Source of the DNA: Lytechinus pictus
Taxonomy: Eukaryota
Length of the DNA stretch: 64,000 bases
Assembly (NCBI RefSeq): GCF_037042905.1
Contig: NC_087246.1
Span: 16,988,001 to 17,052,000 of the forward strand
Reading direction: 5' to 3'
The first letter of the stretch is position 1; every line of letters starts with the position of its first letter. The notes beneath the pieces were generated by a model, which ran no database searches, was not told the DNA's origin, and saw nothing but the letters and a program-made list of their open reading frames with translations. Both the position numbers and the translations under genes were made by a program. Below are positions 1 to 64,000 of this stretch, one piece after another.

Positions 1-3000
1 AAAGAGTTGCAATCAATCGCAACTCTAAAAATTATGCGCAACTTGATTTTCAACCAAGCGCGCATTGGGACTTGCGATTTATTTTTTCACTTGCTTTTAA
101 AGCAACTCTTTCTGCAACGGACCCTAAGTTTCAAACAAATATCTTTGAATTCCTGTCAATAACATCAGTGGTCATTATGTAAAGACAATGCAATATAATT
201 TCCATTTTTATCCTTTGTCCTCGTATTTAACAAGTTCCCAAGTTAGAGGTGACAGTAATTCCAGTGCCTCCATCCCTAAATCTTGTCATTATGTTCATGA
301 AGAAACCTTTTGAGTGCTTTCATAACAATGAATGAAAACTTGCCAAAAATGGAATCGATGATATTTAAGTTGTGTGGGAGAATTACATGTCAAACTTGAG
401 TAATGAAACAAAGACAATTGTTGACGAATCCACCCCAATTGCCATCTGAAAGTGGCATCACATATGGACACCTCAAAACCGAGATCAGATATGATAGAGG
501 GTTTTCACAAAGAGATTGTGAGTGACTTCTTTCTTTCTTTGTGAAAACCCACCTCGATCTTGTATAGCTCAATTTTTTTTTTTTCTCAGATGATCATATA
601 GCGTCTCTGTGCTTCTATTATATGTAACTCTTGACTATTGAATGTAAAAAGCAACTGATGCCATGAAAGAGCCTACATCATCTTTCACCTATTTGGAAAG
701 AAAAACAAGGCAAATAGATGTATAGATTGTAGAAATATGTACACCTCAAAAACAATGATAGTTATTAATTTCTACTACTTGCATGACATAAAGTCTACAT
801 GGCTGGATAGTAGTACAGTGCATTAACAAGGGATCCACAATGGGGTGTGACTAACTATGGAGGCGTGGCTTACAATATCAATGAATTTCTACAGTTAGCA
901 CTTTTCTACTGTTGCCCAAGACCTTTGACATACGATATGGATCAGATTTTTCCTCCTCTGTTTTTTTGTTGAATATCTCCACGATGCTACCAAGTGCTCT
1001 ATTAAGCAAATGAGTTGTGTGCTTGTATTAAGGGTGAAAAGCAAACTTCAAACAAAATATCAAACCAATGGCTACCATGAGGCTTGATTCTTGAAGCAGA
1101 TTTACTGTATAATAAATGCACCATTTACACGACTAATATAACAACCTAGATAGAGGATCAATTCCTCAGTGTAATATAGTGGTCTTCATATATAGCAAGC
1201 CTTGTTATACATTATTATAATTCATTTCTCACACTGAGCAATGTCTAAAATTGACTTTGACAACATACCTAATTTTCCATCAAGCTAACCAATCTTTCGA
1301 GTCATCAAATGTTATTCTAAATTTTCAAAGCAGCTTTTAAATGACATTACACAAAATTTACACATGACTTTAAACATTTACATGTATGTATGTTAGTAAA
1401 TTCCCTCGTCCTCTTTTTTTTTACATATCATTTTATCATACAAATTGCAAATTCCCCACACAAACTCCATCGCTGGATTTACCAGTTTTGCGTCGTCTGC
1501 TGAAGACGTGCATGTATTTCCATGAAATTCCATGCTTGTGTTAATAACCCCGAACATACATTGCTTTAAAAATCATCTACACCACATTTTCTCATCACTG
1601 ACATGCACATTTGTCAGCAATGATACAGATATGTTAAGACTTCCACAGTAAGATATATCTTCAAATATTTCTCAAAATATATACCGACATTGTTGTAGTA
1701 AATCAAATGCCTCGATGGCGAAAATAATGCAAGTATTTAACAAAATCAATTATTACTTTTTTAATATCTCATACAATCAAGTGTTAACAGGTGATAAGCT
1801 TATTACATGACAGCCACAAGGCGGATGGTGGAGTTTGCTCGATCTACAAAATTAAGTCTACCCTATTAAAGGGAACAACGATTAACGACATTCAATAGCT
1901 ATGGCGTAATCAAATTGTAAAATGTATATTCAATCGTGTGCATGAAAAAATAATATTTCCTCTGATTTCCTTTTTACAGCAATTATATCAAAACACAACA
2001 TTAGAATTGACCAAAATAGGGAAGATAAATGCAATTCAGGTTGTACATTTTTTTGTTGAGGTAAACATAAATATGGGGTTGCATGATTGCGTTTCACAAA
2101 CTTTCAAGGACGACGCAAGTACTGGCTGACACCTGAAATCAAAATGTGAAATTTAGCGATATGGAACGGAACAAGCAGAACATCACGTATGACCATAATG
2201 CAAATCTATTTTGTCTCAAATACAAAAGAAATATACATGTATTTGTTAATATAAATAAAAAACCCTATAATTGGTGTCCTTTATATCCTGCTAGAGACTG
2301 CATGCACATTACTGAAACTACTACAACATGTAGCAAGGCAACGTATACCATGAAGGCAGATATGATCTATTTGTATATCAATAATATTTTCACATGTACA
2401 CAGAGGGAATGGGCTAAAATATTCAATTAAAAAATTTACTAAGGTTTTCAATGTGCAGATAATGTGTTCATTGCTTAATTTCAGTAAGCCAAATTATATT
2501 TGAATGTCAATGAAAGATTTCTGGAAATGCATGTATTGGTGTTATAACCAGTTATTACTGGTATCTCATCATGTACTCCCATCATTGTTTCATTCAAAAT
2601 TGATTCCATATAATGCTTGCCAAAAACACATTAACTTTATCTTGAAGTATAATGAGAATGGTGTCACATAAATGCAAATGGTGAACAATGATAATGCAAG
2701 GTGTGTACAATGAATGCCATAAATATCTCACACGGGTCCTGATGACACAAAGGTGAGCAAGTGATTGCATGGTTTATTTTCATGATTGATTGCACATTGT
2801 GGTCACTGAAATCAATCATAAAAACATGTCTTATGATCAATCACTGCGTTTTGTGTTTCAGGGAATTCCTTACAATACAGTTTCATTAAAATCACTACAT
2901 ATGCACCCATGTGTATTCTTTGTCACACCATGGACCATCTTTTCTGCACATAGATCTGTACAACATTATGCAAGTAGTATGTGATTTGGGGTTGCGCACC

Positions 3001-3565
3001 ACCCAAACGACATAAATATACACACACTGTCAGTCAATGGGTACAATCTATAGTTACTATATAAGAGGGAGGAGATATTCATCATTGAAACATTGACTAC
3101 ATTCACACATACGATACATTACACTAGCTCTACAGCTATACTACAAGTCACAGACTACACGTACCTGTGGCTATAAAGGGTCACTGACGGCCCTTTTCAA
3201 TTTAGAATTCTGTGCTTTTTATACAGCGATTTTGGTAGCAATTAGTTTATCAATATTACTTCCTATATACATCAATTAAACCAAATGGTACCTAGATTGG
3301 ACTGAGCGTAATAATATCGCATTACAATTCTCAACATTCACCAATGCACAATTCACAATAATTTGCTGAGCTGCTGAATCTTTAAGTTAGATTTATTAAT
3401 GATAGCATCTTTGTATTCACACTGTAGCTTCCAAACGAAGCCTTAATTAACGACTATATCTTGTCCAAATTGATTGGCTCTGCAATAGTTCTGCATAATA
3501 AAAATAAAGAGACTTTGACTTGTAGAACGATGCAGACCACTAGAGAATGTACATAACGACATAAA

Positions 3566-3689
3566 GGTTCTGTAAAACAAAGCTTAGTGATTGATCGCAG
3601 GACTGATTGATTACTGTATTGATCGTAATGTACAATCAAGTGTATAAATCAACTTTACGATTAATAGCTAAGCTTTGTGATACAGACCC
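3566..3689. mobile_element. Short Harbinger/Tourist-like MITE (related copy about 12589-12711)
   Basis: Imperfect terminal inverted repeat ggttctgta..caaagcttag / ctaagctttgtgatacagaccc. Confidence 0.5.
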
Positions 3690-4510
3690 CTGGTGAAATG
3701 AAAAGTTATAAACATAAAAATGTTTGACTACAATAATGAGTGCAGCTCATAATAGTTTATATATCATATCATAATGTAAAGTCCAAATATTCTTGCCAAT
3801 TTGCAAAACATCATAAACTCATCCACATTAGATACATGATGCATAAGAAGCAAACCTACAACGAAGCTCCTCTCCAATAATTACTTAAATCCTTCTTCCA
3901 TTCACACTTGTATCCTAAGAACCTCACCAATTGTTGACTGCATATGCTGAACAAAAAATATTCCTGAATAGCAGTATTGCAACAAAAATATATCTTGAGA
4001 GAAAATAAAACATGCCTTAGAATCATTTTCTTCACTTCCTCATCTCCTGACTGGCACTGTTGATACATTAATTTTTCATTTATAAATAGAGCACTTACAA
4101 CCTTTTTGCTTGAACAATCACCAGAGCATAAGTTATAGAAGCAGTATCAACAAAAGAGCATCTTGTCCATTCTGCAAAAATGGAGAATTGTCAAAAGAAT
4201 TACAATTGCTTTATCCTTGTTTTGATTATAAACATATGCTGTTTTAGCCTTCTTGCAGGCATTTTATGCTGCTTCCAAATGCTTTGATATGATTACATTC
4301 ATGCGCTGACATACAGCAGCTTCTCACTGAAGAATCGGCAAAGATGTGTCCCGTAGCGATCATCCAACATCAGAGGTTGCTTGATGGGTGTGCCATGCTG
4401 CATCATTGAGGAGTAAGAGAAGAGGAGTGAAGAAGACAAAGGTGTTTACAGAGCATATCCAGGATAAACTGAGGTGGGAGAAGGGGTAGCTTGCAACGAA
4501 ACAGTCATCA

Positions 4511-4584
4511 TCAACGGCATTCCCAGACCTTGATGGTTAGATCCACACTGCCTGTTATCACATATGGGGCGGACCGATGGAAAT
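4511..4584 (-). CDS. PAFAH1B1: LIS1 last coding exon
   Basis: [24 protein letters not shown] then TGA. Confidence 0.96.
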
Positions 4585-7500
4585 CTAAAATCAAGAACAA
4601 AATACAGAATAGATGTGTCTTTGAATGTTTGTATCTTGGTACAGAAAATGTAAACAATGTTTACAGTTCACCTTGTGATTAATCCTAAAAAGGACTGTCG
4701 AGATGGGGATAAAGAGAAGCTGATGAGAAATGAAATTGAACTGAATGAGTGGGAATTGACAAGGGAGAAAATTATAGATAAGAGGGACGAGTAGTCTTTT
4801 TGTGAGAACGGTAGAGAATACTAATGTATATCAGACTGGATATTTTGTGAGGACTAACAGAGGTGATATGAATTTGCATCTTAATTTTGGGGAGGAAAAA
4901 CTTATTTCTCAATGACTAGATCAACAGAAACCTTTTCCAAATCCTAGCTCTCTATACCAACAAATGAAGTCCCTCCATGATCATGATAAAAAGTAGAACA
5001 TACCATTCAAATCAAACAATATAAATAGCGACAACTCAGAAACAAAACAAATTTATGCAGCTGATGGAGGCTAAGGGAATCATTTGGGAGTCTACTTGTA
5101 ATTGGTTTTAAAGTTCAGCTGTTTGACTGACTTATCACAGCACAAAATTTGGAACTTACAACAATAAATCTTATCACTTATTGTTCCTGGATCAAACCTA
5201 AGCAGGGCAAGGACTACTTCCCCCATGACTTCTCCCTTTTGTGCTACTTTAATACACCCTGTAACTCAGCTTTACCTAGCGTAGTGGTGAAATGGTCATG
5301 GGCTGGCAATGTCTTTGCACAGCGTTTGTTCTTGTAGTCCCACACACGTAATGTTTTGTCATCAGCCACACTAATGATGAACTTGCCACCGGGATGAAAC
5401 ACAGCTCCTCTCACCCAGTTATCGTGTCCAGTCTAAAGAGATGAAGAGGAATAGGAAAAGGGATGCAAAATGTGAAAAAAATTCTATATTATTAAAATCA
5501 TATCAGATCAATGTAATGTGTTAGTTGAAACATTTTTAATTGTTCTCTCTTTCTACCATTGATGTTGACGTCAACAATTATTTTTTTAAAACTTTATTTC
5601 ATGTTTGTTATATATCAAATCTTTATTCCATCACATAGAATTCTTTTATCAGTAAATGTGAAGGTGTCATCAATAAATATCTTTTTTAAGGGAGACTGAA
5701 CTACAAGGAGCTCAAGCACAAAACCACCTTCTACCATAGGAATACATGCATTATAAGTCTTATACTTACATAAAACATGAGTGATCCAATCTTTATTGAA
5801 AAGGGAAATTGAAGGACACTTTACACATTTGGTTTTTTTTTTACCGGTATGTTATAAACATTTGATTTCTTTACAAATATTGTGGTATAAATGTGAATAG
5901 TAGCATTTATGATTCTAGAAGGTATATAACAATATATGATGAAAATGCTTCATCATGTGCAAGGACCTATGAACAACAAGAAATGTCCAGGTCTTGCTGC
6001 TGTTCAAAGTGAATGTGGTGTATGGCATCTAAGCTAGTGAATTGTGTTATTTGATTGGCTGCTAGCAAATCTGTCATAGAATTCTAGCGTTTGTGAAAGA
6101 CAAGGTGCCATCAAACAGGGCCTTGTACGTACCAAAGTCATGATGCAACCTCCAGCGCTGACATCCCAGATCTTAATAGCCTTATCACGTGAGCCAGACA
6201 CAAGGAATGGTGTAGAGCGAACTCCTTTCTTCTGCAAAGGTATTGACAATCAAACTCGATCAGTAAAGCAAATCCTTTACTTATGATCGCATTCCAAACA
6301 AACCATGCAAGACTAGGGATAGCAATGCTCTACACATTGTTGGCAATCATCCGGACAGTTTTATGTTGAGATGACAGTGTAAAACGTATTTCACAAAAAT
6401 TGAGTGTAAACTTTTCAAACTTTTCCACAGATTGCCAAAAATATATCTGAAAAATTATTAATTTATTCCTGTAAGACAGAAATGCCTAAGAGTGCAACTT
6501 TGATTTTCTGCAAAAAATATAATATTTTTAATTTGTTGACCTCAAATAATGGTTCAAACCCACAAAATGTTGCAAGAGCATTCATGCAAATGCACTGCAC
6601 AGGGGGATAACAAATGAAGCTAGTTAAGTTTCTTAACTTCATAGTAAAATAACATACTGTCTTTTCTGGACACCTTTTCACTTGAGTGCATGATAGCATC
6701 AAAATAAAGAGCACAGTTCAGCGCATCTAATTCCTGTTGCCTAAACTATTACATAAACTTGCAAACCAATGAAAACTCTCAAAAGGACACTTTGTTTGGC
6801 TGTTGAGCATTGTTACTATGCAAATAACAGTTTGATAGCAAGGATAATGCATCAGGGTCCTAATTGAGTACATTCTTTGAATAATTACATGAACAGCATA
6901 TGTGCGTCAAAGAAGAAAAAATTGCCATCTCAATGTTTTATGCATAACATACATGTACATGTACTCCTCAATCCACAATTACAAATCAACTTATCGCACA
7001 AGAAGAGGCTATGACACTAAGGAGGGGTGCACATGGATGTTTGGAAAATAATGATAAAATAAGTGTGATGATCAAAAGCTTGGTTATTCATAATACAAGT
7101 ACAAGAAAAATTATATATCTCCATATCATACTTTATAATTTCATCACTTAATTTGTAAGGGTTGCAGTTGATCTTCTTGAACTTCATATAATATAGAGCT
7201 CTACAAATAATCATAAGAAGTGGCAAGGTGTGAAATATTCAATGCACAATCGTACATAAGCAGGGTATGAACTGGGTATTAAGTGAAGAAGTGGTTTAAT
7301 TACAAAGAATGCACATGTATGTATCTTCCTGCATGTCATTCTCTCTCTCCAGCTCTACAAACCTTAAAGTATCTCTAAACTTTATTTATCTATAACCCTT
7401 TGCAAAGTATTATTCCTCATTTAATCAAAATTACTCAAACATGTTTGATAATCTTGGTGTCACTCAGAAAAAAATAAAAAAATAGGCAAAATGATGGAAC

Positions 7501-10500
7501 CAGTACTTCGGATTTTTACTACTTTAGATCTCTGAGGGAAAGTGATTGTTTGGTTTTCACAGTAGGGATGGGGAAACAAAGTATATAAACAAAATTCTGC
7601 TTGAATCTTTGGGTATTTGACCAAGACAGGGTACATCATTGTAACAAAAACAAACCAATAGCATACCAAAGCGATGATATCACTTATTTGTTCTTTTTTA
7701 TGTCATGTCAGTGATCTTATACAATATCTCAGTGGAGCATGATGAAATCCATCCATAACCAAATTTTGGTGGGAATCAGTCCATGGGGACCCAAGATGTG
7801 GCCATATGAATAACTACTTAGCCCAGAGCTGCCAACCTCTGTTGACCAATAAACATACTGGTCCATAATTAAAATCATATTCTGAAGAAAAAAAAAATCG
7901 TAAAAAAATTGATAAATTACACATATGAAGCATGCCAATCAAATTTAACAAAAAACATATTTTGCAATAAAAATCATATTTTGTTACTTTTGATTATGAA
8001 AAACATACTAAATATCGTTAAAACATATAAGTTGGCAGCTTTGTTAGCCCCATTGAAATCAGCGAAAGTTGGCCTGGTCCCAAAAAGTTAGGAACCAGTG
8101 CAATTTCAACAGGGCCTAATGGGTATTAATTTGGTCATACATTGGGCCACCATAAACTGATTCATGTCTCAATGTTGGTGCGTTGAGATTTTTTCATCAT
8201 GCTCAACAAAGTATGGTCACGGTAAATGCTAAAATGCACAGGAATAACATTGATGGCATCACACTCCAGTACTCCATACACACATATAAAAATGATTTTA
8301 ATTTGGGAGAAGATTCCTCGTGACATCACGCACAGGTCACATGCTTCAAACGTTCATGATGCAATTGTCATGCAAGGTCAAATGCTACACAGAAACAAAA
8401 GGAGACAATGCTGTAAACCAGGGGATGGTTTCACAAAGTGACTGGTCAAAGACTTTTCACTGACAACTGTTGCCAGCAAAAGAAATTCTTGCATCTCATT
8501 GGCCGAATTTTGTCAGTGAAAATCAATAACAAGACACTCCAATAAACGGTCCCCTGAACCATTATCTACCTCAAGACCATCATAGTTGTTCAGCTGTCAT
8601 CACCAGATAAAGAGGAAAGAACAAATGTTTCTTGAATTAATATGATCTTGGCTTTCAATTGAAAAAAAAATGATCTTAATACTAGAGCTTAAAAGCATTG
8701 TGGAAATAAAAAGCTTTTATTACTAACTTTATTACTTCTGTTAATGGTTAAAGAAATCTTTTGCTTGGAAAAATGTGAAGATTTATTTTCAAAATCCATT
8801 AGCTTATAGCTCTAATGAAAGATACATGGAGCAGCAATTTGAAGAGAATGGACACCCTGGTGTCTAGTTGGTTTCAGTAAAATAAAGCAACATGTAGGTT
8901 TGGCAAAAATCCATCAACAGATAGCAAAATTACAAGTTTTAATTTTGTTATGTCACACGCAAGCAGCTAACCCATATTTCATGTGATTTAAAATATCATT
9001 AGTCCTCAGAAACTGAAACATATATTAACTGTGTATTCAATTATCATTATAGAAATCATTAAATCCATGATTCTATGAGCATTTGGTTTTCAGTCTATAT
9101 GAACAATTAAACAGTAAGAATTAATTGGATTTATATTACATGGAATTTTCCCCCAAAACAAAACATTAGATTATTCCATACTCTGCTATTTTTTGATAGA
9201 TTTTCAGCATTCATCACTGACAAAGTTTTCATTCATTGTTACCATAGTAATCAATACTTCTCAGCCAATCAAAACAAAGGATTTCCCTGGAATTCTCAAT
9301 GAGTGGCTATTTGTCAGTAAAAGCAACTGTCATGTAACTGCACATAGGAGTATTGGAATCTCTTCTAATTCTTACCTTTTGCATTTTCCTATCTCCTATT
9401 GTGTTTTCTGATCATATTCTGCCAGCTTTAGTTTACATTCCCAAGACTCTCTCCTCTCCCATATTGTTCCTCCCCATCCTCCCCTCCAGAAATGTCAAAT
9501 GAGTCATATACCTTTAACTTTGGAAACTACAATTAGGGTGGGGAATGCCGATTTTGGCTACACATTCTATATGGTCATGATCACTCAGCTGTAGTTAACC
9601 TTTCCTGAGACCCCTTCCCTTCCCTTTTCTTACCCTATTCCTCACTCAACTCTATGTGTCAAGAGTCATACACACCTCTACTCCTTTAAGTTCATTCAGG
9701 GTGGAGTATGCCGATTCCGGAGCCCAAGCTACACACACTATATGGTCATGCTCTCTCAGCTGTAGTTTACCTTTTCTCAGTCACCCCTCCCTTTCCCTAC
9801 ACTATCCCTCACTCCACTCTATGTGTCAAGAGTCATACACACCTCTACTCCTTTAAGTTCATTTAGGGTGGGGTATGCCGATTCCGGAGCCCAAGCTACA
9901 CACTCCACCACATGGTCATGCTCCCTCAGTTCTAGTTTACATTCCTTGGTAGCTACCACCCAAACACGTAGGGTCTGCAATAGAAAGAAAAAAAAAAGAA
10001 TGATCATAATTATAGCAATATGTATCAAACATCACCAGGGCATGGGATGCAACATAAAGTAGGCAATCATGTGGATTAGCGGGTGATTTTAAGTTTGGTG
10101 TTGACAGCTGATGTTGGAGTTTGGTCATTTTTTTACACCAGCGACAGCACTAAACTTGAAATGACACTGGTGCTGAGATTACTATTAAAAAATATGTGAA
10201 AGGAATGAGGAATGGTGTCATTTTTCTAAATTCTCTTCAGTGTTGGAACAAGGTCAGGCAGCCCGATTCACACTCAAAACACTAACACCTACACCCACAC
10301 ATGAATTACCCTTTGCTTTAATGAATTCTTGAATTTTGATACATGTATATCTCAACGGACATCATCATGATAAATACACATGGAGGAGTAGTAAGGAACC
10401 TTTTTTTTTTTGAAAAAAAAAGGTGATCGATGTCGCCAATACAGGGATTACATTCATTTTCTAAAACATTGAATGGGAGATTCTTTCAGGGCTCAATAGC

Positions 10501-13500
10501 ATCAACATTGCTGGGCCATACCCCAAAATGTGGTCACTTTATCTTACATGAGAAGATATCAAACAGCTTTACCTGATCATTAGAAGCAGAAGCCAGTAGA
10601 GATCCATCTGGACTTGGCCTAACCATACGAACCCACTCTCTATGTCCAGTGAATGTCTTCACACAGTATCTAGAAAGACAAAATATGTAACATGTTAAAT
10701 TTAAAGAGTAAAAAGCATTGCCCATAGATGCATAAATCAAAATGATGGTACAGATAAGGTACATTTTCATATTTGGCTATAAAAGGTATGAGTGACAATT
10801 CAAAAGGCTTTTACTTCAAACATTAAAAAAAAGTTTAAACCCTAATAAGACTGGGGGGGGGAGGCTCCCCCACAACATTTTGTATGATAAATCTGCTGCG
10901 CAAATTTTTTTGACTGTGCCACTTGCTGACCTTTTTATTTTAAAGTCATGTACAACTTTTGATACCAAATTTGCGACCCCCCCCCCCATGCTGTTTTCGT
11001 AGCGATCTTATTGCCGGGATCATAAGAGGGGGGCTGAATTTTCCCCCAGTCTTTTTAGGGTTAAATCCTTGGTGACACCTTTTTTGTCAAATAAACAAAT
11101 GTTAAAGAGATAGTTGATGACATGTACCCACACACGGACAAATGCACACATCATTAATTCTTTATTTCCCATTTTGGTCATTTCTTCAGCTCTAATTCCA
11201 GTGTCTCAGAATAGTCATACTAAGACTGATGGTGAAGCTATATAAATTTTAATGTTACTATAATGATCATTATCGTGCATGGAAATGTTTCTTTTATCAT
11301 TATATCATTACTGTGGGTAATAATGAACATAAAAAAGATAAGAATTACTTGAAAAATGGTGTGGAGGGGAAAAACAAAACTCTACACTTTTGTCCATTAA
11401 TAGAGAAGACAAATTATTCAACTTAACAGTAATAAATCTTTCTAATCCACTATACAGGGATATTTTTCTCATAAACTAATTCAAAAGGATGAATAAATAT
11501 AAGAATATTGAAAGCTACTTTCCTGCAGACAATAATTTGGCAAGAATCCATCATTCATTTCCTCATTAGCAATTCATTGCACTAGTATATTAATGCTACA
11601 CCTCAAGCAGCAGATTGAGCAGACATGGTTTTCAAGTCATTTCTAATCTCACAGACAGGAAGTAAAACGAGTGTACATATTAACCTAACTACATGATCAT
11701 ATTTCGGAATTGTCTAATAACCTGTCTGTTGTGACTAGGAATGAATACGAAAAGGATGTGTAGCATTAAACCATGGGAAAATCATTTCACTTGAGTAAAT
11801 ATAAACAGTAAAATTTTGTAGCTGCTTAAAGAATGTTCAAAATTAAATAAAACAAAAAAGAGTGAGTTCAGTACAAACCAATTTGGTTTGAAAGCTGTTT
11901 TTTTTTAATGTCTAAATAGGTGTACTCCAGTAGAAAAGCAGGAGATCCCTCCCGCATGACTGAGTCATTGGCCCATATTCTGAAGTCACTAACTTAGGTC
12001 ATGATTGTCACTATATCACTGGATCTACAGTTACAAAAACTAAACTTTGTGAAATCATGAAATCTAAGCTGAAAAATGATTTGATTGAAAAAAATCCCCA
12101 ACACAGATAAGCACCTGTGTGATAATGTATTACTATTGACTGGAAAAGACCCACAAATAGCTTGAATGTCATGCTTATTTTGCTGATTTCTGCATTGATT
12201 CCTCATGCTTACAAGTGTAAATGGTGAAGAAATCACAGACATTGGTGGAATATTATATTACATGTAATTTCAGGACATCACTGTAGGTGAATAATACCAC
12301 CCATACTTAAGAAAATAAACTATACCGATGAACAAAAAAACAAAAAAAACAATAACATACAGACATTTTTTTTTTGCATGTCTTCCCTCTAAAATCTATG
12401 TGTGCACCGAGTTTCATTAGGCAAAAATGAGGAGACAGCTCACTATAAAGCAAGAGATTCCCTGATTTATTGTTACCATGGCAATGCAATACAACAGTGA
12501 GTGTTGCACTTTTCCACTCCAAGACTAACATGTGCCTAGTCTCTGGGAGAAAAACTGACAAAGTACTTGGCTATGCAAGATACACCAGGGGCCCAAAGCT
12601 TAGCAATGATCGTAAAACATTTTTTCTGCGATTGATTATATTGGCTACAATGTACAATCAATCGTAAAAATCAAGCATATGATTAATTGCTAACCTTTGT
12701 GTTACGGGACCTAGCACACCTGACACAATCAAAAATTGCATCTTGCATATCTTTTCTCCAAGATTATTTTTTAAATATTTTTTTTCACTGTTTTACTTAA
12801 TAATATCTGCAATTTTTTATGAAATGGAAATAAAAGGAAACTTGAAAAAAAAGCATGCTTGTTCTGAATGCATCACATGTCATTGCAAGTTCAATGCCAA
12901 TGTTTTAAGGAGATACACGTTTTCAACTGTCCATCAAGTATACTTGGATAATTCTTATAATTAAAAACAACTCGCACACTTCAGGCAATAACTTGAAAGC
13001 TAGAGAACCATTTGAACAAAGTTCAATGGCAATTTTTTTCCCAAACTCTAGAATAGCAATGGTTTTAATGGCACTAATAGTGCAGAGCACCTATTGTCAT
13101 TCAGGAAAGAGAAATATTTTTTTTTAATTGAAGACATATTTTCATAGTGGGCTTGTGAGAGATAGTTAACCTTCTGTCTTCTCATTAAGTATCATTTTTA
13201 TATTGCTCTAATCATCATCATGATCATCATCTACAAACATAACCATTCATATCATCATATAATATATCACCATCGTCATAAATATCGCCATTCTCCTCAT
13301 CATTATCACTGCCATCAACATCATAGCTGTCAAGCTTATAATCAAACTTGACGTAATCAACATCACAAACATCACCACCACCATCATCATCACAACCATT
13401 TTCATCATCACCACCATTCATCACAGAATAGGAAATACATGTGGGCGACGGGCAATTTCGCCCTCACGACAGCCCAAATCGCCCCTAACATTCCCAGAAA

Positions 13501-16500
13501 ATGCATGCTCTGGGGCGACCATTCTTTCTAGAATCGCCCCAAGACCTGTCACAAAATATATTCAAGATTACTTAGAAAATCATTATTCTAACTATGGCAG
13601 AATAATGATATTTTCTTTTACTGCATAACTGCTGTTTCCCCTGAAATGTAGCCTTAACATGAAACAAATAGCCCCAAAACTTGGCAATCGCACCAATGTG
13701 GAAAAAAAGATAGCCCCTAAAAATAAAACTGATTTCTCTTTACTCATAACTTACCCAGTGGATACCTCCCACTGTTTGATGGTTTTATCCCTGGAGGATG
13801 AGACTAGGTGATCTCCTGTTGCAAGGAAACTAACCGAGGAGACGTTATGGTCATGGCCGCGGAGGGTCTTCATACATTCAAAGGTGGAGAAATCCCACAA
13901 CTTGATCGTCATATCAGCCGAGCAGGAAGCTAGACGGAAATAGAACAACAAATTGACTTTTCATTTGACACTATATCATTCTCATTTAGCTATCCATTGC
14001 TAAAATCATATATATTACCATTGTATTACAAACTGAAATTGACAAAGATGCACTCAAAATACAAAGTAATATACAATCTACATTCACCCTTCAATTAATA
14101 TATATATACAGTCCGACCTCTCTTATCCGGCCTCCCCTTATCCGGATCTCTCTATTATCCGGACGCACATTTGCCGAGATTTTTTTTTTTAATTCAATCT
14201 AGTACGTGAGTAAATTGAGATGGCAATCTTAACTCAATCCTATACGCAAACTCCCTTTGATTACATATATTTTTCAATATAGTCTACCTAAAACAACATT
14301 ATTTTTCATGAAAATATCTCGCCCAAATCACCGAAAGAACTTCTAAGGCAGGATAATTTTCCAGGAAAATGGGGCGCAATGTAAACATTTCATCACGTTC
14401 TCTTTTTGTTTCCCGGGAAAAACAACACATGTCTCGCTAGCTAACGCTAGGCCTCAATATGGACAGCGCCATCTATCATGTTTAAGCCTACAGTCAGTGT
14501 AACAATGGCTGACATTGCGAAGCTGCGATAGCCGCCGCGATGATCTTATTGTAAAACTTAGTTTCATCGAGTCATTCATTCTCTTTCTTTCGAAGTATGC
14601 TCGATTTATTCCTCAATCATTTGAGCAGGTAAATTATCCAACAGTTTTGGCCACCAATCGATTTTATTTCCGTAAAAATACCGCCGATAATTTGCACTGA
14701 CACTACAGTGAATACTGTCTGTGTATGCCCACTAAATAGACTACGTGCAGCTTCTATTGCGGAGGCAGCTGCATGTATTTAATATTGGGTCTCCCAGATC
14801 CGGATAAATCCCTTATCCGGATTGGTGCTGGTCCCAACGTGTCCGGATAAGAGAGGTCGGACTGTACTGTATATACTGTATATTCCACTTTGCTTTTTGA
14901 TATGGGTAAGAAAAAAATTCTGAATACATGTGAGCTTCAACAAAATACTGTAGTCCAAATGAAAGCTATCATTCTCAAACTACAATTCCTCCAATATGTG
15001 TGTAGCATTAAACAAAAAGTCCTTGCAAAAATGCAGCTACATCACCAAATGTGAAAATGACAATTAACACATTAATAGAAGTTTGTCACCAGTATGAGCC
15101 TTAAAATGACCCAATCACAGCACAGTTTGGCAAAAGAATGCCAGCGAACATACACTAGACAAATCACACTCTTGGGACTTTTACAAGACAATAATCTTCA
15201 TTTGCTTCCCTTCATCCAGGTAATTAATGGGGAAGTTCACCCTGACAGAAAGTTTATGGTAAAAATAGCAGAAGAAAGTGATGGAAAACATTGGTGAAAT
15301 TCTGAGGAAAATCCATCAAAGATTAAGAAAGTTTTAGAAATTGAAATATTTTATACGAGCAGTTGCCCTATATATAAAATGCATAATTTCCCAATTTTGG
15401 GGGTTGGACTTTTTTCCCAGGAGCTGTATGAAATGATGTCTTCTGATTTATTGAAGGTACAATAAAAACCACTTTTAATTTTCAGAGATAATGAAATTTT
15501 ATTGAATTTTTACCACGTACTGTACGATTTGTGAGAAAGCTGCTCGCATATGACCTCACAAATCAAAGAATTCAAATTCTAAATTTTTTTTAATTCTTTC
15601 ATGGATTTTCCTCAAATGTTCACCAATATTTTTAACGCTATTGTCACAATTTGCTTTTCGTCAGGGTAAATTTCCCCTTTATTTATAATTATACGATGAA
15701 TGTGTATGAACAGGAAATATTTTAATATATCCCAGCAATATGTTTCTGTATCTGACATATCATTGCACCTCTACTATTGGAAAAGCTAGGGCACAAGAGG
15801 AAGAAGTCCGAAAGATTGCTCTATGCACCACTATACCACCATCACACAATGCAGTCAATGTGTGACAGCCGGCTTAATTGGATGCAAATATTATTACTTA
15901 ATATTGTGTATTAAAAGATACAAGTATCAAATGAGATATGGACTTACATGTAATGCATCATTTGAGCTTTATGTATTCAATAGATAAATAAGGCAGACTG
16001 GCAATCTCAAAATGATAGTAAATATTATGAATTTAGATATATTTGATAATACAGCTTTAAAATGTATATTCTACAATTTCAAGTTTGAAAATAGGAAGGG
16101 GGTAAGTACTGCAAAATTGAACACCCTGCATCTATAACTTCAGCAAAATTCTCATGTGATAAGGAACAAACATTATATCTTTGCTGGTTAAAAATGTGAA
16201 CAGGCCTTTGCTTTATTATACAATCGCAATGAATATTCAGCTTTGGAATTGTGTCAGAATGTTACTTAGGCCAAGGACAAGTTCACATTAGTTTTCCAGT
16301 ATTGAACAATGAAAATGAGAACAGAGCAAATAGATAATCCTCCTATAATCTTCCTATTGTACATACATAAATAATAGAGCTTTCACAAGAATGTACCTTG
16401 TGAATGATATGGCAAACTGTTTCAGTTCTCAATGTACATTATGAAGAGGGAGCTATTGAACCAAAACGTACAGATGAGGGAATGGAAAAGAAAAGTTGGG

Positions 16501-19500
16501 TATGAAACAATGCCAGGCCAATGGAACACAAGTAATACAGGTAACTCTGCCCAGGTCAAATCTCTTGGGACCAGAAATATCTGTTCAACTCAGACAAAAG
16601 AGGTGTAAAACAATTTTTGATTAATCTGGTCCAAAAAAATTGCTTCAACTTTGGCGATTATTCAACTTATGGAAGGTCGACTAAGGCAGAGTTACCTGTA
16701 TTAGATTTAGAAATCATCAAATTACTTGGAACAGTGAAAGACTTTCTATCAAACATTCTGTTCATCAGAAAGGCTGTATCATTCGATTTGAATGAAAGGG
16801 GTTTCTATGATGATAAAATGGTATACTGTCGGGCGAAACAAGTATTTCTATTCTGCAAACAAATTGTTTTGATTTTTAGGATGAGGACGTACTGAAAAGC
16901 ATTGCATGAGGAATTAGATCAGTGTCATGTTGTTTCCAGCACAACAATGATTCAACCTGAAAACAGTAATAGAAACTGGATGACCTATGGAACTTGAGTT
17001 CACGCATGTGCAGATGGTTTGTCATCCATTAACAAAAGCATCCGTCACTCAATTCTAGATCTACATGTAGGTTCTAACATGTTCTAATTTCACTTCACCT
17101 CAGTTTTGGGTTACTTACCTAACATCTTGCCTGCGTGATCGAAACATATATCTTGAACTGAGTCTGTGTGACCTTTTAGTGTACGTTCAAAATCTCCGGA
17201 CTCATAATCCCAGACCTGTACAGAACACAATGGAAGAAATCATAATGACCATGCCAAAAGCCCCTTCCCCTATTCCTCTCACAAGTTCATCAGGTCATAC
17301 AGGAAAACTTAAATACAGAACTCTTCAAATTCCTTTGTTTTCTTTTAAATTCAATATTGGTTTAAAGCGACAACACTGTCAACTATGGATATGAAAGACT
17401 CAAAAAGCCCATTTAGACCAACTTGATCACCAGAATACATGTAATTTACGACAACTTGATCAGGCCCCAAAAGATCCGATAATCATTTTTGCATTGATAC
17501 TGACCCAAAGCAGATCCTTTCAGGGTAAGTTCTCAAAGTTACAAGCATGCGCAGTATGGTGTAATTAGCAGGTGAGGCGCACAATTCAAAATCCCTAGCT
17601 CAGCAGATTACGTTGCCTATGCCCAACTACTTGCTGGGTTGAGAAAGCAATATGCTTTCACACTGGAAGCAAACCTGATATTTTCTGATCAGGATAGATC
17701 AGAGAACACCTGGCATTCTCGACCTTTGAGTTCTTCTGAATATAAAGCCGTTGTGAACATCAGTTCTGGGAACCCCACTGTTCTCTAATCAGATATATAA
17801 TATTTGCACAGGTAAAGCAATAAAAATTGCATTTTGTGGAATCCACATCACATACCATAATATAGATGGGGAGGTGCTTACATGTGACTTTTAGTTGCAT
17901 TTTATGATACACGAAATATGTATGGTACCACCATCCAAATCTCCCTACATTGTATGTTCATTAAACTGTTTAAACATTAATTCATCCTAAACAAGACTTT
18001 CTTTGAGAAAGATGAGCTATACAATCAAATTATTACCATTTGTTATCATCATATCTGGTGGGTTATTGGATTATGCATTTTCCAAGTAACTTTGCCATCC
18101 TACATGTACGCATGTCGACAATGCTCAACAGTCAATCAAAATCAAAGATTACATGAGAGTTACCATTGGAAAAGTAAGATTTATAAATACAACAGGGCCC
18201 TGGCTCAATAGACAAGCAGCTTACTTTGATGGTGGCGTCTTCTGACGATGACACCATGACATTATAGACGGGATGAAAGATGACTCTAGTAATAGGGCTA
18301 CGATGACCGGTTAGTGCGTACTTCTCCGGGGGTCTAGGTATCCATTCTGTTGGTGACCGCTTCTCCCTGTTAGGACCGCCTGAACTGAATTCTCTTTCTG
18401 CCTCGTTAAGTTTCATTTCTAAGTCCATAACTTTCTTTTGTAATCTGATAACCGAAGTCCATTTCTTCTCCAAGAGACCATTGTATTTTCGTTCCAATTC
18501 GTCAGACTGTGTGATAGATGGGAAATGATATCAAATATCAAGATATCCAAGCAATATTGTTCATCTTGAAATAAACATTACAACAAATACTTTAAAAAAA
18601 ATAATTATGAAGAAATATCAAATTTAGACTTGATAAAGTATGTGATGACAGAAAATGTTTCATTTTCTCAGCTATCAATATATTAACATTAAATGTACAT
18701 CGGTCTAATTTAAACTTCATAGCATGAATTGGGAATTATTTTTTGCTAAGTGCTACATGGTATTACAAATAAGATGACGTAGATACAGTACCCATTAATG
18801 TTGGTTTCATGACCTGCTACCTACAGTACATGTATTAAAATAACCACTTACACATAAACGGACAAGTACATGTACATGTATGTATAAACTTAATAGATAA
18901 ACAACTTCCTGCCTATAATGTACACAAGTGCATACATGTTGTGTGTAATATTCTTACATGAAAGAGCATTTTCAAAGGTCATATGTTTAAATCCTGCTTT
19001 AATTACTTTGTGATATTTTGGAAAATTAACAAATTTGAATTTTGAAATACTGAAACAGTTGACTCTGCCTATTGGGACCACAAAATTGTGCATGACTTTA
19101 ATGGTCAAGTCCACCCCCAGAAAAATGTTGATTTTGATAAAAAAGAAAAATCAAACTAGTATAATGCTGAAAATTCCATCAAAATCGGAAGTAAAATGAG
19201 AAAGTTATGACAAATAAAGTTTCGCTTTTCACAAAACAGTTAAATGTACAACTCAGTGACATGCAAATTAGACAATCGATGTCCCTCACTACCGGTATTT
19301 CTTTGTTTTTTATTGTTTGAATTATACAATATTTCATTTTTCACAGATTTGACAATTAGGACCAACTTGACTGAACCATATAGTATTAAACAATGCTAAT
19401 TCCACATATTTAGCAGGCCTTGTTCAGGGAGGAATTAATCTTTGTTTCACTTGACAATGAGGAGAAAATTATAAAATATAATATTTCATACAATAAAATG

Positions 19501-22500
19501 AAATGTATTAGTGAGTGGATGACATCATCAGTCTCCTCATTTGCATACCAAGTGCCGGCCGCACAGAAACGTGGTTAGCCTAACAGAGCGCTAACAGTAA
19601 GCCCAGTCACATCTTTCGAATTGTGAAGTCAAAACATTTATTTTAATGTGTAAGTAATGCATTGCAGCATCGCTGCCACAATAACCGGTTGTAACAGGGC
19701 ATCTGTTAGCGCATTGTTAGCGCTAACAACGTTTCTGTGCTGTCGGTACAGGATGTGCATACACTGTAACTGTTTTGTAAAATAAAGCAAAATTTAATTT
19801 ACAGTGTATGTCATAACTTTCTTATTTTACATCCGATTTTGATGAAATTTTCAGTGTTATGCTTGTTGAATTTTTCTATTTTTACTTGAATCAACTTTTT
19901 GTTGGGGTGGACTTGTCCTTTAATAACAAAATTTGATAATGTAAATAACACATGTTGCATATTCTTGGCCCCGTTGCATAACAGTCATTATTACAGTAAC
20001 TTTGCCATCCAGTGGTAACTACCATGGAAACAGTGGTCAATAGCCAATCAAAATCAAGGATTCCAAGGAAGTTACCATAATGTTAACTTTTATGCAATGG
20101 GGCCCTGGTCTGAAATTTAAAAAAAATGCTTTGACTTTTTAAAATAATCATTCAACTTTGGAAGATCAGCTCAAGCAACATACATGTATATTGTGTTTGA
20201 ACGCAATAAGACCTGATGGCTACATGTACATGCATGAAGAGCTTAACCTTCACATTTATCACATTGAGCATAAAATGCATACATTTTGTGACCAAGAATG
20301 AAACAGAAAGTGGTTTCTCCTCAAAGCAAGCAGGTACATACATGTACATGTAAGCCTACATGTAGGATTAATGGATAATTGATATACATGTACATATATA
20401 CCAGCCTACATGTACAATACTGAATTACTTGCTCAGGAAGAATTAAATGAAATAATTTAAGTAGATAACAAAAGATCAGAGTAGGCCTACTTCAATTATG
20501 ATCTGTATCTATCAACTATTAATTTTTATGATACACAAAGATTTTTCATTATTTTCTTTTATTGTTTATATATCAAATCATATTTAGATTTATTTTTTAT
20601 ATTGTGTCAACATATCATTTGATATTGAAATAAATAGAAAAAGCAAGAGAAACAGAATGAAAGAAGGAGAGAGAGAAATGAAATAAAAAGAGAGAAAGAG
20701 AAATAAAGTGTGAAGAGGACAGACATTAAGAATAATTTACATTCAATAATATATTTTGTATCAAGGAGTATAAACGAGTCATATTTCCCCAAATTATATC
20801 CAACCTCTATTTCTATCTCAGCATAAAGTGCATGTATTCTTTACATTTCATGTACATTTCGAGCAAGAAATTAAAAGCATCTCTTGAGACTTTTGAGGAA
20901 CAAATCTTCCAATTAATGTAGTGATGAAAGGCAACGGATGCATTAAATACACAGGCGATGAGCAACATGGGAGAAGCAGTTGAGGGGGGCGGACACCACC
21001 AAGCAAAAACCACTCCACATCTTATGTAGAGAGCAAGGTTATTTACCCATCACATCAGAACGCTGCTTCCACGTCATCATCAGCATCACCTACATACACA
21101 CTATCTCATACACAGGGAGCATTCTATGTACATGTATGATGCACACACTCTCACACACAACTCTCTCACTCCAGACATAAGGGAGGCCCTTATGAAGGAT
21201 GCAGATAGATGCCGCTTAGCCCCCAATGCACATCAAATTGTGTGACTTCATGTACTCTTCATAATACGGGATACACACATGCTTTTTAGAGTTCATGTTT
21301 CTGTAGTCCCATGCTGCTTTCTGCTAAATTAGTTATCTGGTTATTCTATGATTCCCATCTTTAACTCTTTCAGTATTTTTCCAAGTTTGTTGTGTCTAAT
21401 CTCATTCTTTCTTATCCTCTCATCCTGTCAAATTATTCTTTAAAATCCTGCATATGGTACGCAAAAAAAAAAAAAGATCGTAAGCACTAAGCTTTTTCTA
21501 GAAAATAAATTCTTTTTATTCTCCTCTCATTTCTGTTACTCTGAATATAGGCAAATTAATAAATTACCCTCTTAACCTTATTCTTCCAAGAATATTGAAT
21601 TGCTTTATATCGAATTTACCAACCGTACAATGTATGTAGTTGTTTCATTTAAAGTCTGTTTTGAAAGCTTTTGTTAATGGTCAGTAATTTGAATTATACC
21701 CGAGTATCATCTACGGTAACATTCTAGTATTACAAAAGTAAGTGGTCAATGGATGTTTTTTTAGGACTTCATTAAAAATCATTGGCATTTTCAGCCCTTA
21801 GTCATTTGGCATCTAGCACCCTCTCTTGGCGAATATTTTATTTTTTGTTTGAAAATAGCACTTTGAGCACTCAACTTACAAATTATGTAATAATCGGATA
21901 TTAGAAAACAACAAATAGGTTATATCCTGAAATTTTCAGCTCATTCCAAGCTTGAAAAGGGGTTCAAGAAAAACATGCATTTATTTTGATCGGGCAACCA
22001 ATTAAAACAGATTTTGATGCAAAATAAATAAATTCATCCACTAAACACATTTCTTGGTATAACCTTCACATTATCTGTTTAATGTATTTTGTTGTTGTTA
22101 TTTTACTCCATTCAAACTGTATTAGCATTTTATCCTTCATTTCAATTATTTTGCATCTCATTTAATCAGCTTTTCATTCTTGCAGTACTATTTTTCTTGC
22201 ATAATTTTTTTTTAATTCGTGTAGGGAACAAATAAAGATACTTGCAAAAGTTATGTGGAACAAGTGGAGCACCTCTGGCAGTCTCGCTTGCATTACGCAA
22301 TTCAATAAAGCAGCAGTGCTTGACTTTGAAAACGACTATAGAATAATTATTCACAAAAAGCAACAACATTCATATGATGATAAAATACTATGTCCATTGA
22401 CCCTACAATGACATTTAACTTTAATTGTGTGACCTGAAACTCAGGCAGGCTGTTCTGTAATACTTGATTACCAGACCTGCCAACCTCTGGGAATGAAACA

Positions 22501-25500
22501 GTGTATTCTGTGATAAAAAAAAGTGTATTTTTCCCCAAAAAAGTGTATTTCATAATAAAATACGTGGCGCACTCACTCATCGCGGCGCTCAAGCTGCATG
22601 CAAGCTAAAATAGGCACTGCTCTTGCAGATGAAAAAAAAAAAAACATTTAAACATGTGTATATCTCACCCTGGTTTTAACAAAATGATTAAAAAAAAACA
22701 AGTTGCCTGAAATTACATTGATCAAATAACCATATTTGCGTAAGTTTTATGAAATAGAGACATATAGAGATGATTTTTCTCAATAAATTACGATTTTGTA
22801 AAAAAAAAAAAAAAAACGTACTAAATATAAATACGCCAAAAATGTACTGGTTGGCAGGTCTGGGTTACCCTTATGTCCAACTTTTATGAACTAGGTCCAT
22901 AAATTTATGATGATATTTCAAAAACTTAACCTGTGGTTAAGATTTTGATGTTGATTCCCCCAACATGGGCTTGATCATATGACCTCAAACTCTGGCAGGA
23001 TGTTCAGTACCCGTAATCATTATTATGTCCAAGTTTCATCAACTAGGCCCATATACATGTACATGTGCTTTCCAAGTTATGATGACATTTCAAAAACTTA
23101 GCCTTTAGTTAAGATTTGGTGTTGATGACGCCGCCTCCGCCGTCGGAAAAGTGGCGTCTACATGTACAGTCTCGCTCTGCTATGCAGGCGAGAAAAACCA
23201 GTTATCTTGAAATTTCCATCCCATTGCCAATTTCTAAAAGGATTTTAAAGACCATTCTCTTTTCAACGTTTGTTTAAACAGGGGTGTGAGTGGTCACAAA
23301 TAAAAAAAGCTGAAAAAAGCTGAAGAGTGTTGAAAAAGTCTGAAATAGAAAGAGCTCCCATACTTTTTGTACAGAGGAAGGCCAAAAATAAGCTGAAATT
23401 AAGCTGAAAATCAAAACAAAAAAATCTGAAATCAGATAAAAATCTGAACTCTCACACCCCTGTTTAAAGCACTGAAGGAAATATATGTAATACAAATGGG
23501 CAAAACATGAGCAGATATTTTTTTGTACTCATCCATCAAAATTTATTTGGCCAAACCATAAAATGTGGTCACATTGTCCCCAATGATCATATTCTAGAAA
23601 AAGCAGTGATGAGAGAACACAGTTGAATTCATACAATATCATGATTATTCGCTCGATATGCCCAATCCTGGATTCGGGACTTGATGTGCCAACAGGTAAA
23701 CCCATTGGGCATTGGGTTACAATTTGAAATGCACAAACGACTGCTTTTTCCTCCCTAAAGCATTTGTCCATATGGCAGGGAGGGCTCGTATACATACAGA
23801 GAACCTCAAAGTATAGTATGCATGCTCAATCACATGTACACACGTGGGTTGCTATTGTAACAGAATTGTTTAGAATAAAAGTCAGAAAATCTAAAAAGGA
23901 GAAAGTGGAGTACTTGAACTTTTCTTATTAATTTTTTTAAAAAGCACCTGAAAATGGTATTTATATGTTGATGGCAGGAAAATGGACAGAAATCTCATAC
24001 ACTGTACCTCCTTAATAAAATTTCATGTTAAGGACAAGTCCACCCAACAAAAAGTTGATTTGAATAAAAAGAGAAAAATTCATCAAGCATAACACTGAAA
24101 ATTTCATCAAAATCGGATGTAAAAAAAGAAAGTTATGACATTTTAAATTTTCGCTTAATTTCACAAAACAGTTATATGCACATCCTGGTTGGCTTTGTAT
24201 TTTATTATATGAAATATGAAATATTCAAATTTTCTCCTCATTGTCAAGTGATACAACGATTAATTCCTCCCTGAACATGTGGAATCAGCACTGTTTAATA
24301 CTATATGGTTCAGTCAAGTTGGTCCTTATAGTCAAATCTATAAAAAATGAAATATTGTATAATTGAAACAATAAAAAACAAAAGAAATAGTGAGTGGTGG
24401 ACGTCATCAACTGACTCGCCTAGTTGTGCATATCACTGTTTTGTGAAAAATAAGCGAAATTTTAAAATGTCATAACTTTCTTATTTTACATCCGATTTTG
24501 ATGAAATTTTCAGCAATATGTTTGACTTTTCTCTATTTATTCTAGTCAGCATTCTCCTGGGGTGGACTTTAAAACAAAATGCATATTATACAGGTGGGAG
24601 GAAAAAAAGTAGTTTGAAACTCACCATATCAGCCTCTTTCTGGAATTCCATAAGGGCTTTTTCATAGCCATTTGAACGGAGATAATCTGCAATAGCTTTG
24701 TTTCTATGGGGAGAGAAAGATAAGAGAGGTGAGCATAGTAACAAGTGGAATGCCTCTGGCCGTCTCACCTGCATCACGCGATTCAATATAGCAGCAGTGC
24801 TGATTTTGAAAACTACTATAACTCGCACAAGATGTTCAGTGATACTTGGTTACTCTTATTTCCACGTTTTATGAACTAGACCAATACACTTATAGAGATA
24901 TGATGGCAATTCAACAAATACCCCCAACGTGGCCAAAGTTCTTTGACCTTACATGACCTTTGACCTTGATCATGTGACCTGAAACTCGCACAGGATGTTC
25001 AGTGATACTTGATTACTATTATGTCCAAGTTTTATGAACTAGACCAACACACTTTCAAATTTATGGCTGTAATTCAACAAATACCCCAATTTGGCCAAAG
25101 TTCATTGACCCTAAATGACCTTTGACCTTGATCATGTGACCTGAAACTTGCACAGGATGTTCAGTAATACTTGATTACTATTATGTCCAAGTTTCATGAA
25201 TCAGATCCATAAACTTTCAAAGTTATGATGGTAATTCAACAGATACCCCCAATTCGGCCAAAGTTCATTGACCCTAAATGACCTTTGACCTTGGTCATGT
25301 GACGTGAAACTCATGCAGGATGTTCAGTGATACTTGATTACTATTATGTCCAAGTTTCATGAATCAGATCCATAAACTTTCAAAGTTATGATGGTAATTC
25401 AACAGATACCCCCAATTCGGCCAAAGTTCATTGACCCTAAATGACCTTTGACCTTGGTCATGTGACGTGAAACTCATGCAGGATGTTCAGTGATACTTGA

Positions 25501-25797
25501 TTAACCTTATGTATAAGTTTCATGAACTAGGTCCATATATTTTCTAAGTTATGATGACATTTCAAAAACTTAACCTTAGGTTAAGATTTTGATGTTGATT
25601 CCCCCAACATGGTCTAAGTTCATTGACCCTAAATGACCTTTGACCTTGGTCATGTGACATGAAACTCAGGCAGGATATTCAGTAATACTTGATTAACCTT
25701 ATGGCCAAGTTTCATGAACTAGGTCCATATACTTTCTGAGTTATGCTGTCATTTCAAAAACTTAACCTCAGGTTAAGATTTGGTGTTGACGCCGCCG

Positions 25798-25831
<34 letters not shown>

Positions 25832-28800
25832 CGCCGTCGGAAAAGCGGCGCCTATAGTCTCACTCTGCTATGCAGGTGAGACAAAAACAGAAAATAGAAA
25901 GAACAAAATAATACATGGACACATTTGTAGTCACCACATTTAGACCATTTGACCATGGCACTTCCACAACAATTTATACATTCATGTACACTGCACAGTC
26001 TATTCATAATTTAATCTCTTCAATTGACACCAAGGATTTATAAATTATATGGCTACAGGTATTTAGTTTAAAAAAATAATTAGCACCTTATCAGTCCTCA
26101 TATACAATGTTACAGAAATGTACATTTAACCTAAAGGCAAGGCTCCACAATAACTTTTTTTCTTGGTGGCCTGATCGGTCCACCAAAATCATCAATTTCA
26201 CATTCTTGGTGGAATGCAAAGCAAATTTGGTGGCCCCAACACAAAGAAAACATTACAATTTATCAAAACTTTGGAAGCCCGACCGAGCCACCAAGTGTGG
26301 GCTATTACAAAATTTTGGTGGCCCAACTCTCATTTTTGGTTGCCCTGGGCCACCGGGCGACTGCTAATGTCGAGCCCTGCTAAAGGGGATGTACACCCAG
26401 GTGATTAAAAGCAGAAATAATATATATGTACATGTATATGTATTTAAAAGAAAAAGATCTGATGAAATTCCATCAAAGAATATCATTTTTTTAACAACTT
26501 CAAATTTGTGACATGATTTGACAATTGACATCATCATGTACATGTACGTGAGTATCTGGCCCATATGTCATGAAATGCAAAATAAAAATTCCCACTTTTT
26601 TGGTCCATGATTAATAAAAAATAAGAACATCTTCTATCAAAGAGAAGCGGGTGTCTGATGATGTATTGAACACCGCTTTCAATTTTTGTTTTATGTCAAT
26701 CAACTTTAAAAATCTATCATTCTGTTATTCTTTGACAGATTTTCTCCAAACCATATACATGTAAGCATATATTTTTAATACAAACAAATTTTTGTCAGGG
26801 ATAAGATAACTTCCCCTTAAAAAAAATAAACAGGTTTTCAATGATTCATTTGTGATTTTCCCGCTCCATACAGTACAATGATGTGATAAATAAAGAATTG
26901 TAAATATAAACCATTTAAAATACATATTTACACTTCTAACAAATGACATAATTTACATGTACATCAAACAATTTTCAATTCTATCATCTTGAAAAATTTA
27001 CTAAAATCTAATACACAAAAACAATGGGACTTGTAATGATAAGGATCAAGTGCTTATCTTATCTAGATACATGTAATCAAGCTGTAAATATATTTTATAC
27101 AAAGTATCAGTTATTAAAATGCACAGTAATCCGTCAATTAGAATAACACCATGTTCATAACTTCATATATTTACATATTGCACAGGAATGTACATGCACA
27201 TGTAGATCTGCATAATGTATGCTCTGCTGAGGAATTCATTATGCTCAATATACATGTATGAGTCATCAAACATACAATAAACTTAGATGTACATGCACAA
27301 ATATGTCATTACTCAAAATGTACTGCGTTACATATTATATGGGACCATGGAAATTAATTCAGGTAAAAAACTTATATGTTGCAGGTCTTGGTATGAGGAA
27401 AATTTCATTATTCTCCCTGGACAGTTACCTGTACACGTGTGTTTATTTGTTACTTTTTTTTTGTACGGTAAGCCTTTAATGAAGTAAGAGAGGATGTGCT
27501 ACGAATGAGAGTGATGAGACAGTTACATACATGCATGGGACATTTTGTCTCCCACAATGCACACAATTTTGTTCCATGATTTTTAAAAATCAAAATGCAT
27601 ATAATTCATCATGATATGGTTTTTAATTTGTATTTCTTTTTTTTTTCTTTTTTTTTTACATTTCTCCATTTCTACAATTTTTCCTCAAGTTTTTCATTAA
27701 TCAATATTTACTACAAATCAATCTAAGTTATCAACGGACAGATCGCAAATTGAACTCATGTGCATGCATCATTTGTATACTTACATGTATCTAATCATAC
27801 TATCCCATACAACTATCATTATAAAGTAAATTACATTTATGAAACTATTGGGGATTATAAAATTAATTTCATGCTTACTAAATCAGAAATTCCTAGAGAT
27901 GCAACAATAAAAGTGTTGAATTCTGGGAAATATCCTGAAATTTTTTAATATAGGATATTCATCCTTTGACAAGATCTTATTTGCCTATTCAATTTCCGGT
28001 ACATGTACCGATGTACGTAGATAACACCATCCCCCCGAAAAAAAAAATGATTGGAAGTTCATTTCCCACTTATTTTGCTTTGATTTTGAATGATCTCTTT
28101 ATAATTGTCCCAGTCCCGTACATAACACTAACGTGGCGTTGCAAGAAACGTGCAATTAAGTCAAATTTAGGTCACAACTCACAAAATCAATCAAAACTCG
28201 TGCAATTAATTGCATATCCACACTCAATAGCTGGTCTGCTTCTTGCAACTAGTAGTCAAAATAAATTTGGTATAGTTACAATTGATATCAAATGTATATT
28301 AGCAGCAGAAATTTGCGATTAATTGCAAATATATTCTTGCAACACCCATATGTTTACCAATTATGCAAATAAGGTGAAAAAAAATAGCATATATCTGTAT
28401 ACCATCAATTTTTTTTTCTTAATGAAACTTTAGAATTTAACATTTGGGCTCTCTTATCCCAACAAAGATTACAGTGTACTTCATGAAGTAGAGATGAAAT
28501 ATGAAATTTTTTTAGGGGGACTTTTTCTTGAACTTGCCCTTTAACAAGTTGAATGCTGAGCCAGTGAGCTGGTATTAGTCTAACACCTTAAATTATATTA
28601 AAGAAAGATCTTGATCAATCTGAAAATGACATTCGACCTTGACTTCCACTTTGTCTGAATCTTTCCGATATATATTTGACTATAAAATATACTACATGTA
28701 CATACATGTACATGTAGCAAAAGACATTGCCGCTGGGAGTTAATCCTTGTATCTCGAAATTGAGGGAAGCTTAAAAAAAGAAAAGTAAAAAACTATGGAA

Positions 28801-30279
28801 ATGGTAGCAATCTACCTCATATTGTCTGAAAACAGTCTCCTAATTCCTGAAGCGAACTCTTTCTAGGTTGTCACAACTTTAATAAAATCAGGCTTCTTCT
28901 GAGCTACTCTAAAAAATTTGTTTCATTTTGAGGTACATGTACAGGTACATGTACAAGGTTTTAATACCCCAGTGATGATGACATGATGTCATATACACTG
29001 TAGTCTCATTTCATAAGTAGCATAGTTTTTTCTACTTTCAACAAAGTTACCGTAATCCAAACGTTTAACAGCACACACACACAGAGCATGAGAGCAATTT
29101 AGCCCTTGACCCGGGGGGGGGGGGGGGGGGGGGCATTTCATAAACATTTCTCAAACAAGTTCTCAGATTTGACAATTTTATTTGAATTTGATTGGCTGAG
29201 AAGCATTTACTGTGGTAACTGTCGGATAAAATAGGACATGTCGGACGTTCCATCCGACAAGTCCTTTCACAAAACGCTCTCCTGGGGGGCGTTTCATGAA
29301 AGGACTTGTCGGACGTTTTATCCGACAGTTACCATAGTAACAGCACCTCTCAGCCAATCAACATCAGAGAAAGATGTTAGATCTTACAACTTGTCGGATG
29401 AAAATGTTGATGAAACACTCCCCTGATGTCTAACATAACAACAGCAATAGGCCTGGGACTTTCGGGTATTTTTGTCTTCGGGTACCAGCTGTAATTTTCT
29501 GGCGGGTACCCAGGTACCCAAAAATCATGTCGCATGAAATATGACTGGTGGAATGACCCCATAATTGGCTAGACGCTAATCTAACACTATTAAACCACAA
29601 TATTTTTGTTCATTGAAAAGGTCATTTAGATCTAAATATAAAAAGTGAAGAAACTGCCGTGAAAATATTCTTTTATAGTTTAAACGAGCCGAAAAACAGT
29701 CACATTCTTGTAAAGCCGAGAAATTTCCTTTTCTTTTTATTTGATAATTTGTTCCTTCATTGGCACCGTAAGGTCTCAAACTCTCAACCGCAGACATGCT
29801 AATTGTCTTTGCTGCACAAAATTCTATGTTTCTGTCTTTTAGGTACTGATATTTGATCAAATATCAGGGATATTTGTAAGCTTAGATATTTGTTGTTATA
29901 TAAAGGGATACTCAAATAACATTTTTCAATTATGCAATTGCCTAATTTGGATGTCGCTAAGAGTAACGTCCACGTCCAGACGGAAGGGGTAACGTGTCTT
30001 ACACTACGCAATACAAATCAAATACAGGTACGTTATACTGCTAAGCAATTTTTGGGTATCGTGTATTAATTTTTCTACCCGGGTACCCGACGCTTCCGGG
30101 TGGGACCCGGGTTTTAGTCCCAGGCCTAAAAAGCAATTTACATGTAACATTGATATCAATACAAAAGGTGATTTATACGGAATTAAAGTAGGAAAAGAAG
30201 GCCCTTGTTCAAAAATAAAGTCTATCTCTTCTTCTCATGATACTTACAGCTCTTCTCTCTGTCTTTGTGAGAGCACCAT
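4511..30279 (-). CDS. PAFAH1B1: LIS1 / platelet-activating factor acetylhydrolase IB regulatory subunit (LisH, coiled coil, 7 WD40); complete spliced CDS, 1224 nt, 407 aa
   Basis: Join of 30248-30279, 24625-24703, 18225-18506, 17119-17215, 13755-13929, 10573-10669, 9843-9974, 6133-6231, 5276-5432 and 4511-4584. All introns are GT-AG with matching phases. The protein runs from [19 protein letters not shown] through [16 protein letters not shown] to [13 protein letters not shown], typical LIS1. Confidence 0.97.
5276..5432 (-). CDS. PAFAH1B1: LIS1 coding exon 9
   Basis: [52 protein letters not shown]; tttag| and |GTAAAG. Confidence 0.96.
6133..6231 (-). CDS. PAFAH1B1: LIS1 coding exon 8
   Basis: [33 protein letters not shown]; ttgcag| and |GTACGT. 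Confidence 0.95.
7824..8043. mobile_element. Non-autonomous DNA transposon with 6-bp TSD
   Basis: TIR CAGAGCTGCCAAC / GTTGGCAGCTTTG; exact TTAGCC duplication on both sides. Confidence 0.75.
8570..8593 (-). CDS. PAFAH1B1: Candidate 24-nt in-frame LIS1 microexon (LNNYDGLE)
   Basis: ttgttctttcctctttatctggtgatgacag|CTG AAC AAC TAT GAT GGT CTT GAG|gtagat; phase 0-0 inside a phase-0 intron, no stop codon. Confidence 0.4.
9400..9950. repeat. About 167-bp tandem repeat (3-4 copies, progressively degenerate) made of the LIS1 exon 7 3' end plus its donor
   Basis: atgtgtcaagagtcatacacacctctactcctttaagttcatt at 9654 and 9821; weaker copies near 9492 and 9400. Confidence 0.9.
9843..9974 (-). CDS. PAFAH1B1: LIS1 coding exon 7
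   Basis: [44 protein letters not shown]; ttgcag| and |GTGTGT. Confidence 0.93.
10573..10669 (-). CDS. PAFAH1B1: LIS1 coding exon 6
   Basis: [32 protein letters not shown]; ttctag| and |GTAAAG. Confidence 0.96.
10840..11060. mobile_element. piggyBac-like MITE
   Basis: CCCTAATAAGACTGGGGG / CCCCCAGTCTTTTTAGGG termini with TAAA/TTAA flanks. Confidence 0.6.
13212..13422. repeat. Degenerate (CAT)n trinucleotide repeat
   Basis: catcatcatgatcatcat...catcatcaccaccattcatca. Confidence 0.8.
13755..13929 (-). CDS. PAFAH1B1: LIS1 coding exon 5
   Basis: [14 protein letters not shown]...[13 protein letters not shown]; ctag| and |GTAAGT. Confidence 0.96.
14109..14864. mobile_element. Tc1/mariner (pogo/Tigger-like) non-autonomous element
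   Basis: Perfect 22-bp TIR CAGTCCGACCTCTCTTATCCGG, TA on both sides, repeated TTATCCGG subterminal motifs. Confidence 0.88.
15228..15679. mobile_element. Diverged Kolobok-like non-autonomous element (related remnant about 26384-26817)
   Basis: ggggaagttcaccctgac / gtcagggtaaatttcccct termini after ttaa; interior resembles the 19102 family. Confidence 0.55.
16538..16698. mobile_element. Tc1/mariner-type MITE
   Basis: TIR CAGGTAACTCTGCC / GGCAGAGTTACCTG with TA flanks. Confidence 0.75.
17119..17215 (-). CDS. PAFAH1B1: LIS1 coding exon 4
   Basis: [32 protein letters not shown]; tacag| and |GTAAGT. Confidence 0.96.
18225..18506 (-). CDS. PAFAH1B1: LIS1 coding exon 3 (coiled coil and WD1)
   Basis: [26 protein letters not shown]...SSEDATIK; cacag| and |GTAAGC. 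Confidence 0.96.
19102..19919. mobile_element. Kolobok-like non-autonomous element with a nested palindromic MITE (about 19552-19749)
   Basis: TTAA flanks; long imperfect TIR with core GG(A/T)CAAGTCCACCCC; nested gcacagaaacgt / acgtttctgtgc inverted ends. Confidence 0.8.
19967..20105. mobile_element. Harbinger-like MITE
   Basis: ggccccgttgcataa / ttatgcaatggggcc termini; internal accatggaaac and gccaatca. Confidence 0.65.
22259..23196. mobile_element. Older Helentron/HINE-like element (same family as 24740-25887), interrupted by a nested TIR element
   Basis: Same 5' end (aacaagtgga..cctctggc.gtctc) and 3' end (gccgtcggaaaag...ctgctatgcaggcgag) as the younger copy. Confidence 0.75.
22472..22862. 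mobile_element. Nested non-autonomous DNA transposon, about 6-bp TSD
   Basis: Perfect TIR CAGACCTGCCAACC; flanks GATTAC / GGTTAC; removing it restores the host repeat unit. Confidence 0.8.
23279..23462. mobile_element. MITE with 6-bp TSD
   Basis: TIR CAGGGGTGTGAG / CTCACACCCCTG; TTTAAA on both sides; internal aaaagctgaaa repeats. Confidence 0.75.
24031..24569. mobile_element. Kolobok-like non-autonomous element, inverted relative to 19102-19919
   Basis: Starts aggacaagtccacccaacaaaaagttgatt, the reverse complement of the 19102 copy's right end; interior homologous. Confidence 0.8.
24625..24703 (-). CDS. PAFAH1B1: LIS1 coding exon 2 (LisH: [26 protein letters not shown])
   Basis: ccccatag| acceptor, |GTGAGT donor, phase 2 to 0. 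Confidence 0.95.
24740..25887. mobile_element. Helentron/HINE-like non-autonomous element with internal 162-bp tandem array and (GCC)n
   Basis: subTIR GTCTCACCTGCAT (24762) / ATGCAGGTGAGAC (25870) with a local partial inverted partner; 5-6 units of about 162 bp; GCC microsatellite near 25790-25838; A-rich insertion site with no clear TSD. Confidence 0.8.
26138..26379. mobile_element. MITE with 7-bp TSD
   Basis: CAAGGCTCCACA / TGTCGAGCCCTG termini; CTAAAGG duplicated. Confidence 0.78.
28133..28347. mobile_element. Harbinger-like MITE (related to 44816-45022 and the partial copy at 1-124)
   Basis: gtggcgttgcaagaa / ttcttgcaacaccc termini. Confidence 0.65.
29129..29422. mobile_element. Two Harbinger-like MITE copies in inverted orientation sharing one CTG
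   Basis: 29285-29422 has GGGGGCGTTTCAT / ATGAAACACTCCC termini and CTG TSD; 29129-29281 is its reverse-complement relative. Confidence 0.78.
29448..30128. mobile_element. hAT-like non-autonomous element
   Basis: TIR TAGGCCTGGGACT; 8-bp flanks AACAGCAA / AAAAGCAA; subterminal GGGTACCC motifs. Confidence 0.8.
30248..30279 (-). CDS. PAFAH1B1: LIS1 coding exon 1 ([11 protein letters not shown]); exon with 5'UTR probably spans 30248-30501
   Basis: ATG in GTCACC-ATG-G context; donor CT|GTAAGT; upstream acceptor ttttacccacag|G at 30501. Confidence 0.93.
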
Positions 30280-30735
30280 GGTGACTCTGTGGTCGAAGGC
30301 TGCTATAAGCAGCTCACTGTGAGAATCAAGTCCTCCTCCTACTCCTCCTCTATAAAACCATCAGAGTGATCTTGATTGGAAATCCACTCTTTATTTTCCT
30401 CTTCCTTTTGAATAAGTCTTGAGAATTTCAGTCTATTATTCCACGATAACCACTCGATAGCTTCTTCCACATACCCTACCTCCGTTCCATCTCACTTCAA
30501 CCTGTGGGTAAAAAATAAAAATAAAATATTTAGCCTAGCACTACAGGTAGAACCCCAATATATAATTTTCAATAAAATGATTACCCTATGGGTAACCTAA
30601 ACCCTCTTGTGAAACATTTTTTTCCATCCTATGAATTTGTGTGTCGTCTGCGACCCGATAAAATTTAATGCCAATATTGAGGCATACAGAACATCTTACT
30701 GCGTAAAATTCTAAATCATCGTAGGGATAACCATA

Positions 30736-31747
30736 CAGCGTGTCCCCAAAAATGTCCCTCTGATTATATACGGCTGAATTAATTAAAAATTGAAAATTAT
30801 TCAAATCAAATGTATGGTAATAGGAAACTCATCTCAAGTCCTTACTTCTACATGTATATCTCGCTTCAGCAGTTTTGAATACACAGTCTATTATGTAACA
30901 ATGGTGCTTTTCAGCCCATTCCAAGTTCGCATACATACAGCACTGCTACCACTGCTGGTTCTGCACTGCCTAGCATATCAACCCCCTTTGATCATTCAGA
31001 ATCTGATCAGGGAATTCCCTGAGCTGACCAGGAAATCTCCATGATCTAGCCAGGCTCATCAAATTACAACCTTGTGCAGGTTAAGAAGGGCGACAAGAGT
31101 ACTTGACAATTAATTGTGTTTGATAATGTATTTCATGCCTAATTCCAACAATAATGCATTCTTGATTTAATTCTTTTTTATCATTAAAACAATGAATTCA
31201 CTGTACCTTTTTGAATTAAAAAAAAAAATATTTTCACAAGTAATGTTCGCTTTCACAAGGTGTGATACACTTGTGGTTTGCTCTTCATCATAGTTCAGCT
31301 TATTGTAATTATCCGTCATTCATATCCATCCATGATTATCCAATATTCACAATTTCCTTCAAGTTGGTGCACTGATCGCCTATCAATCATAAAAACTTCT
31401 TTTTTGATGGTTATTACCCTTCTGCACATGCTCAAGTTTATGATTTGATGAGCCAGGATTGATCAGGAAAATGTCCCTGCTCAAATCCTGGATAGTATTT
31501 AAGTGGAGGTTAACATGTTAAAGACAATGCAGAAATACAGCAGTGTTGCAAACTTGGAATGGCCTGAAATGCACTACTGTTGTGTAACAGTGTATGTATT
31601 CAAAACCGCTGAAGCGAGACCAATGACATTTTCAAGAAGTTAGATTATGAAATAAGCTTTCTACTCATGTACCTTTGATTAAAAATACTACATTTTGGAA
31701 TTACTTCAGCCCTATGTCAGAGGGACATTTTTTGGGGGGACGTGCTG
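30736..31747. mobile_element. Tc1/mariner-like foldback element with about 350-bp imperfect inverted arms
   Basis: TA-CAGCGTGTCCCC / GGGGACGTGCTG-TA termini; internal inverted matches such as ctcgcttcagc / gctgaagcgag and ccattccaagtt / aacttggaatgg. Confidence 0.75.
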
Positions 31748-31849
31748 TACTTAAATCTGTGATCATGCTACAAGGGACAGTGATTTTTTGAAAATTGCCT
31801 TTTGAAACGGAAAGTGGCTTTTCAAATTGAAAATCACAGAAAACATATC

Positions 31850-32700
31850 TTTACTCAAAATGCATAGAACAGCAACAGAAATTACTCCAAAATCTCAACA
31901 AAATACAAATACTAACTGGCCACAAAACACGATCTCACTTCGCTACAATCATGACAATCCACACATCGTGACTGCACTTGACTCCATCACTTGATCATAC
32001 ATCAAAAATACATTGTACAAGCGGGTCAAACGCAAGCCCAAGCTGAAATAAGCGACCAAACATTGTTTGATTATAACCAACGTACGTAGTAGGCAGCAAC
32101 ACACGTTCGTGTTGCTACCCTCTAGTTCGGTGATGTAACAGCACGAACGTGGTACTCCTCAAATACAAAATGGCAGATAGGCAATAGTCGTCGACTGCTC
32201 AAAACGATGTCCAAAAATCCCCACATTATCAATAAAATTTCATTCAACCCTTAAATAATGCTAATAATGTGAAAGGTTAGGATGTATTCATATTAAATGT
32301 GTTTCTTAAAATTGTTTTGTGTTTGTATAGATCAGATTAGAGTGGATTCCAAAGCGTTGTTAGTGGCGGATACAAATTCTGACCAGCCCGAGTACTGTGA
32401 CATTGCTACTCCAACGGAATTTCCATTTTTCAAACATGCTGAAACGGATTTTAAGATTTTCTGAAAAGGAAAAGGCAATTTTTTTACACAGAAATCACTT
32501 TCCCTAGATGCTACTTATTATTTATAATCACGTATTAAATTTTAGTATTTGTGAAATAATAATTTTTATCTATAAATTGTTCTTCAAGACGGCATCGCTA
32601 GTCGGAAGTACGTCATCACGAAGCGGTTCAAGGGTCAAGTCTATTGTCTTTGCTTTGTTGACAAACGGATCGAGGGATCCACGGGAGATCGGGTCTGGTA
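31850..32700. promoter_or_regulatory. Probable bidirectional LIS1/METTL16 promoter with METTL16 non-coding exon 1 (donor after 32697)
   Basis: CpG-richer segment between divergent genes; CGGAAGT (ETS-type) at 32603 next to ACGTCA (CRE half-site); CAAAATGGC (YY1-type) near 32166; plus-strand donor CTG|GTAAGA at 32697/32698. The LIS1 first exon was not located. Confidence 0.45.
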
Positions 32701-32999
32701 AGAAACATCTCATTTTTACCATTTATAGTGAAATAATTTTTATCCCTTTATACGCATTAGGCGCCTGAAGGTTCATAAATAAAATTGGACAATACAAACC
32801 GATTTCACCCTCTAACTATGGATTTCCTTGGGAAATCCATCTTTGTGTACATGTGTCTCTTATATGGATGGGGATTCAAGACTCCATGATGAATATGTCA
32901 AAATATTTAAAAAAAACATCATCATGGAGTCCTCAAGACTAGACTAGATCTAGCTAGCAGGCCTGGCCCATTTAGTCATTGGACCTTAACCCTTCTGTA

Positions 33000-33798
33000 C
33001 TGTAAACGCTCTTATTTTCGCGAATTAATTTTTCACGCTTGGCGGCTTCAAAAAATATTCGCAAGTTCTTGAATTTGCGCTGCACTCTCCATAATCCAAA
33101 GTCACTTCCTTCTTCCCCATCTGTAAATGGTTTTAATTAACATTTCAGCGACGAAATTGTATATTCTGATCATAATTCTAGCTCTAAAGCGGCGTAATTC
33201 AGCATTGTTTTGATCCAATCATGAGCTTTTGTGACATTTAGCGCAACATTTCTTTGCAGGGTGGACTCGGGGAAGGCAAAACGGAGGCACTGCTGGCCTG
33301 GTATGGACGGCCGAGCACCTATAATATAAAGGACCAGGGGGATTACGGCTATTCAAAGTGCATGGGTTCAATCAACAAACCTGGGTGATCGACCCAACGT
33401 CTTCTTAAAAACTAAACAGATCTTAACACTCACCAATCTCGCACAGCAAAAGCAATTTATATTTCAACCAAATTCCAAAATCATAATTTAAATACTGATC
33501 TGCGACTATTGAAAAAATTATCTCAATGCTTTGGAACAAATTCTCGCAATGGCGTGCATGTCTTTTTATTTGTGATCGATTTTGGAGCTCAAGCTTACTT
33601 GCTTAAATGTCGCCCTCTATACAAGATCTAACAAGTTATAGGGCCTAGGTCAAAATCAAATTGTGCAATCTCTTTGCCAAAACGATACACACAATTGAAC
33701 CGCGGTTCAAAACTTGCATTAAAATAGATTAGATGCTCATAAATTCGTGCTCGCCGATCTTCATCTTGCCGCAAAAATTTCCACTTTTAGTTTTACAG
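33000..33798. mobile_element. Probable TA-flanked non-autonomous element (composite)
   Basis: TA-CTGTAAA / TTTACAG-TA termini with ttcgcg-like subterminal motifs; TIR is short. Confidence 0.4.
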
Positions 33799-34663
33799 TA
33801 GTTGTAAAGAACTGCAGAAGCTACCACTTCCATGACTGCACTGCTACTGGGCCTGGCTTGCAATGTTGCGCTCCCTTCTAACTCTGTCTCTGCACTCACT
33901 CACGTCACTCTCACTCAACTCAGCTCATGCACTGCACTGCATGCATTGGCCAGAATATGCACAACAAATGTCAACGCCTACGGAATGGGAATGCACATTT
34001 GCCCAGCACTAACGTTACACCTTCTCCTTCACACATATCCTAGCACACAACCAAATTGCGAACTATTTAGATGTAGAATCGAATTCTATAGATTTCCAAT
34101 GAAAATAGAACGCTCACCGAAAAATAAAGAACTTAACAACCAAACATCAAGTATATAAACCGGTATTCGTCCGTTGGTTCGAAGTATTTTTCTCGCAACG
34201 CATATTGTTGCTGTATTTCCGACTCACATATATTTGCTACACGTTGAAAAATTACCCAGAATCCCTTTCGATACTTGTCTGCAATATCATGCGCAGAAAA
34301 CTTGTGCGCAGTTTCTAAGTCTCTTCGTCGTCTGCAGCAGCAACTACTCGGAAATCAACAGTAATTTGGGCTGTTTCTTATTGCATTTTTATTGATCTAT
34401 AGAATGATATTGTATTAATACCATTATTTTTCAGTATTACTTAAGCTGTCTCATTATTCAAAGCACTATCAGGTATCGTCTAAACGTGTATATTACCGAT
34501 AATTTGCGTGTTCTTGTATTTTGAAGTGACCGGTTATTACTGCTAAATTTGAGGACGTTTATTTACCTTGGACATGAATGCCGATTTTTAGCCAGCCACG
34601 GGCACGGCGGCGCGGCCGCGGTATTGATAAGATATGCATGTGCACCCGCTATGGCCTTAGACC

Positions 34664-34775
34664 AAAAGCTTCGGTCTCTGTTATGTTGGTTGTTCAGCTG
34701 AACTCCGTTGGCTTCACTAAAAAGCTTCGGTCTCTGTTATGTTGGTTGTTCAGCTGAACTCCGTTGGCTTCACTA
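34664..34775. repeat. Perfect 56-bp tandem duplication
   Basis: aaaagcttcggtctctgttatgttggttgttcagctgaactccgttggcttcacta, two copies. Confidence 0.92.
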
Positions 34776-35325
34776 CCCAGGGGGGCCACTTCCATTCACG
34801 AGTGGATACCATGCGCGACCATGGGGTCTCAAAAAGCACCCTAAACACGTAATTTCCATAATCTGAAAATGCACCCCTTAACAAGTATTGGCGTGTGAAA
34901 CCCTACCCTTAACAAGTATTGGAAACAAAACGAGATCATGGCAAATATTCCCTGAAATGAACCCCTAAACAAGTACAGGAATGTTTTATTGTTACGGGTC
35001 CTTCGGTCGTCAGCTTTACCTCATTTGGTTTAGTACGACCCCACCTTCTACACCTCGCGCAAATCGGACTCTAAACACGAAGTGTTGGGGCCAAAAGGAC
35101 ATCCTTTATAAAACATTTTAATTTTGTTTTATCATCCCCGCAAATTCGACCCTAAACACGTAATTGTCCTAGCGAAATAGATACCCTTTTTTCATTATTA
35201 TTGCGTTTTTGACACCCTTATCACGTTACGTACGTAACGTGCCCTATCGTGAAAAAGACATCCTTTTTACGTGTTTTTTTGGTCGCGCATGGTATCCACT
35301 CGTCAATGTAAGTGGCCCCCCCGGG
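34776..35325. mobile_element. Young non-autonomous DNA transposon, about 46-bp TIR, 8-bp TSD
   Basis: TIR CCC(A/G)GGGGGGCCACTT.CATT.ACGAGTGGATACCATGCGCGACCA; exact CTTCACTA on both sides; internal accc(c)taaaca repeats. Confidence 0.9.
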
Positions 35326-36294
35326 CTTCACTAACCAAATACAGAGACCGAAGTTCTAGCGCGATCTGTACAGGGGACTCAATGGCCATATGTTTATGTA
35401 CTTAAGATCGGATAAAACGGGGAAGTGAATTTGCGCGACAGCCGAGGTAAGTCACTGTTTTTGTTCCTTTTAACTTGATTTTTCTCAGTTTTTTGGCAAT
35501 TGATGCCAAGAGGGAATATTAATTTGCATTTTGGTCGCGTGAATTTTCAAAATTTTTACTCATTAAAGACAAAAATTGAAGAGCCCCGACGGGGGGATTT
35601 TGCATTGCAAGTCCCCTAATGGTGGCTGCACGCTAGCGAGCCGTCTGTGTATGAGGAGAAAAAAAAAAAAAAAAAAATGTTAAAAAACTCCTCGAAACAG
35701 ACGGCTGCCAGCTGTCTACTATGGCCTATGCCTAGTATTATGCACTGAAATGATACATGCAATGCATAGCCATAGATCTGACTAGTAACTAGGCCTTTAT
35801 CATGTGAAGCATGCCTAAAAATTAACTGTGTGTGTGGGCTGGATTTATAAAAATAGCTTTATCGCCAAAATGGTGACATTATTAGCCTAACTAACTTAAA
35901 TCAACAATAGATGCTTGGAATGGGCTGAAAATTTCAGAATAAATGTTTGTAGTCTATTCCAAACTATAAATTTGTAAGATAAGTGATGTTATTTTTAAAC
36001 AAACAAAAATTTTCACAAAGAATCAGCCACTTTTTTTAGAAAAAAAAGTGTCGGTTAAATTCAAAACACTTTTTTAAAGATTAAAAAAAATGTTGGATAA
36101 TACTGGATTATAATTCAAGATATTTAGGTCTACCCCACCAAACTAAAAGCGTAACACAGTTTTTTTTTCAAAATGCATTTTAAAGCATGTTTTTTTTATT
36201 ATTACAGTACCAACTCAACTCTGATACCTGTTATCGTGTGTTTCCTTTATTTATTTTTTTTAGATCTAGATCTAGACATCTAACGTTAGGCATA

Positions 36295-36619
36295 ATGGCC
36301 TTCAACAAATTCATGCACCCTCGCAACCGCTATAGGGACAACAAACCAAACTTTGATGAATTAGCAAAGAAATATCCAGAGTTTGCACGTCATGTGATCA
36401 GGAACCAAACAGGCAAGGCGACCCTTGACTTCCATGATTCTGAGTCGCTGAGGTCACTAACCTGCACGCTCCTGAAGGAAGACTTTGGACTAGAGGTTGA
36501 GCTACCTCTTGATCGTCTCATCCCGACCCTGTCACTACGGCTCAACTACATTCACTGGATAGAGGATCTCTTAGCATCGACTGGCCACAGCAAAGGGACG
36601 GTGTGGGGCATTGACATTG
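36295..36619 (+). CDS. METTL16: METTL16 coding exon 1
   Basis: MAFNKFMHPRNRY...RLIPTLSLRLNYIHWIEDLL...WGIDI; donor G|GTGAGA. Confidence 0.96.
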
Positions 36620-39600
36620 GTGAGAATCTTCTCAAACTTTTATTTCGCTATGAATAATCAGGTGATAGTCATCTCACCCACATTTTCGCTTGCCATTCCA
36701 AAGACTCACTGGCGATCACTTATTTACTGTAACCGCATCTAAAGAATAGAAGAACATCCCCTCTTTCGTCAAATCAATGAACTTTACAGATCACTCGAAG
36801 AAAGTCCTAAAAACATTTCCTGATTTCCTGTATTTTCTTTATTTCTTCTTTATAATTAAAATTTGGTTGCCCTTTGCTTTGTAAATGCTGTTATATAATG
36901 CAGTATGGATAAAATTACTACTACTACTAAAATGCTACTTGCTAGTTATTATGGAGTGATGTACAATGTTATAAAAGAAATTCGACAAACAACTTATGAT
37001 CTCCAGGAGCAATTGCAAGCCATTTAAATTTAAGTTGATCACAATTTGGCCACTGGCTAAAACAAACCCATTTGATATAGGTCTTATACAAAATGGTTGA
37101 TCCACCTGTACCTGACTGTCTGATGCTGTTAAATTTTATTGCTTGAATTTATCTGCCCACAATGTTACATCGTTGTGTTATGTACAGACACTTTGTTCTG
37201 TATGGTTATGAATTGGTCTGATGCAGTTGTACAGCGTAAAAACAATTATTATCAAAGCTTGCATCTTAGATTAGATTGACCAATGCTTCTGCATTTTCTT
37301 CTGTAAAATGAATTTATTTTAATCAGTTCACACTCTGAATTTACAACGTGAAGAAAACAATAAAATCACTTCAAAAATGGAAAATTGGCAACTTTTGAAA
37401 TTCTGCCATTATCACTCATTTTTCCTTGTGTTATATCTCTATTTCTTTCTTTAAAAAGTATAGTGAAAGAAAAATGTTGCCAATTTGAAGAGTAGAAGTA
37501 GATTAATCCTAACGTAATGAAAGCTGTATACCTCTACAGAATGCCTGATATCATTGTTTTTTTTTTAATATTCCAGGTTGTGGTGCATCGTGTATATATC
37601 CATTACTTGGTGCTCAGTTGAACGGATGGAACTTCATTGCATCAGAGGTAGATGCCTTGGCTATTCATTATTCTAAGGAGAACATCACAAGTAATGGACT
37701 TCAGGATAAAATAACAGGTAATAATAGATCATTCATTTATCCTCTGATTGTCTGTTTTTTTTTTAAGGAGATCCAACTACCTAATCAAGTCTTTACTATG
37801 AGTGGAAAGGTGTCATATGTTACTCCCCCTGAGATAAAATTGCCCATTGAACATTTTCATAGAAAGCATCTCCCTTGATGGAAACAAGTTCCCTCAGTGT
37901 CTCCCTAGAGATCACCTTACCCAAAGGGCAACAAATTTATATTTGAACACAAATTCCAAATTGCCTTGGAAGTTTTCCAAGAACCATGGCTCCCCTCCCC
38001 ACCCCAATTCATCATTGGACAACATTTAAAACATACCACAGTGTTTTCATCATATAAAAGATTATAGAAATGTGACTTGTCTACCATGTGTTAGTATGGT
38101 TTCTTGGTTGCCCTGAAGATAGTCACATGTTGGATGGGAGGGGTTTCGATGTTCATTTAAGCAGATAAAACATCCTCATTGTTTCTGGGGTTTCCTTAAG
38201 ATACCTGTATCAATCAGTACATATGATTATGAAGATTTTTTGACTTTGTAATGTTGTCTGACATTACTTAAATCAGTGAAGTATTGCTTGAAAAGCTCTT
38301 GAAAATGCGGTCTTATGCTGACAAGCAACTATGTATGTAAGTCCTGAATCCAAACTGTAATTACAGGTGATATTTTTAACCTGATTTTTTATCATTAAGT
38401 CTGTCAAAATGTAGTCATAGCTGATTGTCAAGATGCCACAATGTCAACTTGACTATTTCTTTTGCTTCTACAGTTGTGGAGACATGTGAAGGCAGTATGT
38501 TTGAAGATGTATTGAACAGCGCCCCCTCCAGACAGCATCTCTACCACTTCACGATGTGCAACCCACCCTTCTTTGGCAATTCTCTGGAAGCGCAAGGAAT
38601 TATGACATCTCGCAGCATGAGTCGACCTGAGCCCAAGTCAGTGAGCACTGCTGCCGAACTGGAGATGATCTCGGAAGGAGGGGAGGTAGAATTTGTCCGT
38701 AGGATGATCGAAGAGAGTCTTCGTCTTAGGCATCAAGTTGTGTAAGTCACCAAGTGTGCTTTCAAATTAGAGTAAAAGGATGTGTATTAAGACTATCCCA
38801 GGAGACAAGAAAAACAATCTAATGAGCATGTCGTCTGTATGGATACATGTTGAGAATTTGAAAAATTAGTAAAGGGAAATAATATCTGTGGTCTTTATAG
38901 ACAGATGGTTCTTGTTTACAGGTTTGACTGAACATGCAATTGATGCAACTGATCTAGATCTATGTCTGTCATCATTGTTGGTCATGACTGTTGATCTTGT
39001 ATTTTTTTGCATTGTGCAGCAGTGTATCAGCACATCATAAAATAAAATGATACATGGTGAAAAGGGCAACTTGAGTATATTTTTTTCTAATATCCAATGT
39101 GGGACTTTTGTTATTTTTCATCATTCATATACTTATATAAATAGTTGTATTTCAAACATTACATTTTCACTTTATCTGCTGAATTCAACATGTTTTTGAG
39201 ATTTTCAAAATTCCTTCATGATCTCTCAATCCATATATAGCTAATAACCCTTTATACATTATGAATTTTAAAGGGAAAACTTAGTTCCATCAAAACATAC
39301 TCAATTATTTCAGTTAGTTACAGTTAATATTTCACAGAATACATTAGTTTGAATGGGTATGAAATAATAATGATATATGATGTCTCTTGTTTCTTTTTCA
39401 TTAGGTGGTACACATCGATGCTGGGGAAAAAATCCAGCCTGGCTCTTGTCAGAGAGGAGCTTAGAAAACACAAGGTGAGATTGTTTCTATGATATACACA
39501 TTTTGATTAATTGGTAAGCAATCCTTCAATGGGCCATTTCATAAAGATGTTAGTGATGCCATACATGTTTTTACTCCAGACTAAAGTCTTTAAGTGCTAA

Positions 39601-42600
39601 AGAGGCACTTTGAATAAGAGAAGGGGATAGAAGGAGGAAGAGGAGGATGAATAGGTAGATAGGCCTATACTAGGAAAAGAATCAGAAACATAAATTAGAC
39701 CAGTGGGAGGAGAAAGAGGAGTAGTAGAATAAGGGGGAGGGGAAGAGATGGACTCAAAGGAGGAGGATGGGAAGCCAATGTCCATTCCATTCTTATGTTG
39801 AAATAGAGCTGATTCCGAAGTTCATTTATCAGCTCCTGTTTGCCTTGTTACAAAGATTAATAATTAAACTTGAAAATTAAATACTTTCCTGAGCAAAAGG
39901 ACATATAAATGATTTTCAATTTTCATTCCCTCCTACAGGTCCAGAATGTGACACATACTGAGTTTTGCCAGGGTAGAACAATGCGCTGGGGTATTGCATG
40001 GACATTCAAGGAGGATATTCAATCACCGGTAAGACAAGTCAATTTGACAAAACCATACTTTCATATATACAAGTTTATCTTTTTTATTAAGTAATATTTG
40101 GCCAGGAAGAACCATGTTTATTTCATTTGAATATTCCATTTATCTCATACGTATTTTAGACATTGAATGTGTAGATTACAGAAGTATTTAGGGTTTTCAC
40201 TTTGTTATTTCCTTAATAAAAGGAATTAGATATTTATGATTTTATTATATTGCTTAATTGGCATGGCTATACAACTTTACATATTTTAAAATTTGAGAAA
40301 GACAGACATATTTTCATCATTTAAAAAAATAATTTGGTGATCAAAAGTATGAAAAAGTGCAAAATAAATAAGTAGATAAAATGGATATTGGACAATCTGA
40401 AAAGTTAGACCAAGTTATTGATAGACCCTCCCCTTTACTTGTTCTCTCTGAAAGAACCTTTGGGGGCTTGGGGCATCATAAAACGTAGGGTGATTTCTAT
40501 CCAATTTATATCAAAATATTATTTTCTTGAAAGCTATTCTTTAATTGAAGCCGATGAACATTTCAATTTTACGCATGAGCTGACTCTAAAGCACATATTT
40601 CTTTAAAAGAAATGATAACATACAATTCTTGTTGTACCCTATAGCTTCCAGCATGCAAGATGCGGAAAGCTGTCGAGAAGAATACCCCTTTCACTGTCCC
40701 AGTCCCAGATACTTACATCCAGCAGGTGTTGGAGCCTGGATTGAGTGGAGGGTTGCAGAACAAGATCCAGGCTGTGGTCAAGGCTGTACATACCATGATG
40801 CAGAAATTAGAGGTATGGTGTTCGTAGTGTACAAATTTAAATGAAATATGTGTATTCCCTGTGTGTTCACAGTGTGTTTACAGTGTGTTTAGTGTATTCA
40901 CAGTTTGTTCACAGTTTGTTCACAGTGTATTCACAGTATGTTCACAGTGTGTTCATAGGGTGTTCACAGTGTGTTCAGTGTATTCACACTGTGTTCACAC
41001 TGTGTTCATAGGGTGTTCACAGTGTGTTCAGTGTATTCACAGTTTGTTCACATTGTATTCACAGTGTGTTCATAGGGTGTTCACAGTGTGTTCATAGTGT
41101 ATTCACAGTGTGTTCATATTGTGTTCACAGTTTTGAACACAATAGGAAATCATCTTCACACTGACCAAATGCTCACATTCTAATATTGTGAATCTCATAT
41201 TCACATCGTCCACTATGTGACCACACTGAACATTCACGCTGAGGTGTCCACATTGTGAAATTATCTTTAGATTTGAGCATTTTAACATTGTGAATCACAT
41301 CTTTACATAGACCACTGTGTGATGTGAACACACTGTGTCCATACTGTGTGACACTGACCTTTCTAGCAGGTTTGCCTTTTGTCTCTCATTTAGTATAATT
41401 TGTTAGCCCAAGAAAGACAGGATGCTAGGAGTGTGAAATACTGTTTATATTAACACTGTTTGTACATTAACTCCTTAAAAAATGGAAATCTTGAGTTTGG
41501 CCGATAATTTCGCCATCTCTCAGTTCAAATCAATATATGCTTGATATATTTAAAAAGATTATTCACTTTCCTTTGGAATGACACCCTACTCCTAATATAT
41601 GTATTTGGAGATTTAGCTAATCTTTTGACGGTATAAATTACACACCAATTATTAGGGAGAAATGATCAATCAATGTCATATTTCCAAACATTTTTATTAT
41701 AGGGGTTCTCGAAGAATTGTCATGTAGATGAGAATAGTCTTCTATTGAAGGTTTTATGTCTGCTTTTTTTTTTTTATAGATGTCTGTAAATAAGAAGCCC
41801 TCATCAAAATGGTGTGCCAAGTTTGTTTTGACTGCCTTGAGGAACACATGGTCGCATCAACGCAGGAAACGACGCAGAGAGAAACTTGATCAGTTGAAAT
41901 CAACAGTCTCTCATACGCTAGCTAGAAGGCCTTCACAGGAAGAATCATCAACAGCATTGTCACAATCAAAATCAGTAGTCCCCTCATCTTCCAGGATCAT
42001 GGTAGGAGAGAAAGCAAGACTTTGTCATGATGGACCAGACCTTCCCTTATCAACATCATCTAAAGCTGATGAAGGTTTCCAGGATGGTGAGGAAGGTACA
42101 AGGAAAAGGTCCATTTTCCCAGGTACGGACCAACCACGTCCTTCGCCTCCAAGAACAATAATCACTGCTGCTTCTGAGGATGGCATGGTATTAAAGAAGG
42201 CCAGGCTGGATCTTTCTTGTTCCCCAGGAGATCTAGGCATACCAACTTGTTTTATGAAACTCCAAACTCCTGTAGCAATTACCAACATCTCAAAGGCATC
42301 ATGTAAGAGGAGTATAGAATCCATAGATTCATCGTCACCTGAGGACACCATTGCTATGGAAGGTCATGATTGTGCGAAAGGATGTAATAAAGGTGCCATC
42401 GGAGTTTCTGCGTCATCTCCAGGAAAGAATACAGACCTAGGGCCCAACATTGCCATTGAAAGGCTTGGATGTGTCAGTAAATCTCCATCATCTCAAGGAA
42501 AGATGATAGACCATGACCCCAATACTGCATCAAGGGACCCTACAAAAGCAAGGGAAATGATGGCAGATGGGTCCAGAGTCAAAGACCTGTCATCATCATC

Positions 42601-42757
42601 ATCGGATGAAGCGGAAGATTGCTATCCACTGGACATAAACCTTGATATTAAACTCTGTGATAGAAGGACCATTGTGTTTGTTGCAAGTGTAACAGACTCT
42701 TCTAAAAGGAATCTTCTTCACCAAGTTGTCCAGTACATCAAGAATCAAATGAAGTAA
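36295..42757 (+). CDS. METTL16: METTL16 U6 snRNA / mRNA m6A methyltransferase; complete spliced CDS, 2040 nt, 679 aa
   Basis: Join of 36295-36619, 37577-37717, 38474-38741, 39405-39474, 39939-40028, 40645-40812 and 41780-42757. Contains the MHPRNRY start motif, SAM-binding IDIGCGASCIYPLLG, catalytic NPPF, WYTSMLGKK, EFCQGRTMRWGIAW and an Arg-rich VCR-like segment. Confidence 0.96.
37577..37717 (+). CDS. METTL16: METTL16 coding exon 2
   Basis: GCGASCIYPLLGAQLNGWNFIASEVD...; ttccag| and |GTAATA. Confidence 0.95.
38474..38741 (+). CDS. METTL16: METTL16 coding exon 3 (NPPF catalytic motif)
   Basis: FTMCNPPFF...EGGEVEFVRRMIEESL; ctacag| and |GTAAGT. Confidence 0.95.
39405..39474 (+). CDS. METTL16: METTL16 coding exon 4
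   Basis: WYTSMLGKKSSLALVREELRKHK; cattag| and |GTGAGA. Confidence 0.95.
39939..40028 (+). CDS. METTL16: METTL16 coding exon 5
   Basis: VQNVTHTEFCQGRTMRWGIAWTFKEDIQSP; ctacag| and |GTAAGA. Confidence 0.95.
40645..40812 (+). CDS. METTL16: METTL16 coding exon 6 (start of VCR1-like region)
   Basis: LPACKMRKAVEKNTPFTVPV...HTMMQKLE; ctatag| and |GTATGG; phase 0-0 and open. Confidence 0.85.
40857..41140. repeat. Degenerate short tandem repeat (GTGTTCACA-like, 9-11 bp units)
   Basis: gtgtgttcacagtgtgtttacagtgtgtt... in METTL16 intron. Confidence 0.88.
41780..42757 (+). CDS. METTL16: METTL16 last coding exon (Arg-rich VCR1 end, long linker, VCR2-like C terminus)
   Basis: poly-T tract then atag|; NTWSHQRRKRRREKL...RNLLHQVVQYIKNQMK then TAA. 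Confidence 0.92.
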   Translation: MSVNKKPSSKWCAKFVLTALRNTWSHQRRKRRREKLDQLKSTVSHTLARRPSQEESSTALSQSKSVVPSSSRIMVGEKARLCHDGPDLPLSTSSKADEGFQDGEEGTRKRSIFPGTDQPRPSPPRTIITAASEDGMVLKKARLDLSCSPGDLGIPTCFMKLQTPVAITNISKASCKRSIESIDSSSPEDTIAMEGHDCAKGCNKGAIGVSASSPGKNTDLGPNIAIERLGCVSKSPSSQGKMIDHDPNTASRDPTKAREMMADGSRVKDLSSSSSDEAEDCYPLDINLDIKLCDRRTIVFVASVTDSSKRNLLHQVVQYIKNQMK

Positions 42758-44815
42758 AGCATTTCTATTTCTTGTCAAAGACTCAAAATAAGGGTTTTGT
42801 TGGAGATTGATATTTGTTTTCTATAAGAATGTTGTTTTATTCTGTGTTACCTCATACGAGATGTTGATATATATAGTACATCAAGTGAAATCAAACATAA
42901 CAATGAAGATGGAAACGTGATCAAATATAAAATATTTCACCACAATAAGAAAGAAAAATTCATTGGAATTGTAAAGTTTGGGTTTGTCATGAAAACAATA
43001 AATAATATTCATCTTGGCTACATGCAATGAGTGAGTTGATAATGTAATGGGCAATGGCAAATCTAGGGAGCAAGAAGGACACTTGCGATAGGTAGCACAT
43101 TAAGTGGGTGCAATAAAGGCGAAATTTAGAATTAAAAATAAATACATGTATAAGGAAAACAAAAGGATAAAAAGATGAAAATATAGGTAATAGTTTACTA
43201 TGATTATTAAACAAGGAAAGTACTTGCATGGAAATATTTTCATTTAAATTTGAAAGGAAAACCCCCAACTCTTTATCAAAGAGAAAAATAGGATTTCATC
43301 TCTAGAGTAAATGAATGGTGCACCTACAATGTAGATGTAAATGTAAGGTTTGAAATTTGTGAAATGTTAGATCACAAGTTTGAAAACTCATGAATTAGTT
43401 TTTGAGAAATTTTTTTTTTCAAACCTTGACTAAACCATGGCTCATTTTTTTATTTCTTTCATAATTTTAGCCAACTTTGCATTTACTTTATATTTCATAG
43501 TTTGTCATCATTATCATAAATTATAGCAGTGTAGTGCGCAAGACCACTTCAGTAATTACGGTAGTTCAAATATTTTCTGAGTTTCTAGCGATGATCTCTT
43601 CCACTGATTCAACTTATACTTGCTTTGTCCATCAATAGAAGTCACAGATTGACAAACTTTTTTGTAAGGTAGTACAAGGTAGTACATGTACAGCATGTTT
43701 GAGTATTGAGTAGAATGTTTAACCAATGAAAGTGATCTATAATCAAATGCAGGTTACTTTTACTGTCATTGTCAAGATCAGACACAATGTTTTATGGTAC
43801 ATTGTGTATGCGCTGCATTTATGTATGAATATTTCAAATATCAGTTATCAGTCTATTGTAAAAAACAATCTCTCTTTTTTTTTTAAATGTTCATTGTGCA
43901 TGTACTTCTGATTTTAGTTTAATTTATTATCTGAACTGATTTATTTATATCAATTATGGGCTATCAAATTTATTCCCAAGATGGAAATGAGATTGTTTTT
44001 CATCTTTGAAACCTTTTCCACAAGGAAGATTCATCATCCACCCTTACCCCTGGATAATCTTTAGACTAGAGGGTGTTAATGAAATTATTATAAGAAAGTA
44101 GAAAAAAAGTGAAAATTTTGAGACAAATTGGACCAGGAAGGGAAAAAGTTTCATAAGTAAAATCACTACAACTATGTAAACATCTGAAAAGTGGCAGGGA
44201 CAACTTGCTCATTATCAGGAATTAATGGCCTACCGGGTACTCAGAAGTATATTTTCATTGGACTGTAATAAAAAATAAAAAAATACCCTTATCCATCTGA
44301 TTTTGTTCAAACTTTCACATTTCTCAGATTTAAAACCGCTTTTCATTTGAGTTGATTCCCATGTAACTATATAGGAGCAAACCACTGCTTTAACACACAA
44401 GAATACAGAAATATTCAAAATGTCAGGCCTTCACAATCAAAATTTATTGCAAACCTTTTAATAAACATCAAAATCATAATTCTATTCACATAAAACATCC
44501 ATTCTGCTCAGTAGTATTAGACAACCATAATCATCCTACATATTCAAATTATAGAGAATAAGCAATTTTAACAGAAGACATGTATAATGGTTAACCAATT
44601 GATTTATGGTATGCTGATTCAATACTGTTATAAATGCATGGATGTATACAAGATAATTTCCAATTTTTTTTTACTCCACATTAAAGGCCAATTACACTTT
44701 CACAGATTCATACCCTCATTTAAACTTTTTTATACCGAGGGATTGGACTTACTTTTCATTTTAAGAATGAAATAAGGAAGTGTGCAAAAATTTACATTCG
44801 ATTACAATCTCTTAC

Positions 44816-45022
44816 GGGGTGTTGCAGGAAACATGCAATTGATTGCATGACAGTTTTAGGTCCTAAAATCAATTGAAAAATTATGCATTTCATAGTAAAA
44901 ATTTGTGATTGATTGATGATCTGATTCTTGTATCAGAAAGGGTAAATTGATTTGCTTAGTTAAAATTGATCAAATCACTTGTAAATTTGCTATTGATTGC
45001 AAATATTTCCTTGCAACACCCC
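44816..45022. mobile_element. Harbinger-like MITE
   Basis: GGGGTGTTGCA / TGCAACACCCC termini. Confidence 0.7.
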
Positions 45023-48000
45023 TTTACTGTTACACCGAAGAGTTGACAAATGTAAAGGGGCCTATTCAGGCTTAACATATTGAGGAAGTTTGATCCTCTG
45101 GTTGTTATTAACGTAGGAAGTTCCCCAAAAGGTTTTTATACTCAGACTGTTTTACCAAGGGAATGCTTCATGGAATAAATAGTGAGCAATTTTCACAGAT
45201 TGCTTGTAGGAAGCTCTTGAGATCCTTAATTTGTCAGTGAATATTACTGAAAAGATGTTTCTTAAAACATTTTAAATTGTCTACTGAAACCAAGTGTAGA
45301 AAGCCTATAAAGAGTAGCAGAATTCAGTTGTCAACGAATTGTCTAGCATGCAGTTAGCAGACAAAGGAGTTGTGAGTCAGCTTAAATTTTAGTGCCCAAG
45401 GTAGAATTTATATCATCAAAAAATCAGAAATCTGATGAAAAATGAAAAGATTGTTAAAAAAGGGAGTCTTATGGATAAACTGCTTTCTCCACATTAGAGC
45501 CAGAACTTGACAAAATGTTCATTTTCAATTGCAGAGCATATGTAAAAAGTTTTTAAGATATAACATAAGATTAGCCATTAGAAATTATTCTTTTAATATC
45601 TGTTAGGTGTACAAAGGATTGAAATACCTTAAAATTTGACAATAATTACTCAAATATCAGATAATAAAATTTTTATTAATTTTCTGAAAAGTACAATCAC
45701 ATTCATTAACAAAGTGTACATCTGTGAAATTTACTATCCCTATAATAATGTATAACTCGTTTGTTGTTCACCACACTGCTCATAACCCAGCAGCTAAATA
45801 AACATTTCCTCATAAATATATGAATGCTCAATTTCAATTTCACAATAACAATTTCGGGATACATTTATTTTCCTAAAATTTACATCTTTAATGCTATCAA
45901 ATTGAATTCAACTTTGCTCTGCTAAATCATCCAAATTTATATTTACTGTCATTAGTTGATTCTTCACCTGTAATTTAAAGAAGACAATACACATGTACTG
46001 CTATTCGAATATCATTAGTGACATAATACATATTAATTTCCCTCCTTTCTTCACTTAATACCAGGTGTTACAGATGAATCGATGTATGATCCTCTAACAC
46101 AAGCTAAAACTGGAGGGAGTATTTTTGTGAAAAACTGACAATAAGTGACAATCTATCTGACATTTTCAGACTGTTCTAGAGGAAGAAGAAAGTTGTTAGT
46201 GCAAGCTTAATATTTGTCTCGCGTATCAAGATTTTTTTTTTTTTATGTCATGAGTGAGCTTAATGAATATTGAAGAGAATAGAAATTCATTTGAAGAATG
46301 TAGTACAGAGTACTTCTTGCACATCATGTAAATGGCATATTGAATATTACACTATGCCTAGTTGCCGACTTAATTAATGGCAAGCAACATTTGGTCCCAA
46401 TTTTGAAAGGAAATCCAACATTGTTCATCGAGTGTGACAGCAGTTTTAAGTAAAAATTAAACAAAAATACCAAATCTGCATTACGATGTCTCAGTATTTT
46501 AACATATCCAATTTAGTTATCTCCCTTTATGTGTCATTCATGTCTATGCGAGACAGGAAACAATCACCTCGCTATTACATTTCTATTACATAATCAAATG
46601 AAAGGACACTCACTCACTCTATATGAGGTGGAAAGAAAAACAAAAACTTGAATAATGATGAACATCTTGCAAACAGTTCAAACAAAATAACACATAACAG
46701 AAATAGAAAAAATGATAAAAGATATGTGATAATGATGACAACTTTAATCAGCTTCAAACATACATCAATACCAATTAACGGGACTAGATGCATCACCAAA
46801 ATACAATAGAGATTAGAAAGATTATCTTGGTGGACATATTCAATATATTCTAGTCAAATATTCTTTCAATACATTACAACTGAAGCAATACTTTTGATAG
46901 CCTAGTGGATGTTCCACAAAGATAAATTCAAGTTAAACAAAAAATCACACCGAGGTGCACTTTTGCATATGTAATAGCAGGCTGCAACTCCTCATGACAG
47001 TACGGAAACAATGATAAAACCTCCATCGCAAAGGGCCAAGATTGACCCCTCCCCCCGTTCCTTCAGTTACTAGGTACTAGTAATTAGTTGTCCATCACAG
47101 AATATGAATATTAGATACGTCTATTTTCTGCACATTTAAGTTCATGAATAATGCCAAAGTTTGAAATTTTGCATAAATATTGGTCACATATTTGATTCTA
47201 TAATGCACATTAAGTTCAAATAATGTTAGAGATCCCATTTTGTTAAATATATTGCCCATACACATAGTGTGAGAGAAAAGAGGATAATCAACCAAGGATT
47301 AAATCCCAAAATATTAAAAAATTCTTGATGCTGAACCCCGACAACAAAAAGTTTAATTTTGAAATCAAATTCAAATTAATGTAAGTAAAACCTTACTATA
47401 CACACATTTTATATCAGTCTACATCTGAAAGAATACAAAACATTTAAGATTATGGCAAATACATCACTTACAATCAAATTATTATTTTCATTTACTCTTG
47501 TAAAAACCTTACACACATCACTCATCAAAACAATACTCTCAAAGACAATCATATATTGATTAAAATTGGTTTCAACAATCTTTATCAAATAATGTAATTA
47601 TTACATAATGATTTCCACTGTGCCAAAATATACACTCTTACATACACATCCAAACATATTCAAAATACCAATACCAGTGTCGTATGATATGCACAAACAT
47701 GGATATATAATATATCTATAGGTATTTTAAAGTGGGTCCGTTTCTAGAAACTGTTTAAAGTGTAACCTCTTGGTGGTCACAGAGGATCATGTGCAAAACA
47801 ATGAACACGATTCATCGAGACACCCATGAACTCTGACCTTTTCAAGAAACGGCTGCCCTCAAGGATTTTGGTTTAATATGGAAGACTTGGGTGTACTCAC
47901 ACAATATTTATTGCTCTTACAATGGCAAGGAGCATTATATATCTCCCCTACATCAATAAACTAAAACTCAGAAATAAGAGGACACTACCAACAAAAAAGT

Positions 48001-49509
48001 ACACTGTATATCATATATTTCACAAATAACATGGATTTTGCTATGAAGTGAGATAGAAGTCTACACAAAACTTATTGGAATACAAAGCTAGTGTATCACA
48101 TTCTTGACAAAGCATTCAATTTCAGTAAGAGAAATTTTACCTCCTAATTTTACCAACTTTCAAATAAAAATTGATAGAGAACAAACAGAGAGATATTCCA
48201 CATATGCATTGATATTGGTTTAAATTGAAATGCTATAATGAATACAGAATCATGAGTTATCCATCACCACTACATGTGAATTAAACTATTATTCAACATG
48301 GATTAGCAAGACAAGAAAGAACGCTTACTAACTCCTTATCAATCAATGAACTTTTTAAATATAAATCTTGACTTGCTTTCTCAGAATACTAGACTCATTG
48401 ATCGGAATGGAGGTCGAAAAATCGGTATAATTCCGCCAAAATCGGAATGGTTGGCAGGTATGCAGTAGTGGGAGAGGTGGTGCTTAGAATATTCAACTAC
48501 TATGCCAGCTAGAATGAAAATGACTACCTAAAATACATTGATGTTATATCGTAAATTGAAGTTCCCATATTACAATATGAAGTTCCTATGAAGTCAGGTT
48601 ATTAACATAAAAAAAGTTAAAAGATTGAAATGTTGTTCAACATTGGATATTTTATTTAACTGCCAGGAGACATGATGGGTTGTTGTTTAGGAACTTCATA
48701 GTTTTTGTTTATTTTGTCATTTGTACTTTATGAATGGCTTTATATTGCAGCCTCCACTGGCTGGTTTGTTTCTAGCATTAATGCTTACTTGTGAAATTGG
48801 GTATTAGAAAACTTGAATCGTACACAATAAGGTTGACATAAGAAGTCACTCTTAATCCAATAAACCAAAATGATTTCATCCTACACAACAGGGGACAAGA
48901 ATTTGAAAATAAACAATTTACAGCAGAATTAATTGACAAAAATATTAAAGCACCATAATATAACCAAACTGAATTGACCATATACAAAACCAATACACAA
49001 GTCTGTTTCACTTTTATTTTTAAGTAAACATATTCAAATGTTAATGATAAGTTGATTGTGATCAACTGAATTAATTAAATATTAAATGGTTTCTGTTACA
49101 ATGTGACACTGCTAAAACAAATTAACTTCAAAATAATGATGTACAAGGCTTAACCAAACTAAAAAATCAACCAATAAGATTTATCAACTGTTGTTCTGAT
49201 TAAAACAACTAATCAAAATAAAAGTGCATGTTCAAAGATAGGGCATACAATAAGAATCTATTTGTTGTTGAAGTATCAATGATGAAAACAAAAATCAAAT
49301 AAATATGCTGATGGGAAGTGTTTTTTAAAATCAGAATTACACTGATTAATTTTTTGTTAAAAATCTAACCCTGATTGGTGTGTAATTGCAAATTGACCAC
49401 CATACAATGCATGTATAAACCTCTAAAAGTAAAATTTATATCTTGCATCTTAAGTTCTGCACACCTTCTCAACAAAAAAGTAACCTTCCACAAATATAAC
49501 ACGTACCTG

Positions 49510-49666
49510 GGGGGCATTTCATGAAATGACTTGTCGGACGTTTTGTCCGACAAGTCCCATTTTATCCGACAGTTACCATAGGAACAGTGCCTCTCAGCCA
49601 ATCAAAATCATGGAAAGGTGTCAGATCTGACAACTTGTCGGATGTAAATATTGATGAAACGCTCCC
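49510..49666. mobile_element. Harbinger-like MITE in the probable CLUH 3'UTR, same family as 29285-29422
   Basis: GGGGGCATTTCAT / ATGAAACGCTCCC termini; CTG TSD. Confidence 0.8.
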
Positions 49667-49963
49667 CTGAAAAATAATGTAATCAAGTGCAGTGAAATTT
49701 GTCAAAACATAATTGACAATCATTTTGTATAAACCACTTAGCAAAAACTTGGCCTCATCAGGCATAAAACAAAATTTTAATTTATGTGCAAGAAAATGTA
49801 ATTCTACATCATTCAAACCTTAATGAGGAATCTGAGGATAACAAAATTCATCACATATAAATTCAACATATCTGTAAAATACAGGTTTGTCTACATATAT
49901 GTATACTCTGATATAAACTATGACTATCTAGGAGTATCATAGACTCTAGGATCCCTCGTATTG

Positions 49964-50126
49964 TTATCTTGCCACTTCCTGAGGAGCAGGTGATGCGTCT
50001 GCTGGCTGGGACTCTGGGGGCGGGCTGGCGGGATCTTCCACTTTCTCGGTGGGGTTGGTCACTGTGACTTCTTCTTTGTTCTCAGGCTGCGCTTCTGTGA
50101 CAGTTGCTTTCTGAATACCTCTGATG
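49964..50126 (-). CDS. CLUH: CLUH last coding exon (acidic, Pro-rich tail)
   Basis: cccacag| acceptor in phase; [19 protein letters not shown]...APQEVAR then TAA. Confidence 0.82.
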
Positions 50127-53100
50127 CTGTGGGCAATAAAGTAAGAAATTGTATTATTATTTTCTTTGAAATACAAATTGATACATCGCAAACATGAATG
50201 AATGATAATGGATGTAGAATAAACTAAGAAATTTTATTTGACTTTCTGACTTGTTTTGCATGAAGCTTTAAACAAATAATGTGTGAATTCATATCAATAA
50301 GTAGTTTGAAATAAAAAATACTGAGTGAGTCTCTGGCAAGTATTTGCTTGAAACCATTAATTTGTTGCATCAGGGAGACTGGGTGGTCCCTTCAAAAAAG
50401 CTTGTGGGAATTACAGAGTTCAGCAGACAATGCATCCAAAAATCATGACTGTACGTTTCACATATTTTTCTTGGAACATAACTTAATCTATCCAATCACT
50501 TAAATAGGTAATAGACCAAATGGTCAGACAAAAAAATGGTCATTAGACCAACTGCTATTAGTCGAAGTGACTCAAGACCAGTGAAGGTACTATCACCAGC
50601 TGGGAAGAATGATAGAACAACTATTATCTGCTGGGATAAGTGATATACAACTATTAACTGCTGGGATGAGCGTTAGTACAACTATTACCTAAATTACCTG
50701 CTGGGATGAGTGATAGTACAACTATTACCTGACTGGAATAAGGAATATTCCATTGATCATATTGAGGGTTTCAAGCACACTGCTCATGGATGGATGACTG
50801 ATAGGAATAGGACGTAGTGCTGCCTTAGGACCACCTCGTTTGATCTCATTCATCTGAAACGAAAAAGTAAGGATTCAATTACTTAAACTATTTTAGATAA
50901 TTCATTTTAAGAATATGTACTCAGAATATTAGATCTTATTAATCTTATGAGTACATATGACAATCGACTTTCTATGTATGTTTTTCGATTTAAACCTTGA
51001 GGGTTAAGGATTAATAAAAAAAGACATATTCCGGATAACTAATTAAAAGATTGAGTTTGCAGTGACATAGCAACACATCTGATTTATTGGATAATATGCT
51101 CTGTTCTAATTTTGAAAGCCCCCCCCCCCCATCCACCCCAGTAATGGCCATCACACCTTGCAATTTTTTCTAAACAAATAGAAGTACACTTACTGTTTTT
51201 TGAAGAGTAACGGCTTGTTGTGTGAGGTAACTCAGACATTCTGAACTCTCCTTTGTCTTCTCATGATTATCACCAAACTAGAGGAGATCAAAAGAAATGA
51301 GGAGGTAAAGATTCAGGCCTGTATTCTGAACTCTGGTTTAAATTAAACTCTGGTATTAAGTTGTGGTCTGTGGACACCCAATTGTGACACAAATATCTCA
51401 CAGTAAATGTTTTTTTATCACATTTTGTGATGAATTCATTCACTTTTTTTCTTCAAACAACAACTCAAGTATTTTTCTACACAAATCAAGCATTGGAAAA
51501 AAAAAACAGTAAAGATTTAAAAAAAATATTAAAAAATTGTAGGTATTTTCAGTATACAGATGATACATAGATGTGAGTGCATCGGTAGGTTTTGTGAGCA
51601 TAAGGGAACTATGGAACTGTTATGCGCTTTGTTGGTCTAGACTAGTTTCCATAGTTACCGCATGCTCACTAGTCCTACCAATGCACAAACAAACCTGTGT
51701 ATCATTTTGTTATATAGAATGGTGGAATATTTTGGCTAAAAATCAATTTTTTACAACCATGCATAAGTAATTACCGACGCATGGCGTGCCATGCATCTGG
51801 TAAATTTGTTATGCATAAGTAATTACTGGATGCATGGCTGGTCATGCATCCAGTAATTACTTATGCATGATACCTATTCTATAATTCCCCATAGAGCTCA
51901 GAATTATGGCCATTGAGATTCAAGTATAGAAGAACTAATTTCCAAGTTTCCTCAAAATGTTACCCCCCTTCCCCCACCCCCTGGGATTCTCTAAAAGAGT
52001 TTCAAAAGGTGGAATTCTCCAGAAGGCTCCCTGTAAAGGTTCCCCCTAATCTTGTGCAATAAATGATTTCAACAAATAATTCTAACCTGTTCGCGATAGA
52101 TAGTGTATGCATCCTTCTCATTTCGTAATGCTGAGCGGAAATCACCACAGCACGAATGCGTTCTTGCAACAAGGTGGTATCTGTTAGGGCAAAATTGAAA
52201 TGAGGAAATATATCTCAAACACTATTAAAATCAATAAGGATGCTAACAGAATCTTTGGAATTCAGATGTATGAATTAAATTGGTGTACTAAGACCTGAAA
52301 TGTCTTGGCGGAAAATTTGTTTCTTAAGTATATTGCAAATAAGAACATCTCACAGACAGAATTTCAAACCTAATATCTTCATGCAAGAATTTTTTTTTAT
52401 CTATGTTTTTGGCATAATATCTGTCTTCTATTAAATTGAAAATAAAAGAGGAAAGTTATTTGCTCCTAACTGAAAATATTCCAAACAGAATTGGTAAAAC
52501 TCAGTTATTAAGCATGAAAATGTATTAGCTTTAAAGCAAAGTAAAAACATTATCTTAAATAAACGGAGAAACCCTAATGAAATAAGTTTCTTACCTGTGT
52601 GCTGCCTTTAGACTCTTAGCTCCAAAGTACTTGATGTTTGTCTCCAATGCCTTCTCTAGAAACTTGAGAGCCAGCTCAAACTGATTAACACCATGAAGAA
52701 CTAGACCAATATTACTCTGCAAAAATATTCATTAAAAATAAGAAATATGTAACGTATGTAGATAACTGACAAGGAAAAGCAGTGTTGGGACCAAAGACAA
52801 ATAAACGCATGAAAGGAAAGGCTGTTCCTTCAGCTCTGTGCAGTTGTTGTTGTACGTGCAACACACTGACTGGGGTTACCAATCATCAAGCAGTATTCCT
52901 TTCTATCCAACCAAATCTAAATAAATATGTTAAAAGAATTTATGTATACACATGGCAATGAGATACAGAAGTTCTCAAAATACATTTAGAAATTTGAAAT
53001 TTACATCTTGAAAATTTAATTTCACAGCAGAATGTGCCATTGAATGATTCACAGGGGAAAAAACCAGATAATTGCAAGACAAAAGACATTCTTTTCTTGT

Positions 53101-56100
53101 TAAGAGCATACCACATTATTATCTATCACTCCCATCCACTTCCAAATGATTTGTATTTATATATCATTACAGTCTTTACAGCACACAAGCACATTTCAAT
53201 ATTAGATTTGTGTTTGTTTTAAAAATTCTTTGGTTTGATAAGAGTATATTCTGATTAAACTCACATCGAAGAGAGCCATTTCAGGATGATCCTCGCCGTG
53301 GATAAGAAGCGTTAGATAACGAGCCCTGTACATCAGCTTGAGGGCGCTCACTGCCTGGCCCGCTGCAAACCTGTAGAGGGCCAGATGCATCTGTACAGAA
53401 AAGAAAACATGCCTCATGGTTTGAATTTTTACAATCAAATTCAAGGGACTGTTTTTATAAACAGCAAATTATCTCATCCTACAGGGTTCAATGTAAAAGA
53501 AGAGTACCTGTATATTACTCCACAGTGGCTGTTCGCATAAAAAATACATGTCTTGGTAACCATAATAGACTGAACAGAACAGTTTTTATACAATTACTGT
53601 GTAAATGATAAGATATGATTTAAGAAATGGAGACCTAGAATGGATTCAATGTGACAGGGGGGCATTTCAGAAAGCTATTAGTAAATTATGCAAATTTTTA
53701 TATACAAATAGTGACCGTTTCTTGTGCTACATGCATACCACAAATGTTCCTTGCAATTCTCATGAAATTTTGATAAACAATATTTACATTCTAATGCTTG
53801 TTATTTCAACAAGAAATTTTGAATTTTTAAATTGAGCACTAATCTTGCGCAAGAAAAGGCCATAAGACATGTGAAAAACTGTACATAACTTAGTTTTATG
53901 AAACCCAACCCAATCCCTTAGGCAGTGAACATGGAGAAAAGAAAAACATGACAATAACTCACATATTCTGTGATGGTGTTTGGATGATCAAGACCGTTAC
54001 ACCTCTCGCTCATCATGACTGCCTTGTGTTGCATCTCAATGGCTTCACTCTGCTCACCCATCAGGTAGTGTAGTCTGGCCAAGGTTCGCATGCAGGCTGC
54101 AATCTCTGGGTGCATAGGTCCATATACATTGTTGAAGAGGTTCAGAGCTTCGCTGATCAGCTCAAAGCCTTCACGGAAGCAGCCTGGTGAGAAAAGGAAT
54201 CAAGAATGCAAATTGAGCCTTGTTGAGACATGACACAATGCTAAATCTCATAAAATGTAGGACATGAATATTCAGATTGCTCACTTACCAGTATATCAAT
54301 ACGTATTTATAAGAAAATCGAGAACCTATATTCAATCTTTACTGAAACTTCATGTGTTCTTGACAAGGTTCCATAACATTTGCTCTGGCGTCAATTGCTC
54401 CATTATAAATTCCACACTGTTCAAATGACCAACTTCAACCCTGGACTAAACTCTATACCCTACCGTAAACCCAACATAAAACCCTATTGCAACCCTACAT
54501 CTTACACAAAACAAAGACCTAAGCAAATGTCGCAGGAGCACATGTCATGTCACCCTTTACACGGCCATTTTTCCAGCAACCTACCTTGCTGTATCTTGGT
54601 CTGTCCACTCTGGAAGAAGTGATAGGCGTCCGATGCGGTAGGATTGATGTGTTTGACCTTTGGGAACATGTTTAGGATGTCATTCTCATTGAAGGGCGGC
54701 TTGTTTTTGGAGTCCAGTTCGTAATCTCTCAAGAGTAGCTGGACACCAAGCTTGGAGCAGAACTCCCTGAGAAGGGTCATCTTCTGAAGGTTGTAACGCT
54801 CTGTGACGGAGTCTATGCTTTCACTGTAGGATAAAACAAGAGATGCTGTGGTTCAATTGACAATTCCTTGGATCCCAAACCATAGGGTTCAAACCCCATT
54901 GCAGCACCACAATCCACTAGTAATTTATTAACCCACGGAGGTTGTGTCTAAATTTATATAGTTTCTCTTAATCCTGGTAATTAGCAATTACATATGGAAT
55001 ATCATAGGCAAGGCTCGACATCACCTCGGGCAACCATTAATGAAAAAATATTAAGTTATGGTGGCCCGAATCGGGCAACCAATAATTTTCAGAATAGCGC
55101 AATTTTTCTCCCCATTTTGCACGCATTTATCAACTTTCTACAATTCAAATTGCAAGCCAGTTCGTCGTGCGCCCTTTTTGTTGATCTACACACAAACACA
55201 CACACAAAGTTGACCTACCGCTATAGCATTAAGTAGCTTTTATCCAGCCGGCTGCGCCGGCCGGCTGGCGTGAGCTTTGCATGCTTGAAGCAGCTGTGCG
55301 TTAGCTGCTTACTCAGACTCAGGGAGCTGCGATACGAAATGTTGCTGCTAAGAAATCTTCCACAGAACTATGAAAATCCAAGTCAAAGTCACATTTTACA
55401 CCAATGAAATGCCCTTCTACAGACCTTTTTGCTAAAATCTGGTGTATCCTGATTATTTGCAAGCATTAAAAAGAGGAATCATGACCTTTCTTTTGACTCA
55501 AAAAGACCGATTTCCAAATGAAAATGATATACATAAAAACACATAGGTGAGTACATCACAGTCCCACATGTGCATTTGTATGTTTTTACTTGGTTTCTTT
55601 CGAAGCTGTGTCTTTCCGGTCTTTTCTAGCCAAAAATAAACAGACAGTTACTTTCTTTCTTGTTTATAAATGATTTCTTAAACAACTCTTGAGAAAGAAA
55701 ACACTTTGGGAAGGCATTTCATTAATATGAAATGTGAATTTTTCCAACATTTTGGCAAATTTAGGGAAGGAATTTTCTCACACTTTTTTTTGCTGTTTTA
55801 TTTTCTTTCATTTTTTTTTACAGTGGTTAAACCATTTATACCCATTTATTCATTTTTAATGTTTTTCTTTATATTTTTCGGGCCACCAAACTTTAATATC
55901 GGGCCACCAAAAAAAATTATTCAAAGATTTTGGTGGCCCGAACGGGCCACCACCAAAAAAAGTTAATGTGGAGCCTTGTCATAGGAAAGAGGAGAATCAA
56001 GACCATTTCCAGTGCATGTTGTGGTGCAGTCATTTAACAAATGTTGATTTAACTTCAAGCTTATTATTACACACAATGAATTGGCAATGTAACAGACACA

Positions 56101-59100
56101 AGAAGATTACTGTGTGTACAAACATTCAATATTAAACTAGTTGATAGGAAAATACACTGTATTCAATATCAGAACATTGAAAACAATTGCTAGGCCATCT
56201 TAAAAACACATCTTAGATGTAATTGTACCAATTGCCAATGCAACAGAAATAACTAGATCACTGTGCAAATACCCTCTGTATAAGACTAGTTGATAGCAGG
56301 TAATCAATATCAGAGGGATAACCATCTTGAAAACCAATCTTAGATGTAACTTGTTTTCATGACCTCAAATCAACCATAATATACCACAGCTACTTTGAAC
56401 CAACTCAAGACACAATACTAAAAAGAGTGTTCATGGATTTCCATATAATCTTAATATATATACCTACCAAAAAGATAATAGATGTAATTTCCGCTTCTCT
56501 TTAAAAAATCAATATTATACCACAACATTTACAAAGAATAAAAATAATCTCAGTGTACTTCCAAGCATTCCTGGATTTTCAATAAAGATCAAATTAATAT
56601 CCAATATTCAAACTAAAATTCATAATATATTTCAAAATATTTGTGAAAGGGTATATGTATCAAGACTACCTTACTGCACATAGCCTCATGACAGTGTATT
56701 CACTGTAGGCAAGAGCTACATGGAGTTTGATTACCCTTCAAAAGAAATAAGTATCCTGCTTACCATTTAACCTTATAATGGAAGTATTCCTTGCATTCAA
56801 CCTTGATACTGCTCCACAGGTCTGAGGGGGTGAGACTACTCCATGATGTGTTTTCTATTTCATAAAGAAAACACATAAATGATTAATGAAAAACGAGTAG
56901 GAACTTACACACAAATAAAGAAAATCAAAATTAACTATTGGTTAGCATATGTATCCACTTCCAAAATCTTCCAAAGGACAACTTCACTACATCAAACTGT
57001 TTATTATATGAAAGTTACCAATTTTTTAATAATTTATTTTTTAGACCAAATATACTATGTCGTGTTCATGGCTTTGAAATTATGCATATTTTCCATACCC
57101 CCATCTTTTCAGATATTAAAAAAACTAAATTTTTTAGGGATAAACCATTAAAATTAATTAGATAAAAAGAAAATTCAATACCTTGTTTTTCTTGGAAATG
57201 ACTTTGAACTATCTGTATAATCTATATTGCTGTGATAGTACATACCTTGTCCAAGTGAAAGAACATATCGTATCCTCTTCTTATTCTTCTTCTTCTTGTG
57301 ATGACCATTACTCAACTACAGTCAACAAAATGAAAAGTGATAAGGAATGGTCTTGATTAAACATGTTTTGGGGTCTTAAAGGTCCTATGACACAAAAACC
57401 ATCTTATTTTGGATATATATCTATTCTTGGGTAGTTTTACTTGAAAAATACGAATTTGCCATCGGTGACTGTGTATGACGAACCGGTGTTTTGGGTATTT
57501 CATGGGACGAACTTCAACAGGAACGCCCACTAAAATTTTCGAAAAAGTTGGTCGATCGACCTGTCAATCATTGTGACGTCATCAAAAGAAAGATTTCTCA
57601 GCTATGCAGCCGGACCCCCTAGTTATTGCACATGTTTCTCGTGTAGTTGCTGTTTCGACCGAGCTCATCCTTAACGGATTTTTAAAGATATTTATGAGGT
57701 TTTGATCATGGCTGCAGCATCGTCATAAGCTGCGTCTGATATTCTTCAGACTTTGAAGATTCAGGTTCTGAATATTATTCCAGCAATTCAATTTATTTAC
57801 TTTGAATTCACACGTGCAACCACAATAGGCACTTCACGCTCCAAACGTCAGCAACACTCAACAGATTCTTCCCCTGACGAAAACCAAATTGGGCTGAATT
57901 TTTTGTGGGCGTGGCGAATTTGGCTCAATTTTCAATATAAAACTGCCTTTGAACCTAATGTGGGATGTTTTTCGGGTAAAATTTTGATGGAATCATTATT
58001 AGTAACCACTAAGCTAATGAATAAACCAGCATCTTTGCTGTATTTCATAGGACCTGGATATACATGGATTATTGGTTGGGTACAAGAGAGGTGAGGTGGA
58101 GGAAAAAAAGGAACCCAAAGGTATGTGTATATAGACGGTAAATCAATCTTAAAAATAGTATATCATAAGTCCTGAAAAAGTTCATGAACCATGCAGATGA
58201 ATAAAAATAATAAAGGCTAGAAGAATTATACTATAAAATCTTTAACAATGACTTTGTGATTCAATACACATTGTTATTGACTAGATGTGAAATGGAAGAA
58301 TATTTTAACATTGAATACTGGAAGAGGGAAATATTACCTACAACCTGGGAATGAACTACATAAACAGGAAAGAAAATGCCCCATAAGAGGTTCAGTTTCT
58401 TACCTCATCATCTCCTTTCGGTGGAAGTGGGTTTGGTAGGGATGACAAGAAACAATTGAGGAAATGACTGATGGCAGCAGATAGGCTCGTCATCGGGATG
58501 CCTTGCATGAATGCTTTGAAAACATGCTTCACTGACCGACATATCAACTCAGTGATAATAATACGCTGTGAAGGAATGTGAAGTATTATCCATCTTTATT
58601 CAATAATAAAAAGTTATATAAATTGTTGGTTTAACTGTAAATTTTTGGCTTAACACTTTCAGCCCTACTACTAAATAAAAGTATTCTGTTTCAGCTTGTC
58701 TCTCATTACAAAATACAAATGAATAACATTAACATAACATTGGCCTGCCTGTTGAATAAACTTGTGATTACACCTAACTACTTAAAATCAAACACAAACC
58801 ATTGACTGTCACTTTAGATTCATAGAATATCACATTGTGATTTATTTTCCTGAATTATGATTAAATGTACACATTATGTAACAGATTCAAGGGTCACGCT
58901 AAACTTGAGATTGATATAATTTCCCATCTTTTAACTACACAATTTAAGACCAACCTCAGTTTAAAGTTGATCTGAATATATTGCAACACTGTGTAAGACG
59001 GCCCCCTGTATATTACCTGCCCAAAGCATATGGATTTCGTTATACTCACATAGAGGTAGGAGAGGTTTTCACAGGTGACTACCTTCTCTGCTAAAACACC

Positions 59101-62100
59101 CATGTAGCGAATGTTGATGCCTCTGCAAGTTAAATCATAGAAAATCTAATGGTAGAGTATTCATCATATTGAAGCCTGTCTTTAGCTTTCATAAATCCCC
59201 CTAAATGCATCTATCAATATTCTAATCCATTACTAGATAATATGAATGTATATGCCCTAAAACAGTTAATCTGTGAAGGATATGAAATAAAATAAGTTTT
59301 CCAGATAAATTTGGTGAATTTACAAGGTCACTTTTTGGAGCCGATCTTGCCCTAAAATGACCAGGGTCATAACAAGGCATTCTTTTTTATTTATTTATTT
59401 GAAATCCATAAATCAGATTTATTATCGATGGTTACTTCCATAAAAACTTTGATTTTGATGAGCTATTGAGTGATGTTTTCATAATCACATCATCCACTAA
59501 ACACAGGAGTAATGCCAAAAATTTGTTCACAAATTATTATTACCTCCTATTAAAGCCTCTTTATTTACCACATCATCCTGGTTTTGTATTTCATTCTCCT
59601 TTGTAATGAGAAATAGGACTTTACTAGAGTAATGAAGTAATTTCAAGTTAGAAAAGTGTTCTTTTGACATTACTTTTTAATGATGTGAAATAAACCAGAG
59701 AAAATTTCTGACTTAGTGAAGTCACCAATGCAAGGTCAACTTATAATTTGTTTTGCATAATTCAGGGTGCTACGTAACTTTTTTGAAGCACTTGCCCAGT
59801 GGGGCAAGTAAATTTTCAAATAGTTGGAAAATACTTGCCCGAATATAGATTTCACTTGCCCAAAAAAATCCTTCAAAACAAAGTTTTATTGCTTCAAAAC
59901 AAGTTATAGCCTTATAGTTTTACATACCATACCACTGACGGCTTTAAAAATAAATTTTTCAACATGACTACTGATGTACCTTGTAGTTGTATTTCTTTTT
60001 TTTTAATGATTTTTATCTTGAACATGACAAAATATATGGTAAATATGCTCTTTAATTAGTTTCCTAATCTCATATATTTTCCATATATTTTGGAGGGGAC
60101 TAGGACACACAATAAAAAAAGGGGAAATCACTGAAAATAACCAGAGAAAAAAAATAAGAAAGGGGGAGAGAATGAAAGAAAAAAAGTAAGAAGAAAGATA
60201 GAAAGGAAGAAGAAATAAATAAAGAAAGAGAGAGAATGGCTGCGGGGAAGAGAAAGATGGAAAGAAAGAAAGAAAGGAAGAAAGAAGGGAGAGGAGGAGG
60301 GAAAGAAAAAAGAAAGAAAAAAAAAATAGAAAAAAATGAGAGGAAGAGAAAGGAAGGAAAGAAAGGAATTAATAAAAGGAAAAAAAGAAAGAAAAAAGGT
60401 AAACAGAAAGGAAGGAAAAGGGAAAGAAAGAAAACGAGAGAAAGGAAAGGAAGAAAGGAAGAAAGAAAAGGTATAAAGATAGATGGAAGGAAGGAAAAAA
60501 AAGAAAAAAAGAAAAGATAGATACAACAAAAGACAGAATGAAATGAAGGAAGGAATGAAGGAAAGAGATGAAGGCAGAAAGAAAAAATAAGGAAGAAAAG
60601 AAAGGATGGATGGAAAAAAAAGAAAGATCAAAAGAACAAAAGACCAAAAAAAAGAAAATCAGAAAGAAAGAAGGAAAGAAGAAAGAAAGAAGGAAGGAAA
60701 GAAAAAAAAAAAAAAAAAAAACTGAGGGGAAGAGAAAGGAANNNNNNNNNNNNNNNNNNNNNNNNNNNNNNNNNNNNNNNNNNNNNNNNNNNNNNNNNNN
60801 NNNNNNNNNNNNNNNNNNNNNNNNNNNNNNNNNNNNNNNNNNNNNNNNNNNNNNNNNNNNNNNNNNNNNNNNNNNNNNNNNNNNNNNNNNNNNNNNNNNN
60901 NNNNNATAGATGGAAGGAAGGAAAAAAAGATAGAATGAAAGACAGAAAGAAATGAAGGAAGGAATGAAGGAAAGAGATGAAGGAAGGCGGAAAGAAAAAA
61001 TAAGGAAGAAAAGAAAGGATGGATGGAAAAAAGAAAGATCAAAAGAACGAAAGACAAAAATAAAGAAAAACAGAAAGAAAGAAAGAAAGAAAGAAGGAAA
61101 GAAAGGAGAAAGAAAGAATGAAAGACCAAAAGAAAGGAAGGAATGAAGGAAAGAAATAAAGAAAGAAATGAAAGAATGAAAGGGATGAAGAAAGTAAGGA
61201 AGAAAAAAGACAGGAAGAAACGGTAAAGAATGGATGGACGGAAGGAAGACAGTAAGAAAGAATGAAAGGAAGGGGAAAATGAAGGAAGGATTAAAGAAAT
61301 AGGTAAACAAAGGTTGGATGGAAGGAAGAAAGAAAAGAATGACAAAAAGAAAGACAGCTATAGTAACAGAAAAAATGAACAAAAGAAGGAAGGAAATTTA
61401 AAGAAATAAAGAGAGATTCAAAAGAAGGAAAGATAGGCAGAAAGAAAGAAAATAGAGGAAGAAAGCTCAAACTATCCAGTCATAAATAAAGAAGAAAATT
61501 TATCAATTTCCTTGGCTAAAAAAAATGGTTACGAAAGAAATCACGTTTATCAACATACACACAAATGCATATGTGGGACTGTCAAACAATGTATTTCAGT
61601 GTGTGCGATACAGACGATCATTCGAAACCCGATCTTTTTGAAGCATAACAGAAGTGAAAATTTCTCCTTTTACTGCTTACAAAGGACAGAGCTACCACCA
61701 ATTTTTAGGAAATATGGACACTACAAGAATTTTCATTGACAAGAAATGTGAATTTTGACAGTTCTGAGGGAGATTTCTTCCTGAGCAAACTTCGTTCGTG
61801 CAGCACCGTACTCCGTATGCATCGGCTGCGTGGACTATGCGCTAGCTAGCTAGGTATGCTAGACTGCCATTGATTCTGTGTGTGTACGTCTCTGAGCTGT
61901 GTGTTTATTGCAGAAAATGGCGCAAATTTTGCAATTCGAAAGAAGAAATTAATGATATTGCTTTTTTGTCTCTTTTTCGTTTCTATATTTTGATGGTTAA
62001 ATATGGGGAATCTTTCTAAAATATAATTTCCATAGGAGAATTTTGCTTGCCCGATTCGGGCAAGCAGTTTTTGTCTTTGCTTCAAAACACTTGCCCGACT

Positions 62101-63665
62101 CTAACTTTTACTTGCCCCGGGCAATCGGGCAAGCGCTTATGTCGCACCCTGCATAATTTTTATAATTTGAATTTATATTGGATATGGAGCATTGACCCAT
62201 CTACCACAAATCTATAATCAAAGAGTGATAAGGGGGGTAAGATCGTACCTCTGATGTAGCATTTCTACCAGTGTGTACCCATCAAGGGGGGCTATTGGAT
62301 ATGGAGCATTGACCCATCTACCACAAATCTATAATCAAAGAGTGATAAGGGGGGTAAGATCGTACCTCTGATGTAGCATTTCTACCAGTGTGTACCCATC
62401 AAGGGGGGCTATGCTGTGCTCCTTACATTCCTGGACCTAAAAGAGGTTGAGAAAAGAAATAAAAAACATTCAGAATTCATGTGATATCATCTATCAAGTT
62501 CATTTGAATCATAATAAGAGAAGGATTAAACATCAACTGGATTAGAATAGCTGCAATCAAAAGAAATGGTATAGACATTTTCAGAATATGATGCAAAAGA
62601 ACACAATTGTAACATTAGTCCACTGTACACCTGTAGGTGGTGTCAGAGGCATTGTTTTCGCCTTGTCCGTCCATCCCATTTTCTTGCCTATGCATAGGAG
62701 TGATGATCTGATTAGCGTCAAAAGACACATGGGTCACACATTGAAGGTATTGGAAACATATCAAGAATGAGACTAAATAGAGAAGTTCAATATTACTCAC
62801 AAAAGTTGGAATCTGGACTGCTACTATGAAACGAGCTGCATCCTTTAGTAGCTTCCTTTGTTTTCCTAATGTCTCTGCCTGTAAAAAAAATTGTTCCACT
62901 ATGTCAAATAAAGATCATAGTATTTGGATTAATACTCTAAGCCCTTTACAAATACAGTATATTATAACTCCGGTCACAAGACTTTTGCATGCCAGTACAA
63001 AATATATGCACTTTCTCCACTCCATAGGGAGCATTCCAACAGGAATTTCAAAACTGCATAGGCATTCACATTTCAGACAACTTTACACAAAACTTTATGC
63101 ATGCCATGGCTGCAACATGTTCTTAGGCACTATGTAATCTACATAGTGATATATCATTTAGGACAAGGAAGGGTCATCAATCATGCGTGAAGTGTGGATT
63201 GAAACCTTGCCAAAGGATACCAGGCTGTGGTGGGATTCAACACAAGGCACTCTGACTACAGAATCACTTCACCAAAACGCTTCTATAAATTCTCATTGTC
63301 AATAAATCATATATTCAATATCTTGGCAATTTAAAATAGTATGTAATATGATCCCCAATATTGCAGGGTCTCCATTGTAATGCTCTCAACTTATCAAGAC
63401 TGGAGCAATTCATTAAGTGAAAGAAGAATGAAGACAAATTGGAGTAGGACAAACAAAAATTACAATTACTTTTTGGAAGTGCCCATTTGTGTTCTTGAAC
63501 AATTATGTGGAGTTGGACCAAATGATTTCTAACCTACCTCAGATGGGGCATGGATGACTCCATCAGCATAGACATCAGGATTGAATCTAACGTCAAACTC
63601 AGCACTGCTCAATGAACCAGCAGCCTGGGCAGCTAAAGCTATCACCTCTTTATGGCTCGGATCAA
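49964..63665 (-). CDS. CLUH: Clustered mitochondria protein homolog (CLU central domain and TPR region); 3' part only, about 614 aa, gene continues beyond the window
   Basis: Join of 63538-63665, 62801-62878, 62366-62436, 59050-59122, 58404-58565, 57246-57315, 56764-56854, 54585-54823, 53963-54183, 53265-53390, 52595-52716, 52087-52180, 51194-51277, 50729-50853 and 49964-50126. Motifs include [43 protein letters not shown] and [19 protein letters not shown]. Confidence 0.96.
50590..50732. repeat. About 30-31-bp tandem repeat (about 4.5 copies) beginning at a CLUH splice donor
   Basis: ctgctgggatgagtgatagtacaactattac units. Confidence 0.85.
50729..50853 (-). CDS. CLUH: CLUH penultimate exon
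   Basis: [41 protein letters not shown]; |GTAATA. Confidence 0.92.
51194..51277 (-). CDS. CLUH: CLUH exon
   Basis: [28 protein letters not shown]; |GTAAGT. Confidence 0.94.
51811..51868. repeat. Perfect 26-bp inverted repeat with 6-nt loop
   Basis: atgcataagtaattactggatgcatg-gctggt-catgcatccagtaattacttatgcat. Confidence 0.92.
52087..52180 (-). CDS. CLUH: CLUH exon (TPR)
   Basis: [31 protein letters not shown]; |GTTAGA. Confidence 0.94.
52595..52716 (-). CDS. CLUH: CLUH exon (TPR)
   Basis: [40 protein letters not shown]; |GTAAGA. Confidence 0.95.
53265..53390 (-). CDS. CLUH: CLUH exon (TPR)
   Basis: [42 protein letters not shown]; |GTGAGT. Confidence 0.95.
53963..54183 (-). CDS. CLUH: CLUH exon (TPR)
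   Basis: [26 protein letters not shown]...DHPNTITEY; |GTGAGT. Confidence 0.95.
54585..54823 (-). CDS. CLUH: CLUH exon
   Basis: [34 protein letters not shown]...[11 protein letters not shown]; |GTAGGT. Confidence 0.95.
55009..55978. mobile_element. Non-autonomous DNA transposon with 7-bp TSD
   Basis: CAAGGCTCGACAT / ATGTGGAGCCTTG termini; exact TCATAGG duplication; gggc(a/c)acc subterminal repeats. Confidence 0.85.
56764..56854 (-). CDS. CLUH: CLUH exon
   Basis: [29 protein letters not shown]; |GTAAGC. Confidence 0.92.
57246..57315 (-). CDS. CLUH: CLUH exon (basic patch)
   Basis: [23 protein letters not shown]; |GTATGT; phases fit neighbouring exons. Confidence 0.85.
57380..58055. mobile_element. 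Kolobok-like non-autonomous element
   Basis: TTAA-AGGTCCTATGA / TCATAGGACCT termini; right TSD not intact. Confidence 0.55.
58404..58565 (-). CDS. CLUH: CLUH exon
   Basis: [22 protein letters not shown]...[11 protein letters not shown]...GDDE; |GTAAGA. Confidence 0.94.
59050..59122 (-). CDS. CLUH: CLUH exon
   Basis: [24 protein letters not shown]; |GTGAGT. Confidence 0.92.
60140..61465. repeat. GA-rich low-complexity tract (GAAA/GGAA-like)
   Basis: Almost purine-only on the plus strand; similar blocks on each side of the gap. Confidence 0.92.
60742..60905. other. Assembly gap (164 N)
   Basis: Run of N. Confidence 0.99.
62176..62409. repeat. Perfect 117-bp tandem duplication covering a CLUH exon 3' end and donor
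   Basis: Identical units at 62176 and 62293 with TAT microhomology at the junction. Confidence 0.93.
62366..62436 (-). CDS. CLUH: CLUH exon
   Basis: [24 protein letters not shown]; |GTACGA. Confidence 0.92.
62801..62878 (-). CDS. CLUH: CLUH exon
   Basis: [26 protein letters not shown]; |GTGAGT. Confidence 0.92.
63538..63665 (-). CDS. CLUH: CLUH exon
   Basis: [42 protein letters not shown]; donor |GTAGGT. Confidence 0.92.
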
Positions 63666-64000
63666 CTAAAAAAAAAAAATTAGTGAAGTAGTTATATTTG
63701 AAGAAATATATCTTCATTTAAAATACACAGCATATAGGGGAACAGATTAATAACACATTGAAAAACTTTGAAAATTCATAACTCTGTTATCCTTTGATCA
63801 AACGATGGACTTGCCCCAAATCTTCATTGATACATATATGTCTAAAATAGTTTTTGCTTTTCAAATCAATTTGACATCAGTATGAACTTTCCTTTGACCT
63901 ACACAGCAAGCAATACAGTTTCTCTCTTCCTTGCTTCTCATTACAAATGCACAAAAAGTCACGACTCTCAATGGGGTTCTGTCTCTGTCTTTGAACAGGA

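Follow-up and report, generated by a model that had tools for sequence, protein, structure and literature searches.

The window analysed, a stretch of 64,000 nucleotides, was from chromosome C2 of Lytechinus pictus, an echinoderm and invertebrate deuterostome; the first-pass annotation of this DNA had allowed for a vertebrate source, which proved false. The window contains, as immediate neighbours, minus-strand LIS1 (PAFAH1B1), plus-strand METTL16 and, again on the minus strand, the 3' 43% of CLUH. That these genes lie in a row, as had been annotated, was confirmed by domain, ORF and protein-mapping searches, which detected no gene between them. None of the 24 intergenic and intronic ORFs had a credible Pfam match, and no Rfam family or tRNA was detected in the window. 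Each of the three genes was single-copy in the 812-Mb assembly searched, the window harbouring the sole LisH_PAC1 locus, the sole Methyltransf_10 locus and the sole CLU-domain locus. As three specific genes are each single-copy, the probability of adjacency by chance is negligible. The urchin trio is a genuine, but fairly ordinary, retained ancient linkage.

The LIS1 coding sequence (4514..30279, minus strand) was identified by its Pfam LisH_PAC1 (E 1e-10) and WD40 domains, by similarity to the LIS1 structure in the PDB (E 8e-52) and by ORF translations. All segments of the protein were located, and the gene qualifies as a LIS1 orthologue, a class marked by an N-terminal LisH domain of the PAC1 type, a coiled coil and seven WD40 blades with the terminal sequence …VKVWECR. 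The coding exons, with approximate boundaries limited by the ORFs, lie on the minus strand at 30279-30247, ~24703-24626 (LisH), ~18509-18222, ~17212-17120, ~13930-13757, ~10640-10540, ~10000-9880, ~6220-6120, ~5432-5277 and 4586-4514 (…VKVWECR and stop). One exon matched residues 39-134 of human LIS1 at ~82% identity, and residues ~135-164 are encoded at ~17212-17120. The introns of the urchin gene are long (for example 3.6, 5.5 and 6 kb). Exon 2 (30247..30499, minus strand) comprises 5'UTR and the start codon at 30279, and has the donor CT|GTAAGT, in phase 2. It was delimited by a splice junction at 30499 and by RNA depth, which was ~80 on the mate consistent with the minus strand. Spliced RNA reads also revealed a non-coding exon 1 with the transcription start region (34117..34246, minus strand, 5' end approximate). 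Three RNA runs gave 33, 69 and 48 reads across the junction from 30499 to 34116 (GT..AG, minus strand). The 34047-34246 bin had an RNA depth of 14-26, and depth past this bin was zero.

The METTL16 coding sequence (36295..42757, plus strand; ATG at 36295, stop at 42755-42757) was identified by Pfam Methyltransf_10 (PF05971), matched on exons 1 and 3, and by the human METTL16 methyltransferase domain in the PDB (E 2e-38). Its exons, all on the plus strand, are at 36295-36621, 37582-37716, 38473-38739, ~39409-39468, 39939-40022 and ~40660-40815, followed by a terminal exon ending at 42754. The third of these encodes 'MCNPPFF', which contains the NPPF catalytic motif, and the gene qualifies as a METTL16 orthologue, a class marked by this motif, the Methyltransf_10 domain and a C-terminal extension resembling the vertebrate conserved region. 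The C-terminal exon of 325 aa had no Pfam match.

METTL16 and CLUH are arranged tail to tail, with ~7.2 kb between their stop codons (42758..49963). A gene search through the ORFs of this spacer gave no Pfam matches. The spacer must contain both 3'UTRs and has dispersed repeats, one of which is also present at 29068-29328, where it is visible in the translations. When the annotated L. pictus CLUH protein (P0173) was mapped to the locus, 1421 of its 1424 residues fell exactly on 29 coding exons; the ATG is at window +89114 and the last codon at 49967. The part inside the window is restricted to coding exons 15-29 (residues 811-1424; 49967..63663, minus strand), and the remainder extends beyond it to the ATG; the end coordinate 63665 given by the first-pass annotation is therefore an internal CLUH exon boundary. 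The exons in the window carry Pfam eIF3_p135 and TPR_12, and the Pfam architecture of P0173 agrees with that of CLUH/Clu1 orthologues (CLU_N, CLU, eIF3_p135 as the CLU central domain, and TPR, in proteins of ~1300-1400 aa).

One assembly gap is present (60742..60905), in CLUH intron 17, within a purine-rich (GAAA/GGAA)n low-complexity tract. A gap flanked by low-complexity repeats might indicate that the adjacency is a mis-join. However, the CLUH exons on either side of it encode residues 880-902 (62433-62365) and 903-926 (59121-59050), with no residue missing, and the Ptychodera CLUH orthologue is contiguous across the same residues. As these exons are consecutive and no residue is lost, the gap hides no coding sequence and is intronic. 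Moreover, the sequence carrying LIS1, METTL16 and the fifteen 3' coding exons of CLUH is uninterrupted, the 5' end structure of LIS1 is backed by spliced RNA reads, and the independent assembly of Saccoglossus repeats the LIS1/METTL16 arrangement, with CLUH catalogued beside METTL16 there. Uninterrupted sequence, spliced reads and the independent assembly effectively refute a mis-join, to which we assign next to no probability.

LIS1 and METTL16 are divergent, with their 5' ends facing each other across a CpG-island-like spacer (34247..36294). The distance from the LIS1 start region (near 34246) to the METTL16 ATG (36295) is ~2.05 kb, or ~1.5 kb without a young MITE of ~550 bp that has inserted in it. 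The CpG observed/expected ratio of the spacer is 1.0-1.05; that of the window as a whole is 0.45. The MITE (34776..35326), recognised from its genome copies and inverted terminal matches, has terminal inverted repeats of ~46 bp; a first look at the genome gave 4916 candidates, and the copies scored were 94-99% identical. RNA reads on the MITE were from both strands, imperfect, and had loose ends at 34776 and 35325. This multi-copy element was the sole strongly covered stretch of the spacer, and no further spliced transcripts were observed among the RNA reads there. Locus-specific RNA was zero at 35847-36246, so that METTL16 transcription either starts at most 50 nt from the ATG or was too weakly sampled in the 6 kb examined, which included no METTL16 exon.

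A 24-nt conserved non-coding element, ACACGTTGAAAAATTACCCAGAAT, is present at the LIS1 start region (34239..34262, plus strand; blastn-short E 5e-4 against Saccoglossus). It is identical at 22 of 24 positions to Saccoglossus L019:9591-9614, is oriented likewise with respect to LIS1 and METTL16, and is unique in the 812-Mb L. pictus genome with up to 2 mismatches allowed. In 616 kb of control DNA there was one match, which was A/T-rich, giving an expectation of ~0.002. The element was missing upstream of crinoid METTL16 and upstream of fish LIS1. No other conserved non-coding element was found in the promoter spacer, which was the part compared across species.

The divergent arrangement is shared with other animals. 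In Saccoglossus the LIS1 start exon is at L019:8697 (minus) and the METTL16 ATG at 10001 (plus), with 1.3 kb between start codons, and in a metagenome contig of animal origin (L029) the two are at 372 (minus) and 1855 (plus), 1.5 kb apart. These two cases, with the urchin, bear out the annotation's view that the head-to-head LIS1/METTL16 pair is ancient. The LIS1 start exon was absent from the 1.1-3.5 kb upstream of METTL16 in four other metagenome contigs. The position of CLUH is more variable. In the sea star Asterias LIS1(+) is followed directly by CLUH(+), which is thus downstream of LIS1; in the teleost Parambassis CLUH(+) directly precedes LIS1(+) and is upstream of it, in the order CCDC92-CLUH-LIS1. 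In many fishes and sharks the contigs bearing METTL16 and CLUH matched in length, which speaks for linkage there. In the crinoid Antedon GOSR1 and EIF3C flank METTL16, and CLUH is ~195 kb away; LIS1 was absent within 10 kb of METTL16, and the LIS1/METTL16 pairing has been lost. EIF3C is also the outer neighbour in the urchin, and we take it to be on another chromosome in human. No LIS1 or METTL16 exon was found within 10 kb on either side of CLUH in Ptychodera, Diadema, Branchiostoma belcheri, Owenia, Saccostrea or Hydra, weak negatives given the 10-kb reach.

In mammals the order is METTL16, PAFAH1B1, CLUH, CCDC92 (pig interval, PMC4736284), and the listed human positions of METTL16 and PAFAH1B1 are ~190 kb apart (PMC11876076); both agree with the METTL16, PAFAH1B1, CLUH order that the first-pass annotation had given. 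It had further proposed an inversion of the whole pair with respect to CLUH. This is not supported in that form, being one among several rearrangements, as sea star, teleost and crinoid all differ, and because of these differing arrangements the ancestral order cannot be polarised. The three genes do not form a fixed unit: CLUH is loosely attached, and the LIS1/METTL16 divergent pair is the firmest part of the linkage.

This pattern has precedents. A conserved microsyntenic block consists of non-paralogous genes that stay linked, no more than 4-5 genes apart, across several major animal taxa, and the locus qualifies as one through linkage in Echinoidea, Asteroidea, Hemichordata, Teleostei, Mammalia and the animal of contig L029, with no named protostome or cnidarian among them. 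The genes resemble the metazoan blocks described previously (PMC3514665, PMC8851819) in being unrelated, non-paralogous neighbours across phyla whose collinearity is not kept. The CLUH-METTL16 linkage is already known, as it is catalogued as bilaterian-ancestral: in supplementary file 4 of Robert et al. 2022 (PMC8851819), block 6671 ('Bilateria novel') has CLUH adjoining METTL16 in Saccoglossus. LIS1, in contrast, is not among the catalogue rows covered, and a search near the urchin trio for the third catalogued member of the block, a xylosyltransferase-like gene, found none. No description of the LIS1/METTL16 divergent pair or its spacer element turned up in a literature search. In the human 17p13.3 Miller-Dieker region (METTL16, PAFAH1B1, CLUH, CCDC92B) the orthologues of all three genes are likewise immediate neighbours, but the urchin order is LIS1-METTL16-CLUH and the mammalian order METTL16-LIS1-CLUH.

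The pair also resembles bidirectional-promoter pairs such as HSP60/HSP10 (cited in PMC3514665), which are divergent, with a short CpG-rich spacer, of housekeeping type and distantly conserved in orientation. The likeness is incomplete. Bidirectional promoters classically have <1 kb between transcription starts, and the urchin LIS1 start region is an apparent ~2 kb away from the METTL16 ATG, or ~1.5 kb if the MITE is discounted, which exceeds this limit. The mammalian spacer has grown to tens of kilobases. We take the 5' ends of human METTL16 and PAFAH1B1 to be ~80 kb apart, and their orientations at 17p13.3 to be those given in the first-pass annotation; with that distance a shared core promoter cannot explain retention in human.

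We consider it probable, by a modest degree, that the locus is an ancient retained linkage consisting of a firm LIS1/METTL16 divergent pair and a loose companion, CLUH. The linkage would date at least to the deuterostomes, and probably to the bilaterians. LIS1 and METTL16 are transcribed outward from a short, CpG-rich spacer of the unmethylated type that may act as a shared promoter region. Breaks in this spacer would probably cut one or both genes off promoter-proximal elements, such that the pairing would tend to survive, and selection, rather than slow decay, may preserve the linkage. CLUH may have stayed in the neighbourhood while repeated small local inversions changed its abutting partner and orientation, which would be expected under weak constraint, or if the linkage had merely not been broken so far.

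The same observations may simply reflect neutral survival, whereby genes that were neighbours in an early animal ancestor are still together in lineages that rearrange slowly. Their order and orientation would be shuffled by small inversions that carry them no great distance, and the linkage would have no function. This is a serious possibility, though we rate it somewhat below an even chance. It would account for the varying order and orientation of CLUH among urchin, sea star, teleost and mammals, for the loosening or loss of the linkage in the crinoid, and for its not being seen within 10 kb of CLUH in amphioxus, annelid, oyster and Hydra. Such pairs number in the hundreds (PMC3514665), and most ancestral blocks are kept in ambulacrarians anyway (PMC8851819). 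Against neutral survival stand a LIS1/METTL16 spacer as short as 1.3-2 kb in three distant lineages and a unique 24-nt element common to two of the three spacers. Conserved 5'-5' pairs with short spacers are, in addition, a recognised class that is enriched over controls (Irimia et al. 2012, PMC3514665).

Three unrelated genes under shared cis-regulatory constraint, in an architecture of the genomic-regulatory-block type where enhancers inside neighbouring genes force the linkage, was the original reading of the locus. Conservation of microsynteny through such blocks is documented, the trio is adjacent in both urchin and mammals, and the long LIS1 introns could accommodate this reading. CLUH, however, switches partner, side and orientation, and is ~195 kb from METTL16 in the crinoid; apart from the one element in the promoter spacer, the part compared, no conserved non-coding element was found. 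None of LIS1, METTL16 and CLUH is known as a developmental transcription factor, the type of gene around which regulatory blocks form, which also argues against it. A block across the trio is therefore improbable, and the evidence for constraint is confined to the LIS1-METTL16 spacer, with its short length, CpG observed/expected of 1.0 and single 24-nt element. The products of the pair are a dynein regulator (LIS1) and a SAM-sensing m6A methyltransferase (METTL16). A stronger version of the retained-pair reading, which we put forward as speculative and rather unlikely, is that the spacer is a deeply conserved shared promoter, dating at least to Ambulacraria and possibly bilaterian, in which the unique 24-nt element co-regulates both genes, and that this coupling has kept them paired for >500 million years.

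The locus adds one clean example to the several hundred ancient animal linkages already known, and does not represent a new kind of system. It corrects the picture of a frozen trio to one of a durable LIS1/METTL16 pair, around which CLUH has been moved by local inversions. The genes concerned form the core of the human Miller-Dieker/lissencephaly deletion. As L. pictus is a genetically tractable urchin and the spacer is compact, the 2-kb spacer with its 24-nt element could serve as a small model in which to test whether genes stay adjacent over very long periods by virtue of a shared promoter region.

The window was AT-rich (GC ~35%), with short exons and long introns. LIS1 (PAFAH1B1), on the minus strand, was recognised by its PAC1-type LisH motif and WD40 repeats (Pfam). 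One LIS1 exon shared ~82% identity with residues 39-134 of human LIS1, residues ~135-164 corresponded to a blade near 17.2 kb, and the start-codon exon coded for a defined 11-residue peptide. METTL16 extended on the plus strand from an ATG at 36295 to a stop codon at 42755-42757. Its Methyltransf_10 domain matched the solved human METTL16 domain (E = 2e-38), with the NPPF motif kept, and its 325-aa terminal exon gave a single partial match in the homology search. A minisatellite in a METTL16 intron (~40830-41200) is built of units that, in several reading frames, give repeated 'CSQCVHSVFTV'-like peptides.

CLUH was mapped exactly with the annotated L. pictus protein P0173, of which 1421 of the 1424 residues lay in exact matches to the locus. 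The gene comprises 29 coding exons on the minus strand, from window position +89114 to 49967, and only residues 811-1424 are encoded inside the window; position 63665, where the first-pass annotation had ended the trio, is simply an internal CLUH exon boundary. The exact mapping of this echinoderm protein established the non-vertebrate source of the DNA. As LIS1, METTL16 and CLUH were each the sole locus with their own family signature in the 812-Mb assembly holding the window, their orthology is unambiguous. A 150-residue CLUH exon (residues 660-809; flank L003:1284-1733, window +65284 to +65733) was rich in Glu, Lys, Ser and Asn and aligned poorly to the Ptychodera protein (29% identity); it looks like a lineage-variable disordered insert.

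A run of N (60742-60905) marks an assembly gap within a CLUH intron, between the exons for residues 880-902 (62433-62365) and 903-926 (59121-59050). A mis-join at this gap could have created a false neighbourhood. This was contradicted by the position of LIS1, METTL16 and the fifteen 3' CLUH coding exons, which lie uninterrupted on one side of the gap, making the gap irrelevant to their adjacency. The annotated CLUH protein loses no residues at the gap, and the Ptychodera flava orthologue is likewise unbroken there. The break is probably explained by the purine-rich (GAAA/GGAA)n low-complexity tract that surrounds it for more than 1 kb (60100-61400). A SINE-like repeat of ~152 bp (62000-62155) was also present in a CLUH intron, with more than 2200 first-look candidates in the genome, many at 99-100% identity. 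Another dispersed repeat had two minus-strand copies, in LIS1 intron 2 (29068-29328) and just past the CLUH stop codon (49368-49601), whose translations share an 11-residue stretch followed by PP.

As had been noticed in the first-pass annotation, the three genes are consecutive, with no gene detected between them. The interval between LIS1 and METTL16 was examined through ORFs, Rfam, tRNA and RNA-seq searches, and the 7.2-kb interval between METTL16 and CLUH through ORFs alone. None of the 24 intergenic and intronic ORFs gave a credible Pfam match, and no Rfam family or tRNA was found in the 64-kb window. Reads of three RNA-seq runs were placed on 30247-36246, a 6-kb range with the METTL16 exons outside it. 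One strong splice junction was observed, from 30499 to 34116 (GT..AG, minus strand; 33, 69 and 48 reads in the three runs), which places a non-coding first exon of LIS1 at ~34117-34246; no further spliced transcript was found between LIS1 and METTL16 in these runs over this range. The only other strong coverage, at 34.65-35.65 kb, consisted of imperfect reads on both strands with many loose ends. It surrounds a MITE of ~550 bp (34776-35326; ~46-bp terminal inverted repeats) inserted in the promoter spacer between LIS1 and METTL16. The MITE was judged young, with thousands of genome copies at 97-99% identity, and the both-strand RNA reads stem from many copies. In the LIS1 5'UTR and exon 2, the RNA differed from the assembly at 30487 (C>T in every read of all three runs) and at 30274, 30441 and 30468 (heterozygous or run-specific); these differences are ordinary polymorphism among individuals.

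The distance from the LIS1 start region to the METTL16 start codon is ~2.05 kb, or ~1.5 kb without the transposon. The CpG observed/expected ratio of this spacer (34247-36294) was ~1.0, compared with 0.45 for the whole window, which fits an unmethylated promoter region. No locus-specific reads were obtained at 35847-36246 in the three RNA-seq runs, so that either METTL16 transcription starts within ~50 nt of the ATG or the sampling was too thin.

When the urchin spacer was compared with that of Saccoglossus, a single match exceeded shuffled controls, a 24-nt block (34239-34262) that overlaps the urchin LIS1 start region. The urchin sequence ACACGTTGAAAAATTACCCAGAAT and the Saccoglossus sequence ACACGTTGAAACATTACCCACAAT are identical at 22 of 24 positions, and the orientation of the block relative to LIS1 and METTL16 is alike in both species. 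With up to 2 mismatches allowed, this was its sole occurrence in the 812-Mb urchin genome. When 616 kb of unrelated animal DNA was compared with the urchin spacer as a control, one equally good 24-mer was found, an A/T-rich near-homopolymer, which gives an empirical expectation of ~0.002 for the 1.27-kb Saccoglossus spacer. No copy of the element was seen upstream of crinoid METTL16, upstream of fish LIS1 or among public metagenome contigs. The evidence for a conserved spacer element is thus suggestive but modest, and the element may serve LIS1, METTL16 or both. It may resemble a Staf/ZNF143-type site.

For the comparison with other species, CLUH references were obtained by exhaustive search, and METTL16 references with a profile of the stacked METTL16 exons of the window, an unorthodox query that retrieved METTL16 orthologues but whose first-row identities carry no meaning. 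Annotated neighbourhoods were inspected within 10 kb of CLUH and of METTL16. In Saccoglossus kowalevskii, the exact 11-residue LIS1 start peptide and its splice donor precede the METTL16 start by 1.3 kb and lie on the other strand. The two genes are likewise divergent in a metagenome contig (L029, JAAUYG010078425.1), with start codons 1.5 kb apart. The METTL16 of this contig was 45-49% identical to ambulacrarian and vertebrate orthologues alike, and its exon 1 contains an additional intron, which indicates that the contig comes from another animal. The head-to-head LIS1/METTL16 pair, proposed to be ancient from the urchin sequence, was recovered in the urchin, Saccoglossus and L029 loci alike.

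The position of CLUH was more variable. It lies tail-to-tail with METTL16 in the urchin; in the sea star Asterias amurensis it is downstream of LIS1, with the end of LIS1(+) 8.4 kb upstream of CLUH(+); and in the teleost Parambassis ranga it is upstream of LIS1, in the order CCDC92(+), CLUH(+), LIS1(+), the start exon of LIS1 lying 9.4 kb past CLUH. Human METTL16 and PAFAH1B1 are presumably divergent, as stated in the first-pass annotation. The order given there, in which CLUH adjoins PAFAH1B1, agrees with the pig gene order METTL16, PAFAH1B1, CLUH, CCDC92 (PMC4736284) and with the human gene positions (PMC11876076). The 10-kb flanks of CLUH contained neither LIS1 nor METTL16 in Ptychodera, Diadema, Branchiostoma belcheri, Owenia, Saccostrea and Hydra; these six negatives are weak, given large genes and short flanks, and linkage beyond 10 kb is possible. 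The gene upstream of CLUH in B. belcheri (L015:1-5531) codes for an HLH protein of 805 aa, in which a zipper-like segment and a long, low-complexity Pro/Thr-rich tail were recognised, and might be an orthologue of MNT, which adjoins METTL16 in mammals.

In the crinoid Antedon mediterranea, METTL16 is flanked by GOSR1 and EIF3C, the latter 1 kb downstream; CLUH shares its chromosome at a distance of ~195 kb, and LIS1 was absent from the 10-kb surroundings of both METTL16 and CLUH. EIF3C is also the 3' neighbour of LIS1 in the urchin (plus strand, flanks L009-L008, window ~-26600 to -10600, identified by collinear eIF-3c_N matches). The presence of EIF3C beside LIS1 in one echinoderm and beside METTL16 in another suggests that a looser EIF3C/LIS1/METTL16/CLUH neighbourhood persists in this group. 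An uninterrupted reverse-transcriptase ORF of 548 aa was observed on the minus strand immediately outside the left edge of the window (L007:8196-9839, window -1804 to -161; RVT_1 E = 4e-33). A second open frame, of 434 aa, falls within the EIF3C span (L009:7246-8547); its RVT_1 match was weak (E = 4e-4) and did not reach the curated cut-off.

Chance adjacency of three specific single-copy genes is negligible, and the linkage must have been inherited. The proposal that LIS1 and METTL16 flipped as a unit relative to CLUH stands as one among several rearrangements but not as a single event, as the side and orientation of CLUH vary between urchin, sea star, teleost and mammals. CLUH is a loosely attached neighbour, shifted by repeated local inversions. 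The arrangements do not allow the ancestral order to be polarised. One regulatory constraint across all three genes was not demonstrated. A serious alternative is that the CLUH link has survived neutrally.

Neither the LIS1/METTL16 divergent pair nor the spacer element was the subject of any paper located in literature searches, and LIS1, METTL16 and CLUH were unmentioned in the supplements of an echinoderm regulatory paper. The CLUH-METTL16 linkage is already catalogued: in PMC8851819, Saccoglossus CLUH and METTL16 follow one another as gene models in a 'Bilateria novel' block, without discussion there. For the xylosyltransferase-like neighbour catalogued with them, no match to the candidate families PF02485 or PF05686 was found near the urchin locus. 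Most bilaterian blocks are retained in ambulacrarians (PMC8851819), and 595 ancient non-paralogous pairs, which involve over 12% of ancestral bilaterian genes, have been described, with enrichment of 5'-5' pairs and short spacers (PMC3514665). Inherited linkage of this kind is common, and the trio, a real and correctly made observation, belongs to a well-known class. Within the trio, the divergent LIS1/METTL16 pair is old and probably shares promoter-proximal sequence.

Follow-up and report, generated by a model that had tools for sequence, protein, structure and literature searches.

Evidence for a conserved, alternatively spliced 24-nt microexon in the LIS1/PAFAH1B1 gene of Lytechinus pictus

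LIS1 (PAFAH1B1) is usually treated as a single invariant protein. The locus described here, which lies in a 64,000-nt stretch of the Lytechinus pictus genome (hereafter the window), raises the question of whether this gene also encodes a second, slightly longer form. A first-pass annotation had singled out a 24-nt segment on the minus strand, within the intron between exons 7 and 8, as a possible alternative, in-frame microexon that would insert the peptide LNNYDGLE into a variable loop of the WD40 domain. Automatic annotation would probably miss an exon of this kind, which was nevertheless callable from sequence alone.

The host gene is the LIS1/PAFAH1B1 orthologue. A tblastn search with a full-length, vertebrate-like LIS1 representative (P0037, the sole full-length LIS1 that a search of representative proteins gave) places its exons colinearly from 24702 to 5277 on the minus strand, as befits a LIS1 orthologue with a LisH/coiled-coil N-terminus and a seven-WD40 propeller. 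LIS1 representatives share 67-78% identity with the N-terminal exon, and the joined peptide of exons 7 and 8 matches LIS1 structures in the PDB with E ~1e-43 over 85 aa (residues 257-334). Exon 7 (9843..9974, minus strand, 132 nt, encoding TLRVW...LNELKGVE) and exon 8 (6133..6231, minus strand, 99 nt), the upstream and downstream constitutive neighbours of the candidate, are each supported by tblastn and bordered by RNA joints, at 9974->10573 for exon 7, at 5432->6133 for exon 8 and at 6231->9843 between the two, the last with 48, 64 and 71 reads in the three raw-read runs introduced below. The coding sequence of exon 7 ends in LNELKGVE and is followed by gtgtgt from 9842, and exon 8 starts at 6231 where cag is followed by AAGAAAGGA (KKG...). 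Both boundaries are phase 0, in agreement with the RNA joints, and enclose a phase-0 intron of 3,611 nt.

The candidate itself, CTGAACAACTATGATGGTCTTGAG (8570..8593, minus strand), reads from 8593 to 8570 as eight codons, CTG to GAG, that specify LNNYDGLE in phase 0-0. Its 3' splice site comprises the pyrimidine tract ttgttctttcctctttatct (8605..8624, minus strand), which is UCUU-rich and set back 11 nt from the exon, a 9-nt spacer (ggtgatgac, 8604-8596) and the acceptor AG (8594..8595, minus strand); the donor, GTAGATAATGGT (8558..8569, minus strand), begins with GTAGAT (8569-8564, the GT itself at 8569-8568) and, having neither A at +4 nor G at +5 in GAG/GTAGAT, is weak. At 24 nt, and bounded by AG and GT, the segment falls within the size limit for microexons (<=27 nt, or <=30 by some definitions). 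Since both flanking boundaries are phase 0, the insert keeps the frame and introduces no stop. Tract, AG, open exon and GTAGAT thus lie as the first-pass annotation had described them, and its placing of a phase 0-0 insert between KGVE and KKGV in a phase-0 intron agrees with the flanking ends at 9843 and 6231, both confirmed by RNA.

Such an arrangement is, however, cheap. The intron holds 90 frames of 9-60 nt that are open, a multiple of three in length and bounded by AG and GT, so that one of these by itself is to be expected by chance. Although the candidate ranks first of the 90 by a crude score of donor and pyrimidine run, the sequence alone would be weak evidence for an exon, barely more than chance, and the starting odds would be long against it. 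What lifts the candidate above chance is the combination of RNA junctions and cross-species conservation.

RNA was mapped on positions 5200-10800, using one set of assembled contigs (X1) and three raw-read RNA-seq runs from 2026 (X19, X20 and X21), chosen from a list that further comprised assembled runs of this organism (X2-X4, from the same study as X1, and X15-X18) and runs under a second organism label (X5-X14). The LIS1 joints 5432->6133 and 9974->10573 are present in all four, and X1, which carries these constitutive splice joints, is therefore RNA. One X1 contig, at depth 43.4, contains the joints 6231->8570 (skipping 2,338 nt) and 8593->9676 (skipping 1,082 nt); both have CT..AC ends on the plus strand, i.e. 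GT..AG on the strand of the gene, and they tie exon 8 to the last base of the microexon and the first base of the microexon to an end of exon 7. A second contig, joined 6231->9676 at depth 86.7, represents the skipping form, so that both forms are spliced to the neighbouring exons and inclusion in X1, from the ratio of the two depths, amounts to about one third; the inclusion form comes from a single contig of this single run. The depth of 5.57 in the X1 bin 8566-8752 equals 24 x 43.4 / 187, which places the coverage there within the microexon and nowhere else in the bin. In X19, X20 and X21, by comparison, 65, 74 and 76 reads join exon 7 to exon 8 (placements at 9843 and 9676 summed), the depth over the microexon is 0 and no microexon joint is listed at the threshold of 3 reads. 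Inclusion therefore differs between samples, from about one third in X1 to none in X19-X21.

These joints also bear on the possibility that the segment is not an exon at all, and that a conserved non-coding element of the intron has coincided with an artefact of assembly or mapping in X1. Inclusion is seen in a single contig, of which no more than 24 nt match the microexon, as such a reading would have it. Yet the breakpoints of the contig match the predicted AG and GT to the base and join the correct neighbours; a search of the 812-Mb genome that allowed up to 2 mismatches found the 24-mer nowhere else; and to assemble a k=31 contig at depth 43, numerous reads must have crossed both junctions. 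With the coding pattern of conservation described below, we consider an artefact very improbable, and the less likely of the two alternatives to a genuine exon.

Of the two junctions that the first-pass annotation had predicted, that from 8570 to 6231 is seen exactly, whereas that from 9843 to 8593 is placed by the mapping at 9676 to 8593, and the three raw-read runs contain no inclusion. The shift in placement has a local explanation. The 3' two-thirds of exon 7, with the donor and ~95 nt of intron, are repeated in a 167-nt tandem array (9557..9940, minus strand, 2.3 copies, 87% matches), which thereby creates a look-alike donor at 9676/9675. The last 21 bases on the exon side are identical at 9843 and 9676, and base 22 is a heterozygous site (9864 T>C) whose variant allele is the letter found in the second copy of the array. 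Because the X1 contigs carry 21 bases on that side, identical in both positions, the two placements are inseparable there. Between 9677 and 9842, however, no depth is found beyond that which the 32 exon bases of the bin account for; the share of joints placed at 9676 (26%, 14% and 7%) tracks the frequency of the 9864-C allele (62%, 60% and 31%) across X19, X20 and X21; and X1 has two 9-letter loose ends at 9843, of mixed consensus (agreement 0.67), which fit one skipping and one inclusion form. From the depth, the allele-tracking and the loose ends together we read the junctions as 9843 to 8593, the upstream one being inferred, and 8570 to 6231. Use of the duplicated donor at 9676 was considered and rejected as the simplest reading, there being no extra depth at 9677-9842 and the share of joints following the 9864-C allele.

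Two further stretches of the same intron, 7788-8210 and 9127-9313, also attract RNA contigs or reads, whose loose ends run into unrelated sequence, the X1 depth reaching 287 at 9127-9313 and reads of X19-X21 lying over 7795-8207. These are most likely transcribed copies of repeats from elsewhere and not LIS1 exons.

Conservation was assessed with a 1,245-nt contig of a related species (L009), found through P0002, a protein whose exon-7 ORF reads into the intron. The contig matches this locus alone in the Lytechinus pictus genome, and is therefore orthologous, not paralogous, to it. Between the two, exon 7 has 87.9% identity, with 16 of 132 bases different; as 13 of these differences fall at third codon positions, third-position identity is 70%, and two of the changes alter the protein. 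Apart from two pieces, the intron cannot be aligned at E<0.01. The first piece is a 64-nt island (L009 647-709, corresponding to 8621-8558) at 90.6% identity, which contains the pyrimidine tract, a GGTGAT spacer, the AG, the 24-nt exon and all 12 of the 12 donor bases. Within it the microexon is identical at 23 of 24 positions, and the sole change, CTT to CTA, is synonymous, so that the peptide in the relative is again LNNYDGLE. The second is a 70-nt block downstream (L009 710-779, corresponding to 8421-8352) at 88.7% identity. Regulated alternative exons typically show just this combination, an exon conserved above the synonymous sites of its neighbour and flanked by conserved intron. Purifying selection is shown to act on the exon as well as on its splice signals; AG and donor are kept, and so is the 24-mer but for one synonymous base, which is the outcome that the proposal of a microexon had called for. 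A change confined to a third position, next to retained splice dinucleotides, is moreover the pattern of a coding exon, in opposition to the artefact considered above.

The 136 nt that separate the two conserved pieces in Lytechinus pictus are a dispersed, MITE-like repeat (8422..8557, minus strand, ~136 nt), which the genome contains in at least 40 copies of 73-80% identity and which has a 13-nt perfect internal inverted repeat (8454-8466 / 8510-8522). It begins 13 nt past the donor of the microexon; in the relative the orthologous site is empty. Being a dispersed repeat absent from L009, it was inserted in this lineage, without abolishing inclusion of the microexon. The repeat was itself tried as the source of the exon, an idea rejected because the repeat starts only after those 13 nt and does not take in the exon.

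The same data weigh on the other alternative, namely splicing noise or a cryptic exon with no selected function, to whose use the insertion of the nearby repeat may have led. The 90 comparable frames of the intron, the three of four runs that show no inclusion and an insertion only 13 nt from the donor are all what noise of this sort might look like. Against it, the exon, the AG, the donor and the downstream block are 89-96% conserved in a species that has no repeat at this site, while the remaining intron is unalignable; the single change within the exon is synonymous; and an inclusion of about 33% is far above noise. We therefore regard splicing noise as improbable, and a chance pseudo-exon is rejected by the X1 junctions and the L009 conservation. 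The reading that we prefer, with a probability of roughly 0.88, is that LIS1/PAFAH1B1 has at 8593-8570, on the minus strand, a genuine and conserved cassette microexon of 24 nt that is alternatively spliced. The microexon itself had been proposed by the first-pass annotation, and is borne out by the exact X1 junctions and by the conserved island with its unchanged peptide. On inclusion, it is spliced between exon 7 (...LNELKGVE) and exon 8 (KKGVRSTP...) and adds LNNYDGLE in frame.

Beyond this pair of species, no LNNYDGLE-like frame bounded by AG and GT was found downstream of exon 7 in two more distant species, L010 and L011 (10 kb each), and such a frame is likewise absent from the short contigs L012-L014. 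Scans of metagenome contigs with degenerate patterns for the microexon and its splice sites gave 0 matches, and an 85-aa query made of exon 7, the microexon and exon 8 returned the insert in no match, in a database of proteins of 47-149 aa from which this genome was possibly left out. On the present alignments the microexon is shared by two related species so far. In this it differs from known frame-preserving cassette microexons (3-27 nt), which neuronal and cytoskeletal proteins carry in their surface loops and whose other features it shares, namely a length of 24 nt in phase 0-0 with no stop, a short peptide added to a surface loop, conservation of exon and flanking intron above the synonymous sites of the neighbouring exon, and strongly sample-dependent inclusion. 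The kind of element is ordinary, a conserved, frame-preserving alternative microexon, but full-text searches of the literature on its host gene, LIS1/PAFAH1B1, found no described coding microexon.

How inclusion might be controlled is suggested by the elements that flank the exon. Inclusion would be governed by the set-back UCUU-rich tract, by the weak donor without G at +5 and by a downstream block with UGCAUG and GCAUG motifs. A neural programme dependent on the eMIC domain of SRRM3/4 had been put forward for this microexon, and such exons carry a UGC near the 3' splice site, a long pyrimidine tract and a weak 5' splice site (PMC8797185). Several features of the locus would suit that proposal. 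The 24-nt exon preserves the frame and inserts into a surface loop, in a protein that regulates the cytoskeleton; its inclusion is switch-like between samples; and its long tract, which stands back from the AG and holds UCUU/CUCU-like runs, resembles together with the weak donor those published features (PMC8797185). The likeness to the eMIC programme (SRRM3/4 or Srrm234) is accordingly one of size, tract and donor. What sets the locus apart is the defining UGC, which neither species shows: the 47 nt that precede the AG here contain no such motif, and the part of the L009 upstream intron that can be aligned does not contain it either, so that the cis hallmark of the class is lacking, a reservation that the first-pass annotation had itself attached to the spacer. 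The AG exclusion zone, judged by eye, is moreover only about 36 nt long, and no CUAAY branch site is visible. Dependence on eMIC thus seems unlikely as the specific form of the preferred reading, and the microexon should not be filed as eMIC-dependent.

A better-supported lead is the conserved downstream block (8352..8421, minus strand, 88.7% identical to L009), a candidate RBFOX-type enhancer. RBFOX regulation depends on position, inclusion being promoted, in the classical case, by (U)GCAUG placed in the intron downstream of the exon. The block holds UGCAUG at 8374-8369 and a second GCAUG follows at 8344-8340; both motifs are invariant in L009, and the intron as a whole contains three copies of UGCAUG where about 0.75 would be expected. 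Measured from the donor, the motifs lie at about +60 to +95 nt in L009 and at about +195 nt here, after the insertion of the repeat, and hence conserved and within about 300 nt downstream in both, as is characteristic of RBFOX-activated exons. The likeness to exons of that class is one of sequence motif, the UGCAUG and the second GCAUG in or near a conserved downstream block. RBFOX-type control of inclusion is accordingly put forward tentatively, as a possibility well short of even odds but likelier than control by eMIC. Pfam searches of the genome for Fox-1_C and for SRRM_C each gave 0 matches, and a control showed both searches to be uninformative.

As to the protein, alignment places the insert at T301/K302 of human LIS1, in a loop that is cut between SYSSISEATGSET and KKSGKPGP. 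The length of this loop varies widely among LIS1 homologues and its sequence is unlike that of the human protein, which bears out the description of the insertion site as a variable WD40 loop. The flanking exons align to residues 257-334 of human and mouse LIS1 (PAFAH1B1; PDB 1VYH, 8DYU, 8PQW); the solved vertebrate sequences differ in having no insert here, and their loop sequence is not conserved with respect to this species. Among known regulators, LIS1 alone makes direct contact with the motor domain of dynein, and does so through a site-ring on the smaller face of the propeller and a site-stalk on its side, R316 being one of the five residues altered in the site-ring 5A mutant (PMC8824474). 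By analogy with canonical WD40 topology, we infer that the insert would fall in an A-B loop, R316 being located in the B-C turn of the same repeat, so that the eight added residues would sit in a long variable loop ahead of the beta-strand with this dynein-contact arginine. As the ring site occupies the smaller face, an insert in the A-B loop should project from the wide face or the side. Inclusion would then leave the narrow, dynein-ring face of the propeller as it is and alter another of its surfaces, and might tune the binding of partners and not folding.

A conserved, switch-like isoform with eight additional residues in the WD repeat that bears a dynein-contact arginine would offer a natural variant of LIS1 for asking whether surfaces away from the dynein ring site serve tissue-specific regulation.

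The origin of the microexon may be sought in exon 7. The first-pass annotation had remarked that LNNYDGLE echoes the end of that exon, LNELKGVE, a resemblance that proves weakly above background: exon and donor together share 18 of 36 in-register positions, of which five are the common GAG/GT, against 9.8 +/- 2.6 identities for the intron at large, where 0.15% of windows reach 18. As a trace of origin the echo is suggestive only. Duplication of exon ends into this intron does, however, recur. In the second lineage represented by L010 (positions 10415-10500; ENA ERZ25069870 ctg2643), part of the 3' region of exon 7 has been copied (75.5% identity over 98 nt) to a point ~200 nt into the same intron, and this copy is independent of the 167-nt array described above. 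Given two such duplications, birth of the microexon by duplication of an exon end is plausible, if on balance doubtful. One could envisage that an old duplicate of the exon-7 3' end and its donor was trimmed to 24 nt and captured by an RBFOX-type enhancer, to give a tissue-switched, lineage-specific isoform with altered partner binding; we regard this full sequence of events as unlikely. If it were true, the acidic/aromatic LNNYDGLE segment would alter binding to the dynein stalk site, to the second LIS1 propeller, to NDE1/NDEL1 or to the PAF-AH catalytic subunits. In any event, the locus records both a tolerated insertion of a repeat 13 nt from a donor and exon-end duplications as raw material within an intron.

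Several minor observations concern the samples and the surroundings of the gene. The RNA runs contain many heterozygous exon variants, mostly synonymous and many of them within ~100 nt of one another (9864, 9879, 9885, 9921, 10590, 10618, 10627 and others), a density pointing to a very polymorphic species; the allele shares differ between runs, which therefore derive from different individuals. Upstream of LIS1, at ~49900-54850 on the minus strand, lie ORF pieces that by eye resemble CLUH (clustered mitochondria homologue). CLUH and PAFAH1B1 are neighbours in human 17p13.3, and if the identification by eye is right, that neighbourhood is conserved here. Further along the window, at 60000-61400, a long CT-rich tract of low complexity surrounds a run of N (60742-60905) and gives rise to S/F/L-rich ORFs in every frame of the minus strand.
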